A stretch of DNA of 64,000 nucleotides, from the IMG/VR virus record IMGVR_UViG_3300037137_001673, positions 1 to 64,000 of that record. One strand, given 5' to 3'. Under the pieces are notes generated by a model, which saw nothing but the letters and a program-made list of their open reading frames with translations, did no database searches and was not told where the DNA came from. Below are positions 1-64,000 of the stretch, one piece after another; position 1 is the stretch's first letter, and the number at the start of each line of letters is the position of its first letter. The stretch comes from a virus. Made by a program: the position numbers and the translations under genes.

Positions 1-1041
1 ACTCTTCAAATAGATAATTTTGAACCAGTTGAATTAATTAAAGAACAAGATGAATTTAAGGACAGACTTGTTGAATTTTTTGATGAGGATGAAGAAGTAT
101 CTGCTCATGATTTAGCGGAAACTTACAAAGACGAAGTTCTCGGACAAGAAAGATTTATAGATGAACTCATTCACGATGCCATGATAACAAAAGACTTTAC
201 TAATATAATTGATTGGAATCAAGTAAAATTAGTTAAAGAAGAAGTTGAAGTGGTAGATGAAAAGTTTTTTAAAGCTTATCAAAAAAGACTTGAAAATTAT
301 CCTTTGATGGAAGTAAAACTTTTTGATTGGGAAACTTCGGTAAATGTTTCTTTAGTAGAAACTGAAACACAAAAGATTGTAAATACAACTGCTGTTGAGA
401 AAGCTAATGAACTTTGGAAAAAAGATGATTTTAAGGCAAAGTTTTCAGGAGCTGCCGCTACTTTTATAGAAGATGTAGAAGAAGGAACAGAGGAATTAAA
501 AGAAGTTTTTGAAACTTATCCTCAAATTTATTTCTTAAGCAATGCTGATAGAAAAGCCTTGCTAGGAAAGACAATTATTACTAATAAAGAACTTAAAGAA
601 AGCATGGATATTCTATTAAAAGGAATAGATTTGCTTTTTGAAAAGTTTGATCTTGCTGACTTGAAACAAGAATATCTTGTTGATCATGGTGCTTGTCCTG
701 AAGAGGAACATGAAAAGAAAGGAAAGAAGAAGCTTAGTAAGATGTATGCAAAAGATACTGACGCTGAAAATAATTTCGAAGATCCAGAAGCTAAAGGTAA
801 ACCTTCCAAAGAAGAAGAACCAGAGGAAAAAGAACCTAAAGAAAAGAAAGAACCTGCTCTTGAACTTTCTTCCGAAGAGCTGGGAAAACTAGCTTCTGAA
901 ATAAAGAAATTAGCAGATAAAGTTGAAGATGAAGGCTTGAAAGATAAATTATTGAGCATAGCTGAAAAGCTTCATAGTGGAAAAGAAGAAGGAACTAGAC
1001 CAGATGTTGTAAAAGAAGCTGTGTCTATTCTCTCACTTTAA
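1..1041 (+). CDS. Acidic/charged putative prohead core or internal head protein (5'-truncated by window edge)
   Basis: Frame of the 181..1041 ORF stays open to base 1; E/K-rich; lies upstream of the prohead protease. Confidence 0.55.
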   Translation, partial: TLQIDNFEPVELIKEQDEFKDRLVEFFDEDEEVSAHDLAETYKDEVLGQERFIDELIHDAMITKDFTNIIDWNQVKLVKEEVEVVDEKFFKAYQKRLENYPLMEVKLFDWETSVNVSLVETETQKIVNTTAVEKANELWKKDDFKAKFSGAAATFIEDVEEGTEELKEVFETYPQIYFLSNADRKALLGKTIITNKELKESMDILLKGIDLLFEKFDLADLKQEYLVDHGACPEEEHEKKGKKKLSKMYAKDTDAENNFEDPEAKGKPSKEEEPEEKEPKEKKEPALELSSEELGKLASEIKKLADKVEDEGLKDKLLSIAEKLHSGKEEGTRPDVVKEAVSILSL

Positions 1042-1051
1042 GGAGAAAACA

Positions 1052-1525
1052 ATGAGAAAAATACTACTTAAGGAAGAATTTAGCAAAGAGCACTACAACG
1101 AAATAGCGGAACTAGCTAAAAAATATCATAATATTGAGCTTAAAAATTTAGTTTCTGATCTTGTTTCACTTGAAGAAAAAGAAAAGAAATTAGATACATT
1201 AAAATCAAAAGCTATTAATAGAGATCTTTCCGATAAAGAAGATAGAAATAAAAAAGAATATGAGCTAGCAATCTCTCACAAAAAAGATAAATTAAGAAGA
1301 GCTAATACTATAGCCCAGGAATTAAAAAAAGGAAAAGAAGAACCAGAAAAGGCTAGAGAAAAAATTGAGAAAAAAGCTGGAGCAGAGCCAGAAGTAAATC
1401 TTCGTAGAATTAGAACTATTGAGAGAGGACATGGCTTAAGATCTGAAAATTATAACTGGAAATCTAGAGTTAGATTTTATTTGTTAGGAGAAGGAATTAA
1501 ATCTTCTTCGAAAACAAGAGGCTAA
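1052..1525 (+). CDS. Hypothetical charged protein in head cluster
   Basis: AAGGAG SD; E/K-rich; L-x-E motifs like gp21 substrates. Confidence 0.55.
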   Translation: MRKILLKEEFSKEHYNEIAELAKKYHNIELKNLVSDLVSLEEKEKKLDTLKSKAINRDLSDKEDRNKKEYELAISHKKDKLRRANTIAQELKKGKEEPEKAREKIEKKAGAEPEVNLRRIRTIERGHGLRSENYNWKSRVRFYLLGEGIKSSSKTRG

Positions 1526-1527
1526 TT

Positions 1528-2121
1528 ATGGACACGACTCTTCTAGAAGATTTTAATCTTTTGGAACAATATTCAATACATAAGACTGAAAGTGCTACTC
1601 CAAATTATTATTTGCGTGGCATCTTTTCTCGTTGTGATGTTCCAAATAAAAACAAAAGAATTTATCCACGAACAGTAATGGAAGAAGCCATTAATCAAAT
1701 TCGTCCTCTTCTTGAGAAAAGAGGTCTAGTCGGTGAACTTGATCATCCTGCTACTCCAAAGATAAATGTTCGTGGAATTTCTCATGTAATAACAAAACTT
1801 GCAATGGCCCCAGATGGTGCTATTCTTGGTGAAGCAGAAGCAATAGATTCACATTTACAAAAATTAATGGATGCGCATGTTCGTCTAGGAGTTTCAACAA
1901 GAGGTCTTGGAAAAGTTGAATCTTATCATGGAAATCTTGGAGAAGGTTTTGTGCAAGTGCAACCGGGATATGAAATAAAAGCAATAGATATTGTTTTTGA
2001 TCCTTCACAAGGTTCTTTTCCAAATTATGTAAAAGAAGATGTGGAAGATCCTAAAATAATTTTAGGTTCAACCATGAAGTTTCGTAAAGTTTGGGAAGAT
2101 ATTTTTGGAGATAAAATATGA
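1528..2121 (+). CDS. gp21: Prohead core protease (T4 gp21-like)
   Basis: Motifs NKNKRIYP, GELDHP, LGVSTRGLG, AIDIVFDPS. Confidence 0.93.
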   Translation: MDTTLLEDFNLLEQYSIHKTESATPNYYLRGIFSRCDVPNKNKRIYPRTVMEEAINQIRPLLEKRGLVGELDHPATPKINVRGISHVITKLAMAPDGAILGEAEAIDSHLQKLMDAHVRLGVSTRGLGKVESYHGNLGEGFVQVQPGYEIKAIDIVFDPSQGSFPNYVKEDVEDPKIILGSTMKFRKVWEDIFGDKI

Positions 2122-2282
2122 ATATACTAGACCAAGACATGAGTTTTTTTAAAAAAGCAACTTAAAAAATTATTGATGAAACTAAAGTTTTAAATAATCC
2201 AGATGCGAAAGTAGTTTGGAAAATAGCAGAAGGAATGATGAAAGTTTTAAACAAATACAAAAATCAGTTAGGAGAGGAAAAT

Positions 2283-2921
2283 ATGAAGGTAAATAATTAT
2301 GTAAATCTTTTTGAAATGGCTAGAGCTGATCTAGAAGGAGTAGTTGAAGTTGTAAAGTCTGGAGACTTTGATAAGGCTGCTTCTATGTATATTTCAAAAG
2401 CAAAAGCTAGAGGCTTAGATGCTAAGAAAGTAGTTATTGGACTCGGTTCAACATTTAGAAATTATGAAGATATGGGAACTGAAGAAATTAAACAACTTAA
2501 AGATAAAATAAAAGAAAAGCTGGGTGGAGAACTTCCTGAAAAAAAAGAAAAGAAAACTGCCGAAAAGAAAGAATCTTCTCCAGAAGAAAGAAAAGTACAT
2601 GCAGCAACTATTAAAACAGGAGCAGCTAAAAAAAAGGCTGAACTTATAAAAAAGCCAAAAGAAGCAGAGATGACAACTGAATCTTCTCAAGTGGCAAGGG
2701 GAAAAAGAATGAACTTAAGAGATGAAATTTTGTATAGGTCTGGAATGCTTCCTGAAGGTACTTACAAAAGAGATATAGAAGAAGGAATTGCAGGATCAGA
2801 GGGAGATCAAGCTGTAGCTGGAAATAAAGACGAGAAAAAGAAAAAGAAAGGCAAAAAAATAACTAAAAAAGTAGAAAAAGAAACAGATAGTGTATTATTT
2901 GCTAAGAGCAAAAAAGATTAA
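2283..2921 (+). CDS. Lys/Glu-rich putative internal head protein
   Basis: GGAGAGG SD before ATG 2283 (ORF track starts 2235); between gp21 and gp22. Confidence 0.55.
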   Translation: MKVNNYVNLFEMARADLEGVVEVVKSGDFDKAASMYISKAKARGLDAKKVVIGLGSTFRNYEDMGTEEIKQLKDKIKEKLGGELPEKKEKKTAEKKESSPEERKVHAATIKTGAAKKKAELIKKPKEAEMTTESSQVARGKRMNLRDEILYRSGMLPEGTYKRDIEEGIAGSEGDQAVAGNKDEKKKKKGKKITKKVEKETDSVLFAKSKKD

Positions 2922-3035
2922 ATAAAAGTAAAAGGTGTATTTTTTCGATATTGAAAAGATAATTTGGATGTTATCTCTCTTAATGAAGAGACCCACCTTT
3001 TAAACTATGTTAAAAATCAATATTGGAGGATTTAT

Positions 3036-3860
3036 ATGGCAGAAAACATGGAGAATATACTAGACAGAGACTTGGATTCTAATGAGGAACAAGCTATTAG
3101 AGAATCTCTTGAAACTTGGAGAGAAGAAGTCTATAACCAGCTTCTTGAAGAAGTTGAGCAACTTAAAGAAAGTAAACTTGAAGAGTTAGAAGAAGCAAAT
3201 GTCGAATTTAGGGAAACACTTAAAGAAGAATATGCTGATAAGATGATAAAAGCTCTTAATGAAATGAAAGAAGAACTTAGAGCAGAGGTTCTTTCAGAGG
3301 TTTATGAAAATAATCCTGAATTACAGATTCTAGAAAAAATTAAGGAAATTATAGCTCCTACTCTTAATGAAGAGTATCTAGGTAATGTATATGCTCAAGA
3401 GTTACAAACTCTTAAGGAAGAAAATATAGCACTTAAAGAACGAATGAGATTGGAAGAAGGAGCAAAGACATTAGCAGAACTCATTTCTCCTTATTCTGAA
3501 AAAACTCAAAATATTCTTCTTTCTTTAATAAAAGAAGGTGGTCCGGAAGAAGTTGCCGAACAATTTTATAATTTAATAGAAAATCTTGAATCTTTGGAAG
3601 AAGAAGACGAAGTTGAAGAAGACGAAGAGGACGAAGAAGAAGACGAAGAGGACGAAGAAGACGAAGAAGAAGAAGAAGAAGAAGAAGAAGAAGAAGAAGA
3701 CGAAAACGAAGAAGATGAAAACGAAGAAGAAGCCTCCGAGTCAACTGAAGAAGATTTTGAAACTTATATTAAAGAAGAAGTTCAAGGTGAAGAAAAACCA
3801 GCTGCTAAGAAAGGTAAATCTTTAAAAGACGAAATGAATAGACTAGCTGGTAATAAGTAA
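3036..3860 (+). CDS. gp22: Prohead scaffolding protein (gp22-like), coiled coil with acidic tract
   Basis: GGAGGA SD at ~3025; Glu-rich coiled coil; directly upstream of major capsid gene. Confidence 0.75.
   Translation: MAENMENILDRDLDSNEEQAIRESLETWREEVYNQLLEEVEQLKESKLEELEEANVEFRETLKEEYADKMIKALNEMKEELRAEVLSEVYENNPELQILEKIKEIIAPTLNEEYLGNVYAQELQTLKEENIALKERMRLEEGAKTLAELISPYSEKTQNILLSLIKEGGPEEVAEQFYNLIENLESLEEEDEVEEDEEDEEEDEEDEEDEEEEEEEEEEEEDENEEDENEEEASESTEEDFETYIKEEVQGEEKPAAKKGKSLKDEMNRLAGNK
3596..3731 (+). repeat. GAA/GAC trinucleotide tract encoding poly-Glu/Asp
   Basis: Visible (GAA)n run inside the scaffold gene. Confidence 0.9.
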
Positions 3861-3931
3861 AGGCATTTTTTATCGTTCTGTAAAGATAAAAAAGTGACTT
3901 ATAATTTTTTACATAAAAATGGAGGGACTCT

Positions 3932-5482
3932 ATGTATATAGATAAAGAAACAAGGATTCAACAGGAAAAAGATTTAGTCAATAGGTGGGAATGGCTCACT
4001 GATGGTGTTGATGACTATGAACAAAAGTTGAATACTTCTATTATTCTTGAAAATTCATATGACACAATGATTTCTGAGGGTCAAGTTACTGATGGTTGGC
4101 TAGAGTCAACAATTCTTAATGAAGATCTTCTTACCGAAGCTCCAACTATTAGTACGAGCTCTGGTTCAAATCTAATTCCAAAGGTTTTGTTTCCAATTAT
4201 TAGGCGTGTATATCCATCACTTATAGCAAATAAACTTGTTTCAGTACAACCAATTCAGGCTAGAACAGGTGTTATTTACTACATGATTTATACATTTACT
4301 AATACTAAGGGTGAAATAACAGCTGCTGATGAATATACTGGTGTAGGACAACAGGGTCTTCCTGCTTATGCCTCTTGGTATTCTGCTGAAAAACTTGGAC
4401 CATATACTGGAACAATAAGTACAACTGTTGGAGATTCAACTCACATTGCTACAGCTTCTGCTGCTACTTTCTTTGCTTATACCGCTGATACGGTAACTTT
4501 AAAGAGAATAGAAGTTTATAATACTAACCTTGGTTCAGCTTTTACTACAGCTACATGTTCTCTTGTCCAGAACGGACAAATTCAGGTTTGGTCAAACACC
4601 AACCTTGTTGGGAAAAATGTTTACTATGATATTGCTGGAAATATAGTATTGCGAAGATGCGCAGATTCAACTTCTGCTACAGCCTCTGTTCCTTGGAGAC
4701 CTGGACAATCAGTTGTTGCTTATATAGTATACAATCAAGAATCTAGTGTTAAAATTCCTGAAATGGAATTCAGCATTGGTTCAGATACAGTAGATACTAC
4801 TGAGCGTAAATTAAAGATCAGATGGACAAAGGAAGCCGAACAAGACATGAAGGCTTATCACAAGATTGATGTAGAAAGCGAACTTGTGAAAATGGCCTCT
4901 ATGGAAATGAATTATGAAATTGACCGTGAAATTATTCAGTTCACAGGCGACCAAGTTGTATCCGATCTATCCGTTGTCCATGACTGGACAGCAGATTCTC
5001 CTAATACAGGAAATAACTCAGCTGGTAACTATCTTGATAGACACCGAGCATTGACTCAAAAAATTTATCAAGTATCAGCAAAAATCGCACAGTATAACCG
5101 TTTGGGACCTGCTTCTTGGGCAGTTGTATCACCACAGGTTGCTGCACTTCTATCAATGCTACCTGATTTCAAGGGAGAAATAGCTGGTGGAACATTCGCA
5201 GTGTTTGAGGCTGGACAACTTGGAAGTGGTTTGAAGATTTTTGTAGACCCTAACAGATTTGGTACAGTTGCTAATGAAATCTTACTTGGATATAAGAATT
5301 CTAACACAACTTACGGAGCTGGAGTTGTATATGCACCATATACTAACTGGATTTCAGGACTTGTAACTGATCCTAATAGCTTTAACTCTGTCCGTGGATT
5401 CTTCACAAGGTACGCCTTAAAGAAGGTTCCTCGTGGTCAGTGGTTCTACGGAAAAGTAAGTCTCTTAAATTATGGAATTTAA
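3932..5482 (+). CDS. gp23: Major capsid protein (T4 gp23-like) with Ser/Thr-rich insertion
   Basis: PIIRRVYPSLIANKLVSVQP, RKLKIRWTKEAEQD, EIDREII, YAPY, TRYA; LLTE/A candidate gp21 cleavage site. Confidence 0.96.
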   Translation: MYIDKETRIQQEKDLVNRWEWLTDGVDDYEQKLNTSIILENSYDTMISEGQVTDGWLESTILNEDLLTEAPTISTSSGSNLIPKVLFPIIRRVYPSLIANKLVSVQPIQARTGVIYYMIYTFTNTKGEITAADEYTGVGQQGLPAYASWYSAEKLGPYTGTISTTVGDSTHIATASAATFFAYTADTVTLKRIEVYNTNLGSAFTTATCSLVQNGQIQVWSNTNLVGKNVYYDIAGNIVLRRCADSTSATASVPWRPGQSVVAYIVYNQESSVKIPEMEFSIGSDTVDTTERKLKIRWTKEAEQDMKAYHKIDVESELVKMASMEMNYEIDREIIQFTGDQVVSDLSVVHDWTADSPNTGNNSAGNYLDRHRALTQKIYQVSAKIAQYNRLGPASWAVVSPQVAALLSMLPDFKGEIAGGTFAVFEAGQLGSGLKIFVDPNRFGTVANEILLGYKNSNTTYGAGVVYAPYTNWISGLVTDPNSFNSVRGFFTRYALKKVPRGQWFYGKVSLLNYGI

Positions 5483-5497
5483 TTACGGAGTTTAGTT

Positions 5498-5532
5498 AAA
5501 AAAAATAGCCCGCAGAAATGCGGGCTTTTTTT
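5498..5532. terminator. Bidirectional intrinsic terminator
   Basis: A-run, AGCCCGCA-GAAA-TGCGGGCT, T-run between convergent genes. Confidence 0.9.
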
Positions 5533-6019
5533 AGTAAATAGGTTTGTTCTTTTCTTTGTTTTCTTTATTTTTTTCGTGATGAAGACCATAATGACAATTA
5601 GGGCAGAGAAGATCGCATTTTTCTATTTCTTCTTTTAAGTGTTCTATACTAACTCCCAAATTAGCTACATTTCCTATATCAAATTTTTTGTTAGTTTCAT
5701 CTCTATGATGAAAATGTAATATTTGAGGCATTTTATTATAACCACAAATAGAACAACTTTTTCCTTCTTTAAAGCTTTCTCTTATTCTTGTTAGCTCTTC
5801 ATATCTTTCTTTTCTTTGTGCCATTGCTTCTTTAATATGTGCTCTATACCATCTTTTACATTTTAATTTATATTTTTCTGGGTTGTCAATTTCCCATTTT
5901 CTAGCATGAGCACGATTGCATTCTTTACATATTGTATCATATCCAAGATGCATCTTTTTGTGCTTAGTAAATTCTTCCAGTTCTTTTTCTTGTTTACAAA
6001 CTCTACAAATTCTTTTCAT
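5531..6019 (-). CDS. HNH homing endonuclease with Zn fingers
   Basis: CxxC motifs, CSICGY, LHFHHRD, LLCPNCH. Confidence 0.85.
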   Translation of the reverse strand: MKRICRVCKQEKELEEFTKHKKMHLGYDTICKECNRAHARKWEIDNPEKYKLKCKRWYRAHIKEAMAQRKERYEELTRIRESFKEGKSCSICGYNKMPQILHFHHRDETNKKFDIGNVANLGVSIEHLKEEIEKCDLLCPNCHYGLHHEKNKENKEKNKPIY

Positions 6020-6087
6020 TTCATACTCCGTAATTTATTTTAAACTACGGATTGAATTTTGTCAATAAAAAAAGCCCCGAAGAGCTT

Positions 6088-6363
6088 TTATTTCTTTATT
6101 CTTTTGAAAATATATTCATTCCCATCAACTTTAGTTGTACTAAAAAGTTTTTCTGGGTCAGGTCCTGTAGCCTTAGTTATTGAAACAAGCTCCCACTTAT
6201 CTTTTGATAATTCATTCAATTCTTGCTCGGAAATTGTTCCTCTTCCATTAATAAAAATTGAATTACTATCGGTAATTCCTTTGAATACTGTTTTATATTC
6301 AAACTCTTTAGCACAACTAACTATTAAAAGAAACGCAAGAATAATTAAAAGTATTTTTTTCAT
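6088..6363 (-). CDS. Small lipoprotein, DUF4177-like
   Basis: MKK-hydrophobic-VSC lipobox; LNELSKDKWELVS motif. Confidence 0.6.
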   Translation of the reverse strand: MKKILLIILAFLLIVSCAKEFEYKTVFKGITDSNSIFINGRGTISEQELNELSKDKWELVSITKATGPDPEKLFSTTKVDGNEYIFKRIKK

Positions 6364-6675
6364 TTATTTCTCCTGCTTTTCGAAAGTGTCTCTCAATAAA
6401 TTCCAGTATTGAGTACCTCTAGAAGCGAATCTAAAAAGATCAATTTTTCTATTTTCTGAAATATAAATGTTTTCTTTATCTTTAAAATAGATAAGTTGAG
6501 CGCTATTTCCAAGAACATCTGTCAACTTTAATTTTGACTTCTTAGCCATTTCTTTTGCTAGATGATCTACGTCTTTGCTAGGAGCATATTCTATTCTATT
6601 TTCATAAAGAAGAATAATTCCTTCTTGAATGAAATTTTTGTCAAATTCTTCGCGTTTTTTAAACTGAATTTTCAT
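6364..6675 (-). CDS. Hypothetical protein
   Basis: Packed in minus-strand operon. Confidence 0.55.
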   Translation of the reverse strand: MKIQFKKREEFDKNFIQEGIILLYENRIEYAPSKDVDHLAKEMAKKSKLKLTDVLGNSAQLIYFKDKENIYISENRKIDLFRFASRGTQYWNLLRDTFEKQEK

Positions 6676-6684
6676 TTAAATTAT

Positions 6685-7077
6685 TTATGACTTAATTTCT
6701 GCAGTATCAAAATCTACTTGATTGTAATATTTCTTTATAAGATCAACAGAAGTATTAATTACATCTTCGAAGTTTCCATCTAATTCTTTGAAGAATTCGT
6801 AATTTTTACCATTACTATTTTCAAGTTCTTCAATATTATCAAGGGTAATAGTTTTACCTTTTATGTCAACGCTTTCTTTAAAGAAAATCATTTTCCAAAT
6901 ATCTTTTCGAGAATCTTCTTTGTTATCATCAACGAGAAGAAAAGCGATATTGAAACCTTCTGGTGAATACCCAATTTCAAAATCATATTTTTCTTTAATT
7001 GCAGATTCTAGATTCTTGTTAGGAAAAGGAATTATCTCCTCAGATTCTTTTTTTGTGAAAACCAATTCTCTTTTCAT
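6685..7077 (-). CDS. Hypothetical protein
   Basis: GAGGA SD, downstream of sigma70-type promoter. Confidence 0.6.
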   Translation of the reverse strand: MKRELVFTKKESEEIIPFPNKNLESAIKEKYDFEIGYSPEGFNIAFLLVDDNKEDSRKDIWKMIFFKESVDIKGKTITLDNIEELENSNGKNYEFFKELDGNFEDVINTSVDLIKKYYNQVDFDTAEIKS

Positions 7078-7100
7078 TTCTATATTATTCCTCTTCTTTC

Positions 7101-7129
7101 ATTATAAGATATTTTTTGTTTTTTGTAAA
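7101..7129 (-). promoter_or_regulatory. Sigma70-type promoter
   Basis: TTTACA-17-TATAAT on minus strand. Confidence 0.75.
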
Positions 7130-7329
7130 GTTATAAGTTCGATGATTCACTTATTATAGATTTTGTTCCTAAAAGTATTCGGTTGCTTATATGTTTTTTT
7201 TTCCAATTCCCTGGAAAAAATTTATCATTACTTTCTAGAATTGAAGCTTTAAAAACTGAATTACTATTAGCAGAATCATAATCTACTAATATCCAAAGAT
7301 TATCATGATTTAAGCTTCTTGCAAATTTT

Positions 7330-8544
7330 CTATAATACATAAGCTTTAGTATCTTTTGGTTTTTCGCCTTTAAGTGTTCCTGTAAGTTTATCTACTATTA
7401 TCTTTGTTAAGATAGTTTTGAAAAAACTTTTCCTTTTTTCTAAATCATAAGAAGGTATCATTGATGGAAGCTCAAAAGCATTATTGAATTTATAAATATT
7501 TATGTCGTCGCAAATTCCCTTTAGAACTGCATAAGAAATATCACAATTTTTTTCTTTAACAGTTTCGTAAATAAAATTTCTAGTCACTTCATCAAATTCT
7601 GGAAGGTAGATTACAAAAAATTGTTTTATATTTTCTTCTTTTGGTAATTCATATTGAATTACAGTATCAATTCTTCCTGGCCTTACAAAAGCACTATCAA
7701 AATTATTTATATGATTAGTTGTAAAAATAGAAACTACATCTTTTATTTCATCAATACCTTCAAGAATATTAAGAATGCTAGATAAAACAGAATTTGGAGT
7801 ATCTCCAGTTTTTTTTCTATCTAAAAGCATTGCATCAAAATCCTCAAAAACAAATATTTTTTTATCGGATGAGTAGTATCTTTCTTTTTCTTCAGCAAAT
7901 TCTTTTGGACTATGAAAGATATGAAATTCAATTTTATTTTTTAATGCCTGTTCTTTTAACCATCTTAAAGAAAGTGTTTTTCCGGTTCCGGGATGCCCAG
8001 TCAAAATTATTCCACGCTTAAGAGGTATTCTGTGTTCCAGACAGAATTTTCTAAAATCTTCATTTAAAAGAAAGTCAATTGTGTGTTTCTTTAGGTAATC
8101 AAAATCTAATCCAATGATTGGAAGATTGACTGAGGTAAAGTTTGCCTTTTCCTGTCGAATATGAAGTTCTTTAAGTATCCATTCCATTTCTTCAAATTTT
8201 GCAATTATGAAGTCGTAGGTGCGCTCGCGCGTGAATGGAGTAATGATCTTAAGAAATGTTTTATTACCAAGATGACAGATGTTGCAATCAGTAAGAAGTT
8301 CTTTTTCCAAAGAAAAATCTTGGTAAATAAGAACCTTTATTTCATTTGAGTAATTCAGACTAGGAACTTTAACTGGAAAGATTTTATCTACAAAGTTTTC
8401 ACTATTGGCAAAAAAACTTACTGCAACTTTATTTGTTCCTAGTGTTTCTTTAATGAATTCTTTGTAACTTTTTATTACAAAATACATTTCGTCGTTGTTA
8501 TAGTTTTCCATATTTTCCTTATTCATAAATAATTGCATTTGCAT
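7330..8544 (-). CDS. AAA+ ATPase
   Basis: Walker A GHPGTGKT, Walker B VFEDFD, FTTN, SAFVRPGRID. Confidence 0.9.
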   Translation of the reverse strand: MQMQLFMNKENMENYNNDEMYFVIKSYKEFIKETLGTNKVAVSFFANSENFVDKIFPVKVPSLNYSNEIKVLIYQDFSLEKELLTDCNICHLGNKTFLKIITPFTRERTYDFIIAKFEEMEWILKELHIRQEKANFTSVNLPIIGLDFDYLKKHTIDFLLNEDFRKFCLEHRIPLKRGIILTGHPGTGKTLSLRWLKEQALKNKIEFHIFHSPKEFAEEKERYYSSDKKIFVFEDFDAMLLDRKKTGDTPNSVLSSILNILEGIDEIKDVVSIFTTNHINNFDSAFVRPGRIDTVIQYELPKEENIKQFFVIYLPEFDEVTRNFIYETVKEKNCDISYAVLKGICDDINIYKFNNAFELPSMIPSYDLEKRKSFFKTILTKIIVDKLTGTLKGEKPKDTKAYVL

Positions 8545-10102
8545 CTTTATATAAGCAGTCAGTTGTTCTTGTAAAAAATAAAATGTTATTAGGACATTCT
8601 TTATATATTCCTAAATCTTTTATTTTCAGTTTTCCAAAGAATTGCCCATCTGTTAAAAATATTAAAAATGGAAGTTTCTTTTTATCAGGAATAACAAAGT
8701 TTATATCTTTCTCTTTTACATGAAAGTGTTCGTTTTTCTTTTCAAATATTTTATCAAAATATTGAAAAACTACTTGTGGAGTGGTTCCTCCTCCACCTCT
8801 TACTTTCTTTTTTCCAGAATTATATTTTTTCCAGTCTTGATGTTTATATTCTTCAAGGTTGCTAGTTATTTGCGTATCCCATTGAAGTGCGAGAACAGAT
8901 CCTGTTTTGGAAAATGAAAGCCATTTTGCCATTCCTTCAATTTCGGTAAAAAAAACTTCAAGTTCATCCTGTGACCCAAAGATACTTCCACTAGTGTCGA
9001 TTGCGAGGATGATATAGCTTTGCTGTTTGCAAATAGTTTCGATATGATGCTTACATAATATTCCATAACGACTCTTTGGGTTCCACGGATAAGTAATAAA
9101 GCTTTTCTTGTTTTCTTTTTTGCTAGAATTACGAGAAAAATATAAATTTAAATGTCTATTGAGAACACTTTTCCAATTTACTTTTGGTACTAGTAGTTTT
9201 TCGATAGTTTTTGTAAATCCACCAATTTCATTGCCAGCTACTTGTGGTAGATGTTTTTCCATTTCTTTGGCTTGCTGTACTAATTTTCTAGTGAAAATTT
9301 CAGATTCTATTTTTGTTTCTTCTGCTTCTTCCGTATTTTCATGAGGATTCATGATTGTTTGGTCTTCTGCTTCATCTCCATGATAAGCGTCTTCACCAAA
9401 TACTACAGGAGTAAGTTCTTTTGTTTTATATTGTTCTTTGTTTCCATGATTTTTTTTATTTTTTAGGTCATTAAACATTTCTTCTTTTGTCATGGTGTCA
9501 ATAGTATAATTTCCTTTTTCTATACCATCTATACGACCATATTTATCAGTTCCATTTACATGAATATAGCTTCCTATTTTCATAAGTTGTTTTTTTAAAT
9601 CTTCGTATTGCTGTCTAGCTTTTTCCAGAAGCCAGAAATAAAGTCTTTTTGTAGAAAAGGCATCTTTTCCTAGTCCAGAGTTTTCAGATTTAAATTCATT
9701 TGGAATTATAGCAGTTCCTTTAATAATTTCAGGTTTTAAATTATATGAAACATTCATTTTAGAAAGTTCTTCATTTATAATAGCATCCATTGCTATATTT
9801 AATAATTTTGGATTTGTTTTAAAATCTCTATAAATTTCAAGATGCTTTTTAAATATGTGAGACGCTTCATGAAGGAGTATAAAATAAATTTGATTTATGC
9901 TGAACTTATTAAAAATTTCTGGATCATAAATAAACTTAATTCTTTTATTTACAAAGGTGACAGCTGCTAGACCATTAACTTTTTCCATAAGTTTTTCTTC
10001 AGGAATAAAATCTGTGTTGATAATAAATAAATAAACTAGTGGTTCCTTATCCATAAGAAACATTGCTAATTTAGAAATTATCTCTGGTCTTTGGTTTGTC
10101 AT
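8519..10102 (-). CDS. HExxH metallopeptidase plus vWA domain protein (DUF2201-like)
   Basis: LLHEASH, NIAMDAIIN, MIDAS IDTSGS, GGGGT, LTDG. Confidence 0.85.
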   Translation of the reverse strand: MTNQRPEIISKLAMFLMDKEPLVYLFIINTDFIPEEKLMEKVNGLAAVTFVNKRIKFIYDPEIFNKFSINQIYFILLHEASHIFKKHLEIYRDFKTNPKLLNIAMDAIINEELSKMNVSYNLKPEIIKGTAIIPNEFKSENSGLGKDAFSTKRLYFWLLEKARQQYEDLKKQLMKIGSYIHVNGTDKYGRIDGIEKGNYTIDTMTKEEMFNDLKNKKNHGNKEQYKTKELTPVVFGEDAYHGDEAEDQTIMNPHENTEEAEETKIESEIFTRKLVQQAKEMEKHLPQVAGNEIGGFTKTIEKLLVPKVNWKSVLNRHLNLYFSRNSSKKENKKSFITYPWNPKSRYGILCKHHIETICKQQSYIILAIDTSGSIFGSQDELEVFFTEIEGMAKWLSFSKTGSVLALQWDTQITSNLEEYKHQDWKKYNSGKKKVRGGGGTTPQVVFQYFDKIFEKKNEHFHVKEKDINFVIPDKKKLPFLIFLTDGQFFGKLKIKDLGIYKECPNNILFFTRTTDCLYKDANAIIYE

Positions 10103-11604
10103 TATGTAATTTTATCTTTGGGTGTCTTTATGTGAAGTTCCTTGTCCGATGTATAGTAAAAACCACTATATGAATTTTTATATTTTTGTGAAATTGTAAA
10201 AAGTATGTCATGTACTGCTCTAGCAATTTTATTTTTAGATTTATTAACTATTTGAATGAAGGCAGTTATATCTTCTACTGGAATATTTACATCCTCGATA
10301 AAAGTTGAAATACTTAAAGCAGCTAGTTTAATTTCTTCTGCTTTCATAGTTTTTTCTTCAACGGAGTCTAGATAATTTCCTGTACTGACAAGTAGATAAA
10401 GCATTACACCAGTTTTATCTTTAAGTGCTAGAATTTTTTCTCGCATTTTCTTATATTTAAAAATTATATCTTCTGGAATTATTCTGTTTTCTGCAAAATG
10501 AATATATCTGGTTATAATTTCTTTTACTATTCCTTTTCCATTAAGTCCAAATTCTGTAGTATGAAGAGCTAGAAATTCAATTTGATTTTCTGGACTTTGA
10601 AAGAAAATATCGAAACTTCGTTCTGTATTTCCAAAAACTTCTTTAGAGATTTGTTCGTATTCTTTCTTGTTCTCAAGTTTTTCAAATGCTTCAAGAGCAT
10701 CAAGTATCATATTGTCGCCAACTATAGTCCAAGACCTAGGAGAAGTAGTTCTTTCACTTCCTCCTTCATCTGGCCTAATTGTAACTGGAACTAGAAAGGG
10801 AGATTTATTTCCTTCCTCTAGCATTTTATCCATTACATAATACATGAGAATTGTTGGAACTCTATTTGAAAGAGTATATTGGTTTTCATCAAATGTAAAA
10901 TTATAAGTCTTTGAAGCAAAACTTCTCAACCAAGATTGTGCGTTATAGTCAAGAAATACAGTTCTGTGAAATCTCTCTGATGTTGCTGTATCCATTGAAT
11001 TAACTAAATTTAAGTTTTCAACTTGTTCTTGTGTTTTAAAATTTCCTGAGCCAATAATTAAAGTTCTTTCAGGTAGGCGATATTTTTCTGATTTACCAGT
11101 TTTCTCATTGAAATCTGCTGAACCACCTATTTCTCCAGTAAGAACTAAGTTCATTACTGCTGCCATTTTTTCGGAATCGGCTTTGTTGAATTCGTCGAGA
11201 TGTAGCACCCATACTCTATCGTCATCGCTAGGGGGAAGGATTGTTGGATGGGCGAGGCGTGTAACTTTCTTTCCGTTTCTCTTTTCAAGATATGGGAAAC
11301 CCTCAAACTCCTCGATTGGTATCTTTTGTATTTCGAGTTTATGATATATGCAATCCTCTTTTTCTGCTATTTCTTTACATATTTGAGTTTTTCCAACTCC
11401 TGTTGGACCGAAAATAAATATGCTATGGAAGTTTTCAAACTTTCTCTTGTTTTTGGTAAGTCTGATTAGGCGACTTATTTCATCCTGTAATTCTTCATAG
11501 GTAACTTCTACAGGTTTTAGGTTGAACTTTTTATCTTTGTTAAATTTGAACTTATTAAATCCAAAATTAATTTGTGTCTGAATGTCGTAAAGTGTATTAT
11601 CCAT
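10102..11604 (-). CDS. MoxR/dynein-related AAA+ ATPase
   Basis: GPTGVGKT, LHLDEFNKA, IIGSGN, SPRSW; adjacent to vWA partner. Confidence 0.88.
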   Translation of the reverse strand: MDNTLYDIQTQINFGFNKFKFNKDKKFNLKPVEVTYEELQDEISRLIRLTKNKRKFENFHSIFIFGPTGVGKTQICKEIAEKEDCIYHKLEIQKIPIEEFEGFPYLEKRNGKKVTRLAHPTILPPSDDDRVWVLHLDEFNKADSEKMAAVMNLVLTGEIGGSADFNEKTGKSEKYRLPERTLIIGSGNFKTQEQVENLNLVNSMDTATSERFHRTVFLDYNAQSWLRSFASKTYNFTFDENQYTLSNRVPTILMYYVMDKMLEEGNKSPFLVPVTIRPDEGGSERTTSPRSWTIVGDNMILDALEAFEKLENKKEYEQISKEVFGNTERSFDIFFQSPENQIEFLALHTTEFGLNGKGIVKEIITRYIHFAENRIIPEDIIFKYKKMREKILALKDKTGVMLYLLVSTGNYLDSVEEKTMKAEEIKLAALSISTFIEDVNIPVEDITAFIQIVNKSKNKIARAVHDILFTISQKYKNSYSGFYYTSDKELHIKTPKDKIT

Positions 11605-11620
11605 CAGTTTCTCTATTTTA

Positions 11621-11649
11621 ATTATATCAAAAAATTAGTTTCTTGTCAA
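11621..11649 (-). promoter_or_regulatory. Sigma70-type promoter for AAA/vWA operon
   Basis: TTGACA-17-TATAAT with TG extension. Confidence 0.85.
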
Positions 11650-12341
11650 ATATTTTCAATATCATTTATTTTCTTTTTAATTTCTCTTGCAAGAAATTTA
11701 TCTTTATGAGTTTTGCTTATTTTCTGCTTGGTTTCTATTGAACGAGGTTTACCTTTATGCGCTTCACTCATTTTCTGTTTTGTTTCTATTGAGTGATGTT
11801 TACCTTTCATGTTAGAGGGTTTTATTTTATGTGCTTCGCTCATTTTTTTTCTTGTTTCTTTTGAGACAAATTTTCCTTTTTCTGTTTTGCTTATTTTCTT
11901 TATGGTTTCTTCTGAAGGACGTTTTCCATAATTATGATTTTTTTCACCTTTAGCTGCTTCACTTAGTTTCTTTTTATGTCTTTCCGTAAATTGTTTTCCA
12001 AAATTATGATTTTTTTCACCTTCTGTTGCTTTACTTATTTTTTTTATAGTTTCTTCACAATGATGTTTATTTTTATGTCCACCGCTATCAAGATTATATC
12101 CATTAGGAGAAATAGAATTGTATTTTTGTATATATTCTCGTTCTAAATCATCTAATTTTTCTTCTGGTATGTCTTCTATTAAAATTTTTTTGAAATTATT
12201 AATTGAGTATTCTCTTAAAGCAACTCCAATCAAAGAATGAGAATTTTGATGTTGTTTAAATCTTGTTTTAAACAGTCTACAGGTTTGTCCTACATAACAT
12301 TTACCATCAATTTTGTTTTCTAATATGTAAATTGTTCCCAT
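11646..12341 (-). CDS. GIY-YIG homing endonuclease with NUMOD3 repeats
   Basis: MGTIYILENKIDGKCYVGQT, NGYN, HSxETKxKMSEAHKG repeats. Confidence 0.9.
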   Translation of the reverse strand: MGTIYILENKIDGKCYVGQTCRLFKTRFKQHQNSHSLIGVALREYSINNFKKILIEDIPEEKLDDLEREYIQKYNSISPNGYNLDSGGHKNKHHCEETIKKISKATEGEKNHNFGKQFTERHKKKLSEAAKGEKNHNYGKRPSEETIKKISKTEKGKFVSKETRKKMSEAHKIKPSNMKGKHHSIETKQKMSEAHKGKPRSIETKQKISKTHKDKFLAREIKKKINDIENI

Positions 12342-12595
12342 ACATTTTTACTTTTTTGTCAAATTTTTTAAAATCTTTTTCTTTTCCCAAGGGTCATAGT
12401 TGTAGACATCCTTATTTACAAATTCAACAATATATTTTAAGGATTTTATCATTATGTAACCCATACTTCCACCTTCATCTACATATTCGTGAATTTTTGG
12501 ATTAAAAACTTTAAATAAATGAGCGATTTGTTTTATTTTTATTCTCATTATTCTATATAATACCTATCTATTCATTTCTCGTCAAATTTTTTTTC

Positions 12596-12604
12596 GTAAA
12601 GATA
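12596..12604 (+). promoter_or_regulatory. Putative late promoter motif GTAAAGATA
   Basis: Recurrent motif; 5 nt before ATG 12610. Confidence 0.6.
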
Positions 12605-12609
12605 ATTTT

Positions 12610-12795
12610 ATGTATGAATTAATCCAAATACAACCCAATGATAAATTACGCAAATTTATAATTAAAAACGAAGATAGAACTTGTGAGCTTGAAATTTCTA
12701 GAAGAGGTTCTTTTAAAGGAATAATCGAAAAAATTTATTCTAATGGTAAATATGAAGTAAGACTTCTAGAGATGATACAAGAAAGTAGGGAATAA
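12610..12795 (+). CDS. Small hypothetical protein
   Basis: Follows late motif, abuts neck gene. Confidence 0.5.
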   Translation: MYELIQIQPNDKLRKFIIKNEDRTCELEISRRGSFKGIIEKIYSNGKYEVRLLEMIQESRE

Positions 12796-15246
12796 ATGCC
12801 AACTTTAAGCGAAAAATTTAATTATATAGAATATAGTGACGCAACAGATTTTACAAATACTTCTGATGGAAGAATTCAACTTAAGCAATACTCTGATGAT
12901 TTGATATTCTACGCTCCTTTTGATGCTGTTATGGACGCCAAGTATTCTACTGGAGACCCAACTGCTGTTACAAGTGGTACTATCTCTATCACTAATTTTG
13001 GCGTGTTTGCTCAATATGCTTATTTTCAGAATAGCGGTCTAGCTCGTTATGATACTACAAACTTTGATAGTTTAACAAATGAAGGAACTGTAAATTTTAG
13101 GTTTAGAACAGGGTTTAATAACGATTCGGGCCAGCAAGATTTTCTTGGAACAAGTGTAACTCCAGGTGATACCAGATACTATTTTAAATTTTATGTAGGT
13201 GGAACTTTTACTGGAGCAGATAGTCAATGGGTTAGTTTAGTTCCAGGCGATACTATGGGTTCTATTAAAAATAAAATTTATGTAAAAGTAAATCCTTATA
13301 ATGCTGTTACTACACTATTACAAAATAATCAAATTAGAACAGTTGCTACAAATAATGGTGATAGTGTATTTTATTTACCTTCTACAGCAACTAATGATTT
13401 AATTGCTTTACTTGGAGGATTAGGCACTTCTGTTATACCAAATAGTCCTACTGCCACTTCTGTTGATTTTATGCAGTTCTATAATGGATTAAATAATAAC
13501 AGCAGAATAATTTTAACTCATACTGGTGATAGCTCCCATTTACAATTAAAAATGTATAGTTCTACTGGAACACTAGTTGTTGATGAAGATTTTGGAATTT
13601 GGTCCAATCACTATAATCAATGGTATGATTTTGAACTTGCTTGGAATTCTTCTATAGTACAACTTTTTATTGATGGAGTTTTATTTGGTGTAGCAATGAC
13701 TGGCTTTGCTAGAGGAAGTGGTAACTATCTTTATTTACAAACTAATGCAACTGATTTCTATAGATTTGATGAATTCATAGTTTATGATGTTCAAAAACAT
13801 TCTGGTACTTTTGTAGTTCCAACTCTTGCTCTTTCTGCCTATTCAACAGATAATCCTTACCTTGATATACATCTTGGTAAAAGCCCAAAACTTACAGAAG
13901 TTCAGGATTTAAATTTAATATGTTCTACTGGTTGTTATTTTGTGGTAGAAATTGGTGACGCTTGGTATTATTATATTGGTGGATCTTGGCAAGTATCTGA
14001 TGCTACTTTTGCGCAAAGTTCAACTCCAGATTTAATGGAAACAAAATTTACCAGTCTTCTATTTAATGAAAATTTAGATCTTACTATTAGGGTAATTTTT
14101 CACTCTGATGGAGTAGCAAATGTTTGGTTAAGTGAAATAGAAATTGTTACACTTCAAGGAACTTCTGTTCAAGCGGTAGTAACTGGATTTGTAAGTTTAT
14201 TGAGCCCTACAGATTTATCTACCAATTACAATATTTTACTATCGACTAATTTAGGTTCATCAACAGTTAATTGTTCTACTGGAGCTGGAAATGTAACTGC
14301 TGTAACTTTAAGTGAAATTAAAGCAGCAATTTTAGGTTCCTCAGTTCTGGGACTGGCAATTCCATCAGATGATGGGCTAGGACATTTAGTTTTAAAAACT
14401 TCTACTTATGGAGATAGTGCTTGGATTAGTGTAACAAATGCTGGAACTTTTGATGCACTTTCAATTATTTTTGGAGGAACTGCTTCTGCTATTGGAGTTA
14501 CTCCACAGGGTTCAAGTATTGATTATTCAGAACTTTTTAGATATGTGCGCTCAAAATTAGGAGAACCAACGCTTCCAGTAGAACTTACAGACGAACAACT
14601 TATGGATTGCCTAGCAGACGCTACATTCCACTACAACAGGTGGAGAAACTTCAAGGAAGAGTTAATTTACACAAGCCTATCTGGTGATGCCAAAAATGGT
14701 TACTTAATTCCTCCAGTTGTTGGTGGTGCAGATAATATACTAGAGATAATAGTAGCATCTCGCTATCCATATTCATTCTATGCTGGTAAGTCTGATGATA
14801 TAATTGGAAATCTTTATGTTCAGTCTATATTTCATAAATGGAAAAGCGCTGGTTTATTGTCCGATATATTATCTGATTATTATATGGTGATAAGTACAGC
14901 GGAAGACATAAACATAATTCTTGGAACTCAAGTTAAGTGGGAAATTATGAATGGTAGATTATTCATAACTCCTCCACCTAATTCTATGAATATAGGAATA
15001 AAATATAGAGGTGCTTTATCACCACAAGAAGTTGTTACTAATTACTGGGTGAGGAGAATGGTACTTGCTGAGGCAAAAGTAGTTCTGGGAAATATAAGAG
15101 ATACTTTCAAAAGTGGTATACCGGGAGGCACTGAGATGATAATGCTCCGTGGCGCTGAACTCATAGCAGAAGGCAAAGAAGAAAAAGATGCATTAATAGA
15201 AGAAATGAAAAAGTCCAGCGAACCGCTACTGTTTGATTGGTTTTAG
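12796..15246 (+). CDS. gp13: Neck protein (gp13-like C-terminus) fused to ~575-aa N-terminal LamG/beta-sandwich extension
   Basis: C-terminal LFRYVRSKLGEPTLPVELTDEQLMDCLADA and AKVVLG...PGG motifs; LamG-like WYDFELAWN...LFIDG...FDEFIVYD. Confidence 0.78.
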   Translation: MPTLSEKFNYIEYSDATDFTNTSDGRIQLKQYSDDLIFYAPFDAVMDAKYSTGDPTAVTSGTISITNFGVFAQYAYFQNSGLARYDTTNFDSLTNEGTVNFRFRTGFNNDSGQQDFLGTSVTPGDTRYYFKFYVGGTFTGADSQWVSLVPGDTMGSIKNKIYVKVNPYNAVTTLLQNNQIRTVATNNGDSVFYLPSTATNDLIALLGGLGTSVIPNSPTATSVDFMQFYNGLNNNSRIILTHTGDSSHLQLKMYSSTGTLVVDEDFGIWSNHYNQWYDFELAWNSSIVQLFIDGVLFGVAMTGFARGSGNYLYLQTNATDFYRFDEFIVYDVQKHSGTFVVPTLALSAYSTDNPYLDIHLGKSPKLTEVQDLNLICSTGCYFVVEIGDAWYYYIGGSWQVSDATFAQSSTPDLMETKFTSLLFNENLDLTIRVIFHSDGVANVWLSEIEIVTLQGTSVQAVVTGFVSLLSPTDLSTNYNILLSTNLGSSTVNCSTGAGNVTAVTLSEIKAAILGSSVLGLAIPSDDGLGHLVLKTSTYGDSAWISVTNAGTFDALSIIFGGTASAIGVTPQGSSIDYSELFRYVRSKLGEPTLPVELTDEQLMDCLADATFHYNRWRNFKEELIYTSLSGDAKNGYLIPPVVGGADNILEIIVASRYPYSFYAGKSDDIIGNLYVQSIFHKWKSAGLLSDILSDYYMVISTAEDINIILGTQVKWEIMNGRLFITPPPNSMNIGIKYRGALSPQEVVTNYWVRRMVLAEAKVVLGNIRDTFKSGIPGGTEMIMLRGAELIAEGKEEKDALIEEMKKSSEPLLFDWF

Positions 15247-15276
15247 AGTTATTAGAGATTTTGTAAAGTTATTTAT

Positions 15277-16644
15277 ATGAATAAAAATGTTTTGGAGTAT
15301 ATAAAAAAAGCAAAAGAACAAAATTTTAGCGAAAGAAGTTTAATTAATGTTTTTGATGAAACTTGGAATAATTCTAGATCTGGAATTTCTATAGTAGCAG
15401 GTTCAACAGAAGTTATTAAGTATTTAAAAAGAAGGGGAATTTCTAATTTTTTAATTAAAAGTGCCTTAATTAAAAGTGACATTATGTTTAATTTATATGA
15501 AAGAGAAAAAGAAGAAATTTTATTTTTATTACCAACTGGAATAAAAGAAACAGAAAAAGAAATAAAAAATATGAAATCCGGAAGTAAAAAGTTAGAAAAT
15601 AAACCTTTAAAGTTAAAAGAATGGATAAGTGAAACTACAGAATATGAATATTTAGTTGATGCGCTAGGTCATAAAAAAAAGCTAGATTTTAATTCTCATT
15701 ACAAAAATTTTGCTAATGATAGAGCAATACCTTTAAATATTTTTATAGAAAAATCTTTATGGGAAAATTTAGATGAACACGAAGCAATAAATATTTTAAT
15801 TCAAGCAAAAAAGTGGCAATCTTTAATGTGGATTTTAGAAAAAGATTCTGGCTGGCAATTAGATAAAAATGATGAAGATAAAGTATTTAATTATTTAGCA
15901 GCAGAACCAAATTTTCATAAAGTTGGCTGGGGAGCATCTGAAATAGTTAAAGAAAGAATTAAAAATAGAGCAATGAATAGTCAGTCCCAGAAATTACAAA
16001 ATAAACCCTTAAAATTAGAAGGTAAAGTTAAACATATGAATGACTTAAGAAACTATTTAGACGATAAAGAAGAAGAACTACTAGACAAAGAACTTAAAGA
16101 AGATGTTTTTGGAGTAATAGGTTCTGCGCTAGGATATACAATTGGAGCAGCAGCGCTAGCTTTTGGTGGTACTCTTTTAATTATAGCTGGGAAGAAATAT
16201 GTCTTAAAAATGAGAGATTTATGGCAGAAAATTTTTAGCAGAAAAAAGAAACCAAATGTAGAAAGTAAAACTGCCGAACAAGTAATGCATGAGATTGAAA
16301 CAGATGCGAAAGTAAAATCAGAAAAAGCAAAAATTGAGGCTAAAAAAAGGGCTTATGAAGATAAACTACATGAAGTTTATTTAGCAATAGAGAATAAAGA
16401 TTTTAACAAAGCAAAAGAAGAGTTCTACCAAGTAGATAGAAATTTACAAAATAGTCCAGATGTTCATAAAGCAATAATTTTTGAAGTAACTAAAGTGTTA
16501 AAAGAACCACCACTTTATGTAAAATCACCCGGAAATACTTCTTATCAAGCAATTAAAAAATTATTAAATATAAGAGTGGCTAGAGCAGCAGCTTCAGCAG
16601 TGCAGCAAAGTTTAGTATCGGCTAGTGGTGGAGAAATTGAATAA
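15277..16644 (+). CDS. Hypothetical protein, possibly internal virion protein
   Basis: Late motif 5 nt upstream; duplicated KLxNKPLKL; one hydrophobic segment. Confidence 0.55.
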   Translation: MNKNVLEYIKKAKEQNFSERSLINVFDETWNNSRSGISIVAGSTEVIKYLKRRGISNFLIKSALIKSDIMFNLYEREKEEILFLLPTGIKETEKEIKNMKSGSKKLENKPLKLKEWISETTEYEYLVDALGHKKKLDFNSHYKNFANDRAIPLNIFIEKSLWENLDEHEAINILIQAKKWQSLMWILEKDSGWQLDKNDEDKVFNYLAAEPNFHKVGWGASEIVKERIKNRAMNSQSQKLQNKPLKLEGKVKHMNDLRNYLDDKEEELLDKELKEDVFGVIGSALGYTIGAAALAFGGTLLIIAGKKYVLKMRDLWQKIFSRKKKPNVESKTAEQVMHEIETDAKVKSEKAKIEAKKRAYEDKLHEVYLAIENKDFNKAKEEFYQVDRNLQNSPDVHKAIIFEVTKVLKEPPLYVKSPGNTSYQAIKKLLNIRVARAAASAVQQSLVSASGGEIE

Positions 16645-16719
16645 TGATAAAGGGAACTTGTAAAGATAAATTTTGAGTTTATGTAAAGATAAAGTAGAAT
16701 TTATTTATAGGAGAATAGT

Positions 16720-17184
16720 ATGGCTCTAACAGTTAACAATAAGGCAGATCGTGAAATTCTTTATAGATTGCTAGGAACAGCACAGGATGGAAGCTGGCAG
16801 GGTAAACCTGGGGATACAATGAAGTTGTGTCTCTATAAAGGTGGAAGAGCAATTGGTGTTGGAGATAGTAAGTATGGTCTCATAGAAAGTTCAGGATCTG
16901 GATATGCAAAAATTATTCTTGCTCCTAACTCTTGGGTAATTTCTACTACACTTCCCGCCAATGGTGATACTAATATGGCATCTTACGCCCAGCAGACATT
17001 CACCTACACTGGCGCTGACTCTGTTGCGGGATACTATATGTCAACTATGAGAATGCGTGGATCACTTACATCAGCAACTTCCGATAGCACAATTATGTGG
17101 AGGGAAGCATTCACAGATGGTCCATACATCATACCAGCTGGCGGTGGTACTATAAAAATTACTCCTCGCCTGATAATGAGGTAG
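16720..17184 (+). CDS. Small virion beta-sandwich/fibre subunit
   Basis: AGGAG SD; E-x-SGSGYAKI, ASYAQQTF, DGPYIIPAGGGTIKITPR. Confidence 0.6.
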   Translation: MALTVNNKADREILYRLLGTAQDGSWQGKPGDTMKLCLYKGGRAIGVGDSKYGLIESSGSGYAKIILAPNSWVISTTLPANGDTNMASYAQQTFTYTGADSVAGYYMSTMRMRGSLTSATSDSTIMWREAFTDGPYIIPAGGGTIKITPRLIMR

Positions 17185-17269
17185 TCTACGCCAACACCCA
17201 AACGATTTTTTTGAGGTTTAAGTCCATTTTTGCTTGACAAAAATGGACTTTTTTATTATTATAGTCACA

Positions 17270-17982
17270 TGGGTACAATATATATTATAGAAAATAAAAT
17301 TAATGGAATGTGTTATGTGGGACAAACTACACAATCTTTTAATGATAGATTTAGGCAGCATAATCAATCGCATTCTTATATTGGAAATGCTTTACGCAAA
17401 CATGGAGTTGCTAATTTTAATAGGATATTACTAGAAAATATATCAGAAGATAAAATGGATGAAGTAGAAAAAGAATGTATTGTAAAATACAACGCTATTT
17501 ATCCTAATGGATATAATTTACAAGATGGTGGGTGTGGTAATAAGCATCAGCATCCAGAAACTAAACAAAAATTAAGTAAAATACAAGAAGGTAAAATGGT
17601 TGGTGAACTTAATCCCTTCTTCGGTAAGCATCACACTGATGAAAGTAACATGAAAAATGCTGCTGCACATACTGGTAAGATTGGTGGTATGAATGGAATT
17701 GCCCAAACTGATGAAGCTAGGCATCTTATGTCTATTGCTAAAAAAGGTAATACTTATAGGCGTGGTTCTCATCATACTGAAGAAGCAAAAGAGAAAAATC
17801 GTTTGGCTCATCTAGGTGTCATTCCTGTAAATAAAGGAATTCGTGTTCCACATTTGTGTCCAGTTTGTAAAAATCCAGTAAAAGAGAAATATGGTTTAAG
17901 GGGTGAGTTTCAAGGTTATCAAAAATCTTGTGGAAATTTTAATTATATAAAAAGTTTAAGAAAAGTTAAATTATTGGTTTAA
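17270..17982 (+). CDS. GIY-YIG homing endonuclease with NUMOD3 and C-terminal CxxC motif
   Basis: MGTIYIIENKINGMCYVGQT (start approximate; ORF track starts 17230); GKHHTDES repeats; CPVC...CGN. Confidence 0.88.
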
Positions 17983-18002
17983 GTATTATTTTTTTCATTA
18001 TT

Positions 18003-18035
18003 AAGAGCAATCATAATTGATTGCTCTTTTTTTTT
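18003..18035 (+). terminator. Intrinsic terminator (identical copy at 24879)
   Basis: AAGAGCAATC-ATAATT-GATTGCTCTT plus T-run. Confidence 0.85.
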
Positions 18036-18185
18036 CTGTAAAGTTAATTTTGAGGTTTTAATGAAATTATTTTATTTGGCATTACTAATTAATGAATTCT
18101 TTTAAGCAGGATTTAGATATGCCATGGTCGGTAATCAAGTTGCTTGAACATCACCGCAGCCCGAGATATGGATAGAGGAGAATAA

Positions 18186-18386
18186 ATGACAAAACCTGAG
18201 GCGATTACTTTTCTTAATACTATAACACCAACAACGGTGAGTATGGTAACTATTGATGCCGTGAAGTGGGCAGATTTCAAAACTACAGTGTTAGCGATAT
18301 TGGCCGATAACTCTTCTGATCCGAAATGGAAGGCGGCTGTTCTTGCTATGGATGCCATTGATAACGCTGCCGTAAAGTCAACGTAG
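18186..18386 (+). CDS. Small hypothetical protein at start of GC-rich cassette
   Basis: GAGGAG SD. Confidence 0.6.
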   Translation: MTKPEAITFLNTITPTTVSMVTIDAVKWADFKTTVLAILADNSSDPKWKAAVLAMDAIDNAAVKST

Positions 18387-18396
18387 GTACAGGTAG

Positions 18397-19845
18397 ATGA
18401 CTTACTATTGGGTTGCAGAACGCTATACGGGGGGGACAAAGAACGGAGGAGAATCTACCCCTTGGAATAATTGGGCTGGTATAAACTGGACTACTATTTC
18501 AACCGCACTCAGCTCGGACAGTGTAACAATTTATTTTGATTCTCGCGGGGATTGGTCAGCGCAAGGTTCTGTGGCCGTCGGGTCTTCGGGTAATGCGAGT
18601 TATCGCCTCTACCTTTTGGGGGATGCGAAGTATTGCACAGGTACCTCTACTGTCACATGGTTCACTGAGGATTCTCCAGGGGTTGGAAATACAGGAAACC
18701 GTGCGCTGTTTGGAGATACAATTTACACTGGGACTAACCGTGCTTACGTTACCATTAAGGGCTTTCATATCCAGACGCCTTCATACACTGGGGTAGGAGA
18801 CAATGGAGGTTCATCAGAAGTCAATACCTACATAACGGTTGATAATTGCTATGTGGAGGGACCGACAGGAGCAAGCCAACCGGGTATTAATTTCTCGCGC
18901 TTATCTACTGGGAGCCACGACATCATCGTTAGGTATTGCTATGTCTGGAAGTCAACAGCGGAAGCAGTATATATTGGGCACTCTTCAGAGATGGATAACT
19001 ATCTAACGGGAGTGATTGTCGAGTATAACACACTGGTAGATTGTGGGACTAGTGGCGAAGGTGACATAGACATCAAGCCAAATGTCGAAGCCCCCATCAT
19101 CCGATACAACACCCACTATGATACTTCTCTCGCCGCTGCTTCTTGTGGTGTAGCTTGCTATGCTGATAAGGCCGAGATATACGGCAATAAGTTCTATACA
19201 TTAAAAACGAAAGGCTCCGAGTGGGGTTGGGGCATCATGCTCACCAACTATGGTTCGGATGGGGGGACACGGAAAGTAATCACATCGTGTTTGATCTATA
19301 ACAATTTAATCTATTCAAATGAACTGGATGGGATTAAAATTGACGCTACGGGTGCTGGGGCTAACATGACCGGCATCAAGATCAATAGCAACGTTATAGC
19401 ATCGAATGCCAGATATGGAATTAGCACTGCTGTAGTTTCGACTATTACGATATCCGAGATGAAAAATAACATATTCTATAGCAATGTGAATTACGATGTT
19501 CAGTTTGTAAGTAGCGTGGTGATAACTTCGGCGAATAACAACTGCTGGTATCGCCCGAGTGGTAATAGTTGGTATTACCAAGGAGCAGCGCATACGTGGG
19601 CGGAATGGCAGGGGCATGGGTTTGATGCGGCGGGTGTGAACTCTGATCCACTATTTACCAATCCAGGCTCAGGTGTTTACACGTTGCAAGCGGGTTCTCC
19701 TGGATTAAATACAGGTGCCACTTTGGGATCACCATTCAATATAGACATTCTTGAAGTAGCGAGGCCCCAAGGAGCAGCATATGATATGGGGGCTTATGAA
19801 GCAGTATCGGGTAGCGGGACTAAATTCGTGATGGTGTTGAGGTAA
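18397..19845 (+). CDS. Right-handed beta-helix (pectin-lyase fold) protein with choice-of-anchor Q C-terminus
   Basis: IYGNKFY/IYNNLIYSN/KNNIF repeats; LQAGSPGLNTG...RPQGAAYDMGAYE; raised GC. Confidence 0.8.
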   Translation: MTYYWVAERYTGGTKNGGESTPWNNWAGINWTTISTALSSDSVTIYFDSRGDWSAQGSVAVGSSGNASYRLYLLGDAKYCTGTSTVTWFTEDSPGVGNTGNRALFGDTIYTGTNRAYVTIKGFHIQTPSYTGVGDNGGSSEVNTYITVDNCYVEGPTGASQPGINFSRLSTGSHDIIVRYCYVWKSTAEAVYIGHSSEMDNYLTGVIVEYNTLVDCGTSGEGDIDIKPNVEAPIIRYNTHYDTSLAAASCGVACYADKAEIYGNKFYTLKTKGSEWGWGIMLTNYGSDGGTRKVITSCLIYNNLIYSNELDGIKIDATGAGANMTGIKINSNVIASNARYGISTAVVSTITISEMKNNIFYSNVNYDVQFVSSVVITSANNNCWYRPSGNSWYYQGAAHTWAEWQGHGFDAAGVNSDPLFTNPGSGVYTLQAGSPGLNTGATLGSPFNIDILEVARPQGAAYDMGAYEAVSGSGTKFVMVLR

Positions 19846-19851
19846 TCAAAT

Positions 19852-21138
19852 ATGGCATTTACTGATTACGGTGGGATATTTGCTACCTTCCCTACCCTTG
19901 ATCCGGATGCGGGGGTCGATCCTGGCCTCGACGATGAGATTCATGCTCGGTCCTTCGCTTGCCCTGGAGCTGGGAATCAAGTAATTAACAAAATAGGGGC
20001 ATGGATTGAACGGGGGGCATCCCCTACAAAATGTCGCTTCCTCATTTATACGGATAGTTCGGGAAGCCCGGGTACTATAGTCGCGAACTCCCTGACGACT
20101 GAGGTGACTCTCTCCTTAGCAGCGTGGATTTCCTTCACCTACTCAACGAAACCCGTTCTGGTCGGGGGAACAACCTATTGGCTAGCAACGTGGGGAAGTT
20201 CAACGGGTGGCTTATACGACTTCTCGCCAGGGTACAGTGTCTTTACGGAATTCATCGGGAAGTATACGGCTCAAGTTTATAGTAGCGGCGGAACGCCATC
20301 GGGAGAATCATGGACAGACTTAAATAACCTAGTACAACTTGCGGCGGAGTACCAAGCGGAGGGTGGCGGAGGTGGGGGGGTTTACTCCCCTATTGGTTCT
20401 GCCACTACTTCTGGTTCTGCAACTACTTTTAGTGGTTTATTTATTATAGATGCAGAAACAGGTAACACAAATCAATTCACAGGGATTGCTCAGTCAGGAG
20501 CAACTACCTTTACTGCTCAAAGTGGAACTATTCTCCATGGATCATATAGTTTTCTTTCGCATTTTGCTGGAGCCTATGCCTATGCTTACGGATACAAGAA
20601 TCTTATTTCGAACTATACTGAACTTTATACAAGAATGTATTTTAGAATAGGATCGCTAGCTCTAACAAATGGTCAATATGTTCTACTTCTCACTATGATG
20701 AGCGGGGGAGAAGGTGGAACGGAAATGGCGCAATTTCGTCTCTATCAGAAAGCTACCAATCAGTATGGATATATGTACTGTTGCACGGATCAAACCGGAT
20801 TTCAGGTTAGAGTAAATAATAGTACGGTAGATGTTTTCAATCCCTCAGAAACTCACTATATTGAAGTACACACAAAAATTGGTACAACCGATGGAATTGA
20901 ATCATTGCTTATAGATGGCACTTCCGTTTATTCCGCAACCAACATTGATAATCATACTTATAATATGAATTGCGTCCAATGCGGGGTATTTAATGGTTCA
21001 ACTCCTACAAGTGGGGATGTATATACGGATGACTTGAAGATTTCTCAAACAGGCCCTATTGGAGCGTATCCTACAAGTGGTGTTAGTAGTATTATAACAA
21101 AAGTATTTAATTTTTTTCGAATGAGAAGAAATAGTTAA
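19852..21138 (+). CDS. Two-domain beta-sandwich/lectin-like protein joined by one scaffold-type repeat
   Basis: N-domain CPGAGNQ...GGTTYWLA; linker YSPIGSATTSGSA; concanavalin-like C-domain HYIEVH...LLIDG...YTDDL. Confidence 0.65.
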   Translation: MAFTDYGGIFATFPTLDPDAGVDPGLDDEIHARSFACPGAGNQVINKIGAWIERGASPTKCRFLIYTDSSGSPGTIVANSLTTEVTLSLAAWISFTYSTKPVLVGGTTYWLATWGSSTGGLYDFSPGYSVFTEFIGKYTAQVYSSGGTPSGESWTDLNNLVQLAAEYQAEGGGGGGVYSPIGSATTSGSATTFSGLFIIDAETGNTNQFTGIAQSGATTFTAQSGTILHGSYSFLSHFAGAYAYAYGYKNLISNYTELYTRMYFRIGSLALTNGQYVLLLTMMSGGEGGTEMAQFRLYQKATNQYGYMYCCTDQTGFQVRVNNSTVDVFNPSETHYIEVHTKIGTTDGIESLLIDGTSVYSATNIDNHTYNMNCVQCGVFNGSTPTSGDVYTDDLKISQTGPIGAYPTSGVSSIITKVFNFFRMRRNS

Positions 21139-22706
21139 TGGCGACATATTACATCGACCATGATGGTGGGAATGACGGGAGTGATGGCCTATCGGAAGGT
21201 GCTGCCAAGCTACATATTCCTGCTCTTTCAAATGGTGATTATGTAATTTTCAAGCGTGGTGTAGTTTATCCTCATATTTACACAACTACGGTAGCAAATT
21301 GCACCTTCACAGTTAATGTCTCTTGGGGGATAGGGCAGGCAGTTTGGGGTGCTAATTCTCTTACCGACGATTGGTTAGTATTTGTTAGGCATTCAGGAAC
21401 TGTTATAACAGGTTTATCAGCATCGCACGAGTTAAAGTTCACTGGTACTGGACTTAATAGAGGAACTATTGGCATTTTTCCTTCGTTGGGAGCAATATCA
21501 AGTATTACTGTAGCTTATGCGGAATTTCTAAATATAGCAGGGGCGGGAAAGTCAGAAGGAATTGGCGTTAAGATGGGCGTCACTGATTATTCTGCCGAGC
21601 TATCTACTGTAGTTGTTTCATACTGTTCATTTGACAATTGTTATAGCTATGGAGTTAAAATAAGTTCTGGAACTGGAAGTACACATGATTGCGATATTCA
21701 TCACAACACGTTTACTAATAACGGATCGGGTACCGATCTTCTTGAAACAAATATCAGCAGCAATCTTGGGAATGGTGCCTATGATAATTCATTCCATCAC
21801 AACACGTTGACTGCTGGTGTGAATAGCACAGATGGAATAGAAGTCAACAATTCTCCGAACAAGATCTACAACAATACATTTGATGGGTACAGGTATGCTC
21901 TAAGAATTGATCCGTCATACAATACGAACAAACACGGGATTATTGAATTATATAGTAATCTGATAAAGAACTCATCAGAACGGGGGATAAACTTTGGCGG
22001 GACAAGCACCGCGTTGGGTTATGTTTTAGCATATAACAACCTGTTTGAAAACAATGGAAGCTATGTTATAAACTTTCCAAGCACCGCCGATAATAATGAG
22101 TTTTACTTCAACTCTTTCTACCAGACAGGGGGACATACTTTCTGGTTCCAAGCGGGGGCAACGGGAAATATCGTAAAAAACAACATCGTATTCTCGACAG
22201 GGGATTGCTATGCCCAGGCCGATGCAACCTATAGTAATAATACCGAAAACTACAACATTTTTTATAGAGCAAGTGGAACGATAGTAACAGTAGGAGCCAG
22301 TAATTACACGATAACACAGCTTGCGGCATATCAAGCGGCAGCTACTCCTAATGGGGCGAATAGTCTATTTTCCAATCCTCAATATGTGGGGGCACCGAGT
22401 GATCTTACCATACCAACGGGAAGTCCGGCGAAGGATGCGGGGATAAATGTTGGGATTGCGGTAGATTATCTTGGTAATGCAAGACCCGTGGGGGCGGGGT
22501 ATGACATTGGAGCGTATGAATATAGTTCTGGTTCTAGTGATTACATTTATAACCCAAGAGGAAATGCTTTAACTTCTGGTTTTGCTGATATTTTTCGTAA
22601 CAACTATATTTATAATCCAAGGGGAAATATTTTAACTTCTGGTACTGCTTATTATTATAGAATTACAGGCCTAGGTCCTAGACTAGTCTTCTTTTTAAGA
22701 TACTAA
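21138..22706 (+). CDS. Beta-helix protein with choice-of-anchor Q and two C-terminal scaffold repeats
   Basis: MATYYID start; HHNT/YNNTF repeats; GSPAKDAG...YDIGAYEY; YNPRGNxLTSG twice. Confidence 0.8.
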   Translation: MATYYIDHDGGNDGSDGLSEGAAKLHIPALSNGDYVIFKRGVVYPHIYTTTVANCTFTVNVSWGIGQAVWGANSLTDDWLVFVRHSGTVITGLSASHELKFTGTGLNRGTIGIFPSLGAISSITVAYAEFLNIAGAGKSEGIGVKMGVTDYSAELSTVVVSYCSFDNCYSYGVKISSGTGSTHDCDIHHNTFTNNGSGTDLLETNISSNLGNGAYDNSFHHNTLTAGVNSTDGIEVNNSPNKIYNNTFDGYRYALRIDPSYNTNKHGIIELYSNLIKNSSERGINFGGTSTALGYVLAYNNLFENNGSYVINFPSTADNNEFYFNSFYQTGGHTFWFQAGATGNIVKNNIVFSTGDCYAQADATYSNNTENYNIFYRASGTIVTVGASNYTITQLAAYQAAATPNGANSLFSNPQYVGAPSDLTIPTGSPAKDAGINVGIAVDYLGNARPVGAGYDIGAYEYSSGSSDYIYNPRGNALTSGFADIFRNNYIYNPRGNILTSGTAYYYRITGLGPRLVFFLRY

Positions 22707-22726
22707 TTTAATGTAAAGTTATAATT

Positions 22727-23431
22727 ATGACATTTTTAAGACAGAGTACAGCAAAGACAGTAAGTTTTGGTCCATTCGTAAATAAAACTGATGGGACTAC
22801 GTTTCTAGCAGGTTTAGTATCTTCGCTAGATAATGGAACTACTGGAATTAAACTTTCTAAAAATGGTGCTGCTTTAACTATTAGACATGCAAGTGTTACA
22901 GCATCAACTTATGATACCTTTGGAAATTATAGAGTAACAATAGATACTACTGATACAAATACATTAGGCACTATGAAGATGCAGTATGGAGATACAGCAG
23001 TATGTCTAACTGTATGGGATGATTTTACAATTCTTCCATCTAATGTTTATGATTCACTAATTCTTGGTGGTGGATATTTAAAAACTGATATTAGGTGGAT
23101 AGCAGGAGATTCTGTAGCAAATAAACTAGTAACTGGTGATAGTGTTGCTAATAGAGTATGGGATATAACAAAAGCTAGTCATACAATATCTGGAACTTTT
23201 GGAGATCTAGCAACAAAAGCAGAAGTTGCTCATGCAGTAAGAGATGAAGTTATAGATAAAGGATATACTCTAGGACAACTCACTAGACTTATGGCAGCAG
23301 CATTGCTTGGAAAAGTTTCTGGTGGTGGCAGTAGTACGATCACCTTCCGTTCTATTGGAGATAGTATAAATATAATTACAACTACGGTTGATGCTAGTGG
23401 AAATAGGCTGACAACTACTTTAAGTCCATGA
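22727..23431 (+). CDS. Virion adaptor-like protein (FLR-x-STA...VD-x-SGNR family), paralogue 1
   Basis: MTFLRQSTA, GPFV, TTDTNTLG, MAAALLGK, VDASGNR. Confidence 0.6.
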   Translation: MTFLRQSTAKTVSFGPFVNKTDGTTFLAGLVSSLDNGTTGIKLSKNGAALTIRHASVTASTYDTFGNYRVTIDTTDTNTLGTMKMQYGDTAVCLTVWDDFTILPSNVYDSLILGGGYLKTDIRWIAGDSVANKLVTGDSVANRVWDITKASHTISGTFGDLATKAEVAHAVRDEVIDKGYTLGQLTRLMAAALLGKVSGGGSSTITFRSIGDSINIITTTVDASGNRLTTTLSP

Positions 23432-23483
23432 CGCTAACATAAATTTTATTTAATCATCCTAACTTCTCTGTAAAGTTATTAGT

Positions 23484-24026
23484 ATGAAATTCTTAAGATA
23501 TTCGACTGCATGTATAACTAATTTGGGTCCATTTGTAACTACAAGTAATGGCGACAGCGAAATGGTTGCCCTTACAATAGCACAAGCAGATGTAAGGATA
23601 AGTTATAATGGTGATTCATTTAGAACTGTAAATCATAACCAAGATGCTGTAAATCTTATTCATAACGAACATGGTTGGTATAAAGTAAAACTATCTACTA
23701 CTGATACTGGAACTTATGGAAATGTAGTTATTGCTTGCCACAAACCTGGAGCACTAGCAGTTTGGCAAGAATATGATGTTATTCCACAAATAATGTGGGA
23801 CTATATGTTCTCTGGTGGTTCAACGGTCGCAATACTGGATGATGTAGTTGAGGGTGCTTATACCATGAGACAAATTATGAAATTAATGGCAGCTGTATTA
23901 TATGGAAAGGCCGTTGGTGGAGGTACTACAAATGTGAAATTTAGGTCTCTTGCCGATGACGCGGATAGAGTTTCAGCTGTCGTAGATTCAAGTGGGAATC
24001 GTTCATTGGTTTCACTCGTTCCATAA
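23484..24026 (+). CDS. Virion adaptor-like protein, paralogue 2
   Basis: MKFLRYSTA, GPFV, TTDTGTYG, MAAVLYGK, VDSSGNR. Confidence 0.6.
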   Translation: MKFLRYSTACITNLGPFVTTSNGDSEMVALTIAQADVRISYNGDSFRTVNHNQDAVNLIHNEHGWYKVKLSTTDTGTYGNVVIACHKPGALAVWQEYDVIPQIMWDYMFSGGSTVAILDDVVEGAYTMRQIMKLMAAVLYGKAVGGGTTNVKFRSLADDADRVSAVVDSSGNRSLVSLVP

Positions 24027-24061
24027 ATTTTTCACCACATATATAGTGTTGTAGATTTTTT

Positions 24062-24089
24062 AAGAACCTTTCATATGAAAGGTTCTTTT
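24062..24089 (+). terminator. Intrinsic terminator (related copy at 40621)
   Basis: AAGAACCTTTC-ATAT-GAAAGGTTCTT plus T-run. Confidence 0.75.
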
Positions 24090-24103
24090 ATTTAGGAAGT
24101 GAT

Positions 24104-24868
24104 ATGGGTACAATATATATTTTAGAAAATAAAATTAATGGTAAATGTTATGTTGGACAAACAATTCATTCATTTAATCAAAGATTTAGGCAACATCAAA
24201 ATTCGAATTATGCTATTGGTAATGCTTTGAGAAAATATGGTGTAGATAATTTTAATAAAATCTTAATAGAAGGTATACTAGAAGATAAAATGGATGAATT
24301 AGAAATTGAGTATATACAAAAATATAATTCTATTTTTCCCAATGGATATAATTTTGAAACTGGGTGGCATAAAAATAAGCATGCTTGTGAAGAAACTAAA
24401 AAAAGATTAAGTGAAGTAAATACAGGAAAACATCATTCACTAGAAACAAGAAAAAAGCAGAGTGAAATTAAAAAAGGAAAACATATTTCTATAGAGACGG
24501 AATTTAAAAAAGGAAAAGAAAATCTCCTTTTTGGAAAACATCTTGCAGAAGAAATTAAAGAGAAAATAAGTAAGTCAAATATCGGCAAGCGTCGTTCAGC
24601 AGAAACTATAAAAAATTTAAGTGAAAGTCATAAGGGACAAATTCCTTGGATGAAGGGTAAGCATCATACTGAAGAAGCAATTAAAAAAAATAGTGAAGCA
24701 CATAAAGGACAAATTCCTTATAATAAAGGTGCTCGTAGTATTAGAGCTTGTCCTATTTGCGGTAAGCAACGAAAAGAAAAACTTGTTAAGAGTAAATTTT
24801 GTGGTTATTTAGCAACTTGTGGAAATTTAATCTGTCTAAAAGAGTTAAGGAAGAAAAAAACTGCCTAA
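24104..24868 (+). CDS. GIY-YIG homing endonuclease with NUMOD3 and C-terminal CxxC motif
   Basis: MGTIYILENKINGKCYVGQT; HKGQIPW repeats; CPIC...CGN. Confidence 0.9.
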   Translation: MGTIYILENKINGKCYVGQTIHSFNQRFRQHQNSNYAIGNALRKYGVDNFNKILIEGILEDKMDELEIEYIQKYNSIFPNGYNFETGWHKNKHACEETKKRLSEVNTGKHHSLETRKKQSEIKKGKHISIETEFKKGKENLLFGKHLAEEIKEKISKSNIGKRRSAETIKNLSESHKGQIPWMKGKHHTEEAIKKNSEAHKGQIPYNKGARSIRACPICGKQRKEKLVKSKFCGYLATCGNLICLKELRKKKTA

Positions 24869-24878
24869 AAGTTTAATT

Positions 24879-24910
24879 AAGAGCAATCATAATTGATTGC
24901 TCTTTTTTTT
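24879..24910 (+). terminator. Intrinsic terminator identical to 18003
   Basis: Same hairpin and T-run. Confidence 0.85.
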
Positions 24911-25061
24911 GCGTAAAGATAATCATAAGGAATTTTATATGGATAAAAAAATAGTAGAAAAGAAAGAAGAAGTAAAAACTTCTGTGATTATAAATCTCCC
25001 AGTTTTAAATTCAAGGGGGAAGTAAATATGGCTAGTTTAGTTTTAATGGAGAATAACAATT

Positions 25062-25511
25062 ATGGCATCAATTATATATGATAGATTTTGGCTCTCACTT
25101 CCTGCGAAGCAGATTTCGTGGACGGGTGATTCCATCCAGTGCTCTCTAATAGATAGTACTTATGCACCTGTGAAAGCTGATAGTCTTTATCAATCTGGTA
25201 GAGATCCTTTTGATAGTGAAGTTACTGGAGCTGGATATACTAAACTTGGAAAACGTATTACTTCTCCTACTATAACTTTGGGAACAACTCCTATGGTTGC
25301 TGGTGGTGATACTACTAGACTTTATGCTGATAGTGTATGGTGGGCAGCATCTACTATTACTGCTAGATATGCAGTTTTGTGGGATGGAACTGATGCTACA
25401 TTAAAGCGTCTATTATGTTGCTTTGATTTTGGTGCTGATAAAACCAGTTCCAGTGGTACTTTTACTCTAGTATGGAATCAATTAGGAATTATAACCTTGC
25501 AGCAAGGGTAA
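25062..25511 (+). CDS. Small virion beta-sandwich/fibre subunit
   Basis: EVTGAGYTKLG, WAASTITARYAVLW, DFGADKTSSSGTFTLVWN. Confidence 0.6.
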   Translation: MASIIYDRFWLSLPAKQISWTGDSIQCSLIDSTYAPVKADSLYQSGRDPFDSEVTGAGYTKLGKRITSPTITLGTTPMVAGGDTTRLYADSVWWAASTITARYAVLWDGTDATLKRLLCCFDFGADKTSSSGTFTLVWNQLGIITLQQG

Positions 25512-25528
25512 ATAATGTAGGTTAATAA

Positions 25529-27196
25529 ATGAGGAAAGATGTAAAAATTTGTATGGGTAGGAATGTTATTTTGTATGATACATTTGATGTTGTCGAAAGT
25601 GCAAGTGCGATAATTAGTAATGCCCGTCGAGTAATATGGCAAGGAAATGTTGGTGTGTACGGAGACATTCCGGCACGCAATACGATATTCGCCGACGTTA
25701 CGCAGGCTCCATACAACGCGGACAATACTGGTTCGGCTGATGCTACCTCTGCAATCCAAGCCGCTATAAATGCCTGTACGGCAGATCAGGTTGTCTACAT
25801 CCCCGCCGGCACATACAAGATTGGAACCTCAGCCGGTTTGAAAATAAAGTCAGGAATCACGGTACGCGGGGCTGGCAAGGGACAGACGATTCTGAAGGGG
25901 CCTGCGGGTTCTACTGCTGCGTATCTTGTTGGAATAATTGATTCACCAAGTTGGAATCAGACGACATACTGGGAAGCCGCGCGAACGGTTACGGCCGGAT
26001 TGGGGAAAGATTCAACCGCCGTCTCCGTAAATATCACAAGTTGGGCATCTGGTGACCTGATCTTGCTTGACCAGTTGGCTAATGCCGCTGGTGATCCGAT
26101 GATAACAAACATAGGAACGGAGGGTACGCTCAATTCTGGTAGAGATAGCGGGACTCGGTGTTTTGGACAAGTTGTGGAACTGGACTCAGTTTCCGCGGGA
26201 GTGGCAAATCTAAAGATTCCCATCTATTTCGGATTTGATATGGCGAAAACACCCCAAGCATCGAGGATGGTTAATTCCTATATTATCAGCAATGCAGGTC
26301 TTGAAGAATTGACCGTTGACAATTCTCTGAGTGTAGGGGCACCCCAGACTAACTATGGCACTATAATCCTGGCGTTTACCAAAAATTGTTGGCTTCTTAA
26401 TGTCGAAGTTAACACCGTTCGCAAAGTCGGCATTACGATAGAGATGTGCTACCGCGATACGATTCGGGGGTGTCAGGTACACAACTCATACTCATATGGA
26501 TCAAACGCCGGGTACGGCATTGGGTTTATTGAAAGTGTATCGGCTTGCTTAATCGAAAATAACAAACTCAACCACATTACGGTAGGCGTAATCTTACAGG
26601 GGGTCGCTTCGGGAAACGTAATTGCATACAACTACATCTACGATTTGCAATACACGGACAATTCATGGGTACGGAACGGAACGCTAACGCACGGCGGTCA
26701 TCCGCACATGAACTTGTTTGAGGGGAACTTGGTCGATGGTCCCAACATGGGGCATGATTTCTATTGGGGATCGTCGAGTCACAATACTCATCTGCGCAAC
26801 TATGTGGCAAAAGACCCAGCTCGGACGAATGCTCTTATGAATCTGGAACTTTGGAAAGGGCAGCAGTATCTGAACTTCGTCGGCGGTGTTTATGGCAACG
26901 GGAACGAGACAAGCTACCAGGAAACATCCTACGCAGGAAAGAACACCATTTATCTCGTAGACTATACGGATTCCGGCTCCCAGGACGGGCGCACTTTGGC
27001 AACTATACTTCGCCACGGGAACTGGGATGCCTTTGATAATGCGATTGTGTGGGATGCGGGGATTTCGAACCATGTGATCCCCGCTTCATATTATCTTGCC
27101 TCTAAACCGTCATGGTGGGGGTCGGGCATATGGCCTTCCATTGGTTCTGATTTGACACCGAGGAATAGTGGTATTCCTGCTTCGGGTCTAACCTAA
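25529..27196 (+). CDS. Pectate-lyase-3/beta-helix glycanase-like protein
   Basis: APYNADNTGSADATSAIQAAIN, VYIPAGTYKI, VRGAGKGQT, LIENN, NLFEGN; GC-rich. Confidence 0.8.
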   Translation: MRKDVKICMGRNVILYDTFDVVESASAIISNARRVIWQGNVGVYGDIPARNTIFADVTQAPYNADNTGSADATSAIQAAINACTADQVVYIPAGTYKIGTSAGLKIKSGITVRGAGKGQTILKGPAGSTAAYLVGIIDSPSWNQTTYWEAARTVTAGLGKDSTAVSVNITSWASGDLILLDQLANAAGDPMITNIGTEGTLNSGRDSGTRCFGQVVELDSVSAGVANLKIPIYFGFDMAKTPQASRMVNSYIISNAGLEELTVDNSLSVGAPQTNYGTIILAFTKNCWLLNVEVNTVRKVGITIEMCYRDTIRGCQVHNSYSYGSNAGYGIGFIESVSACLIENNKLNHITVGVILQGVASGNVIAYNYIYDLQYTDNSWVRNGTLTHGGHPHMNLFEGNLVDGPNMGHDFYWGSSSHNTHLRNYVAKDPARTNALMNLELWKGQQYLNFVGGVYGNGNETSYQETSYAGKNTIYLVDYTDSGSQDGRTLATILRHGNWDAFDNAIVWDAGISNHVIPASYYLASKPSWWGSGIWPSIGSDLTPRNSGIPASGLT

Positions 27197-27230
27197 GATG
27201 GAAAACTCATTACGGTGCTGAGGTAGAGAA

Positions 27231-27908
27231 ATGGCAGATTGGACTTATATAGCGTATACAAAGGGACAAAGCGAGGCATCTGCTAATTCTCTCGCTGGCG
27301 ATGTAGTGCTGAATTTAGCAGCAGGAGATTTACTGATTGCCATTGCTAAATGGGAGGGGACTTCGGACACTGCTACTTTTTCTGATGGTGGAAGTAATGC
27401 GCTCACAATGTCGGCGGCATTATTGCAGAGTGATCATTATTCGTCATTTGGATACAAAATAGGGGCATCCGCTAATGCCACCGCTACCATGACATTTTCT
27501 ACTGTCAGTAACCAAACGGCAAGATCAATGTTGCTTATACAAATAACTCCAGGAGCGGGTAATGTTTCTCTTGACGGAGGGCCGAACGGAGTTGGAGGAG
27601 GGATTGACCCTGATCCAGTATCACCAAACATAACGACAGCAGGAGCTAGCGTTATACTCTTGGGAGGGTTGGCGAATAGCTTCGGAAGGTCAATAACAAC
27701 TCCTCTCATTGGAGAATCAGCAGCAACGAGTCCTATTGACACGGGACGATATACTCATATGTTCTACCGTGTCGCAACGGGAACGAATATACATAGTCAA
27801 GCAACGTACAGTGCAAATACTAACTGGGGAGCATATGTTGTCGCATTCAAATTGGTAGCGGCCGGTGGTGACTTTACTGAACATCTACATACATTACTTA
27901 AGTTCTAG
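27231..27908 (+). CDS. Beta-sandwich virion domain, homologous to an insert in the 29920 protein
   Basis: GDLL, GYKI-x-A-x-AN, VSLD, PNITT, WG...FK shared with residues encoded at ~32808-33455. Confidence 0.65.
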   Translation: MADWTYIAYTKGQSEASANSLAGDVVLNLAAGDLLIAIAKWEGTSDTATFSDGGSNALTMSAALLQSDHYSSFGYKIGASANATATMTFSTVSNQTARSMLLIQITPGAGNVSLDGGPNGVGGGIDPDPVSPNITTAGASVILLGGLANSFGRSITTPLIGESAATSPIDTGRYTHMFYRVATGTNIHSQATYSANTNWGAYVVAFKLVAAGGDFTEHLHTLLKF

Positions 27909-27937
27909 TTTGTAAAGTTATTCTAGAAGGTATAATT

Positions 27938-28765
27938 ATGGCTGTTACAACTTTGGATGCTGCTTTACAAGGTATGATGCTTCCCTCTGCTTTTTATAAG
28001 GCACAAGTTGGAACTCCTGTTGTTGGAACTATGTATTCCCAATGGGTAGCTCCCGGAAGTCCCGGAGCAGCAACTACTCTTCCCACTGGACTTTTAGCAG
28101 GACAATTTTTTACTTGTGCTGCTGCGCAAGTAGCTGGGCAACTAAAATTTTCTGCTGGTATTAGTGGTGATACTTTTTATCTAGCAAGATTTACTGGTGC
28201 TTCTAATACTACTGGAACATTAATTCTTGCTGATAGGATTTGGGGTGATTCAGTTTCTGGTGTTCCTGTTGGAACACAAACAATTTATTCAGGTTCTTTT
28301 CCTAGGTCTGCTGGAATTGGTGGTGGCGATAGTTCTGGTACTGGTGTTCAGTTAGCAATTGAAGTTTATGCTAGTATTGGTGCTACTGCTTGCACTCCAA
28401 AAGTTACTTATGTTAATTCTGCTGGTACTGCCGGAGATACAGGAACTGCTGCTTATGCAGTTCCTTCTTCTGCTGTTGCTGGAACTTTTATTCCTATTAA
28501 TTTAAAAGCAGGAGCATTTGGAGTAAGAAGTGTAACTGCTTACAATAATATGACTGCTAGAACGCAAGGTGGTGCCTTTGGAGTGGTAGCATATCGTCCA
28601 TTAGCATATGTACCTTGCAATGTAGCTGGAGTTGCTGGTGTAGTTGATTTCTTGACTAGTGGATTTCCAATTATGTTTCCCAATACCATTCCTTTTCTTA
28701 TTTGGATGGCTGGAACTGCTACTGTACCTGTAATTGCTGGTAGTTTTTATTGGTGTTGCGGATAA
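27938..28765 (+). CDS. Ala/Gly/Thr-rich virion protein, paralogue A
   Basis: Late motif at 27912; GTLILADRIW, AYRPLA. Confidence 0.65.
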   Translation: MAVTTLDAALQGMMLPSAFYKAQVGTPVVGTMYSQWVAPGSPGAATTLPTGLLAGQFFTCAAAQVAGQLKFSAGISGDTFYLARFTGASNTTGTLILADRIWGDSVSGVPVGTQTIYSGSFPRSAGIGGGDSSGTGVQLAIEVYASIGATACTPKVTYVNSAGTAGDTGTAAYAVPSSAVAGTFIPINLKAGAFGVRSVTAYNNMTARTQGGAFGVVAYRPLAYVPCNVAGVAGVVDFLTSGFPIMFPNTIPFLIWMAGTATVPVIAGSFYWCCG

Positions 28766-28777
28766 AGGGAAATAACT

Positions 28778-29614
28778 TTGAGTATTACAACTATAAGTTC
28801 AGCAATTTCTTACATGTATGGTCCGCAAACATTTTTTAAAGTACCTACTCCTACTCCTGTTGTTGGAACTATGTATTCACTTTGGACCGCAGCAGGAATG
28901 CCCGGAGCAGGAACCATTCCTCCCACTGGACTTTTAGCAGGACAATTTTTTACTTGTGCTGCTGCGCAAATAACGGGACAAATATATTTTCAAAATCCTG
29001 CTGCTGGGGATACTACTTATTTAGCAAGATTTGCTGGGACTTGTAATACTTATGGAACATTAATTCTTGCTGATAGGATTTGGGGAGATTCAGTTTCTCC
29101 AGTTCGTATTGGAGCACAAGTAATAAATTCTGGTGCTTTTCCTAGGTCTGCTGGAATTGGTGGTGGCGATAGTTCTGGTACTGGTGTTCAGTTAGCAATT
29201 GAAGTTTATACAACCTTGGGTGCTGCTGCTGCTACTCCAAAAGTTTCCTATGTGCCCGTTGGTGGTTCCATGGGTTCAACTGGTGGAGATACAGGAGCTG
29301 CTGCTTACGCTGTACCTGCTACTGCTGCTGCTGGAACTTTTATTCCTATTAATTTAAAAGCAGGAGCATTTGGAGTGAAAGCAGTTACTGCTTACAATAA
29401 CATGACTACTAAAACTTCTGGTGTTCTAGGTTTGGTTGCTTATCGTCCATTAGCATATATTCCTTGTTCGGCACCGGAAATTTATGGAGTAGCAGATTGC
29501 TTAACTGGTGGATTTCCGATTATGTTTCCTAATACCGTTCCAATGTTAATATGGATGGCTGGAACTGCTACTGTTCCTGTAATTTCAGGCCAGTTTCAAT
29601 TTACTCAAAATTAA
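28778..29614 (+). CDS. Ala/Gly/Thr-rich virion protein, paralogue B (tandem duplicate)
   Basis: Long DNA blocks identical to 27938 gene. Confidence 0.65.
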   Translation: MSITTISSAISYMYGPQTFFKVPTPTPVVGTMYSLWTAAGMPGAGTIPPTGLLAGQFFTCAAAQITGQIYFQNPAAGDTTYLARFAGTCNTYGTLILADRIWGDSVSPVRIGAQVINSGAFPRSAGIGGGDSSGTGVQLAIEVYTTLGAAAATPKVSYVPVGGSMGSTGGDTGAAAYAVPATAAAGTFIPINLKAGAFGVKAVTAYNNMTTKTSGVLGLVAYRPLAYIPCSAPEIYGVADCLTGGFPIMFPNTVPMLIWMAGTATVPVISGQFQFTQN

Positions 29615-29624
29615 TGGGAATGTT

Positions 29625-29930
29625 ATGGAAAAAATTTATGTAGGAATAGGAAGAATAACTGCTTCTGCTCCTGCGCAATTTTCAATTTACACAAAACATT
29701 TTATTTACAATCCATTTGTAAATCCTGTTACTTATAATTTTTTCATTTACAAAATTTTAGAAAATAAAAAAACTGCTGAAACATTCCCTATACCACAGGG
29801 AAATACTACTTGTATAAATTCTATTTCAATAGTTTCTGGTTCTGGTCCGCCTGTAAATAATTTTATTTATAATGTTGAAAATTCTTATCGTTTTAATCCT
29901 TTATCAATAGGAGCAAATAATGGCTTCTAA
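29625..29930 (+). CDS. Small hypothetical protein overlapping scaffold start
   Basis: FIYN motifs like the scaffold. Confidence 0.45.
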   Translation: MEKIYVGIGRITASAPAQFSIYTKHFIYNPFVNPVTYNFFIYKILENKKTAETFPIPQGNTTCINSISIVSGSGPPVNNFIYNVENSYRFNPLSIGANNGF

Positions 29931-32900
29931 TGGTTTAGGAAAATTTCCATTTAAAAGTTCTTGGTTTACTACTACCGAAATAATTAATGATGATGATTTT
30001 TGCGATATAGATCATCCATTAAAAAATATATTACAGACCTTCCTATTTGGTGCAGAGGCTGTATATAAAACTTATAATGCTACTGGAAGTTCTGTTACTT
30101 CTGGACTTGCTACTACTTCTGTAGATACTAAAAACTTTATATATAATGCTACTGGAAGTTCATCAACCTCTGGTTCTGCAGATAAATATCGCTGGTCTAA
30201 TTATACAGGATCAGGAACTGCAACTACTTCTGGACTTGCTACTACTTCTAAAACTACAAATACAAAAGAAACTATCTCTACTTTAAAAGCTAAAGGCGTT
30301 CTTTTTGGAACATTAGCTTCTACTCAAAAAAGTGTTACTCTTAACCAAGTTACAATACTTACAGGTAAAGGAAAACTTTACGAACCTACCGTAAAAGTTA
30401 ATTACAGCTACAACGCAACTGGAAGAGTTAATACTTCTGGATTTGCTAATAAAGTTGGTACTTGGCAAGTTGCCTATTTACCAAGAAATTTCTTCCCTAT
30501 TTATATTCCTAGAAATTATTTTACAGATATTTATGAAAGACTTTGTTTTGGATTTGGTTCTATAATTACTTCTGGAATTGCTACTACTTCTAAAACTGAT
30601 GCTGCTGCTTCTAATTTCACTTATAACGCCACTGGAAGTTCATCAACCTCTGGTTCTGCAGATAAATATCGCTGGTCTAATTATACAGGATCAGGAACTG
30701 CAACTACTTCTGGTTCAGCAGATAAATATCGCTGGTCTAATTATACTGGAAGTGGAACTGTAACTACTTCTGGGCTTGCTACTACTCAAAGAGATTTTAC
30801 TTATAATCCAACTGGAACTGCAACTACTTCTGGACTTGCTACTACTTCTATAGGAACAAAGAATTTTATTTATAACGCTACTGGAAGTTCATCAACTTCT
30901 GGTTCTGCAGATAAATATCGCTGGTCTAATTATACTGGAAGTGGAACTGTAACTACTTCTGGATTTACTACTACTCAAAGAGATTTTACTTATAACGCTA
31001 CTGGAACTGCAACTACTTCTGGTTCTGCAGATAAATATCGCTGGTCTAATTATACAGGATCAGGAACTGCAACTACTTCTGGTTCAGCAGATAAATATCG
31101 CTGGTCTAATTATACTGGAAGTGGAACTGTAACTACTTCTGGACTTGCTACTACTTCTGCAGATACAAAGAATTTCATTTATAACGCTACTGGAACTGCA
31201 ACTACTTCTGGACTTGCTACTACTGAAGGTGCCACTACTCTTTCATATTTTGGCTATCAGGATGGAACAGATCAATTATCCATAGGAGCAGCACTTGCTA
31301 GAAAAGGAGCAGGATATGTTTGTCCTGGAACTGGATCGCAAGCAGTAAAAGAACTTTCTGTGCAAATTATTTCTGGAACTACTAATATTAGATTAGGTAT
31401 TTATAATGTAGCTGGAAATCTTATTTTACAGACTTCTAAAAAATCAACTACTGGACCTGGTTGGCTATCTTGGAATGAAAATGAATTAACTTGGTTTATT
31501 CAATCAACTATAATTGGTGGAACTACTTATAAACTTGCAATTGCTAATGATGAAACTTTTGTTATTGCTGGAAACTCAAGTGCGGGAACACTAAATTATA
31601 ATTTAGGAGATTATACAGCAGCTCTACCAGATCCAGAACCAGCTAGTAGTACTACTGGAGGTGAATATAATATAAAGTGTGGAGTTACTTCTACTGATTA
31701 TACAATGGCTTGTGCTGGTTCTGGAACTGCAACTACTTCTGGGCTTGCTACTACTTCTGTAGATACAAAGAATTTCATTTATAACGCCACTGGAAGTTCT
31801 GTTACTTCTGGACTTGCTACTACTTCTGTAGATACTAAAAACTTTATATATAATGCTACTGGAAGTTCATCAACCTCTGGTTCTGCAGATAAATATCGCT
31901 GGTCTAATTATACAGGATCAGGAACTGCAACTACTTCTGGACTTGGTTCTGTTTCATTAGATACTAAGAATTTTACTTATAATGCAACTGGAAGTTCAAC
32001 TACTTCTGGTTCTGCAGATAAATATCGCTGGTCTAATTATACAGGATCAGGAACTGCAACTACTTCTGGACTTGCTACTACTGAAGGTGCGATTTATACC
32101 AAAACTTACGATCCAATTGGAAGTTCAACTACCTCTGGACTTGCTACTACTTCTGTAGATACAAAGAATTTCATTTATAATGCTGTTGGAAGTTCATCAA
32201 CTTCTGGTTCTGCAGATAAATATCGCTGGTCTAATTATACTGGAAGTGGAACTGTAACTACTTCTGGATTTACTACTACTCAAAGAGATTTTACTTATAA
32301 CGCTACTGGAAGTTCATCAACTTCTGGACTTGCTACTACTTCTGTAGATACTAAAAACTTTATTTATAACGCTACTGGAACTGCAACTACTTCTGGTTCT
32401 GCAGATAAATATCGCTGGTCTAATTATACTGGAAGTGGAACTGCAACTACTTCTGGGCTTGGTTCTGTTTCATTAGATACTAAGAATTTTACTTATAATG
32501 CAACTGGAAGTTCAACTACTTCTAAATTTGCTCCTACTTCATTAGATACTAAAAACTTTATTTATAATGCTACTGGAAGTTCTGTTACTTCTGGGCTTGC
32601 CACTACTTCTATAGGAACAAAGAATTTTATATATAATGCTACTGGAAGTTCATCAACTTCTGGTACTGCAGATAAATACCATTGGTCTAATTATACAGGT
32701 TCTGGAACTGTAACTACTTCTGGTAGTGCTGATTATATAGGTCCAGCTAGAATTTATAATACTACTGGAGGAATATTAACTTCTGGAACTGCTAATTATG
32801 TAGTACCAAAATTTATATTTATAGCAACAGCACAGGGAGTTGTCGATGAATATACTACTACAGTAGATTGTTCTACTACTTTAAATATTCAGGAAGGTGA

Positions 32901-35900
32901 TTTACTTGTAGCGACAAGTAGGTGGTATCCATCTACCTTATGGTCATCAGTTGCAGAAATTGGAGGTGCTAATAATTTCACATTGCTAATATTGCTTAAT
33001 AATGGAGCTAGCAATCATTACGAACAGATTGGTTATAAAATTGCTGCTACTGCCAATGTTGCCGCTACAATTAGAGCAACTTGGAACGCGAATACTTTTT
33101 GGAAAAATTTAATTGTTTTTCAGTTTAGACCTGCCCCTGGTTATTCAGTTTCTCTAGATCAAAATGTTAGCACTGCAAATGATGGATTGACTTGGCAAAC
33201 ACCAAATATTACAACTACCGACTTAGATGAAGTAGTATGTGCGATGGTTGCTCATTACCCATATGAGAATTATCCACCTGTTCAAATTGCTGGTACTAAT
33301 GCCGATCTTTATGTAAATGGTCCTTCTGGTGCTTTTGGTTTAAGCCAATTAAGTTATAGCATCTTTACTAGTATACAAACTGACATTTATGCTACTGGAA
33401 CTTTCTCTTATCAGACAGATTTGTGGGGTTGCCAGATAATATCATTTAAGGCACTAGCAGAACATATCTACAATCCTACTGGAATTGTAAATACTTCTGG
33501 ACTTGCTACTACTGTAGGAAATACAAACCCTGTATATATTGCTAATGGAATTGTAAATACTTCTGGACTTGCTACTACTGAAGAATTTAATGCTTATGTT
33601 TATAACGCAACTGGAAGTGTAAATACTACTGGTTTTGCCTCGTTTAGTAGAGATACTATTTACAATGCAATTGGAACAGTAAATACTTCTGGATTTGCTA
33701 TAACTATAGGTTCTATAGCTGGTATATGGAATGCTACAGGAACTGTAAATACTTCTGGATTTGCTACAACTGAAGAACTTGATGCTTATATTTGCAATCC
33801 AGTAGGAAGTGTAAATACTTCTGGAACTGCACAAATTACTCATAGTAATTACATTTATAATCCTACTGGAAGCATAATAACTTCTGGATTTGCCTTAGTT
33901 TCATCTGTTAGTGTTCCTTTTAGAATGCCTGATTTGATAGGTAAAGGAATTCTTTTTGGAGCACCAGCAACTAAAAATAGTGTTACTCTTAATCAAAATA
34001 CTGCTTTTAAAAGTATAGGAAAAATTTATACTCCTACAGTAGTTATTTATCCTACTCGTATTTATATAGCAAGAGGTGGAGTTGCTACTTCTGGTATTGC
34101 TCGCGTTAATTTTAGAAATTACACTTACAACGCAACTGGAAGTGTAAATACTTCTGGTGTTGCTAGAACTATTTTTAAAAATTTTATTTACAATGGAACT
34201 GGAAGAGTAAATACTTCTGGTTTTGCTCTAACTATTGGTGCCTATAAACCAATTGGTTACTGGCCTATTTACTACTGGGCAATTTACTGGCCTATACATT
34301 ACTGGCCTGATTCAATGCCTACTGCTAATTATGTTTATGGCGCATTAGGAATTGTAAATACTTCTGGTGTTGCTGAAACAATTGGTCCTGTTGTTAAAAC
34401 TTACAGTGCAACTGGAAGAATAAATACTTCTGGTTTTGCTACCACACAACAAGGTTATATCTATAATCCTACTGGAAGAGTAAATACTTCTGGTTTTGCA
34501 GCAGGAATTATTTTTAATAACTATCAAAATGTCTTTAATGGAACTGGAAGGATAAGTACTTCTGGATTTGCTTTAACTATAGCAGTTAATGCTCCTTTTA
34601 AATTAACTACTTTAATAGGTAAGGGAATTCTTTTTGGAACTTTAGCTGGCACTGATATTTATCTAAAATCAAATGCAGCATTAAAGAGTTTTGGAAAACT
34701 TTACTCACCTATAGTTACTATTACCGCTACAGGTTATACTTATAATCCTACTGGAAGAGTTTTTACTTCTGGATTTGCTACAACTATAACTTCTGGTTAT
34801 TCCAAGACTTACAATCCAACAGGAAGGGTATTAACTTCTAAATTTGCTCCTACTTCTGTAGATACTAAAAACTTTATTTATAATGCTACTGGAAGTTCAT
34901 CAACTTCTGGACTAGCAACTACTTTTGTATCTAAAGATTTTATTTATAATGCTACTGGAAGAGTTAATACTTCTGGACTAGCAACTACTTTTGTATCTAA
35001 AGATTTTATTTATAATGCTATTGGAATTGTAAATACTTCTGGATTTGCCACAATTTTGTTAAGCACTAGATACTTTATTTATAGTGCAGAAGTAGCAATT
35101 GTTATTACTTCTGGCTTTGCTACAACTTTATTAGTTACAAAAAATTTTGTTTATAATACTTCTGGAACTATTTTAACTTCTGGGTTTGCTTCTACAATTG
35201 GAAATATAACTGCCACTTATAATCCTACTGGAAGAATAAATACTTCTGGAATTGCTACAACTGTACTAGGCACTTCTAATCAAATTTATAATCCTACTGG
35301 AAGAATAAATACTTCTGGATTTGCTACTATACAACAAGGTTATATTTATAATGTAACTGGAAGAATAAATACTTCTGGATTTGCTACTACTTTATTAAAT
35401 ACTTTGACTCCAGTTTATAACACTACTGGAAGTGTATTAACTTCTGGATTTGCTATAACTTCGTTAAGTACAAGAAATTTCACGTATAATACTACTGGAA
35501 GAATAAATACTTCTGGAATTGCTACAACTGTACTAGGCACTTCTAATCAAATTTATAATCCTACTGGAAAAATAAATACTTCTGGACTTGCTACTACTTT
35601 AATAAGTTATAAGAACTTTATTTATAACGCAACTGGAATTATAAATACTTCTGGACTTGCTACAACTAATAAAAATATTTATTCTCAATCTTATAATGCA
35701 ACTGGAAGGGTAAATACTTCTGGTTTTGCCCTCGCTTTTGAATTTAATAATTATACTTACGAACCAAAAGGAAGTTCCACTACTTCTGGATTTGCTAGAA
35801 CTTTAATAAATGCAAAGAACTTTATTTACAACGCAACTGGAAATATAAATACTTCTGGAACTCTTACTTTAGTAATTTCTTTCTTTGTAGTATTTTATGT

Positions 35901-36669
35901 AGCAATCGGAACAGTAAATACTTCTGGACTTGCTACTACTTTAATAAGTTATAAGAACTTTATTTACAATGCAATCGGAACAGTAAATACTTCTGGACTT
36001 GCTACAACTTTATTAAATACAAAGAATTTTGTATATAATGGTACCGGAAGAATTCTTACTGCTGGATCTGCTAGTATAACTACATCTGTATTTATTCAAG
36101 CCTATATATCAATAGTAACTATAAGAACTTCTGGTCTTGCTACTACTTTAATAAGCTATAAGAATTTTATTTATAACGCAACTGGAATTATAAATACTTC
36201 TGGATTTGCTAGAACTACAGAATTTGCTTTATATACTTTTAATACTACTGGAATTATAAATACTTCTGGAACAGCACAGTATCAACGAGGATTTATTTAT
36301 AAAGGAATTGGAATAATTAGAGCTAGTGGTAAAGCAAGTTCAGTTGGTTACATAACTGCTATTTATATAGGAAGAGGAACAATTAGAACCAGTGGATTTG
36401 CTCCTACTGGAAAGAACGAACATTCTTATATAGGAAATGGAATAATTCATACTTCTGGATTTGCTAAAACATCTCGTAAGAGAAAACGCTTTATTTCTTT
36501 CACGGAAGTAGTTGGTGACACAAGTATAAATTACTTTAATCTATTTACAGGGAAAGTTAAAGTAGGTTCTACAGAAATTAGAAAATTATTAAAGGGAAAA
36601 AATTCTGGTAGAGAGGCTGACTTTTCTTATTTTGATGAATGGACCAAAGGCGATGGACGAAAAGAATGA
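29920..36669 (+). CDS. Giant (2249 aa) Thr/Ser/Gly repeat fibre or scaffold protein
   Basis: About 70 units of Y-N-x-T-G-x-x-x-T-S-G-x-A, two inserted globular domains, aromatic-Pro motifs; AGGAG SD. Confidence 0.8.
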   Translation: MASNGLGKFPFKSSWFTTTEIINDDDFCDIDHPLKNILQTFLFGAEAVYKTYNATGSSVTSGLATTSVDTKNFIYNATGSSSTSGSADKYRWSNYTGSGTATTSGLATTSKTTNTKETISTLKAKGVLFGTLASTQKSVTLNQVTILTGKGKLYEPTVKVNYSYNATGRVNTSGFANKVGTWQVAYLPRNFFPIYIPRNYFTDIYERLCFGFGSIITSGIATTSKTDAAASNFTYNATGSSSTSGSADKYRWSNYTGSGTATTSGSADKYRWSNYTGSGTVTTSGLATTQRDFTYNPTGTATTSGLATTSIGTKNFIYNATGSSSTSGSADKYRWSNYTGSGTVTTSGFTTTQRDFTYNATGTATTSGSADKYRWSNYTGSGTATTSGSADKYRWSNYTGSGTVTTSGLATTSADTKNFIYNATGTATTSGLATTEGATTLSYFGYQDGTDQLSIGAALARKGAGYVCPGTGSQAVKELSVQIISGTTNIRLGIYNVAGNLILQTSKKSTTGPGWLSWNENELTWFIQSTIIGGTTYKLAIANDETFVIAGNSSAGTLNYNLGDYTAALPDPEPASSTTGGEYNIKCGVTSTDYTMACAGSGTATTSGLATTSVDTKNFIYNATGSSVTSGLATTSVDTKNFIYNATGSSSTSGSADKYRWSNYTGSGTATTSGLGSVSLDTKNFTYNATGSSTTSGSADKYRWSNYTGSGTATTSGLATTEGAIYTKTYDPIGSSTTSGLATTSVDTKNFIYNAVGSSSTSGSADKYRWSNYTGSGTVTTSGFTTTQRDFTYNATGSSSTSGLATTSVDTKNFIYNATGTATTSGSADKYRWSNYTGSGTATTSGLGSVSLDTKNFTYNATGSSTTSKFAPTSLDTKNFIYNATGSSVTSGLATTSIGTKNFIYNATGSSSTSGTADKYHWSNYTGSGTVTTSGSADYIGPARIYNTTGGILTSGTANYVVPKFIFIATAQGVVDEYTTTVDCSTTLNIQEGDLLVATSRWYPSTLWSSVAEIGGANNFTLLILLNNGASNHYEQIGYKIAATANVAATIRATWNANTFWKNLIVFQFRPAPGYSVSLDQNVSTANDGLTWQTPNITTTDLDEVVCAMVAHYPYENYPPVQIAGTNADLYVNGPSGAFGLSQLSYSIFTSIQTDIYATGTFSYQTDLWGCQIISFKALAEHIYNPTGIVNTSGLATTVGNTNPVYIANGIVNTSGLATTEEFNAYVYNATGSVNTTGFASFSRDTIYNAIGTVNTSGFAITIGSIAGIWNATGTVNTSGFATTEELDAYICNPVGSVNTSGTAQITHSNYIYNPTGSIITSGFALVSSVSVPFRMPDLIGKGILFGAPATKNSVTLNQNTAFKSIGKIYTPTVVIYPTRIYIARGGVATSGIARVNFRNYTYNATGSVNTSGVARTIFKNFIYNGTGRVNTSGFALTIGAYKPIGYWPIYYWAIYWPIHYWPDSMPTANYVYGALGIVNTSGVAETIGPVVKTYSATGRINTSGFATTQQGYIYNPTGRVNTSGFAAGIIFNNYQNVFNGTGRISTSGFALTIAVNAPFKLTTLIGKGILFGTLAGTDIYLKSNAALKSFGKLYSPIVTITATGYTYNPTGRVFTSGFATTITSGYSKTYNPTGRVLTSKFAPTSVDTKNFIYNATGSSSTSGLATTFVSKDFIYNATGRVNTSGLATTFVSKDFIYNAIGIVNTSGFATILLSTRYFIYSAEVAIVITSGFATTLLVTKNFVYNTSGTILTSGFASTIGNITATYNPTGRINTSGIATTVLGTSNQIYNPTGRINTSGFATIQQGYIYNVTGRINTSGFATTLLNTLTPVYNTTGSVLTSGFAITSLSTRNFTYNTTGRINTSGIATTVLGTSNQIYNPTGKINTSGLATTLISYKNFIYNATGIINTSGLATTNKNIYSQSYNATGRVNTSGFALAFEFNNYTYEPKGSSTTSGFARTLINAKNFIYNATGNINTSGTLTLVISFFVVFYVAIGTVNTSGLATTLISYKNFIYNAIGTVNTSGLATTLLNTKNFVYNGTGRILTAGSASITTSVFIQAYISIVTIRTSGLATTLISYKNFIYNATGIINTSGFARTTEFALYTFNTTGIINTSGTAQYQRGFIYKGIGIIRASGKASSVGYITAIYIGRGTIRTSGFAPTGKNEHSYIGNGIIHTSGFAKTSRKRKRFISFTEVVGDTSINYFNLFTGKVKVGSTEIRKLLKGKNSGREADFSYFDEWTKGDGRKE
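30070..36470 (+). repeat. Coding repeat array with core ACTTCTGG
   Basis: Many exact 40-100 nt duplications, e.g. gataaatatcgctggtctaattatac about ten times. Confidence 0.9.
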
Positions 36670-36687
36670 TAAAAGGAATTAAGTAAT

Positions 36688-37485
36688 ATGTTGGACTGGA
36701 TAAACTTTATCAATCAGGCATATATTAATTTTTCAGCACCTCAACTAAAAATCTTTAAGCTGGATAAAGTAAGAACACAAAAAGACCCAGTTTATGTAGA
36801 AGAACAATTTTCTAGGATTTTTCTACCACCTTTTAACATTAGAGGATTTCATTTAGACAACACTTGGAAACAATTACTTGGTGGATTGATGCCTTACCGA
36901 GAAGAAGAAGACAACATACAATTTGTAATAAATTTTCAAAATATGGTACAGACAATTCGTAAATTAAAATATATGCATGTTGCTGAAATTCATATTACTT
37001 ATACTGGTAAAGGAATTCCTTTCGCTTCTAATTTAAATGGACTTTTCTTAATTAAAGTTGATGGAATTATTGTTGGAAGTTTCTCACTTGATTATATAGC
37101 ATATAATACTATCACTAAATTAGGAACAGCAATTGGTGATTTAACCAACTTCACAGTAACTTTAACAGGACAAAATGATGCTAGTTTAAATCTTGTTGAT
37201 TTTGCGGAAATAAATTTTAAAAATAGAGAACTTCTGGTTTATTCTATTGATGGTGCTTATTTAAACATAAATGATGTAATTGAAGCTGGAGATTTAGTAC
37301 TTACAAATAAATGGCGATTGTATGAAGTTCTTAACTGTAACCCTTCAGGGGATATGCTTTGGGATTATGTAACATACACCCTATCCTGTAATTTAGCAAA
37401 ATTAGATCAAGCAGTTTTACCTGGAGATTATAATGCACAAATTAAAATTCATCAGTTGAATTTACCTAGGACTTTGAGGGAATAG
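36688..37485 (+). CDS. gp14: Neck protein (gp14-like)
   Basis: DPVYVEE...F, EAGDLV...LYEV, YTLSC; precedes gp15 and sheath. Confidence 0.6.
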   Translation: MLDWINFINQAYINFSAPQLKIFKLDKVRTQKDPVYVEEQFSRIFLPPFNIRGFHLDNTWKQLLGGLMPYREEEDNIQFVINFQNMVQTIRKLKYMHVAEIHITYTGKGIPFASNLNGLFLIKVDGIIVGSFSLDYIAYNTITKLGTAIGDLTNFTVTLTGQNDASLNLVDFAEINFKNRELLVYSIDGAYLNINDVIEAGDLVLTNKWRLYEVLNCNPSGDMLWDYVTYTLSCNLAKLDQAVLPGDYNAQIKIHQLNLPRTLRE

Positions 37486-37486
37486 T

Positions 37487-38107
37487 ATGGCAGAACGACT
37501 AGAACACTTTATGATGCGTAACTATAGTAAAGCAATAAAAGAATGGTTGGAGAAAACTGTTTCTCTATCCCGTTACCCAAATAACCAGAATGTTCAAGTT
37601 ACTTACATGACACCAGAAAGAGCATTTGCTAAATACCTTTATCCAGTAGTGAATGGACAAAATGTTGCACCAATAATTACTTTTATGCTAATTGATTTCA
37701 CTTATGGAGAAAATGAAAATTCTCTAGGATTTACAAATGATGTTATTCGTTATACAAATTCTAAAGTAGTAAGATATGTTAAACCTTTGCTAGTTTATAA
37801 ACTCAATTATCAACTTTCCATAAATACAATTATGCAATCCGATTGTGATGTTATGATGTATCAAATAATGAGTAATGCTTCTAAAAATAGAAAAGCAGCA
37901 GTAGCAGTAGACGGGCAGTGGGCAGAAATAATGGCTGGAAATCCTCGAAATGAAATAGCACTTGAACCCGGAGATGCTCAAGATAAAATTTGTAGATATG
38001 GGATGGATTTAACAATTCCAAGGGCTTACTTACCAAGAGATTTCTTTGAGCGTTCACCTATACTTTCTAGCGACTTTGATGTTGAAACAGTTACAGATAT
38101 CACATAG
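37487..38107 (+). CDS. gp15: Tail sheath stabiliser/terminator (gp15-like)
   Basis: VTYMTPER, APIITF, YKLNYQLSI; position before sheath. Confidence 0.6.
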   Translation: MAERLEHFMMRNYSKAIKEWLEKTVSLSRYPNNQNVQVTYMTPERAFAKYLYPVVNGQNVAPIITFMLIDFTYGENENSLGFTNDVIRYTNSKVVRYVKPLLVYKLNYQLSINTIMQSDCDVMMYQIMSNASKNRKAAVAVDGQWAEIMAGNPRNEIALEPGDAQDKICRYGMDLTIPRAYLPRDFFERSPILSSDFDVETVTDIT

Positions 38108-38129
38108 ATGATAAAGAAGGTATTTATAT

Positions 38130-38615
38130 TTGGGAACAATTTATATACTAGAAAATAAAGTTAATGGTAAGTATTACGTAGGGCAAACTACTCAAGTATT
38201 TTATAAAAGAATGCGAGAACATTGTAAAAATAAAAAATTTTATATTGGGAATGCTTTAAGGAAATATGGAGAAGAGAATTTTTCCAAATTACTTCTTGAG
38301 AATGTTCCAGATGAAGAACTTAATTACTGGGAAATTCATTATATACAAGAATGTAATTCTGTTTCTCCATTTGGGTATAATTTAACCTATGGTGGAGAAA
38401 GTGGAAGAAAATCAGAAGAAACTAGAAAGAAAATGAGTGAAGAACATAAAGGTGAAAAAAATCATATGTTTGGAAAACATCCTACAGAAGAATATAAAAA
38501 GAAATTGAGTGAAGCACATAAAGGACAAATTCCTTGGAATAAAGGAAAGCGTTATACAGAAGAAGATAAATTAAAAATGAGTCGTTACAAAAAAACCGTT
38601 GTTTCTATTACATAG
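38130..38615 (+). CDS. GIY-YIG homing endonuclease (TTG start)
   Basis: MGTIYILENKVNGKYYVGQT, GYNLTYGG, NUMOD3. Confidence 0.88.
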   Translation: MGTIYILENKVNGKYYVGQTTQVFYKRMREHCKNKKFYIGNALRKYGEENFSKLLLENVPDEELNYWEIHYIQECNSVSPFGYNLTYGGESGRKSEETRKKMSEEHKGEKNHMFGKHPTEEYKKKLSEAHKGQIPWNKGKRYTEEDKLKMSRYKKTVVSIT

Positions 38616-38617
38616 AT

Positions 38618-38803
38618 ATGAGTATGCAGTATAAAATTAGTAATTTAACATATCAAAGTATAAGAGTTTTCATTGAAAACAAGGAGTATATAATTCCTGG
38701 AAGGAATGATGTGATAGAAAATTTTATTACAGTGGAAGCAATTAATGAAGATGTTAAAAATCTAGCCACAAAAGGTCTATTAAAGTATAAACAACTAAAA
38801 TAG
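38618..38803 (+). CDS. Small hypothetical protein
   Basis: Co-oriented, before sheath. Confidence 0.5.
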   Translation: MSMQYKISNLTYQSIRVFIENKEYIIPGRNDVIENFITVEAINEDVKNLATKGLLKYKQLK

Positions 38804-38919
38804 TTCCTACCTATAATTCTACGAAGACAAGGCGGTTTTTGTGTCACCATGTTTTTGTCAATAAATGCCTTTTTCTCCAATGTAAAGATAAAGAAGTATT
38901 TTAAATAGGAGGAAATGAT

Positions 38920-48902: not shown

Positions 48903-49085
48903 TTAAGCTTCTGTTCCGTATTTATCTCTACAGAATTTTTCTGCTTCAACTACTCTTTCCTTTATTTTTTCGTAATCCATTCCAGCTACTTTGATACTCC
49001 AAGTATAACCTTTTGTATTTCTAGTAACTTCCATTGAGTGATAAGTTTCTCCAGCTTTTAAAGCTGCTTCATAAGCATCAGACAT
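48903..49085 (-). CDS. Small hypothetical protein
   Basis: AAGGAG SD; promoter TTGACA-17-TATACT at 49104-49132. Confidence 0.65.
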   Translation of the reverse strand: MSDAYEAALKAGETYHSMEVTRNTKGYTWSIKVAGMDYEKIKERVVEAEKFCRDKYGTEA

Positions 49086-49134
49086 ATAAGTCTCCTTTTT
49101 AATAGTATAATTTAATTATTTATTCTTGTCAAAT

Positions 49135-49397
49135 AAAAATAGCTGACGTAACGACGCCAGCTTATCGTTCGAACTTTCCCGAAAGTCATATGTCTTTCCA
49201 TATGTCAAAAGTCTTTCCTTCTGCCAGACAAGTTGCGCTAGTAAAATAACATACTATACAGCAACTATGTCCCATTTTAACTTCAAGGTATACTAAGCAC
49301 TGCTGTGACTTCCATGTTCAGAAACATCGCTATATTAGTAATAGGTTGTTTAACTGTGAAAGTAGCTAGCGTGGCGGTTCACCGAAGAAATGGTTTA
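49135..49397 (-). ncRNA. Candidate structured RNA A in tRNA-Trp 3' trailer
   Basis: Three tandem TG(A/G)C-stem-GAAAG hairpins then terminator; shares motifs with 61833-62212. Confidence 0.55.
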
Positions 49398-49469
49398 CGG
49401 GTTCACAAAGATTTGAACTCTGAACTTCTGGGTTGGAGCCAGAAATGTTGCCAATTACACTATGAACCC
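49398..49469 (-). tRNA. tRNA-Trp(CCA)
   Basis: TCTGG-CTCCAAC-CCAGA; GTTCAAATC. Confidence 0.9.
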
Positions 49470-49734
49470 ATTAGTGGAGGAACGGCTGACAAATAATAAC
49501 TCACTTGGCAACCACCCCTCCAAGCCCCTCTACACCTAATAGCCGAAGCTAAATTCGGGACAAGGCATTTTGATTAACTTACAAATAATATAAGTCAATC
49601 TTTTAATCTCTAACTTCAATCTTTTCTCATAATTATTCTTTACAATATATATATAATAAATTTTTTAACTAGGCGGCGGAATACCTGTAGTCATACTACA
49701 CCTTTTCTTTGTATTAGGCCAGTTGTTTTAATAG

Positions 49735-49924
49735 TTTCCGTTCGTGGAAGCAGCACGGCTAGTCTTTTTCCTAGTAGTCAGGACCTGTTCTTTCGTGTGG
49801 GTTCCCGCACTCGGATACGATAACGGTTGTATCGGGCGATGAAATTTTTATCCTTCTAATTATTCATACAAGGTCGTCATTCCCTTTCGACTGGGCTTCT
49901 CAATTGTAGTGTGAGAAGTAGCAC
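49735..49924 (-). ncRNA. Candidate structured RNA C
   Basis: GC-rich, several hairpins, TGAC-TA-CTAG-GAAAAAGA-CTAG motif. Confidence 0.4.
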
Positions 49925-50056
49925 TTACTTCTTTCTCAAATCCTTCCATTCCTTTTTGGAAATGTAGGTATGAGTTCCTGCTTTTACCGAACGTCTAGCA
50001 GCCTCATCATAAATACGGGTAATGTCTTTCGTTTCAATGTTCTTGATGCATTTCAT
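49925..50056 (-). CDS. 43-aa basic protein (MKCIKNIETKDITRIY...KKEWKDLRKK), below ORF-track cutoff
   Basis: GGAGGA SD; directly after promoter TTTACA-17-TATAAT at 50085-50113. Confidence 0.65.
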   Translation of the reverse strand: MKCIKNIETKDITRIYDEAARRSVKAGTHTYISKKEWKDLRKK

Positions 50057-50118
50057 CAGTTATTCCTCCATGCTTTCTTTCATTATTATATCATAATTTT
50101 TGATTTTTGTAAAGTTTT

Positions 50119-50192
50119 TACTGGGAGAGAGATTTGAACTCTCATGACACTTATTTTGAGTAAGCGAAGTTTGCCAATTACTTCATCCCAGC
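50119..50192 (-). tRNA. tRNA-Leu(CAA), short variable loop
   Basis: GCTTA-CTCAAAA-TAAGT; GTTCAAATC. Confidence 0.85.
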
Positions 50193-50446
50193 TTGTTATA
50201 TTTTTCAAAAGCGATTTGTCCCCACCAAGTTCTTTTTTGTGCTTCTACTTGTTTTGAAATTATATGTTCTTCGATAATTCCTTTTTTCAAAGTTTCAAAA
50301 AACATTCCAGCTCCAGATAGAAATTCTTTTGCTCCTTCATATGGAGTTAAACTTGCTTCTTTGTATAGAGAAAAAATTATGTCATCTAATTTTACAAAAA
50401 TTTCTCCACCTATATTTATATGAATGAAATTGTGGTCCATAGGCAT
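50183..50446 (-). CDS. Hypothetical protein; stop codon inside tRNA-Leu(CAA)
   Basis: GAGGT SD. Confidence 0.55.
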   Translation of the reverse strand: MPMDHNFIHINIGGEIFVKLDDIIFSLYKEASLTPYEGAKEFLSGAGMFFETLKKGIIEEHIISKQVEAQKRTWWGQIAFEKYNKLG

Positions 50447-50460
50447 TTACTTTACCTCAT

Positions 50461-50547
50461 TGCGCAAGAAAGGAATTGAACCTTCACGCCCCTTACGGAA
50501 CACGAGACTCTCATTCTCGTATGGCTACCAGATTACATCACTTGCGC
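50461..50547 (-). tRNA. tRNA-Leu(GAG), long variable arm
   Basis: CGAGA-ATGAGAG-TCTCG; GGTTCAATTCC. Confidence 0.85.
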
Positions 50548-50550
50548 GTT

Positions 50551-50625
50551 TGCGAGCAAAAGGAGTTGAACCTTCAAAAAGTAGATTCTAAATCTACCGC
50601 GTCTAGCCAGTTGCGCCATGCTCGC
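50551..50625 (-). tRNA. tRNA-Leu(TAG), short variable loop
   Basis: GTAGA-TTTAGAA-TCTAC. Confidence 0.88.
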
Positions 50626-50630
50626 ATAAT

Positions 50631-51077
50631 TTAAAGATTTTCTAATTCGTTATTAAACCCATCGAAATCTGCTCTTTCAATTTTAAAAGCAATAATTTCT
50701 TTAAGATCAAATTTCTCATGAGAGTAAATAAATACAAATACAAAAGGGGAATCTTCTGTTGTAATTACTCTCCAGATATAACTTTTTTCTTTGAAGTAAA
50801 CTAAATTAATAATTGAACCTTCTACTTTTTCAGCAAAAATTTTTGCTACATGAAGAACTCCTCCATTGGCAGAAATTATTTTAGTTCCCTCAACTTCGAA
50901 AACTCCGCTAACTCCATAATCACTTATAATGGTATTTCCACCATCAAAAGAATGATACATTTTGTCCCATGTTCCTTGAAAAACTTTGTCAAATTCTTTA
51001 ACTTCAACAATCTTTGGCTGAGAAAAAATTGTAAATGATAAGAAGAGGAACAATAAAATGGAAAAAATCTTTTTCAT
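50631..51077 (-). CDS. Secreted hypothetical protein
   Basis: MKK-hydrophobic signal peptide ending IFS/Q. Confidence 0.65.
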   Translation of the reverse strand: MKKIFSILLFLFLSFTIFSQPKIVEVKEFDKVFQGTWDKMYHSFDGGNTIISDYGVSGVFEVEGTKIISANGGVLHVAKIFAEKVEGSIINLVYFKEKSYIWRVITTEDSPFVFVFIYSHEKFDLKEIIAFKIERADFDGFNNELENL

Positions 51078-51090
51078 AAAAAATCCTTAT

Positions 51091-51165
51091 TAGCGGAGGA
51101 GAGATTCGAACTCTCACTGACATCCTTTTAAGGGACGTGCCTCCTGCCAGTTGGGCTACTCCGCC
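51091..51165 (-). tRNA. tRNA-Leu(TAA), short variable loop
   Basis: CGTCC-CTTAAAA-GGATG; GTTCGAATC. Confidence 0.9.
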
Positions 51166-51821
51166 AAGTTAAAACTTACATTATTTTTAAACATTATATT
51201 TCTTATTCTAGCATAATTTCCTGCTTTAGGGGTTAATCCTGCTTTTATCAACAATTGTCTTATATTTTTAGTTTCACTTAATAACTCTATAATCTTTTCT
51301 TCACTTACCTGTATTTTACCTTTTCCTAAATTTCTCGCTCTAAAAGTATCAGATTGTGAATGACAATTAGGACAAAGAAATTCTAAGTTTTCTAATCTGT
51401 TGTCATTGTTAAATCCATTTTTATGCTCTAGTTCTAGAACTAATTTTTCTTCTTTCCAGATTCCTTCATTTCCACATTTTCTACATTTATATGGAATTAA
51501 GTTATATTTTATTAAATAATGTTTTAATCTACAAATTGCTATAAAAGAATTTGCTGAAAATATTTTATCTTTAGGAATTTTAGTTTTTATTCTTTCATCG
51601 TCAAAAAATGTTTTTCCCTTATTCCAACTAATTACTTTTTTAGTCTTTATACATTTTGTTAAATATTCTATTGATGCTCTACCTTCTTTGTGAGCTTTGC
51701 TAAGCCCTTCACTATTTTTTTTTCTATTAACTGGACATTGAGTATTCCACTTTTCACAGGTATTTCTTCCTGACTTATTTATAAATCTTGCTTCTTTTCC
51801 ACAACCATATTCGCATAGCAT
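51156..51821 (-). CDS. HNH homing endonuclease; stop inside tRNA-Leu(TAA)
   Basis: CRKCG, LELEHKNGFNNDNRLENLEFLCPNCH. Confidence 0.9.
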   Translation of the reverse strand: MLCEYGCGKEARFINKSGRNTCEKWNTQCPVNRKKNSEGLSKAHKEGRASIEYLTKCIKTKKVISWNKGKTFFDDERIKTKIPKDKIFSANSFIAICRLKHYLIKYNLIPYKCRKCGNEGIWKEEKLVLELEHKNGFNNDNRLENLEFLCPNCHSQSDTFRARNLGKGKIQVSEEKIIELLSETKNIRQLLIKAGLTPKAGNYARIRNIMFKNNVSFNLAE

Positions 51822-51896
51822 AAACTGCCTCCAAAAGTATCTTTACTGGCAATAACTATATATGCTATAACTATGCTCCTACCATTTTATAAAAAA

Positions 51897-51962
51897 AGGG
51901 ATGTAAAGGATTCTAACCTTCAACTTACTTTGATGTAAATTTTTCTTTTAAACTAACATCCC
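51897..51962 (-). pseudogene. Degenerate tRNA-like element
   Basis: GGGATGT/ACATCCC acceptor; T-arm GAAGG-TTAGAAT-CCTTT; 6-nt anticodon loop; reduced D arm. Confidence 0.55.
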
Positions 51963-52085
51963 TATCAAGAACAACTCATTTTCAGTGAGGTCAAGATGCG
52001 TCCATCCTTTTACATCTTCACGTTCTAAGCCATTTAACCCATTGCTACGGAAGAAAGAGCGTTCTATCTTATTTAACTTTCCTAG

Positions 52086-52158
52086 CCCGAAGTGTTTGAA
52101 TCGAACAAACGACCGCTTGGTCTTCAGCCAAGCGCTCTACCAACTGAGCTAACTCCGG
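52086..52158 (-). tRNA. tRNA-Phe(GAA)
   Basis: CTTGG-CTGAAGA-CCAAG; AGCTCAGTTGGTAGAGC D arm. Confidence 0.9.
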
Positions 52159-52162
52159 AAAG

Positions 52163-52237
52163 GGAGATTGACGAGGATTGAACTCGCATGATTCCTTGCT
52201 CCACAGGCAAGTGGCTTACCATTAGCCCACAATCTCC
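52163..52237 (-). tRNA. tRNA-His(GTG) with encoded G-1:C73
   Basis: CTTGC-CTGTGGA-GCAAG. Confidence 0.9.
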
Positions 52238-52242
52238 AAGTA

Positions 52243-52313
52243 AGCCCTAGGTTAGAGTCGAACTAACTTTAATAGTTTACCGAACTATCGTTCTGCCGTT
52301 AAACTACAAGGGC
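52243..52313 (-). tRNA. tRNA-Thr(GGT)
   Basis: ATAGT-TCGGTAA-ACTAT; GTTCGAC. Confidence 0.82.
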
Positions 52314-52913
52314 ATTTTCTTTTATTTTTATTATTTCTATGTTTTTTATGTTTATTAAATTTTGATGTATTTCTCTATGGCAATTAGAGCATACAAGAAT
52401 ACATTTATTTGCTTCTTCTATTAATTTAAACTTAGATTTTTCTAAACCATTACCACTTATTAAAAATTTTTTTTCATTTTTATTTTTATGATGAAAATCT
52501 AGAGCACTAAAACATTTATTGTATCCACAAACTTGACATTTACCCCCTTTTAAATCTGTTAATTTTCTTCTTATTTTTTTGCTTCTTGTATCTGTATATT
52601 TGTTAAAATTTTTAGCATTTATTCCATATGCTTGTGGACGATTTTTATCAAAGCATTCTTTACATAAATTTTCAGCACTTTTAGACATTCTACTACCACA
52701 AATTTTACAAATCTTTTTAATTTTTTTTATTTTATATCTATCTTCTTCATATCCTTTTTTAAGAGTTAAAGCTCTTTTAAAATTCATTTCATCCGATTGT
52801 ATTCTTTTATTAGAACAACTTCTAGAACAAAATCTCAAAGGATAATTTTTTGTGTGGTATTTATCCTTTCTCCAATCTTCAAAAAATTCCTTACCACAAC
52901 TTTCACAATTCAT
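52299..52913 (-). CDS. HNH homing endonuclease; stop inside tRNA-Thr(GGT)
   Basis: FCSRSC, GGKCQVCGY, ALDFHH, LVCSNCHREIH. Confidence 0.9.
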   Translation of the reverse strand: MNCESCGKEFFEDWRKDKYHTKNYPLRFCSRSCSNKRIQSDEMNFKRALTLKKGYEEDRYKIKKIKKICKICGSRMSKSAENLCKECFDKNRPQAYGINAKNFNKYTDTRSKKIRRKLTDLKGGKCQVCGYNKCFSALDFHHKNKNEKKFLISGNGLEKSKFKLIEEANKCILVCSNCHREIHQNLINIKNIEIIKIKENALVV

Positions 52914-52982
52914 AATTGAACTCTCCCATATATATATTTACTACATTCAATAATATATATGAGTTCAATTCTACCTACTGAG

Positions 52983-54929
52983 TTATAGTAGCATTCTTTC
53001 ACAATTATAAATATAGTTCCCATTTTTATAAGAGAACCAAACTACTTCTTCATACCAATCTTCCCAGTTTAACCACCTAATTTTAGAGCAGAGAATTTTA
53101 TATTGAACCTCTTTTTCCACTAGCTCAATTTCAATTCCTCTCAAAATTGCTTGGTAACACTCCCATATATTATAACTTAAATTTAAATTCTTGTCAAATC
53201 CTTGAAATGGTAGTTTTAAAAGAGTTTTATTTAATAATAAACTTTCGTGAAGTAGTTTTTCAAAACCAAAAGTATCTATTTTTGTTAAATAATCTGTAAG
53301 TATCTTTTCTGCTTCTACATAAAACTCATTTAATCTATTACTTTTAATTATGTCAATAAATTTATATTCATCAGTAGGCCACCAGATATTTAACCATTCT
53401 TTTGATTCACAATGAGGAATTTCTCCATTTTGTGTTTCCAATGCTTTTTTAGTAAAAAAAGAAATTATTTCTTCAAAAATTCCTGTAGATTTATTTTCAG
53501 TAAAAATTTCAGCTAATTTTCTAAAACTTATTCCATAAAATTTATTTAGAATAACAAATGGAATTTGTAGAAGTTTATTAAAGTGTAAAAGAGAAATTAC
53601 CCAAGCAAAAACTTTTGCCTTTATCCAGTCTTCTCTAGTTAAAGTATTTGTTGATGTTACTACTAATTCATTTTCAAAAACTTCTTCTACAGAAAGACTT
53701 CCGTGCCGATTAACAAGTTTCTTTTCCATTATATCAAAACTATATTTTTCTTGATATTCAATTCTTCCCATTTCAGCATTAGGGAGAATATTTAAATCTG
53801 AAAAAGTAATTCTGTTATGTTGTCCGTTTTCTATTATTTCTGAAATTCCATTTACATAAGAATCGTAAGTTTCTTCTGGCAGTCCTAAAATAATGTCTGT
53901 AAAAGCATCCACTCCAATGTTAGTTAATTTCTGTTTTACTTCTTTGAAGTGATTAATTTTCATATTTATTCTTTTTATTGCTTTTAAGGTATCTTCATTT
54001 GTAGATTGAAGGGAAAGAGAAATTGTAGTATTTAATCCAGCTTCTGCTAATAATTTGTAAGTATTATAAGTGTGTTCCTTAAAGTTTTTAGTGCTTTGAA
54101 CTGATATTCCTTCTGGATAACCAAACTTTATTTTATTATCTGCTACAAATTTAATAATTTCATAATCTCTTTCCAGCATTCCAAAATTAGAATCACAGCA
54201 AGTTATAAACTCAATTTTATTATTCTTGAACCATTCTACTTCTTTATAAAGTCTTTCCATGCCAAAAGTAAAAACTCTATTTTGTGTGGCAGAACCCCAG
54301 TCACAATAAGTGCAAGAAAAAGGACAACCTCTATTGGTTTCCCAAAGAGCAATCCAATTTACTTTTGGATTTGCTTTTATTAGTGGCTGGAAGATTTCTT
54401 CTAAAAATGGAGATGGAATACTATTTATTTCAAAAATTCTTGGAGGGTATTGAGAAAGTATTACTTCATTGTTTTTGTCTAAATAATTTATTCCGGAAAT
54501 TTCTCTCCAGTTACGATTAAAAAGATTTTTTAAAATTAAAGTAAAAGTTATTTCTCCATTACCAAGACAAGCCAAATTAACTTGAGGATTTTCTCTTAAA
54601 AATTTTTCTACTTTATCACAAGAAATTCCTGGTCCACCAAAAACGGTTATTACATTAGAATCTCTTTTTTTTAATAGTCTTGCTATTTCTAAAGAAATTC
54701 TTGTATTCCAAGTGTATAAACTAAAAAAAATTATCTCTGCACCAGATAATTCTCTTACTGCTTCTTTTAATGGAATTCTTTTATAGATTGGCAAAAGAAA
54801 TTCAAAATCACTTACATTATCTAAATACTTTTCAGCATATGCTTGTAATAATCCTAACGAATATGGCAAATACTCTTGATTAAAAAAAGAAGTATTTATC
54901 TGAACCATTCCTACTTTAATTTTTTGCAT
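52983..54929 (-). CDS. Cobalamin-binding radical SAM enzyme
   Basis: N-terminal B12-binding FSLYTWN/VFGGP/GNGE; RGCPFSCTYCDW; LGLPEET. Confidence 0.9.
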   Translation of the reverse strand: MQKIKVGMVQINTSFFNQEYLPYSLGLLQAYAEKYLDNVSDFEFLLPIYKRIPLKEAVRELSGAEIIFFSLYTWNTRISLEIARLLKKRDSNVITVFGGPGISCDKVEKFLRENPQVNLACLGNGEITFTLILKNLFNRNWREISGINYLDKNNEVILSQYPPRIFEINSIPSPFLEEIFQPLIKANPKVNWIALWETNRGCPFSCTYCDWGSATQNRVFTFGMERLYKEVEWFKNNKIEFITCCDSNFGMLERDYEIIKFVADNKIKFGYPEGISVQSTKNFKEHTYNTYKLLAEAGLNTTISLSLQSTNEDTLKAIKRINMKINHFKEVKQKLTNIGVDAFTDIILGLPEETYDSYVNGISEIIENGQHNRITFSDLNILPNAEMGRIEYQEKYSFDIMEKKLVNRHGSLSVEEVFENELVVTSTNTLTREDWIKAKVFAWVISLLHFNKLLQIPFVILNKFYGISFRKLAEIFTENKSTGIFEEIISFFTKKALETQNGEIPHCESKEWLNIWWPTDEYKFIDIIKSNRLNEFYVEAEKILTDYLTKIDTFGFEKLLHESLLLNKTLLKLPFQGFDKNLNLSYNIWECYQAILRGIEIELVEKEVQYKILCSKIRWLNWEDWYEEVVWFSYKNGNYIYNCERMLL

Positions 54930-54957
54930 ATAACTCCTTTGACTTTATTTATGCTAT

Positions 54958-55028
54958 AGCCATCTGCTAGAATCAAACTAGCATCTTATTTGTACGAAAA
55001 ATTGATTTTATCATTAAACTAAGATGGC
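54958..55028 (-). tRNA. tRNA-Thr(CGT), degenerate
   Basis: GCCATCT/AGATGGC acceptor; TTCGTAC loop; atypical TTTGA T-loop. Confidence 0.6.
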
Positions 55029-55170
55029 GTGAAATGTGTTATAAAACTTTATTAAAATAATGTTTAATTATTGTCTTTTTTTCTTTAATGAGAAACTTTA
55101 GACTAGCAGTAAAATATCCAAGATAAAATGTCCCTGGAATAATTAAAAATAACCACCAAGGACTCATATT

Positions 55171-55476
55171 TTATTCCTTTTCAGCTATTTCTTCTGCTAT
55201 AACAATTGCTGGACCAATTATATCTATCTTTTTATTGCTTACAGTAAATAGAATCATCACGTCTCCATTTTCACTTCTATCAGCTATGAAACACTTTCCA
55301 GTTTTTTCCCATAGAAGTTTTCCATCTATATTAGAATAAACTTTAATATTCCTAACTAGTCCTCCATTGTATCCAGTATCCTTCTGCTTATTCCACATCG
55401 CCGTTTGGGATGGGTTACAAGCAATAAAACTAAAGACTAGCAGAATTGCTAGAACTACGAACAGGAATTTTCTCAT
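55171..55476 (-). CDS. Lipoprotein
   Basis: MRK-hydrophobic-FIAC lipobox. Confidence 0.7.
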   Translation of the reverse strand: MRKFLFVVLAILLVFSFIACNPSQTAMWNKQKDTGYNGGLVRNIKVYSNIDGKLLWEKTGKCFIADRSENGDVMILFTVSNKKIDIIGPAIVIAEEIAEKE

Positions 55477-55742
55477 AACTTCTTTTCCTTCTTTTTGTTT
55501 ATTTGTTTCTTGATTTCTTGGTTAATTGCTCCAAGTGGACTAGCTCCAAAAATCTTTGCTGGTATATACCAAATAGGCATTGTGATTATCGACCACTTCA
55601 TTGTGAAGAAAATCAAATAACCTAGAGCGGGAATACACAAGAATGCGTAAGCCCACCATTGTGAGAATACCCAAATGTCAACCTGAAAGGTTGCCCATAG
55701 GAAATTCACATACGCTAAAAGAATTTCCAAAAATTCCATCAT
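55473..55742 (-). CDS. Small membrane protein
   Basis: Hydrophobic/aromatic, basic tail; coupled to neighbours. Confidence 0.6.
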   Translation of the reverse strand: MMEFLEILLAYVNFLWATFQVDIWVFSQWWAYAFLCIPALGYLIFFTMKWSIITMPIWYIPAKIFGASPLGAINQEIKKQINKKKEKKL

Positions 55743-56215
55743 TTCTTCACCTCTCTTACAAATTCAAATAATTTCATTATATTTTTAATAGGAGAAATTT
55801 TCTCCTCATTAAAAAATTCTTCTATATTCTCAAAATACTTTTTTACATAACCATCTACAAATCCATTTAAAATTACTTCAGAGTTTTTATTAAGAACCTT
55901 TTTTTCATAGATGGCCCAACTTAAAAAATTTGCTATATCTTTTTTTCTTTTGATGAAATTGTCAAATTGAATAGTCCAGTAATCTTTTTTTCCAGTATAA
56001 TGCCTTACTCTAATCCAGCCATTTATAGAAACTTCTTTTATTAGTTCTTCTCTAGCTTTTCCTTCCGTATATAATTTTTCTTTATATTTCTTGTAAGTGT
56101 TTTCTATTATTTCTTTAGTTATTCCAAATTTTTCAGGATGATAAATTATGTCACTGATATGACTATCAGTTGTCATGTCAGTTATTTCTTTATTTTTTAT
56201 CCAATAACCTTTCAC
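55739..56215 (-). CDS. Hypothetical protein
   Basis: GYWI, HPEKFG, EGKAREEL, GWIRVRHY. Confidence 0.6.
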   Translation of the reverse strand: MKGYWIKNKEITDMTTDSHISDIIYHPEKFGITKEIIENTYKKYKEKLYTEGKAREELIKEVSINGWIRVRHYTGKKDYWTIQFDNFIKRKKDIANFLSWAIYEKKVLNKNSEVILNGFVDGYVKKYFENIEEFFNEEKISPIKNIMKLFEFVREVKK

Positions 56216-56541
56216 TTTTTATTCCTTGCTTCATGCTCTTCCTTAATTATGCAGTCAGAACAAATACAAGTTTCTTCTGCTATTTCAATAGTAAGAAGTT
56301 TTTTGTCTTCTTTACTTAATTCTTGCCATAACTCTTTACCGCAAGAACAAAAAAATTTAACTTTTCCCATTTTTTTCTTTCATTTCTATTTTAAACTCAT
56401 TATTAAATGGAACGAAAACTGAATTAGTGCCAAGAACGGAATAAATCCAACCACCAGACACTCTTAAAATTTGCATATTTTCATCAATTATTACTTGGTG
56501 AATTTTCATTCCATAGATGTTTTCCATTTGTTTTCCTTTAG

Positions 56542-56629
56542 TGGGCTGGGTAGGACTCGAACCTACGGTGTTTTGTCTGAGACGCTTGATTTACAGTCAA
56601 GGGGATTCGCCACTATCCTTAACCAACCC
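56542..56629 (-). tRNA. tRNA-Tyr(GTA)
   Basis: CTTGA-CTGTAAA-TCAAG; long variable arm; GGTTCGAGTCC. Confidence 0.9.
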
Positions 56630-57011
56630 TAAATTCTTCATATTTCTCATATAAGGTAATAGAATTTATATTATTTAATTTTTCCACAGGTATAAAATAT
56701 TCTTCGTCATCTTCCGTTAAAATAAATAGATAATCACAAGAATTTTTTTCAAATTTCTTAGCATAATTAAAACTTTGATTTCCTCCAGTGGTTCTTAAAG
56801 ATGCTTTATAATTGCCATTAGATTGTTTGCTGGTGGTAGTTTTTACTTGTACTTTTAAAAGTTTTTTTTCTAATTCTACAATTAAATCATATCCTTGATT
56901 ATCATTTAAAGGTATGCTTACTGTAATTCCATTACTTGTAAAATACTTTATAGCAGAACCTATTCCTGCTAATCCTTTGTCTTTACTATTTTTATGTTTT
57001 GAAAGTTTCAT
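56619..57011 (-). CDS. PD-(D/E)XK homing endonuclease (I-Ssp6803I-like); stop inside tRNA-Tyr
   Basis: KG-x-AG, VSIPL-x-D-x-x-x-YDLIV, KVQVKT, DYLFI, YFIP. Confidence 0.82.
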   Translation of the reverse strand: MKLSKHKNSKDKGLAGIGSAIKYFTSNGITVSIPLNDNQGYDLIVELEKKLLKVQVKTTTSKQSNGNYKASLRTTGGNQSFNYAKKFEKNSCDYLFILTEDDEEYFIPVEKLNNINSITLYEKYEEFRVG

Positions 57012-57081
57012 AAATTTATCTTTACATAAGAGAGTATAATACTCTTTTTATACAGACCGCCGACAAAATTATTTCCCAAAG

Positions 57082-57236
57082 AAAGATAGTCGCTTGCCAT
57101 AGTTACATATTGTGCTAGCCGTTTATCTAACACACCACTTGTTAAAATGGAGCAAGCCCCTTCACACTTAACTAATTCAAAATCTAGTAACTTGTCATTG
57201 TTGAATCAGAATCGCACTTGGGAGTCGACTATCTTT
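57082..57236 (-). ncRNA. Candidate end-paired small RNA
   Basis: 11-bp terminal inverted repeat AAAGATAGTCG; abuts tRNA-Ser 3' end. Confidence 0.4.
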
Positions 57237-57240
57237 TTTA

Positions 57241-57325
57241 CGGAAGCGCAGCGATTTGAACGCTGAAAGGTTTCACCCTCGTCCGGGTTCAGACCGGATG
57301 GACTACCAGATTATCCCACGCTTCC
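57241..57325 (-). tRNA. tRNA-Ser(TGA)
   Basis: TCCGG-TCTGAAC-CCGGA; long variable arm; G73. Confidence 0.88.
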
Positions 57326-57375
57326 ATTAAGCAATTTTCTTTTTATCTTTCCGTTCTTTTTTCTCTTGTCTTTTT

Positions 57376-57404
57376 ATTATACCAGATTTTTCTTTTTCTG
57401 TCAA
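57376..57404 (-). promoter_or_regulatory. Sigma70-type promoter
   Basis: TTGACA-17-TATAAT. Confidence 0.8.
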
Positions 57405-57411
57405 TTTTCGC

Positions 57412-58056
57412 CTAAGCCAATTTAATTTTTTTTCTTTTTCTATTTGCTTCACTTATTTTCTTTCTAGTTTCTTCTGAAAAAACTTGGAGTTTTCTTTTTT
57501 CTTTAATTTTTTGTTTAGTTTCTTCCGAGTGATGCTTACCAAACATATTATTTTCTTCACCAATTTTTGCTTCACTCATTTTCTTTTTACTTTCTTCTGA
57601 ATGATGCTTGCCGAGCATACCATTTCCATTCTTCTTTTGTAGTTCGCTCATTTTCTTTATAGTTTCTTCTGAATGAGTTTTGCCTTCATGCGCTTTACTC
57701 ATTTTCCTTTTACTTTCTTCAGAATGGGTTCTTTTTCTATTTGCTTCACTTATCTTCCTTTTATGTTCTTTGTGAAGGTGTTTGTTTTTGTGCCCTCCAC
57801 TCTCAAAATTATATCCATTAGGAAAGATGCTATTACATTCTTGTATGTAATGCGTTTCCCAATAGTCAAGTTCTTTTTCTGGAACACTTTCTAATAAAAG
57901 TTTATCGAAATTATCACTTCCATATTTTTGTATTGCTTTTCCAGTTAAAGAGTTGGAATGTTGGTGACTTCTAAATCTTTTTTTAAAAGTTTGTGTTGTT
58001 TGTCCTATATAACACTTATCGTTTTTTCTATTTCTTAATATATAAATTATTCCCAT
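57412..58056 (-). CDS. GIY-YIG homing endonuclease with NUMOD3 (SegB-like location in tRNA cluster)
   Basis: MGIIYILRNRKNDKCYIGQT; HSEESKKKMS repeats. Confidence 0.9.
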   Translation of the reverse strand: MGIIYILRNRKNDKCYIGQTTQTFKKRFRSHQHSNSLTGKAIQKYGSDNFDKLLLESVPEKELDYWETHYIQECNSIFPNGYNFESGGHKNKHLHKEHKRKISEANRKRTHSEESKRKMSKAHEGKTHSEETIKKMSELQKKNGNGMLGKHHSEESKKKMSEAKIGEENNMFGKHHSEETKQKIKEKRKLQVFSEETRKKISEANRKRKKIKLA

Positions 58057-58089
58057 ATATAGTCTCCTATAACTATATATGTCGCGAGT

Positions 58090-58161
58090 TGCGGATTGTT
58101 AGAGTTGAACTAACGACTTTTTGCGTGTCGAGCAAATACTCTACCACTAAGTTAAACCCGC
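58090..58161 (-). tRNA. tRNA-Val(GAC)
   Basis: TTTGC-TCGACAC-GCAAA. Confidence 0.85.
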
Positions 58162-58164
58162 ATT

Positions 58165-58240
58165 TCGGAGTAGCTGGGTACGATCCAGCAAGTCTTCGCG
58201 TTCGAAGCGCGAGATTTTATCCAATTTAAACTATACTCCG
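58165..58240 (-). tRNA. tRNA-Arg(TCG)
   Basis: TCGCG-CTTCGAA-CGCGA; atypical ATCGTAC T-loop. Confidence 0.82.
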
Positions 58241-58384
58241 GAAAAAATAAAAGGTGCATAAAATTTCACTGAGACAATTGAGTAATCAATTATCTATAGA
58301 AGCCCCTATCGTAAAAATGATAGGAAATGCACCTTTTTCAGATATGTTTTTAAAGAGGATACCGCCTCTATTATATTTTATAAA

Positions 58385-58465
58385 AGGGCTGGCTCGCAAC
58401 TGCTGAGCCAACTGGCTATTTATTAGGCCCCTGCGGTCTGCCAGCGTGCCGAGGTTCCACGCCCT
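58385..58465 (-). ncRNA. Compact GC-rich four-way-junction RNA
   Basis: AGGGC/GCCCT closing stem with three internal hairpins. Confidence 0.45.
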
Positions 58466-58466
58466 A

Positions 58467-58540
58467 TGGAGATAAAGAGAATCGAACTCTTAACCTACAG
58501 ACTGCCAGCCTGTTGCTCTGCCATATTGAGCTATATCCCC
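58467..58540 (-). tRNA. tRNA-Ala(GGC)
   Basis: G3:U70; ACAGG-CTGGCAG-TCTGT. Confidence 0.9.
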
Positions 58541-58550
58541 GTTATTAAAC

Positions 58551-58814
58551 TTATCCCGATGGACCTGACCCAGTAATCAACTCTTCTGATTTACATTTAC
58601 TACATCTATAAACACAATAACTACCATTCAATTCTCCAGTGCTTTTCCATCTGTGTTTGCATTTTGAATTATAGTTGTGCTTTTTATCAAAGAAATATTT
58701 TTTTGGAGATAAAAACATCATTGCTATTACTACTAACATTCCTAGAAACATTATCCCTAGAAACATTATCAATATCAAACTCAGAATTATTGTCAACATC
58801 ATTGTTCCTTTCAT
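58551..58814 (-). CDS. Small membrane protein with Zn finger
   Basis: Transmembrane segment; CKHRW...CSKC. Confidence 0.55.
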   Translation of the reverse strand: MKGTMMLTIILSLILIMFLGIMFLGMLVVIAMMFLSPKKYFFDKKHNYNSKCKHRWKSTGELNGSYCVYRCSKCKSEELITGSGPSG

Positions 58815-58827
58815 TCATTTTACCATA

Positions 58828-59088
58828 TTAGAAAATTCCCTGTTGAATGAAGTATCTAAACAATCTGCCACGACTTTTAATCCATTCAATAGAAATTCCA
58901 ATTGCTGATTTTAGTCCTTTAGGTTTGCCTATTTCTGTATCTTGGAAATCATAAGCAGCTGGACACATATCGCAAGGTTTTTCATTAATTTCACCATACC
59001 CAGCATTGCAGCAATTGTTTTTACATTTCCAGCATACAACCATCCAAGTTTTACAAAGTAAACAGTATTCCCATTTGTATGGGTTCAC
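58828..59088 (-). CDS. Cys-rich hypothetical protein
   Basis: Multiple CxxC; coupled to pth2. Confidence 0.55.
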   Translation of the reverse strand: MNPYKWEYCLLCKTWMVVCWKCKNNCCNAGYGEINEKPCDMCPAAYDFQDTEIGKPKGLKSAIGISIEWIKSRGRLFRYFIQQGIF

Positions 59089-59480
59089 AGCAGTTTCAAT
59101 TCTCCTGTTATTGCATCTATTTTTTCTTCTTCATCTGGACCTATTGCTATACAAGTATTTGTAGGCATTCCATGAAATTCTGTAAGCCCGTTATCTTTAA
59201 TAAGAGCATTAGGAATTTTTGCTTCAAAAGCTTTTTTCTGTATTTCTAGAAGTTCTTCTTCGCTATTAACACCAACTACAATTTTAGTAAAAGAACCATC
59301 TCCATAATTCATCCATTTAATCATGGGTTCAGGTATATTAAATATTTCAAATCTGTCATGGTCAGTCCATTCTGCCATATCGAAAAACACTTTCATTGAG
59401 GCATGAGCTACCTGTGCGGCAAGTTTTCCTTTCCGCATATTTAAATCTTTACGAACTACTATTACTTGTTTTACGCTCAT
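59085..59480 (-). CDS. pth2: Peptidyl-tRNA hydrolase type 2
   Basis: KQVIVVRKDLNMRKGKLAAQVAHAS, KIVV, DNGLTE, IAIGP, ITGELKLL. Confidence 0.95.
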   Translation of the reverse strand: MSVKQVIVVRKDLNMRKGKLAAQVAHASMKVFFDMAEWTDHDRFEIFNIPEPMIKWMNYGDGSFTKIVVGVNSEEELLEIQKKAFEAKIPNALIKDNGLTEFHGMPTNTCIAIGPDEEEKIDAITGELKLL

Positions 59481-59598
59481 GTTTTTCTAAAAATTACCAT
59501 TAAAGCTTCAGCTGTTATATTAAGCCCTCTACTAGCTATATATTTTCCAAGTTTTGAATTAAATAAATAAACTATATTTTTAATTTTGTTATTTATAG

Positions 59599-59671
59599 AG
59601 GGATAGATAGGAATCGAACCTACAAAATGATGGGTTGCAATCATCCGCCTTTGCCATTCAGCCACTATCCC
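59599..59671 (-). tRNA. tRNA-Cys(GCA)
   Basis: TTGCAAC loop; U73; GGTTCGATTCC. Confidence 0.85.
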
Positions 59672-59673
59672 AT

Positions 59674-59748
59674 TGGACCTTGCGTGATTTGAACACGCCT
59701 GAATTTCTCGGTGCAAGCGAGACGACCACCCTAGCAGTCCCAAAGCCC
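59674..59748 (-). tRNA. tRNA-Ala(TGC)
   Basis: G3:U70; TCTCG-CTTGCAC-CGAGA. Confidence 0.88.
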
Positions 59749-59752
59749 TATT

Positions 59753-59830
59753 CTCCGGCGGCTGGACTCGGACCAGCGACCCTTTGTTTAACAGACAAAC
59801 GCTTTTATCTACCATCTGAGCTACGCCGGA
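59753..59830 (-). tRNA. tRNA-Asn(GTT), enlarged D loop
   Basis: TTTGT-CTGTTAA-ACAAA; TCC 5' end; G73. Confidence 0.85.
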
Positions 59831-59841
59831 AAGTTTTCAAT

Positions 59842-59922
59842 AGCTAATAGTAGGATTTGAACCCACGGTGTTTGTATTCTTGCTTACAAAGCAAGCCCAT
59901 TCGACCACTCTGGCATATTAGC
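59842..59922 (-). tRNA. tRNA-Thr(TGT) with unusually long variable region
   Basis: CTTGC-TTTGTAA-GCAAG; 12-nt variable region. Confidence 0.8.
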
Positions 59923-59927
59923 AATAG

Positions 59928-59998
59928 AGCGACATGTCAGACTTAAACTGACCTCTCTAGCTTGGAAGGCTAGGGCACAATCTCTATACCAATGTCGC
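59928..59998 (-). tRNA. tRNA-Gly(TCC)
   Basis: GCG 5' end; U73; CTAGC-CTTCCAA-GCTAG. Confidence 0.82.
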
Positions 59999-60001
59999 AT
60001 A

Positions 60002-60074
60002 CGGAGTTGATGGGTGACACTCCCACTATTTCAAGATTGACAATCTTGCGGCTCTGTTGACTGCCTCCAACTCC
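60002..60074 (-). tRNA. tRNA-Asp(GTC), atypical T loop
   Basis: CAAGA-TTGTCAA-TCTTG; G73. Confidence 0.75.
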
Positions 60075-60265
60075 AAACTTATTTCTTCTTAAATATGCCT
60101 TTGATTTTATTCCATAGCCATGCTGCTGCATCAGCAATTGCTTTCATAACTACATCACCAGCATACTTACCAACGAAAAATGCTATAACTACTAATGCTA
60201 ACCAAATCAACCACATATATTGCCTCTTTTATTTATCTTAACATTTAATTTAATTTTTGTCAAGC

Positions 60266-60649
60266 TTACATGTGCCAGCTTAAAACCTTTTCTCCATAAT
60301 CAGCTGGACTTCCTGCTAGCAAATCAAGCAATTCTTTTCTTGAACCGCCAACATTAGTTAGCAAGCAAAATAGGATTGTAGAAAAAATAAGACAGGCCAT
60401 AAATGTAGGCAAGAACACAATTATTGATTCTGATTTTTTCATAACCAAAATACAAATAATTATGAGAGAAACAAAATAAATAATTTCTAGTAAAAAACTA
60501 TGAGTTGCCCCACCAATAAATACTCCACCAATATATCCAATAATGGCTGGAACAAGCAATCCTATTAGAAGAACGCCTACTGCTTTCCCTAAAAAATTAT
60601 CCATTTTTCCTTTCCTTAGTCCCACAAATAAAACATGTATTTTACACAA
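60266..60649 (-). CDS. Membrane protein (about three TM segments; true start probably MDNF near 60604)
   Basis: Hydrophobic segments. Confidence 0.55.
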   Translation of the reverse strand: MCKIHVLFVGLRKGKMDNFLGKAVGVLLIGLLVPAIIGYIGGVFIGGATHSFLLEIIYFVSLIIICILVMKKSESIIVFLPTFMACLIFSTILFCLLTNVGGSRKELLDLLAGSPADYGEKVLSWHM

Positions 60650-60966
60650 AGCTTTTCTGCTTTTCGCATTCTTTCTTTGTTTTCATCCATTTCTTTCCAG
60701 TCATCCCTAATGAGTAGTTTCACAAACCACAGCATTTCCTTAAGAACATCAGTGTAAGCTTTGTCCCCATTGACATCTCCCAGTTTTTCAAACTCACTAG
60801 GAAATCCATAGTGATTATGGATTAGGTGAGTAAGTCTAGGAACAATCCATTTACACATTGCTATACCAAAATCCCATACTTCATCATTAGAATAACCACG
60901 AGTTATTTTTTGATAGAGTAGTTTAATTTTATAAGTAATGCTTTTACCAAAATATCCAATACGCAT
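60616..60966 (-). CDS. Hypothetical phage protein
   Basis: RGYS-x-x-EVW, GFP, C-terminal FYLWD. Confidence 0.65.
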   Translation of the reverse strand: MRIGYFGKSITYKIKLLYQKITRGYSNDEVWDFGIAMCKWIVPRLTHLIHNHYGFPSEFEKLGDVNGDKAYTDVLKEMLWFVKLLIRDDWKEMDENKERMRKAEKLCVKYMFYLWD

Positions 60967-60983
60967 ATTTTTTTCCTTTTTAC

Positions 60984-61073
60984 CGGAAAGTAAGAGATTT
61001 GAACTCTTGAACCTTGTTTAAGGGTTGCGGCGTTAGCGGTGCCGTGGTTTTAGCCAGACTCACCCAACTTTCC
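60984..61073 (-). tRNA. tRNA-Ser(GCT)
   Basis: CCGCTAA loop; long variable arm; G73. Confidence 0.87.
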
Positions 61074-61759
61074 TAATTTAAATTTCCTTTAATTTCTGTA
61101 TTTCAGTTTTTTCTTCTTTGCTGATTTCTTCGATGAGTATTTCATTAACGAGTTCATTAAAGGTAATGTCTCGTCTGTGTGCTTCTCTTGCTAGAAAGAG
61201 AAATTCTTCATCGCTTATTTCAACCTCTACATTAACCATTTTTTCCTCGTTCATTTATTGCTCCTTCTTGAAGTATATAATTTGTCCAGAACCATCCTTT
61301 AATAAAACTATAATAATAAGTCTTTTTTTCAATTATTAAAAAGTTAAACATCTTGGATAAATAAATAACTTTATCCATTTATTTAGTATCTCCAGTTGTT
61401 ACTTCTATATTTAATATATCTATATTTACAACTATGTAAGAACTATCGCCAGCTTTTACCTTTGCTAAAGTCATCTTATCTTGTAAATTCCAAACTTCTT
61501 CAATAGTTCCATTGAAATTTATATAAGATACTTTTTTATTTACTAATTTTTCTGCTTCTTCTAATTTCATTTATTTATTTTTCTTCTCAAGAGAGGAAAG
61601 TAATTCATCAACTTCGGAAGCTAGATAAACTTCTGTATGTCTCTCGTTATGGAAAGCATGGGCAATAATCATTGCTGGAGTCATGTCTTTGTAGGCTTCT
61701 ACTAAACAAGTATCTGCCCAATATAACTTCAATTTATTCATTTCCTAACTCCTAAAATA

Positions 61760-61788
61760 ATTATATCACAAATTTTGATTTTTGTAAA
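61760..61788 (-). promoter_or_regulatory. Sigma70-type promoter
   Basis: TTTACA-17-TATAAT with TG extension. Confidence 0.75.
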
Positions 61789-61832
61789 TAACTATTCACG
61801 AAAACCGCCCTTCTGCCACATATATCTTAGAC

Positions 61833-62212
61833 AAAAAAATGGGCACCAGGCTTGCCTACAAGAGCTTACCCAGCACCCATACGGAACTTTCCCCGTAGTC
61901 ATTGTGTCTTTTCCACAACGTCAGTGTAAAAGGTCTGGAAGGTAATTTATTTTTAAGTGTAAATTTCCACTACCACGAAACCACTCCCCGTATCTTTTTC
62001 GAGGCGTCACTTCCATTTACGATGATGGTTGCCTAACGGATACTTTATCAGTCACCTAGTCTTCCCTAGGAGCCATACACATAAACCTTTTCGCTGGCGA
62101 TCAACCCAGCAGTTTTTATTGCTTCGTTCCATATTTAATGATAGGGGAGGCAATAAGATCGCAATTGGTGCGAAGCATCCGCATACGCAGGTGACATTCG
62201 ACAAAAGCGAAC
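61833..62212 (-). ncRNA. Candidate structured RNA B in tRNA(CAT) 3' trailer
   Basis: Shares GTTARRCAACC, ATGGAAGT-S-AC and TGAC/GAAAG hairpins with RNA A; ends in terminator. Confidence 0.55.
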
Positions 62213-62284
62213 TGGTAGGGTCCAGAGTCGAACTGGAATCATTCACCTTATGAGAGTGACAATCTACCATTAATATACCCTACT
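62213..62284 (-). tRNA. tRNA with CAT anticodon (Met or lysidine Ile2)
   Basis: TCACT-CTCATAA-GGTGA; GTTCGAC; lacks initiator 3 G-C pairs. Confidence 0.85.
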
Positions 62285-62410
62285 ACGAAAATGCGAAGAG
62301 AAACGACCGTATCAAGAGAGCATCGAACGAAGTAACCGCATCAATTACAGCGCCTAGCTCTTGGTGGATTCTCAATTAATGAACGCCTTACGGCAGGTCA
62401 TTCTAAAAAA

Positions 62411-62741
62411 GAGAGAGAAAAAAATGGGTAGGATTAACATTTACCTACAAAGTAGATTCACTTTCAGATTATTCAGCCACTACACCCACTCCTCCGTCGA
62501 GAAGGGGCTTGTATGTAGGAAGGATTGAGTACCTTCAAGTCAGGCAGTGAGTAGTGCCATTATAATGGCTCAGGGATTTCTGCCCTTCTCCTTACTAGTT
62601 GTGCGAACCCCAAGGGTTGTACGACCCCCAACTAGCTTTCGTGCTTTATCTGCGCAGCGAACTTCTAGCTCTCACCAGTTCTTCACTGACAAGACGCCTT
62701 ATCCACCTCAATGGATTGTTCGGCAACCAAATTTTTCTCTC
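62411..62741 (-). ncRNA. Candidate ~330-nt end-paired structured RNA
   Basis: GAGAGAAAAA...TTTTTCTCTC closing helix; many GC-rich hairpins; no SD-led ORF. Confidence 0.5.
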
Positions 62742-62925
62742 AAATTTAAAAGAACTATACAACTATTGCCCTTTAGACAATAGAAGATCTGTTCCCACAC
62801 ATGGTGGGTCAGGTTTTAATCGTTCTGACTTTCGCACAGAACTGGGCGACTGCGTCTCTACCGCAATTTTAACCTTAAAGTAGTTTCACCACCATCTAGG
62901 CTGTCCACTACTAAAATTACAAAAT

Positions 62926-63007
62926 AAAGGAACAAGGATTTGAAAGACGAGATGCCCGAAGGCGATAACATTTACAGTGTTGATAACGCCTTTTCATTCA
63001 GTTCCTT
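62926..63007 (-). pseudogene. tRNA-Tyr-like RNA with degenerate D and T arms
   Basis: AAGGAAC/GTTCCTT acceptor; AACA-CTGTAAA-TGTT; GCC-TTCG-GGC variable arm. Confidence 0.55.
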
Positions 63008-63015
63008 ATATTATT

Positions 63016-63044
63016 ATCTTATCACAATGATTGAAAATTGTCAA
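63016..63044 (-). promoter_or_regulatory. Sigma70-type promoter heading non-coding unit
   Basis: TTGACA-17-TAAGAT with TG extension. Confidence 0.7.
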
Positions 63045-63412
63045 TCATCTTCTGTTTCAATTTCCTGTGTGGCAAGATATGAAGTTGTATTTGACAAATA
63101 GGATTGCGACCAACCCCATTGATCTTCAACATAATTTATAGCATCTTGCTCGGAAAGCTTTATTTCTTTTCTTGTGTCTATTGTTACAAAACGAATTGCT
63201 CTATCGTAATCATTTACATGTTCTTCTGGAACTGGCAGAGTAAAAAATACTCTCAACTTTTTTCCAGAAGAAATATTGTCAATGTTCTGCTTTAAAACTT
63301 CTATTGCTTTTTGTTTATAAAGAGCAACCGCTTTTACAAACTTTTCATGATGTTCGTCTCTATTTTTTACTAGTATAGAAATAAGCACATTCTTTTCTAT
63401 CATTAAATCCAT
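63041..63412 (-). CDS. Hypothetical phage protein
   Basis: AAGGAG SD; P-x-x-H-x-x-DYDRAI, YVEDQWGW. Confidence 0.7.
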   Translation of the reverse strand: MDLMIEKNVLISILVKNRDEHHEKFVKAVALYKQKAIEVLKQNIDNISSGKKLRVFFTLPVPEEHVNDYDRAIRFVTIDTRKEIKLSEQDAINYVEDQWGWSQSYLSNTTSYLATQEIETEDD

Positions 63413-63424
63413 ACATTCTCCTTA

Positions 63425-63500
63425 TAGGGCTTATCAGATTTGAACTGATGATTTTAAGATTGAAAATCTTACGTCCTAGACCAAGCTAGACGAAAGCCCC
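63425..63500 (-). tRNA. tRNA-Glu(TTC), second copy
   Basis: TAAGA-TTTTCAA-TCTTA; CGTCTAG...AGGACG D arm. Confidence 0.88.
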
Positions 63501-63654
63501 ATGTTCGATATAAATAGATTGGATGACATATTGCCAGTCGACGGGCAGTTAGTCAGTTGCCCAATCACCTTCTGTGGAATAGTCCCGTTAAGCCATATAG
63601 ACCTTGACTATCAGGTATTAGAACTATCGTCCTAATTTTAGCCGTCGCACATAT

Positions 63655-63755
63655 ACGTTCTTAAGGAATCGAACCGAAATTTCCTAGCTGAGTGGCTAGG
63701 CGTCCTGAAATTTCCAGACGAATGTCCTTTGATTTACTCCATTAGACGAAGAACG
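63655..63755 (-). pseudogene. Glu-like tRNA with duplicated D arm
   Basis: CGTTCTT/AAGAACG acceptor; two TTCGTCT...AGGAC units; CCTAGC-CACTCA-GCTAGG. Confidence 0.55.
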
Positions 63756-63760
63756 CTCGA

Positions 63761-63875
63761 TGGAAACGGTAGGGGTTGAACCTACATTTACTCAGTGGAT
63801 ACTGTCGCTCACACTTTTCTTTACTGCCCTGAATTCTTGTTTTAGATCTAAACTTAATTCATTTCAGTCGTTTCC
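63761..63875 (-). ncRNA. 115-nt RNA with tRNA acceptor stem and T arm only
   Basis: GGAAACG/CGTTTCC plus A; GTAGG-TTCAACC-CCTAC. Confidence 0.6.
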
Positions 63876-63964
63876 GTTAAAAGAGAGAATACTTATAGGG
63901 GCTTAACCTATCATACATCTACTTTAATAGCTACAGAAAAGTAGGTATTCTCTCTTTACTTTTT

Positions 63965-63993
63965 ATTATATCACAATTTTTGTTTTTCGTCAA
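63965..63993 (-). promoter_or_regulatory. Sigma70-type promoter
   Basis: TTGACG-17-TATAAT with TG extension. Confidence 0.75.
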
Positions 63994-64000
63994 ATTAAAA

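What the first reader, a model, noticed from the sequence alone, without database searches (positions are those of the whole stretch)
16720..36669. Modular neck-appendage locus: foreign cassettes match domains inserted in a giant repeat scaffold and share its linker
Seen: the 2249-aa protein has about 70 YNxTGxxxTSGxA units interrupted by two globular inserts. Insert 1 (~31240-31695; CPGTGSQ...GGTTYKLA) matches the N-domain of gene 19852 (CPGAGNQ...GGTTYWLA). Insert 2 (~32808-33455) aligns end to end with free gene 27231 (GDLL, GYKI, VSLD, PNITT, WG...FK). The same AT-rich repeat (ACTTCTGG core) links the two domains of gene 19852 (20380-20433) and occurs twice at the end of gene 21138 (22540-22655). 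The block lies between gp13 and gp14, which are adjacent in T4. Inference: a plug-and-play appendage in which the repeat is both an assembly tag and a recombination handle for swapping carbohydrate-binding domains.
Basis: partly seen in the sequence, partly recalled or inferred. Interest (0 to 1): 0.82.

Follow-up and report, generated by a model that had tools for sequence, protein, structure and literature searches.

The report
Phage beta-helix fibre with captured domains
An uncultured T4-like phage encodes a 2,249-residue fibre, probably a long beta-helix rod with two binding-type domains spliced in, next to imported bacterial surface-protein genes that carry a few of the rod's own coils; this is an unusual variant of known phage adhesion modules, not a new kind of system.

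Summary
The 2,249-aa ORF has 71 units of 20-23 aa. Insert 2 aligns end to end with free gene 27231 (26% identity, E 6e-15). Insert 1 matches the N-domain of gene 19852 only weakly. A model of the unit finds it, in the whole contig, only in the giant, gene 21138 (two units), gene 19852 (one) and marginally ORF 29625. The GC-rich cassettes are imported bacterial surface-protein domains (choice-of-anchor Q and R, pectate-lyase-like beta-helix).

- **What the unit is:** probably one coil of a right-handed beta-helix. The model has low confidence but matches solved beta-helices at Z 25. The conserved residues would then be fold residues, not necessarily a docking motif.
- **Recombination handle:** little support. 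Free genes and inserts are old paralogues, DNA identity is limited to 23 nt, and a relative at 82% nucleotide identity has the C-terminal 1,220 residues collinear with no unit gained or lost.
- **Modularity over longer times:** real. Elsewhere the same domains are joined, at the same boundary, to unrelated ~20-aa repeats.
- **Location:** neck attachment rests on gene order only. The flanking small families sit in head modules of other phages, including beside the phiCbK head-filament candidate.
- **Assembly tag:** untested.

The scan made other first-stage notes on this same stretch. None had been followed up.

The parts
12796..15246 (+). gp13-like neck adaptor (816 aa). Only aa 557-808 are gp13-like; about 550 aa form an N-terminal extension. 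This is the upstream border of the locus.
   Evidence: phrog_211 E 8.5e-14; PDB neck protein gp13 E 0.013-0.014
16720..17184 (+). Small GC-rich protein (154 aa) ending in a Gly linker and a hydrophobic-Arg tail (PRLIMR)
17230..17982 (+). GIY-YIG homing endonuclease, followed by a 26-nt hairpin (18003-18028) identical to the one after the second endonuclease gene
   Evidence: 47% identical to 24104-24868; hairpins
18397..19845 (+). Beta-helix protein with a choice-of-anchor Q domain. GC 46-49%. Tail KFVMVLR.
   Evidence: NF041518 38 bits against a cutoff of 25; 29% identical to the C-terminal part of gene 21138; tail
19852..21138 (+). Two-domain protein: a choice-of-anchor R N-domain (aa 27-158, the insert-1 type), a poly-Gly run plus one stalk unit, a C-domain homologous to P0045 aa 326-533, and a basic hydrophobic tail
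   Evidence: NF041539 34.6 bits against a cutoff of 30; P0045 matches E 7e-7 and 9e-6; homologues P0165 and P0166
20377..20427 (+). Single stalk-type unit in the linker of gene 19852. GC drops here.
   Evidence: unit HMM i-E 6.8e-5; 23-nt 96% match to 31007-31029
21138..22706 (+). Beta-helix protein (Pfam Beta_helix, choice-of-anchor Q) with a Ser/Gly linker, two stalk-type units and the tail RLVFFLRY
   Evidence: homologues P0154, P0156 and P0157 have signal peptides and no units; P0155 is a mosaic without units
22542..22655 (+). Two stalk-type units grafted behind the DxGAYE end of the beta-helix domain
   Evidence: unit HMM i-E 3e-6 each; best match is giant aa 1290-1325, 61% identity over 36 aa
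22727..24026 (+). Two paralogous small proteins (234 and 180 aa, 27% identical). A homologue follows the insert-2-type gene in the head module of locus L003.
24104..24868 (+). Second GIY-YIG homing endonuclease inside the locus
25062..25511 (+). phrog_644 small protein. It is a homologue of phiCbK gp75, which sits directly upstream of the giant head-filament candidate gp76.
   Evidence: phrog_644 E 2.9e-17; phiCbK 34% identity, E 3e-10
25529..27196 (+). Pectate-lyase-like beta-helix, tailspike-type protein, GC about 50%
   Evidence: PF12708 E 1.3e-12; phrog_7458 tail spike E 3e-12
27231..27908 (+). Free copy of the insert-2 domain family: two tandem beta-sandwich halves plus a C-terminal helix
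   Evidence: AF2 pLDDT 93; 523 family representatives; no Pfam family
27938..29614 (+). Two paralogues (275 and 278 aa, 68% identical) of a large family found almost only in viruses. A homologue lies just after the major capsid gene of MW202795.
29625..29930 (+). 101-aa ORF overlapping the giant's start by 11 nt. It has one marginal unit and several FIYN fragments.
29920..36669 (+). Giant fibre protein: about 71 coil units interrupted by two globular inserts and five shorter non-repeat elements, plus a 65-aa non-repeat C-terminal domain
31252..31737 (+). Insert 1 (aa 445-606), a probable distant choice-of-anchor R-type domain
32803..33474 (+). Insert 2 (aa 962-1185), a member of the gene 27231 domain family. 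Its C-terminal part is present at the same place in relative L011 (79% identity).
33907..34074 (+). One of three ~50-aa KGxLFG elements that break the unit array (the others are at about 30253-30399 and 34582-34737). 75% conserved in the relative.
34237..34344 (+). One of two aromatic/Pro-rich elements (the other is at about 30457-30549). 72% conserved in the relative.
36472..36666 (+). Non-repeat basic C-terminal domain of the giant, 83% conserved in the relative. Candidate attachment end (inference).
36688..38107 (+). Downstream border: a 265-aa protein in the gp14 position and a gp15-like protein, 92% and 90% identical in relative L011

Best explanation
The locus is an accessory adhesion and depolymerase module of a divergent T4-like myovirus.

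**The giant protein.** The 2,249-aa ORF is a real, selected gene for a long fibre. Its 20-23-aa units are most likely successive coils of a right-handed beta-helix stalk, with a Tyr stack, Gly turns, a Thr/Ser ladder and a small interior Ala. At 4.8 A per coil (the usual rise in beta-helices, from general knowledge), 71 coils would give roughly 34 nm of rod, in segments. Two globular beta-sandwich domains have been spliced between coils, much as side domains sit on the beta-helix stem of some autotransporters.

**The upstream genes.** The phage has collected horizontally acquired genes for bacterial cell-surface domains:
- two choice-of-anchor Q beta-helices;
- one pectate-lyase-like beta-helix;
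- one protein with a choice-of-anchor R domain and a second globular domain;
- one free copy of the insert-2 domain.

It also carries small phage proteins of families that elsewhere flank genes of the form 'globular head plus ~20-aa-repeat stalk'.

**The grafted coils.** Stalk-type coils (one or two) and short hydrophobic-Arg C-terminal tails replace the anchor that such domains carry in bacteria. They came from old exchange between the stalk gene and the cassettes. They have been kept, most likely because they fasten the imported proteins to the same appendage by adding their coils or strands to exposed beta-helix ends.

**Shown:** the anatomy, the homologies, the foreign composition, the grafts, purifying selection on the coil core, and fast change at surface positions.

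**Inferred:** the beta-helix fold (low-confidence model), virion location, binding and depolymerase activity, and the docking role of the grafts.
For: **The ORF is real.** It is open over 6.7 kb in a 30% GC genome, and its orthologue in L011 is open over 1,218 aa.

**Selection.** dN/dS is 0.20 at core unit positions and 0.72 at variable ones, against 0.08 and 0.15 for the two genes downstream (gp14-position and gp15-like).

**Fold.** The AF2 model of aa 1640-2010 is all-beta. It aligns over 342 of 371 residues to the Vag8 autotransporter beta-helix (Z 25.0, rmsd 3.6). It also matches phage tailspikes (Z 20.6), pertactin (Z 19.4) and phi29 gp12 (Z 17.0). From general knowledge, a 20-23-aa period is that of beta-helix coils.

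**Cassettes are imported.**
- GC is 45-54% against a 30% background.
- NCBIfam places them in choice-of-anchor Q and R above cutoff.
- The closest homologues of gene 21138 are proteins with signal peptides.

**Grafts are add-ons.** P0154-P0157 end at or just after the DxGAYE motif, without units. P0165 and P0166 join the same N-domain, at the same boundary, to unrelated ~20-aa repeats.

**The same domain set occurs on a different repeat.** P0045 carries the insert-2 type, the g19852-C type, the insert-1 type and a beta-helix.

**A single coil behind a poly-Gly run cannot fold alone** (gene 19852). This argues for a partner.

**The tail motif** occurs in 3 of 140 ORFs of the contig, all in this locus.

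**Neighbour families recur beside fibre genes.**
- phiCbK gp75 lies beside gp76.
- In MW202795 a g25062-like gene, a domain-plus-repeats gene and a g27938-like gene stand in a row just after the major capsid gene.
Against: - The stalk model has mean pLDDT 59.5 from an 8-row alignment made largely of internal repeats. AlphaFold tends to give solenoids for any short Gly-containing repeat, and a trimeric shaft is not excluded.
- No Pfam, PHROG, NCBIfam or PDB sequence match exists for the giant.
- There are no proteomic or imaging data; the phage is known only from metagenomes.
- No interaction test was possible.
- The tails show no similarity to any part of the giant beyond shuffles.
- The tail motif was defined after seeing the sequences.
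- The insert-1 homology is weak.
- The insert-2 fold gives no functional match (Z <= 6.9).
Confidence: 0.5

Rival explanations
1. One reading: a plug-and-play appendage in which the repeat is both the assembly tag and an active recombination handle, so that free cassettes and inserts are swapped in and out of the scaffold between related phages.
For: - Units sit exactly at domain borders in genes 19852 and 21138.
- GC breaks at those borders.
- There is a 23-nt 96% DNA match between the gene 19852 linker and the giant.
- The N-terminal arrays of the giant carry DNA repeats with 80-88% matches, which could support unequal exchange.
- Homologous domains elsewhere are fused to other repeats at the same boundary.
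Against: - Free genes and inserts share only 26-29% protein identity and no DNA similarity.
- Insert 2 has the phage's own GC (36%) while gene 27231 has 47%, so they arrived at different times.
- The relative L011 keeps every unit and the insert-2 site over 1,220 aa.
- The mosaic between gene 21138 and P0155 breaks inside the beta-helix.
- No recombinase, invertase or reverse transcriptase is among the locus ORFs scanned.
- Two homing endonuclease genes inside the locus offer a more ordinary route for moving flanking DNA.
Confidence: 0.12
2. The shared units are only scars. The cassette genes and the giant gene exchanged pieces by illegitimate or short-homology recombination. The leftover coils act as passive linkers or tails, and the imported proteins either attach to the virion some other way or are not virion-bound at all.
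For: - Only one or two units are present per protein, and in gene 19852 the unit lies between two domains like an ordinary linker.
- P0155, the closest phage-type relative of gene 21138, does without units.
- The unit pair of gene 21138 matches several places in the giant almost equally well (scores 91-109).
- No specific partner site was found.
Against: - The units keep all core residues although their DNA has diverged from the giant's beyond detection. This suggests selection rather than decay.
- The two units of gene 21138 are nearly identical to each other.
- Four unrelated cassette proteins end in similar hydrophobic-Arg tails found nowhere else in the contig.
Confidence: 0.25
3. This is a head (capsid) filament system rather than a neck appendage. 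The giant is the counterpart of the phiCbK head-filament candidate, and the small families (g25062, g27938/g28778, g22727/g23484) are its capsid-side base.
For: - The g25062 family lies directly upstream of phiCbK gp76. That protein has 2,799 aa, repeats and a central lectin-like domain, sits in the head module, and is named the most probable head-filament protein in PMC3556154.
- Insert-2-type genes lie between the portal and major capsid genes in L003 and L006.
- In MW202795 the g25062-like and g27938-like genes follow the major capsid gene.
- In this window the major capsid gene is only 7 kb upstream of gp13.
Against: - Here the locus lies between neck genes, next to the place where T4 keeps its whisker gene (general knowledge).
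- The giant shares no sequence with gp76.
- gp76 itself was never detected in virions (PMC3556154).
- In L004 the insert-2-type gene lies beside tail-fibre and lysis genes.
- The gp13-like protein has a 550-aa extension that could be a neck platform.
Confidence: 0.35
4. The units do not form a single-chain solenoid. They form a trimeric intertwined beta shaft, of the triple beta-spiral or triple beta-helix type seen in other viral fibres. The short unit stretches on the small proteins would then be heterotrimer partners for stretches of the giant.
For: - Most phage fibres and spikes are trimers (general knowledge).
- The stalk model is of low confidence (pLDDT 59.5).
- Foldseek found no significant match (best E 0.38).
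Against: - The unit length of 20-23 aa and the conserved pattern (one aromatic, two Gly turns, one small interior residue) fit one beta-helix coil.
- All top structural matches, at Z 14-25 over nearly the whole model, are single-chain right-handed beta-helices.
Confidence: 0.15

Closest known systems
Beta-helix stems of autotransporter and two-partner-secretion adhesins (Vag8, pertactin, IgA1 protease, EtpA, TibA)
   Same: A single-chain right-handed beta-helix built of ~19-25-aa coils. It is long and rod-like, and in some members globular side domains are inserted between coils. The stalk model matches them best (Z 25.0 to 15.2; IgA1 protease also appears).
   Different: - No sequence homology, no signal peptide, and no beta-barrel or TPS domain.
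- Encoded by a phage among virion genes.
- The insert domains belong to other families.
Phage tailspikes and the phi29 pre-neck appendage gp12 (trimeric beta-helix depolymerases)
   Same: The beta-helix fold (Z 17-20.6) and a role in host-surface polysaccharide recognition. Three cassette proteins (18397, 21138, 25529) are of this general type.
   Different: - The giant has about 71 nearly identical coils, with no catalytic groove visible from sequence.
- It carries inserted domains and has no known N-terminal particle-binding domain.
- Its oligomeric state is unknown.
phiCbK gp76, the bioinformatic candidate for the head filament (Gill et al. 2012, PMC3556154)
   Same: - A giant (2,799 aa) phage protein with tandem repeats expanded by duplication.
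- A lectin-like globular domain in the middle, and beta or coil structure.
- A gene directly upstream (gp75) that is homologous to g25062 of this locus.
   Different: - No detectable sequence similarity between the giants.
- gp76 is Gly-rich, with other repeat types.
- phiCbK is a siphovirus, and the gene there sits in the head module.
- The role of gp76 is itself unproven.
Choice-of-anchor domain proteins of bacterial cell surfaces
   Same: Genes 18397 and 21138 (type Q) and gene 19852 (type R) score above the curated cutoffs. For type A, the name marks domains that occur with alternative C-terminal anchors (explained in 10.1101/2023.03.06.531300). Here the anchor position is filled by stalk units and a short tail.
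   Different: - No LPXTG, PEP-CTERM or T9SS signal, and no signal peptide.
- Phage-encoded.
- That types Q and R follow the same naming logic as type A is my own knowledge, not tested here.
Branched multi-depolymerase receptor-binding complexes of phages (CBA120 TSP1-4, Klebsiella phage K64-1)
   Same: Several enzymes or binders of different specificity are encoded side by side and mounted on one appendage. Horizontal exchange of the enzymatic parts is common (general knowledge; both appear among the fold hits).
   Different: In those systems attachment is through conserved N-terminal adaptor domains at the baseplate. Here the shared elements are C-terminal or internal, the scaffold is one giant repeat protein, and the gene position is at the neck.

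Membership tests
Right-handed parallel beta-helix (stalk of the giant) | Coil period of about 18-25 residues with a conserved interior and turn pattern | tested here: met
   Spacing is 23/20/22/21 aa. Y0, G4, T8, S9, G10 and A12 are present in 64-69 of 71 units.
Right-handed parallel beta-helix (stalk of the giant) | Three-dimensional match to solved beta-helices over most of the array | tested here: inconclusive
   The model matches at Z 25.0 (342 aa, rmsd 3.6) and there are 163 chains at Z >= 8, all top ones beta-helices. However, the model itself has pLDDT 59.5 and pTM 0.59, and Foldseek's best E is 0.38.
Right-handed parallel beta-helix (stalk of the giant) | Sequence-profile match (Pfam Beta_helix / PbH1, NCBIfam parallel beta-helix repeat) | tested here: not met
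   No Pfam, PHROG or NCBIfam hit for the giant at E <= 0.01.
Choice-of-anchor Q domain (genes 18397, 21138) | Score above the curated NCBIfam cutoff | tested here: met
   NF041518 scores 38.0 and 43.3 bits against a cutoff of 25.
Choice-of-anchor R domain (gene 19852 N-domain; insert 1) | Score above the curated NCBIfam cutoff | tested here: inconclusive
   Gene 19852 scores 34.6 bits against a cutoff of 30, which meets the test. Insert 1 gets no hit at E <= 1. It scores 13.1 bits against a four-member profile and reaches z about 6.6 against shuffles.
Insert-2 / gene 27231 domain family (unnamed) | Full-length collinear profile match | tested here: met
   Pairwise E 5.8e-15. The profile finds 523 representatives, 265 of them at E <= 1e-10. 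No Pfam model covers the family.
T4 neck genes gp13 / gp14 / gp15 as borders | Homology of the flanking genes to gp13, gp14 and gp15 | tested here: inconclusive
   gp13 is met (phrog_211 E 8.5e-14; PDB gp13 E 0.013). gp15 is weak (Pfam E 0.003, below cutoff). gp14 gets no hit in Pfam, PHROGs or PDB.
T4 fibritin (wac) neck whiskers | Trimeric alpha-helical coiled coil with a C-terminal foldon | tested here: not met
   The modelled array (aa 1640-2010) is predicted all-beta with no helix, and the rest of the protein is mostly the same repeat. No fibritin family hit.
Scaffold-and-dock systems of the cellulosome type | Enzyme-borne docking modules that bind repeated receptor modules on a scaffold protein | not testable with these tools
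   The only findings are shared units on the scaffold and on two or three cassette proteins, and a shared tail motif. No complex prediction or binding assay was available.
Programmed cassette switching (invertible segments, shufflons, diversity-generating retroelements) | A site-specific recombinase or reverse transcriptase, with inverted or template repeats, at the locus | tested here: not met
   No such family is found among the locus ORFs of 140 aa or more and ORF 29625 (the two homing endonuclease genes were not scanned). All genes lie on one strand. The free and inserted copies are 26-29% identical.

The most novel reading that the evidence does not exclude
The giant beta-helix is a docking scaffold, and imported proteins are mounted on it by 'coil complementation'. 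A protein carrying one or two stalk-type coils, plus a short hydrophobic tail, would complete or extend an exposed end of a stalk segment, much as curli-type and other beta-solenoid subunits template on each other. This would be a new, sequence-programmable way for a virus to fit horizontally acquired enzymes and lectins onto its particle. The other lineage-specific ~20-aa repeats found on the same domain families (P0165, P0166, P0045, L006, MW202795) would be the equivalent address codes of other phages.
Probability: 0.18. Interest if true: 0.8.

Novelty: new variant of a known kind. Interest (0 to 1): 0.5.

Why it matters
The proteins that form head and neck fibres of phages are mostly unidentified. 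The phiCbK filament is still a bioinformatic candidate, and the fibre proteins of phage 7-7-1 are unknown (PMC3556154, PMC12796354).

This locus links four things:
- a giant repeat protein;
- two small, widespread and unannotated viral families;
- an unnamed double beta-sandwich domain family with more than 500 representatives at 50% identity;
- bacterial 'choice-of-anchor' domains.

Together they form one recurring module, which gives testable candidates for such fibres in many uncultured phages.

If the grafted coils prove to be attachment tags, they would explain how a phage can adopt foreign surface-binding proteins without evolving a new adaptor each time. They would also offer a simple handle for mounting chosen proteins on phage particles in laboratory systems.

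Tried and rejected
**Searches that found nothing or nothing clear**
- The giant has no match in Pfam, PHROGs, NCBIfam or PDB sequences. A word-indexed protein search of aa 1190-2249 found nothing among proteins of 1,236-3,936 aa. The protein atlas gave only weak viral hypotheticals.
- Close relatives were not found in IMG/VR with the gp14-position protein, the giant's C-terminal half, g27938 or a unit DNA pattern. The last gave two chance hits. They were not found in GenBank phages either.
- One metagenome scan found a single relative, L011. Its contig ends inside insert 2, so its cassettes cannot be seen.
The contexts of P0045, P0155, P0165 and P0166 could therefore not be read.
- Foldseek on the gene 27231 model gave only low-TM jelly-roll hits.
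- A second carrier of the L006 repeat was sought in that locus and not found.
- hhalign of the MW202795 middle protein against the insert-2 family is only suggestive (E 0.0023, probability 12.5%).

**Ideas rejected**
- *The units are N-glycosylation sequons (N-x-T).* Positions N1 and T3 are only about 60% conserved between orthologues, while the fold positions are 90-100% conserved.
- *The hydrophobic-Arg tails copy the start of the KGxLFG elements of the giant.* They score no better than shuffles.
- *T4-type late promoters precede each cassette.* The motif is enriched, but most copies lie on the minus strand inside the giant, as a by-product of the unit's codons.

Full report
**Setting.** The window is bases 1-64000 of a 75,970-bp IMG/VR virus contig, judged about 38% complete. 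It has about 30% GC. It encodes a major head protein (3932-5482, phrog_138), a gp13-like neck adaptor (12796-15246) and a tail sheath (38920-40581, phrog_23). The sheath is at most 34% identical to any sheath in GenBank phages, so this is a distant T4-like myovirus. All genes of the locus 16720-36669 lie on the plus strand.

**Check of the observation.**
- A regular expression finds 71 units in the 2,249-aa ORF, and a unit HMM finds 74. Unit spacing is 23, 20, 22 or 21 residues. Six positions are nearly invariant: Y0 66/71, G4 69/71, T8 69/71, S9 68/71, G10 68/71, A12 64/71.
- Gene 27231 aligns with giant aa 962-1184 from its first to its last strand (26% identity, E 5.8e-15).
- Gene 19852 aa 35-112 aligns with giant aa 466-540 at 29% identity. 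One of 2,000 shuffles reaches that score. A small family profile gives 13.1 bits, and NCBIfam does not see insert 1 directly. I call this homology probable but weak.
- The unit HMM, run on all six frames of the whole contig, hits only four ORFs: the giant, gene 21138 (two units, i-E 3e-6 each), gene 19852 (one unit, 7e-5) and ORF 29625 (0.009). The shared repeat is therefore not chance.
- At the DNA level only a 23-nt 96% match links the gene 19852 linker to the giant.

**What the unit is.** An AlphaFold model of aa 1640-2010 is all-beta (pLDDT 59.5, pTM 0.59). It was built with the orthologue and the other arrays as alignment rows. Aligned against 48,161 solved chains, it matches right-handed beta-helices over nearly its full length:
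- Vag8 autotransporter, Z 25.0 (342 residues, rmsd 3.6);
- cyanophage Pam1 tailspike, Z 20.6;
- a beta-helical antifreeze protein, Z 19.5;
- pertactin, Z 19.4;
- phi29 gp12, Z 17.0.

Foldseek alone found nothing significant. The confidence is low, so the fold is an inference. Even so, the unit length and the conserved pattern (one aromatic, two Gly turns, a Thr-Ser pair, a small Ala) are what a beta-helix coil needs. The motif's conservation is then explained by folding and need not mark a docking site.

**Selection on the giant.** A metagenome contig (L011, Ga0209777_10002681) is 82% identical in DNA to window 33005-38109. The 1,220 residues that can be compared, from the middle of insert 2 to the C-terminus, are collinear with one single-residue gap, so no unit was gained or lost. 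Overall dN/dS is 0.50, against 0.08 and 0.15 for the two genes downstream. It is 0.20 at core unit positions and 0.72 at the variable ones. Insert 2, the KGxLFG and aromatic/Pro elements and the C-terminal domain are 72-83% conserved. The gene is real, its scaffold is constrained, and its surface changes fast. The contig ends inside insert 2, so the relative's cassettes are unknown.

**The cassettes.** GC rises to 45-54% in 18250-20350 and 25600-27850, and falls at the grafted units.
- Genes 18397 and 21138 carry choice-of-anchor Q domains, and gene 19852 carries a choice-of-anchor R domain, all above curated cutoffs.
- Gene 25529 is a pectate-lyase-like beta-helix.
- The nearest relatives of gene 21138 are proteins with signal peptides that end at or just after the DxGAYE motif. 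P0155 shares about 78% identity with gene 21138 at both ends and about 27% in the centre, and it lacks the units. The units on gene 21138 are therefore an addition, and the mosaic breakpoints lie inside the beta-helix.
- Homologues of the gene 19852 N-domain (P0165 at 50% identity, P0166 at 41%) continue, from the same boundary, into unrelated ~20-aa repeats.
- P0045 strings the insert-2 type, the g19852-C type, the insert-1 type and a beta-helix on yet another ~20-aa repeat.
- The insert-2 family has 523 representatives at 50% identity, mostly free ~230-aa proteins, and no Pfam model covers it. Its model (pLDDT 93) is two tandem beta-sandwiches with only generic fold matches (Z <= 6.9).

Modularity of 'globular domain plus short-repeat stalk' is thus real over long evolutionary times.

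**Against an active recombination handle.**
- The inserts and the free genes are too diverged to recombine.
- Insert 2 has the phage's GC while gene 27231 does not.
- The comparable part of the relative is fixed.
- No recombinase is present in the locus.
- Two GIY-YIG homing endonuclease genes inside the locus carry identical terminator hairpins. A third, at 38130-38615, is absent from the relative. They offer an ordinary way to move neighbouring DNA.

**For a docking role (inferred).**
- One coil behind six glycines (gene 19852), or two coils behind a Ser/Gly linker (gene 21138), cannot form a stable beta-helix alone.
- They keep every core residue, although their DNA no longer resembles the giant's.
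- Genes 16720, 18397 and 21138 end in a basic-hydrophobic-Arg tail found in no other ORF of the contig. Gene 19852 has a variant of it.
- The tail motif was defined after the fact, and the tails do not resemble any part of the giant.
- No complex prediction was available, so this remains a hypothesis.

**Where on the particle.** Gene order suggests the neck: the gp13-like gene lies upstream, and a gp14-position gene and a weak gp15-like gene lie downstream. The small families point elsewhere.
- g25062 (phrog_644) is homologous to phiCbK gp75. That gene sits directly upstream of the 2,799-aa repeat protein gp76, which has a lectin-like domain and is called the most probable head-filament protein in PMC3556154, though it was never detected in virions.
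- In MW202795 a g25062-like gene, a 'domain plus 20-aa repeats' gene and a g27938-like gene stand in a row just after the major capsid gene.
- In L003 and L006 insert-2-type genes lie between the portal and capsid genes.
- In L004 one lies beside tail-fibre and lysis genes.

I rate neck and head about equally likely.

**Verdict.** It is unsupported on ongoing repeat-mediated swapping, and untested on assembly. The system is a new variant of known phage adhesion and depolymerase modules, with a possible new attachment principle that deserves a direct test.

Noticed in passing
window 18003-18028 and 24879-24904; 38130-38615: Both GIY-YIG genes inside the locus are followed by an identical 26-nt hairpin and T-run. 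A further GIY-YIG gene between the gp15-like gene and the sheath gene is absent from relative L011, which has 302 nt there instead of 812 nt. The homing endonucleases are therefore polymorphic between relatives.
   Followed up: partly
window 12796-15246: Only the last ~250 residues of the gp13-like neck protein match gp13 families. About 550 N-terminal residues have no family match and could be a neck-borne platform or binding domain.
   Followed up: no
window 7330-12341 (minus strand): An island of two ATPase-like genes, a large HNH-family gene and a GIY-YIG gene lies on the opposite strand between the major head gene and the gp13-like gene.
   Followed up: no
window 15277-16644: A 455-aa, mostly helical, Lys/Glu-rich protein with one hydrophobic membrane-like stretch sits between gp13 and the locus. 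It has no family match.
   Followed up: no
window 29625-29930: A 101-aa ORF overlaps the giant's start codon by 11 nt in another frame. It carries one marginal unit and several FIYN fragments. It may be a cap, a chaperone or a split-off N-terminus of the giant.
   Followed up: partly
P0045, P0165, P0166; L006 9995-11749; L008 (MW202795) 2332-3453: In other phages and metagenomes the same globular domain families are followed by lineage-specific ~20-aa repeats of quite different sequence, often ending in a short basic tail. This looks like a general 'head domain plus short-repeat stalk' class of phage proteins.
   Followed up: partly
window 25062-25511: The g25062 family (phrog_644) also occurs in satellite phage MiniFlayer (gene 6, 40% identity), in many Gordonia phages (once annotated as a minor tail protein) and in all phiCbK-like Caulobacter phages.
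   Followed up: partly
free homologues of gene 27231 (alignment A3): After a Gly-rich linker, the free ~230-aa family members end in one of a few short tail types: an IVP...Y..RLR type, or a TEH...L.F type as in gene 27231. This suggests exchangeable C-terminal address peptides.
   Followed up: no

Follow-up and report, generated by a model that had tools for sequence, protein, structure and literature searches.

A small UGAC/GAAAGA hairpin in two phage tRNA trailers and at the borders of RNA units in many unrelated phages

Several described systems place small hairpins or small RNAs in settings like the one analysed here. Boxes of the λ boxB type have a GNRA-like pentaloop to which an arginine-rich peptide of the N type binds, with boxA lying upstream, and the consensus selected by CsrA in SELEX experiments is A-N-GGA in hairpin loops. 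ANTAR-regulated RNAs need loops with A first and G fourth, and their second hairpin overlaps the terminator. The 3' external transcribed spacer of the E. coli glyW-cysT-leuZ transcript is a tRNA-trailer sponge that pairs with sRNAs on Hfq. GOLLD and ROOL are ncRNAs of phages and prophages that often lie beside tRNAs and are probably co-transcribed with them (PMC5737381), and the function of the phage T4 RNAs RNAC and RNAD (species 1 and 2) is still unknown (PMC3014915). Annotations of phage tRNA clusters usually show tRNAs and empty spacers; the spacers and trailers of the cluster described here are built from a sharply conserved hairpin.

Our analysis of the window, a 64,000-nucleotide stretch of a 76-kb viral record (IMG/VR IMGVR_UViG_3300037137_001673, positions 1 to 64,000), concerns two trailers that we call RNA A and RNA B (Table 1). 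An earlier sequence-only reading had placed them on the minus strand after tRNA-Trp and a tRNA with anticodon CAT, each ending in an intrinsic terminator. ARAGORN calls both tRNAs at these places, and both ends were confirmed, that of A by the terminator scanner and that of B by its stem and U run. Credible sense-strand ORFs are absent from both trailers according to the ORF check, and both fold better than shuffled sequences (z of -3.1 for RNA A and -2.1 for RNA B). The promoter-like site heads an untranslated unit of about 1.2 kb that contains tRNA-Met and RNA B. Homing endonuclease genes are present in the same gene cluster. No close relatives of the source phage were found in searches.

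Table 1. Features of the two tRNA trailers and their surroundings in the window
Feature	Position	Strand	Basis and remarks
Hairpin A3, R1 type	49168..49188	-	UGAC-U lead, 4-bp stem + G.U, GGAAAGUU loop; R1 38.3 bits
Hairpin A2	49187..49207	-	UGAC lead, 6-bp stem, GAAAGA loop; R2 14.5 bits, E 0.0013
Hairpin A1	49206..49226	-	UGGC lead, 6-bp stem, GAAAGA loop; R2 9.3 bits, weak partial match
RNA A intrinsic terminator	49135..49162	-	9-bp stem and U run; terminator scanner call
RNA A	49135..49396	-	262-nt non-coding trailer up to terminator; ORF, fold and Rfam checks
tRNA-Trp(CCA)	49397..49470	-	ARAGORN; Rfam tRNA 60 bits; CCA not encoded; RNA A directly behind
Hairpin C	49759..49780	-	UGAC-UA lead, 4-bp stem, GAAAAAGA loop
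RNA B terminator	61833..61878	-	10-bp stem with inner hairpin, then U run; read from sequence and fold
RNA B	61833..62211	-	379-nt non-coding trailer up to terminator; ORF, fold and Rfam checks
Hairpin B4, R1 type	61880..61901	-	UGAC lead, 5-bp stem, GGAAAGUU loop; R1 35 bits
Hairpin B3	61900..61923	-	UGAC lead, 7-bp stem, GAAAAGA loop
Imperfect hairpin B2	61986..62009	-	UGAC-G lead, 4-bp stem, enlarged A-rich loop; pattern match, weak
Hairpin B1	62055..62075	-	UGGC-U lead, 5-bp stem, GGAAGA loop; R2 6.6 bits
tRNA-Met(CAT)	62212..62285	-	ARAGORN and Rfam; RNA B directly behind
Promoter-like site	63016..63044	-	10/12 matches, TG extension; promoter scan and sequence

RNA A ends in three tandem hairpins (A1-A3) and the terminator, and RNA B in two (B3 and B4) and the terminator, with two further copies upstream (B1 and the imperfect B2). 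The hairpin had been said to recur about seven times, also near 49760-49780 and 62052-62075, and indeed seven G-C-closed hairpins were located in the 76-kb record, with loops of the form G-A(n)-G-A/UU (GAAAGA or GGAAAGUU type; loop words starting at 62066, 61914, 61893, 49771, 49218, 49199 and 49180). Every one of them is on the minus strand, in non-coding sequence linked to tRNAs, and has the same orientation as the tRNAs, and none of the roughly 26 other copies of the loop words in the record has three or more flanking pairs. Their leads are UGAC in five cases and UGGC in two, as read from the sequence; stems in the window are 4-7 bp long, every one closed by G-C, and the exact GAAAGA loop is present in A1 and A2, while the other hairpins have an extra A or two, GGAAGA, or GGAAAGUU. 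Sites with UGAC plus a hairpin number 11, against 4.4 +/- 1.9 in shuffles, and the five good ones are all in trailers. Hairpins of the window precede other hairpins and terminators, and none stands directly before a tRNA; A3 is 5 nt and B4 1 nt ahead of the terminator stem, without any overlap between hairpin and terminator stem, and hairpin C occupies the untranslated interval between a 43-aa ORF and tRNA-Trp. The family model R2, whose training sites have a GG-extended lead that is absent here, finds A2 best in the window and gives the rest less than 10 bits.

How alike are RNA A and RNA B? They had been taken for homologous ncRNAs, and this holds for a 3' module of about 50 nt, over which alone their likeness is significant (local score 119 against 54 +/- 10, reached by 0 of 500 shuffles, z about 6.5), but not for the whole RNAs: the upstream parts have a similarity score below the shuffle mean, and blastn of A against B gives no match at E <= 1. 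Two short upstream blocks that had been thought to be shared, GTTA(AA/GG)CAACC and GGAAGT(C/G)AC, are at chance level: chance alone would give some 6-7 matches of equal quality, and the evidence for colinearity is marginal (p about 0.05). On the other hand, the proposal that the stems vary while pairing and loops are kept is borne out by five double, pair-preserving changes that separate the aligned A and B hairpins. We also considered a single homologous ncRNA family comprising A and B, which is not supported, their similarity being confined to one module. Judged from their sequences, the two RNAs are modular, with a common end module built from a hairpin that is found in hundreds of unrelated phage contigs.

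In the Rfam 15 covariance search only tRNAs reach threshold in the window, and the match to a known family that would have removed the novelty of the earlier reading's ncRNA class did not turn up. At relaxed E-values (E <= 1-10) no Rfam family lies over A or B, including GOLLD, ROOL, CsrB/Rsm and the ribozymes (HDV-like and others), and none lies over the hairpin at 19 other hairpin loci; a manA-like match at 62418-62754, outside A and B, reaches 21.9 bits where the gathering score is 55.2. The UGAC/GAAAGA hairpin is listed in no RNA catalogue (Rfam 15 searched).

Many unrelated phages, together with some further mobile elements, use this hairpin at RNA-unit borders, most often 2-8 nt ahead of a tRNA 5' end and often as the terminator hairpin itself or immediately in front of one. 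In its consensus a UGAC or UGGC lead is followed, after roughly one spacer base, by a stem of about 5 bp that is free in sequence and closed by G-C, with a purine hexaloop, GAAAGA or near variants. In a first, cross-phage scan 111 sites were tested for stem formation around the loop, and a stem of at least 4 bp (exactly 5 bp in 42 cases) is formed at 47, compared with about 2% by chance; a tRNA follows 4-12 nt downstream at 8 of these 47 sites and at 0 of the 64 that form no stem. A second scan searched IMG/VR with one stem variant and no required lead, and hit more than 119 contigs; among the 112 sites scored the flank has U in 88%, G in 96%, A/G in 96%, C in 96% and A in 86%, the lead being exactly UGAC in 81 (72%) and UGGC in 17, whereas a reversed-loop control hit 36 contigs with a UGAC lead at 0 of 31. 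In 22 of the 112 (about 20%) the 5' end of a tRNA lies 2-8 nt further downstream. A U run or terminator is present within 30 nt downstream at 20 of 111 sites (about 18%), compared with 12 of 555 random positions, and these terminator-proximal sites have the same context as those in RNA A and RNA B. One contig (L453) has four units of hairpin plus tRNA-like structure, one of them directly after an ORF stop; in most other phages the hairpin is a single copy beside tRNAs or terminators. It is very probable that, in descriptive terms, this is a modular boundary hairpin at transcript ends.

The R1 variant, with a GGAAAGUU loop that can alternatively be read as GAAAGU closed by G.U, has stems that covary across its carriers. 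In L004 the variant stands in the trailer of a permuted tmRNA plus tRNA-Met, in L016 in the leader of tRNA-Tyr, in L014 in that of a capsid gene, and in L024 and L037 in a small RNA next to a relaxase; one carrier is a relaxase-bearing mobilisable island. The carriers range from 33 to 60% GC and no protein common to them was found, which indicates a host factor or an RNA-intrinsic role.

We suggest, from position and conservation, that RNA A and RNA B may each be the untranslated 3' tail of a phage transcription unit that carries a tRNA, and that the hairpin may be an end-of-unit cap, and we give this whole statement nearly even odds (roughly 45%). The mechanism, which we hold tentatively at somewhat short of an even chance, would be that RNase P cutting of the next tRNA, or termination, leaves the hairpin as the 3'-terminal structure of the upstream RNA, where it would fix that end and shield it against 3' exonucleases. 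It might do so by binding a hypothetical conserved host factor, as the invariance of lead and loop suggests. Cleavage by RNase Z behind the CCA-less tRNAs could then free A and B, each as a stabilised small RNA of its own with an upstream body that would be phage-specific. A processing signal, one of the functions offered in the sequence-only reading, is among the better readings, as a putative function. Against the end cap, a plain exonuclease barrier gives no reason why lead and loop should be invariant, and a cap ahead of an already stable terminator would be partly redundant. The lack of tRNAs directly behind the hairpins of the window, and their weak scores with R2, also count against it. 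A broader proposal is that the hairpin could be the site of one conserved cellular factor (RNA polymerase with Nus, or a 3'-end-handling protein) and a universal punctuation of untranslated RNA operons in phages of very different hosts, the tandem arrays of A and B being high-avidity forms that might also act as trans sinks; this we think rather doubtful.

Other functions can be imagined for such a hairpin. Tandem copies, three in A and two in B, could titrate a loop-specific RNA-binding protein during infection (CsrA/RsmA, or another host or phage protein), and fixed loops on free stems are typical of what loop-reading proteins bind, with GGA lying across the border of stem and loop. Such a sponge or decoy is nevertheless unlikely: most phages carry a single copy whose distance to a tRNA or terminator is fixed, which favours a role in cis, no CsrB/Rsm family matches in Rfam, a Pfam search of 28 neighbouring ORFs found no RNA-binding domain, and the R1 carriers have no common protein. 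The CsrA/RsmA form of this idea, raised at the outset, is a misfit, as the loops read G-A-A-A-G-A after the closing G with no A-N before GGA, on top of the mostly single copies and the 33-60% GC of carriers that share no protein. The nascent hairpin and its lead might instead bind RNA polymerase, Nus factors or a small N-like phage protein, in the manner of boxB, and so tune termination or read-through at the next terminator or tRNA. The 5-bp stem and G-A-rich loop do resemble those of λ boxB, a conserved linear element stands immediately before the hairpin, terminators are more frequent just after it than at random positions (those of A and B included), long untranslated units would need protection from Rho, and at 62670-62694 there is a hairpin whose loop and closing pair are exactly of the λ nutR type. 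Yet the loop has 6 nt and not 5, the lead does not resemble boxA, no protein like N was identified, anti-Rho protection would be useless at the very end of a unit where the A and B hairpins stand, and the fixed 2-8 nt to tRNA 5' ends better suits the geometry of processing, so that we think this distinctly unlikely.

Constant spacing to the next structured element, and the occurrence of the hairpin in crowded arrays of structured RNAs, would also suit a folding insulator, a fast local hairpin that keeps upstream sequence out of the next acceptor stem or terminator and preserves a single-stranded 5-nt leader for RNase P. Any stable hairpin would do for that purpose, however, and a near-invariant lead, loop and 3' A over hosts of 33-60% GC need a sequence-specific partner, which makes insulation quite unlikely as the function. 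Finally, the homing endonuclease genes of the cluster and the relaxase of the mobilisable R1 carrier could be taken to mean that the repeats are a DNA site (an operator, or a recombination or homing site) rather than an RNA element, or they could be chance inverted repeats. Variable arms around a fixed spacer are the reverse of operator logic, the copies are strand-specific and oriented like the tRNAs, and the strong enrichment over shuffles and controls speaks against chance; both possibilities are most improbable.

If the hairpin were an end-defining or factor-binding signal as in the end-cap reading, it would explain how long untranslated phage transcripts become stable pieces, serve as a cheap annotation marker of RNA-unit borders, and point to a conserved host factor exploited by phages. 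The window contributes tandem hairpin arrays at transcript ends and a second loop variant (GGAAAGUU), which recurs in the trailer of a tmRNA and tRNA, in the leader of a capsid gene and in a small RNA linked to a relaxase. It also corrects the earlier reading, in that A and B are modular rather than a single RNA family.

Among known systems, T4 RNAC and RNAD resemble A and B in being small ncRNAs directly behind a tRNA and co-transcribed with it, in a tRNA cluster with a GIY-YIG homing endonuclease gene, but the likeness is one of genomic position only; they share no sequence or motif with A and B and have no UGAC/GAAAGA hairpin, and model R1 finds no match in rnaC or rnaD. GOLLD and ROOL are likewise phage ncRNAs linked to tRNAs, whereas A and B are small and modular, lack a single ornate fold, and give no covariance match. 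The glyW-cysT-leuZ spacer, like A and B, comes from a tRNA 3' trailer and stops at the operon terminator, but no pairing partner or Hfq site is evident in A and B. CsrB, RsmY and RsmZ likewise contain small hairpins in a row that carry GGA at the loop, and likewise close with a terminator; the hairpin described here differs from theirs in having no A-N-GGA context and no Rfam match, and in being mostly a single copy at boundaries in other phages. ANTAR-regulated RNAs share with A and B two adjacent small hairpins with conserved hexaloops directly before an intrinsic terminator, but the loops here have G1 and A4, and the terminator stem is not overlapped. The boxB elements of λ and P22 differ in that the phage hairpin has a G-C-closed hexaloop (6-8 nt in the window), a UGAC lead that is not boxA, and a usual position 2-8 nt before tRNAs, and in its spread over phages of hosts with 33-60% GC in which no N homologue was seen; among the neighbouring ORFs scanned none was recognised as N-like, and an antitermination role is putative. 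Even so, boxB and the phage hairpin are alike in their stems of about 5 bp that are free in sequence, their fixed purine-rich loops of the G-A-A type and the linear element just upstream, and both stand ahead of terminators.

The trailers transcribed from the minus strand behind tRNA-Trp (RNA A) and tRNA-Met(CAT) (RNA B) end in hairpins that are a real, uncatalogued RNA element; those of the window are a new tandem, terminator-proximal form of a hairpin carried by many phages, which has a UGAC lead, a stem of about 5 bp and a GAAAGA loop. RNA A has three consecutive hairpins (A1-A3) and then a terminator, and RNA B has two and then a terminator, with two more hairpins upstream (B1-B4); both RNAs have a stem and U run at the 3' end, both fold better than shuffles of the same dinucleotide content (A, z -3.1; B, z -2.1), and no credible sense-strand ORF was found in either trailer. 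When the loop word (G, 1-2 G, 2-5 A, G, A or UU, C) was searched in the whole record and flanking pairs were counted, at least three extra pairs were found at 7 sites and at most two at the other approximately 26, and all seven stem-forming sites are on the minus strand within tRNA-linked untranslated stretches. The sequence-only reading, which had counted the hairpin about seven times and placed copies also near 49760-49780 and 62052-62075, was correct. Hairpins with a UGAC lead and a purine loop number 11, compared with 4.4 +/- 1.9 in shuffles; the convincing cases among them are five, every one in these trailers. Ahead of tRNA-Trp, a small basic ORF (table) is followed by an untranslated, structured RNA stretch of about 260 nt, in which hairpin C lies. 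The leader of tRNA-Met (62286-63010, minus strand) is also untranslated and structured over about 700 nt, from a promoter at 63016-63044 to the tRNA, and it includes a 10-bp hairpin (62670-62694) with the exact loop and closing pair of the lambda nutR type, as well as a long pyrimidine run (62410-62433).

It had been claimed from the sequence alone that A and B are two homologous ncRNAs, and this holds for their ends. The two end modules reach a local alignment score of 119, where shuffles give 54 +/- 10 (0 of 500 reach 119), while the upstream 174 nt of A and 288 nt of B score 81 against 99 +/- 15, which is under chance level, and blastn finds no match between A and B at E <= 1. Two short upstream blocks that had been taken as shared are at chance level, since chance alone would give six to seven matches of their quality and 5% of shuffles equal their colinearity; an integron-like GTTRRRY reading of the first of these blocks is likewise chance-expected (p about 0.07 by our own estimate). 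The common cassette is about 50 nt long and consists of a GAAAGA-type hairpin, a GGAAAGUU hairpin and the terminator. In the aligned module hairpins, base pairing is preserved through all five double substitutions, and the loops and the junction between the hairpins are identical, so the covariation of stems proposed earlier stands for the module. Judged by these alignments, A and B appear homologous only in part, in the end cassette.

The wider family was found with pattern scans, which match exact words only and give site totals that are lower bounds, and the counts given here are for a single stem variant and a single lead variant. The first scan, which required a GG-extended lead and the loop and left the stem bases free, gave 111 unique sites, and a stem of at least 4 bp is present in 47 of these (exactly 5 bp in 42), where about 2% would be expected. 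ARAGORN calls a tRNA 4-12 nt downstream of 8 of the 47 stem-formers and of 0 of the 64 non-formers. A lead-free scan with one common stem variant found at least 119 contigs, and among the matches listed (112 unique sites) the stem is preceded, in this order, by U (88%), G (96%), A or G (96%), C (96%) and A (86%), the lead being UGAC in 81 and UGGC in 17; an A follows the stem in 77%, and a tRNA starts 2-8 nt downstream at 22 of these sites. Of 111 hairpins, 13 have a U run behind them and for 7 more a terminator-like hairpin starts within 30 nt; at random positions the corresponding control is 12 of 555. The reversed-loop control with the same stem found 36 contigs, with the lead in 0 of 31. 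In one contig (L453, 4700-6020, plus strand) there are four units in which a canonical hairpin is followed after 5-6 nt by a tRNA or tRNA-like RNA, and one of the hairpin units lies directly behind an ORF stop; the tRNA-like units have a CCA-type end, and ARAGORN calls one of the four. In another (L178) a canonical hairpin lies 6 nt ahead of a tRNA-Cys-like gene in a phage tRNA cluster. The same cluster includes an ARAGORN tRNA with a four-base anticodon (gaaa) at 5155-5231 on the plus strand.

In lead (UGAC or UGGC), G-C closure and stem length the hairpins of the window agree with the family; the family loop is exact in two of them and slightly varied in the rest, and they stand immediately ahead of a terminator, one of two settings that recur in the family. 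A covariance model of the family (R2, built from 22 distinct stems at sites selected for the GG-extended lead) gives A2 14.5 bits and the other window hairpins less than 10, low scores that are due in part to that selection, and we file the window hairpins as divergent family members. The last hairpin before each terminator, A3 and B4, has the loop variant that we call R1, which can be seen as the same architecture closed by G.U, with GAAAGU as its loop.

The word common to A3 and B4 occurs at 36 loci in the IMG/VR scan, mostly as chance matches inside genes, and nine of the 36 have a stem of at least 4 bp. L004, L014, L016, L024 with L037, and L027 are the clear intergenic cases (table). In an unbiased set with any closing bases such stems are present at 7 of 94 sites; G-C-closed sites in this set have them in 5 of 8 cases, with a sixth of 3 bp, and in the control sets the figures are 7 of about 110 and 0 of about 25. 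The R1 stems covary in an alignment whose rows were chosen for pairing. One R1 locus (L004) is on a 56-kb viral contig that is 93% complete, where a trailer of 70 nt has a purine-loop hairpin, the R1 hairpin and a U run. In a viral contig (L024) and a genome island of Pseudomonas reidholzensis (L037) the RNA with R1 adjoins a MobA/VirD2 relaxase operon, which makes this a mobilisable element that has a small RNA of its own. R1 is rare, since a sample of 2.86 Mb of viral DNA contains no near-variant and the exact commonest variant is in 1 of 185,579 bacterial species genomes and in four metagenome records, three of which duplicate viral contigs. Carriers have one copy each, with two in the phage of the window; their GC content ranges from 33 to 60%, and BLASTP found no protein common to them. 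A mini-ORF reading of the R1 word (a start codon and T-x-G-K-V) was rejected because C precedes UG in 6 of 10 copies, an SD is missing and the stems covary; a pseudoknot of lead and R1 loop was rejected by reasoning, as its linkers would have zero length, and the tandem two-hairpin module was dropped as a search unit because the pattern gave chance matches without stems.

Coordinates and settings of features in the window and of R1 hairpins in other contigs
Sequence	Feature	Positions	Strand	Remark
Window	RNA ligase	47081-48232	-	
Window	tRNA-model match	48825-48896	-	41 bits; no ARAGORN call
Window	RNA A	49396 to 49135	-	behind tRNA-Trp
Window	basic 43-aa ORF	49925-50056	-	13 K/R, strong SD, own consensus promoter
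Window	HNH nuclease	51156-51821	-	
Window	tRNA-model match	51897-51962	-	39 bits; no ARAGORN call
Window	B12-binding (B12-type) radical SAM enzyme	52983-54929	-	648 aa; mid tRNA cluster
Window	PD-(D/E)XK nuclease	56619-57011	-	
Window	GIY-YIG nuclease	57412-58056	-	
Window	PTH2 peptidyl-tRNA hydrolase	59085-59480	-	
Window	RNA B	62211 to 61833	-	behind tRNA-Met(CAT)
L004	R1	6225-6690	-	R1 lies behind permuted (two-piece) tmRNA and tRNA-Met; positions are of the whole stretch from tmRNA to trailer
L014	R1			in capsid-gene leader
L016	R1			7 nt before tRNA-Tyr
L024	RNA of about 200 nt with R1 near 5' end	3540-3760	-	promoter to terminator; homologous to L037 RNA
L027	R1			clear intergenic case
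L029	R1			72 nt from contig end, under long stop-free frame on other strand; setting uncertain
L037	RNA of about 200 nt with R1 near 5' end	6560-6760	-	promoter to terminator; homologous to L024 RNA

These comparisons show an element of free stem sequence, its lead and loop being fixed, that is placed at the borders of RNA units and, as far as sequence can tell, works on the transcribed strand. RNase P cutting at the next tRNA, or the end of transcription, would leave the hairpin at the very 3' end of the RNA upstream, and because it would remain terminal in either case we infer that it may be a cap by which this end is set and shielded. Neither tRNA-Trp nor tRNA-Met(CAT) ahead of A and B encodes CCA, and in the phage of the window RNase Z cleavage behind them would release A and B as small RNAs with such a cap. 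Lead and loop are invariant across very different hosts and the phages share no protein, which makes a conserved host partner likely. A rival explanation is that the hairpins bind a protein in trans as a sponge, and the CsrA version of this is the least supported. The hairpin could also be a transcription signal like boxB, or a folding insulator and nothing more; both are rivals to the end cap.

The virus record is a single sequence of 75,970 bp, about 38% complete according to CheckV and with a GC content of 34%, of which the window covers 64 kb. Near-identical DNA is present in sediment metagenome runs of three studies (share of sampled words >= 0.66), the capsid protein is of a distant T4 type with at most 33% identity to any phage record, and the promoters are of the sigma-70 consensus type and carry a TG extension. 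The phage collection, searched with DNA, gave no close relatives of the phage for covariation, and a tblastn search with the radical SAM protein and a search for the RNA-ligase locus gave no useful relatives of the phage. ARAGORN finds 22 tRNAs on the minus strand between 48.8 and 63.5 kb, interspersed with small ORFs and protein genes; two further matches come from Rfam only (table) and may be tRNA look-alikes. The radical SAM enzyme is nearly missing from phage records and finds bacterial homologues only (48-55% identity, in Omnitrophica, Elusimicrobia, Brocadia and candidate-phyla bacteria); its gene is probably host-derived, and the enzyme perhaps acts on RNA.

At gathering score Rfam 15 matches only tRNAs in the window. 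The comparison with known families proposed in the sequence-only reading found none that overlaps A or B even with E relaxed to 10, nor does an Rfam family cover the hairpin at other loci, and Rfam membership was rejected. A manA-like match at 62418-62754 (21.9 bits, where the gathering score is 55.2) lies in the tRNA-Met leader, outside B. Self-cleaving ribozymes (hammerhead, hairpin, HDV-like and others) were rejected because no model matches and the core words are missing, and ANTAR, type III antitoxin repeats and CRISPR-repeat mimics because their defining loop or repeat features are lacking; a full-text literature search gave no description of the hairpin. The RNAs rnaC and rnaD of phage T4, whose role is still unknown (PMC3014915), differ in being without any such hairpins, and they are analogues by position only. 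The layout is nevertheless the same in T4, in which tRNA-Arg is followed by rnaD and rnaC and a GIY-YIG homing-endonuclease gene, segB, lies inside the tRNA cluster, giving a mix comparable to that of the window.

What the first reader, a model, noticed from the sequence alone, without database searches (positions are those of the whole stretch)
61833..63044. A ~1.2-kb apparently non-coding transcription unit with an embedded tRNA
Seen: promoter at 63016-63044, then a Tyr-like RNA, hairpins at 62750-62910, a 330-nt end-paired domain (62411-62741), a small element, tRNA(CAT), RNA B and a terminator. GC is clearly above background and no ORF has an SD. A 12-nt near-perfect inverted match (62026-62037 with 62718-62729) spans the tRNA. 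Established: GOLLD and ROOL are large phage RNAs found at tRNA clusters, and GOLLD can contain tRNAs. Inference: one large ornate RNA, or a polycistron of small RNAs.
Basis: partly seen in the sequence, partly recalled or inferred. Interest (0 to 1): 0.72.

Follow-up and report, generated by a model that had tools for sequence, protein, structure and literature searches.

The report
Phage RNA operon with manA-like RNA
This gene-free 1.2-kb stretch of a large uncultured phage is a promoter-to-terminator unit that makes only RNAs (a tRNA, some small hairpin modules and a 335-base folded RNA related to the cage-forming manA RNA), so it is a real RNA gene cluster but not one giant RNA.

Summary
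The described features are there: a sigma-70 promoter (63044-63016), ORF-free GC-rich sequence, tRNA(CAT) 62212-62285 and a strong terminator (61878-61833). The 12-nt long-range match is no more than chance.

The unit is a chain of modules, not one giant RNA. Related strains in public metagenomes delete or replace whole modules at module borders.

The core, 62411-62741, belongs to an uncatalogued family: 38 non-identical members in IMG/VR, and all 15 Lak megaphage records. Nine sequences give 51 pairs, 90% of cells paired, and 39 pairs with compensatory changes (0 of 500 shuffles).

It scores below threshold on Rfam manA (21-22 bits against 55.2), in two nested ways. It gets no ROOL or GOLLD hit. 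With one ROOL subclade it shares only two short blocks.

One hairpin loop keeps a self-complementary tetranucleotide in 29 of 29 members, in six variants. This points to symmetric loop-loop pairing between copies, in line with the RNA-only cages reported for manA (2026 preprint).

A tRNA(CAT) follows within 200 nt in 10 members. An RNA-library contig covers only the core.

This scan met the same class before on other DNA (six notes). I found no paper in the searched library that describes this enlarged family.

The parts
63016..63044 (-). Sigma-70-type promoter with extended -10 (TTGACA, 17 nt, TG-n-TAAGAT). It overlaps the stop codon of the upstream 123-aa ORF.
   Evidence: 10 of 12 matches, TG present. 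Near-identical copies occur at 69898-69922 and 70432-70464 of the contig.
62921..63010 (-). Not a recognisable tRNA.
   Evidence: Fold -18.4 kcal/mol, z -2.15. No RF00005 hit at E<=10. No ARAGORN call. No homologue among the fetched loci.
62742..62920 (-). Dispensable hairpin module: a three-way junction followed by two hairpins.
   Evidence: Folds with z -1.4 and -2.0. In run X9 a related contig replaces exactly 62742-62920 by 22 nt, and another skips 62814-62916 (tables 5 and 5c). No homologue among the fetched loci.
62411..62741 (-). Core: enlarged manA-like structured RNA. P1 closing helix pairs 62727-62741 with 62411-62427.
   Evidence: nhmmer with the family profile gives 189.7 bits. Covariation on A4: 51 pairs, 90.2% of cells paired, 39 pairs compensatory, 0 of 500 shuffles reach this. 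manA RF01745 scores 21.9 bits, E 0.0012. MFE -113.2 kcal/mol, z -3.0.
62697..62724 (-). Pa: hairpin inside the internal loop GCC-GAACAA...UAA-GGC. This is the manA-type 5' element.
   Evidence: Aligned to the manA consensus CUGAAUAA-hairpin-UAAGG. Its stem covaries: columns 32-38 with 43-49, 5 of 7 pairs compensatory.
62612..62629 (-). Hairpin with loop CGUACA (62618-62623). The GUAC core is self-complementary. Candidate symmetric kissing loop between copies.
   Evidence: The homologous loop core is self-complementary in 29 of 29 members: GGCC, GUAC, GGCU, GGUC, GCGC, GAUC. Shifted registers give 1 of 28 and 0 of 28. The stems covary.
62519..62536 (-). Pc hairpin GAAGG-UACUCAAU-CCUUC, the most conserved element of the family.
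   Evidence: Invariant in alignments A3 and A4. It was used as the search pattern. It is 96% identical over 27 nt to a hairpin of one ROOL subclade.
62468..62518 (-). Pd helix (CUACA/UGUAG) with an inner hairpin, then the strand GUGGCUGAAUAAU. This is the second, inner manA-type element.
   Evidence: Columns 256-260 with 290-295 are all compensatory. The inner hairpin has 6 of 7 pairs compensatory. An alternative manA alignment covers 62421-62504 at 21.2 bits, E 8e-5.
62428..62448 (-). Pf hairpin with the loop GGUA...AAUCC. This is the manA-type 3' element.
   Evidence: alignment. Columns 331-335 with 347-351 are 100% paired. Strain variants 62436 and 62441 fall on loop positions that are variable in the manA consensus.
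62405..62410 (-). U6 tract directly after the P1 3' strand. Possible partial terminator. It is also the border used by the natural deletion variants.
   Evidence: Read from the sequence. Joints 62287>62405 and 62219>62402. U-tracts follow P1 in L019, L165 and L027.
62286..62404 (-).
   Evidence: Fold z -0.56, not distinguishable from shuffles. A related contig skips it. No homologue among the fetched loci.
62212..62285 (-). tRNA with anticodon CAU and an A1xC72 mismatch. It has no promoter of its own.
   Evidence: ARAGORN. RF00005 at 50.6 bits, with non-standard pairs marked at the first acceptor pair and in the D stem. No promoter-like site in 62286-62404.
61879..62211 (-). RNA B: a trailer of hairpins. 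It is a paralogue of the trailer after tRNA-Trp (49135-49396).
   Evidence: Shared ordered motifs: GUUAnnCAACC, GGAAGUsAC, GAC-stem-GGAAA(A)GA-stem-GAC, and stem-GGGAAAGUU-stem with covarying stems. A strict pattern finds nothing in IMG/VR.
61833..61878 (-). Intrinsic terminator: a 12-bp stem followed by U7.
   Evidence: -28.1 kcal/mol, z -3.12, 0 of 200 shuffles as stable. The next promoter lies at 61788-61760.

Best explanation
The stretch is an RNA-only operon of a large low-GC phage. One promoter drives a precursor that carries separately folding modules in a row: a leader hairpin, a dispensable hairpin module, a 335-nt structured RNA, a spacer, a tRNA(CAT) and a hairpin-rich trailer. The unit ends at a strong terminator.

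The 335-nt RNA is the functional centre. It belongs to an uncatalogued family of enlarged, two-core relatives of the manA RNA. These sit in the tRNA arrays of large phages, often directly beside a tRNA(CAT).

Proposed mechanism:
1. The tRNA acts as punctuation. RNase P and 3' processing at the tRNA, perhaps with partial termination at the U-tract after the closing helix, release the structured RNA. This step is inferred.
2. The released RNA then pairs with copies of itself through a hairpin loop whose centre is always self-complementary. It builds a dimer or a larger closed assembly, as reported for manA, ROOL and GOLLD. This step is inferred from covariation. No assembly was observed.

What such an assembly does for the phage is not known. 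My guess is that it binds or shields a component of translation or of RNA turnover during infection. I base that only on the steady linkage to tRNA genes.
For: Shown:
- The promoter, the terminator and the lack of ORFs.
- The tRNA has no promoter of its own.
- Modules are gained and lost at exact borders in related strains.
- The core has 38 non-identical homologues in IMG/VR, at up to 240 bits by nhmmer. It is also present in all 15 Lak megaphage records.
- Covariation is strong: 39 of 51 pairs are compensatory, 0 of 500 shuffles reach this, and slid controls give 16-23.
- Weak manA hits recur on independent members at 17.7-23.2 bits.
- The loop core is self-complementary in 29 of 29 members, in six variants.
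- A tRNA(CAT) is the next gene within 200 nt in 10 members and the previous gene in 2. In L027, L033 and L242 the spacers to the flanking tRNAs are only 3-19 nt.
- An RNA-library contig from a bioreactor metatranscriptome covers only 62456-62713, at about 95% identity.

From the literature:
- manA RNAs form 8-, 10- and 60-mer RNA-only cages (preprint 10.64898/2026.07.01.735769).
- ROOL and GOLLD form cages. A loop kept palindromic through change was used there as evidence for contacts between copies (PMC12286853).
Against: - The manA scores are far below the gathering score (21-22 against 55.2 bits), so kinship with manA rests on two motifs and the overall layout.
- No assembly, processing site or transcript end was observed.
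- The RNA contig could come from contaminating DNA or from PCR copies of a single fragment. It is from a relative, not from this phage.
- The self-complementary loop could instead bind a symmetric protein dimer.
- Members of the family are related to each other, so counts of sequences overstate the number of independent events.
- The flank modules have no homologues and fold weakly. Their status as functional RNAs is open.
- The tRNA(CAT) linkage holds for about a third of members only.
Confidence: 0.7

Rival explanations
1. The whole 1.2 kb is one giant ornate RNA of the GOLLD/ROOL kind. The tRNA would be embedded in a variable region, and a long-range helix across the tRNA would hold it together.
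For: One promoter and one strong terminator bracket the stretch. GC is raised throughout. An 11-of-12 inverted match spans the tRNA.
Against: - The inverted match is at chance level (observed 1, shuffles 1.37).
- One arm of that match lies inside the conserved local helices P1 and Pa of the core.
- The other arm changes at three positions in relatives (62027, 62031, 62035). No listed change compensates in the partner arm.
- Relatives delete whole modules.
- In other phages the core stands alone between tRNAs.
- There is no GOLLD or ROOL hit at E<=10.
Confidence: 0.05
2. The core is a shortened ROOL RNA ('mini-ROOL'), not a manA relative. It would then assemble as ROOL does.
For: - One ROOL subclade (L024, L031, L036, L038; 341-347 bits on RF03087) carries the same hairpin, 26 of 27 nt identical.
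- The same subclade carries the same 15-nt GUAGUGGCUGAAUA block, in the same order.
- It also has a GCCGAA...AUAAGGC element at the same distance upstream, 185 against 186 nt.
Against: - RF03087 gives no hit on the whole contig at E<=10.
- Two ROOLs found independently of my pattern (L273, L274) lack the hairpin. They share at most the CUGAAUAA strand, E 0.23.
- The core has no counterpart of ROOL's 5' 230 nt. The cryo-EM paper says the 5' and 3' regions of ROOL are intertwined.
- The L024 locus was itself picked by the hairpin pattern.
Confidence: 0.1
3. The core is a cis-acting riboswitch or leader, as manA was first classed. It would control read-through into the tRNA and trailer via the U-tract after its closing helix.
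For: manA was proposed as a riboswitch candidate in 5' UTRs (PMC2864571). The closing helix and 3' hairpin are followed by a U-tract in this window and in L019, L165 and L027.
Against: - No protein gene lies downstream in the unit.
- In many members the RNA sits between two tRNAs with spacers of 3-19 nt.
- The RNA-library contig covers the core alone.
- manA itself is now reported to form cages.
Confidence: 0.07
4. Only the core and the tRNA are functional. The leader, the hairpin module, the spacer and perhaps RNA B would be lineage-specific filler, for example decayed tRNA genes or remnants of insertions. They would be transcribed but have no role of their own.
For: - These modules have no homologue among more than 300 fetched phage loci.
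- Their folds are weak (z -0.6 to -2.2).
- Close relatives do without them.
- The same contig holds other tRNA-like wrecks, for example 63761-63820 at 16 bits.
Against: - RNA B has a paralogue with ordered motifs and covarying stems at 49135-49396. That argues for selection on at least that module.
- GC stays high through all the modules.
Confidence: 0.3

Closest known systems
manA RNA motif (Rfam RF01745; Weinberg et al. 2010, PMC2864571; cage structures in preprint 10.64898/2026.07.01.735769)
   Same: - A closing helix.
- A 5' element CUGAAUAA-hairpin-UAAGG.
- A 3' hairpin with the loop GGUA...AAUCC.
- Phage origin.
- Repeated weak model hits on independent family members.
- Signs of contacts between copies through loops.
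   Different: - 335 nt instead of about 190 nt.
- The interior is enlarged and holds a second, inner copy of the two elements.
- Scores are 21-22 bits against a gathering score of 55.2.
- It lies in an RNA-only unit beside tRNAs, not in a 5' UTR.
- It comes from a low-GC phage of freshwater and sediment samples, and the family also occurs in gut Lak phages, rather than in marine cyanophages.
- The candidate contact is a symmetric self-complementary loop. The preprint describes contacts between different loops (L5-L7', L8-L9').
ROOL RNA (Rfam RF03087; Weinberg et al. 2017, PMC5737381; Kretsch et al. 2025, PMC12286853)
   Same: - A large structured phage RNA placed in tRNA islands.
- One ROOL subclade shares a near-identical hairpin and a 15-nt strand, in the same order.
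- ROOL also uses a symmetric kissing loop (L18).
   Different: - No model hit at E<=10.
- About 335 nt against about 580 nt.
- No counterpart of the ROOL 5' region.
- The shared hairpin is absent from independently found ROOLs.
GOLLD RNA (Weinberg et al. 2009; Kretsch et al. 2025, PMC12286853)
   Same: It lies in phage tRNA islands. GOLLD env-38 lies next to a Met-tRNA. Loops kept palindromic through change mark contacts between copies.
   Different: No GOLLD match at E<=10 in the all-family scan. It is far smaller. No shared sequence blocks were seen.
Unannotated homologue in the Lak megaphages (for example Prevotella phage Lak-B1, MK250020.1:132331-132649)
   Same: Same family. L027 is 100% identical to the Lak-B1 stretch and aligns to the window's core over the full length. 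It sits between tRNA-Thr and tRNA(CAT).
   Different: The Lak copy has GGCC in the loop where the window has GUAC. It has no leader or spacer modules. The records carry no annotation, so nothing is known about it.
tRNA-punctuated polycistronic RNA precursors (phage T4 tRNA cluster with its stable RNAs; mitochondrial tRNA punctuation); from general knowledge
   Same: Non-tRNA stable RNAs are co-transcribed with tRNAs and can be released by tRNA end-processing.
   Different: Processing was not observed here. The partner RNA is a large ornate RNA, not a small stable RNA.

Membership tests
manA RNA (RF01745) | Covariance-model score at or above the gathering score of 55.2 bits | tested here: not met
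   21.9 bits on 62418-62754. 21.2 bits on 62421-62504.
manA RNA (RF01745) | Closing helix, 5' CUGAAUAA-hairpin-UAAGG element and 3' GGUA...AAUCC hairpin | tested here: met
   The alignment matches both elements. The helices covary in the family.
manA RNA (RF01745) | Size of about 190 nt with a compact interior | tested here: not met
   The core is 331 nt. The model alignment needs insertions of 40, 32, 70 and 82 nt.
manA RNA (RF01745) | Position in the 5' UTR of a protein gene | tested here: not met
   Downstream lie a spacer, a tRNA, an RNA trailer and a terminator.
manA RNA (RF01745) | Assembly into closed RNA-only oligomers | not testable with these tools
   Only indirect evidence: the loop core is self-complementary in 29 of 29 members.
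ROOL RNA (RF03087) | Covariance-model score at or above 99.1 bits | tested here: not met
   No match at E<=10 on the whole 75,970-bp contig, nor in the all-family scan of 60500-64000. The same model scores 341-347 bits on L024 and L031.
ROOL RNA (RF03087) | About 580 nt, six multistem junctions, three pseudoknots, 5' and 3' regions intertwined | tested here: not met
   The core is 331 nt and closed by its own helix. The upstream 179 nt are dispensable in relatives.
ROOL RNA (RF03087) | Location in phage or prophage tRNA islands | tested here: met
   At least 30 tRNAs lie on the same strand of the contig.
GOLLD RNA | Match to the Rfam GOLLD model | tested here: not met
   Not among the matches at E<=10 in the scan of all 4227 families over 60500-64000.
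Enlarged manA-like phage RNA (uncatalogued; defined here by alignments A3 and A4) | Full-length match to the family profile | tested here: met
   189.7 bits over profile positions 3-321. The window is itself one of the nine sequences the profile was built from. The other members score 70-242 bits.
Enlarged manA-like phage RNA (uncatalogued; defined here by alignments A3 and A4) | Helices P1, Pa, palindromic-loop hairpin, Pc, Pd, inner hairpin and Pf, all kept by covariation | tested here: met
   8 helices, 90.2% of cells paired, 39 of 51 pairs compensatory. The window forms all of them.
Enlarged manA-like phage RNA (uncatalogued; defined here by alignments A3 and A4) | Hairpin loop with a self-complementary tetranucleotide | tested here: met
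   The window has CGUACA at 62618-62623.
tRNA (RF00005), for 62212-62285 | Score at or above 29 bits and a cloverleaf with an anticodon | tested here: met
   50.6 bits. ARAGORN reports anticodon CAT.
tRNA (RF00005), for the 'Tyr-like RNA' 62921-63010 | Any match to the tRNA model | tested here: not met
   No hit at E<=10 in the scan of the whole contig. No ARAGORN call.
HDV-like (theta) ribozyme, for 62158-62212 (lead from note e1-6046293) | Nested double pseudoknot P1-P2-P3-P1.1-P4 starting at the tRNA 3' end | tested here: inconclusive
   No HDV-type Rfam family matches at E<=10. By eye, P1 (GUUCGC/GCGGAU), P3 and P4 can be drawn, but I found no convincing P2 partner (sequence, fold).

The most novel reading that the evidence does not exclude
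The core RNA would represent a third size class of self-assembling phage RNA, between manA (about 190 nt) and ROOL (about 580 nt). It shares building blocks with both. In that case manA, this family and at least part of ROOL would form one evolutionary superfamily of RNA-only cages. These would be produced from tRNA operons, and their function would be tied to tRNA(CAT) or to the start of translation in infected cells.
Probability: 0.2. Interest if true: 0.8.

Novelty: new variant of a known kind. Interest (0 to 1): 0.6.

Why it matters
RNA-only cages (ROOL, GOLLD, and now manA) are a recent surprise, and their biological role is unknown. This window adds the following.

- An enlarged manA-like family that no catalogue holds. 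It is widespread in large phages, including the Lak megaphages of the gut.
- A testable contact between copies: a loop that stays self-complementary through six sequence variants.
- A recurrent genomic partner, tRNA(CAT).
- Sequence blocks shared with both manA and one ROOL subclade.

Together these give a concrete construct for assembly tests and a possible handle on function. For genome annotation, the result shows that long 'empty' GC-rich stretches in phage tRNA arrays can be chains of RNA genes.

Tried and rejected
- BLAST of the stretch and of 40000-47900 against 50,697 phage records found no match.
- The one metagenome scan gave a single 1-kb locus with no downstream DNA.
- The viral loci L015 and L016 (37-56% identity) and the radical-SAM neighbours L005 and L006 carry no tRNAs and no copy of the RNA.
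- Pattern scan for block 3 plus the 3' hairpin: too loose, 118+ stretches. It was filtered by nhmmer down to a few true members.
- Genome-contig scan with the hairpin pattern: about as many hits as chance predicts. It was used only to note that L050 equals L020.
- RNA B pattern in IMG/VR: nothing.
- nhmmer with each flank module against all fetched loci: only self-hits.
- A covariance model of the whole core was not built, because the tool's time limit rules out about 340 positions. nhmmer profiles and pair counts were used instead.
- Covariation from strain variants in read laying was not usable: only part of the differences are listed, and 62641 with 62655 do not form a pair in any helix I could support.
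- Parts of the stretch without cover in runs X5, X10 and X13 were given no weight.
- Rfam scans were exhausted (8 of 8), so the added family members (L276-L309) were not scanned with Rfam models.
- The first ROOL search over a bacterial order failed once on the server side and worked on the second try.
Full report
**What the window is.** The window is the first 64 kb of a 75,970-bp IMG/VR contig, estimated to be about 38% complete. It encodes a tail sheath and other myovirus proteins. It also carries at least 30 tRNA genes on the minus strand between 48.8 and 70.5 kb, mixed with homing endonucleases, a B12-binding radical-SAM protein and an RNA ligase. No cultured phage record is similar at the DNA level. 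Public runs that hold near-identical sequence come from sediment, lake water and a bioreactor.

**Check of the observation.** On the minus strand the stretch starts with a promoter at 63044-63016 (TTGACA, 17 nt, TG-extended TAAGAT). The same promoter sequence recurs twice further along the contig. GC is 0.41-0.50 through 61800-62900, against 0.23-0.33 in the neighbouring genes. The longest ORF is 94 aa and lies on the opposite strand, and none of six ORFs has a Pfam match. Related strains carry 1-3-nt indels inside the stretch, which speaks against coding.

The other features check out as follows.
- tRNA(CAT) lies at 62212-62285.
- The unit ends in a 12-bp hairpin plus U7 (z -3.1), and the next promoter follows at 61788-61760.
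- The 'Tyr-like RNA' is not a tRNA by ARAGORN or by the tRNA model at E<=10.
- The 12-nt inverted match is real at 11 of 12. It is the only one in the region, and shuffled sequence gives 1.37 on average.

**One RNA or many.** Contigs of related strains were laid on the stretch.
- One contig replaces exactly 62742-62920 by 22 unrelated bases. Position 62741 is the first base of the closing helix of the core.
- Another contig joins 62405, the end of the U-tract after that helix, to 62287, two bases before the tRNA. The 117-nt spacer is therefore optional.
- Further joints lie inside the hairpin module and inside RNA B.
- nhmmer with each flank module finds nothing in the other phage loci.

In other phages the core sits alone between two tRNAs, with spacers of 3-19 nt. 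The unit is therefore a chain of modules.

**The core RNA.** Rfam gives only a weak manA hit (21.9 bits, E 0.0012). That hit rests on two elements: GCC-GAACAA-hairpin-UAA-GGC, and a hairpin with the loop GGUA...AAUCC.

I used these elements, and later other conserved blocks, as DNA patterns on IMG/VR. With nhmmer profiles as a filter I collected 38 non-identical full or partial homologues. Most come from contigs of 80-550 kb and lie inside tRNA arrays. One member is 100% identical to a stretch of Prevotella phage Lak-B1, and all 15 Lak records have a copy, none of them annotated.

On nine diverse sequences, RNAalifold predicts eight helices with 51 pairs. Of the cells, 90.2% form pairs, against 66% after shuffling and 41-51% when the partners are slid. 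Thirty-nine pairs show compensatory change, which no shuffle out of 500 reaches. This is a real, conserved, folded RNA.

**Relation to manA.** Independent members again give weak manA hits at 17.7-23.2 bits. On the window the model also fits a second way, on 62421-62504 alone (21.2 bits, E 8e-5 for the contig). There its 5' element aligns to the inner strand GUGGCUGAAUAAU.

The RNA thus holds the manA pair of elements twice, one pair nested inside the other. It fails the family threshold, its size and its genomic context (see the membership table). I therefore file it as a relative of manA, not as a member.

**Relation to ROOL.** Four loci found with the central hairpin pattern are true ROOL RNAs (341-347 bits). 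They share three things with the window:
- that hairpin, 26 of 27 nt identical;
- a 15-nt strand;
- a GCCGAA...AUAAGGC element at the same spacing.

However, the ROOL model finds nothing on this contig at E<=10. Two ROOLs retrieved with the model alone, independently of my pattern, lack the hairpin and share at most the CUGAAUAA strand. The link to ROOL is therefore a pair of shared blocks in one subclade. That could reflect common descent, exchange of a module or convergence. Membership in ROOL is excluded.

**How it may work.** One hairpin, at 62612-62629 in the window, has a 6-7-nt loop. Its central four bases are self-complementary in all 29 members where I could place it: GGCC 16 times, GUAC 6, GGCU 3, GGUC 2, GCGC 1 and GAUC 1, counting G-U pairs. 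Shifting the register by one base gives 1 of 28 and 0 of 28. Reshuffling the six distinct types keeps all of them self-complementary in 1.6% of trials. The stems below the loop covary.

Adjacent bases of one loop cannot pair within one molecule. The simplest reading is therefore a symmetric loop-loop contact between two copies. The same argument was used for OLE and GOLLD (PMC12286853). A 2026 preprint reports that manA RNAs form 8-, 10- and 60-subunit RNA-only cages held by kissing loops. I therefore propose that this RNA self-assembles. This is an inference: nothing here shows an assembly.

**Expression and processing.** A metatranscriptome run from a bioreactor holds a 309-nt contig that covers only 62456-62713, at about 95% identity. 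It has sequencing adapters at both ends and a depth of about 19-24, and nothing from that run lies on the flanks. This fits an abundant, stable core RNA in a relative. It does not prove transcription and does not give natural ends.

The tRNA has no promoter of its own, so it must come from the same precursor. The tight spacing to tRNAs in other phages suggests that tRNA end-processing frees the RNA. The U-tract after the closing helix could also stop part of the transcripts.

**Genomic partner.** The next tRNA within 200 nt downstream is tRNA(CAT) in 10 of the 38 hits. It is the upstream neighbour in two more. In about nine others a tRNA-Ile(TAT) follows at 200-480 nt. The members are related to each other, so this amounts to perhaps four or five independent lineages. 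Some of these tRNA(CAT) genes look initiator-like: C1xA72 in L205 and L190, three G-C pairs next to the anticodon loop in L027, and A1xC72 in the window. I did not classify them formally.

**The other modules.** RNA B (61879-62211) and the trailer after tRNA-Trp (49135-49396) share four ordered motifs and two hairpins whose stems differ but still pair. A strict pattern finds no further copies in IMG/VR.

**Verdict.** This is a real RNA-only operon. Its core is a member of an uncatalogued, enlarged manA-like family. This scan has met the same class before on other DNA (six notes). I found no paper in the searched library that describes the enlarged family.
- the self-complementary loop;
- the blocks shared with one ROOL subclade;
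- the presence of the family in Lak megaphages;
- the natural module deletions.

Noticed in passing
window 63502-63993: The unit just upstream is built the same way. It has a near-consensus promoter (63993-63965), a long hairpin and tRNA-shaped elements with good acceptor and T arms but oversized cores. One of these, 63761-63820, scores only 16 bits on the tRNA model. tRNA-Glu follows at 63424-63501.
   Followed up: partly
window 62212-62285; L205:443-516; L190:2733-2807; L027:1587-1660: The tRNA(CAT) genes beside the core RNA often show initiator-like traits: a 1:72 mismatch (A1xC72 in the window, C1xA72 in L205 and L190), or GGG:CCC next to the anticodon loop (L027). In a sister group a tRNA-Ile(TAT) follows at 200-480 nt instead.
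   Followed up: partly
window 47081-48232 and 52983-54929: An RNA ligase gene (PF09414) lies at the edge of the tRNA array. A 648-aa B12-binding radical-SAM protein lies inside it. Either could act on the RNAs of the array, for example in repair, end-joining or modification.
   Followed up: no
L024:571-1144, L031:5136-5720 (also L036, L038): One subclade of true ROOL RNAs, from phage contigs, carries a hairpin and a 15-nt strand almost identical to those of the manA-like family. ROOLs from Lactobacillales genomes (L273, L274) do not.
   Followed up: yes
L020 (IMGVR_UViG_3300014205_000416) and L050 (JBAYUY010000002.1): The same 38,636-bp contig, carrying a family member, is filed both as a virus in IMG/VR and as a scaffold of a 'Candidatus Shapirobacteria' genome bin. 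Either a phage contig was binned into a CPR genome, or this hints at the host.
   Followed up: no
L219:8583-8953, L193:8429-8800, L041:10180-10608: Phage-encoded tmRNA genes sit next to, or within about 4 kb of, the manA-like RNA in several loci. In L219 the order is RNA, tRNA(CAT), tmRNA.
   Followed up: no
L165:3716-3788 and L301: Suppressor-type tRNAs with anticodon CUA, which ARAGORN labels 'Pyl', follow the RNA at about 1 kb. This suggests phages with a reassigned stop codon.
   Followed up: no
L015:10637-10694 and L016:394-451: In distant relatives of the upstream 123-aa ORF, a near-threshold DUF3800-VIII RNA hit (34.2 bits against 40.2) lies about 300 nt downstream of the ORF. In the window that position holds the RNA operon.
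   Followed up: no
window 62560-62565: A second hairpin of the core (GCCA-UUAUAA-UGGC) also has a self-complementary loop centre. The RNA-library relative lacks two bases there, which could leave UUAA, again self-complementary.
   Followed up: no
contig 69898-69922 and 70432-70464 (beyond the window): Copies of the operon's promoter sequence at 91-92% identity. This fits the array of short promoter-delimited RNA units noted by another reader.
   Followed up: partly
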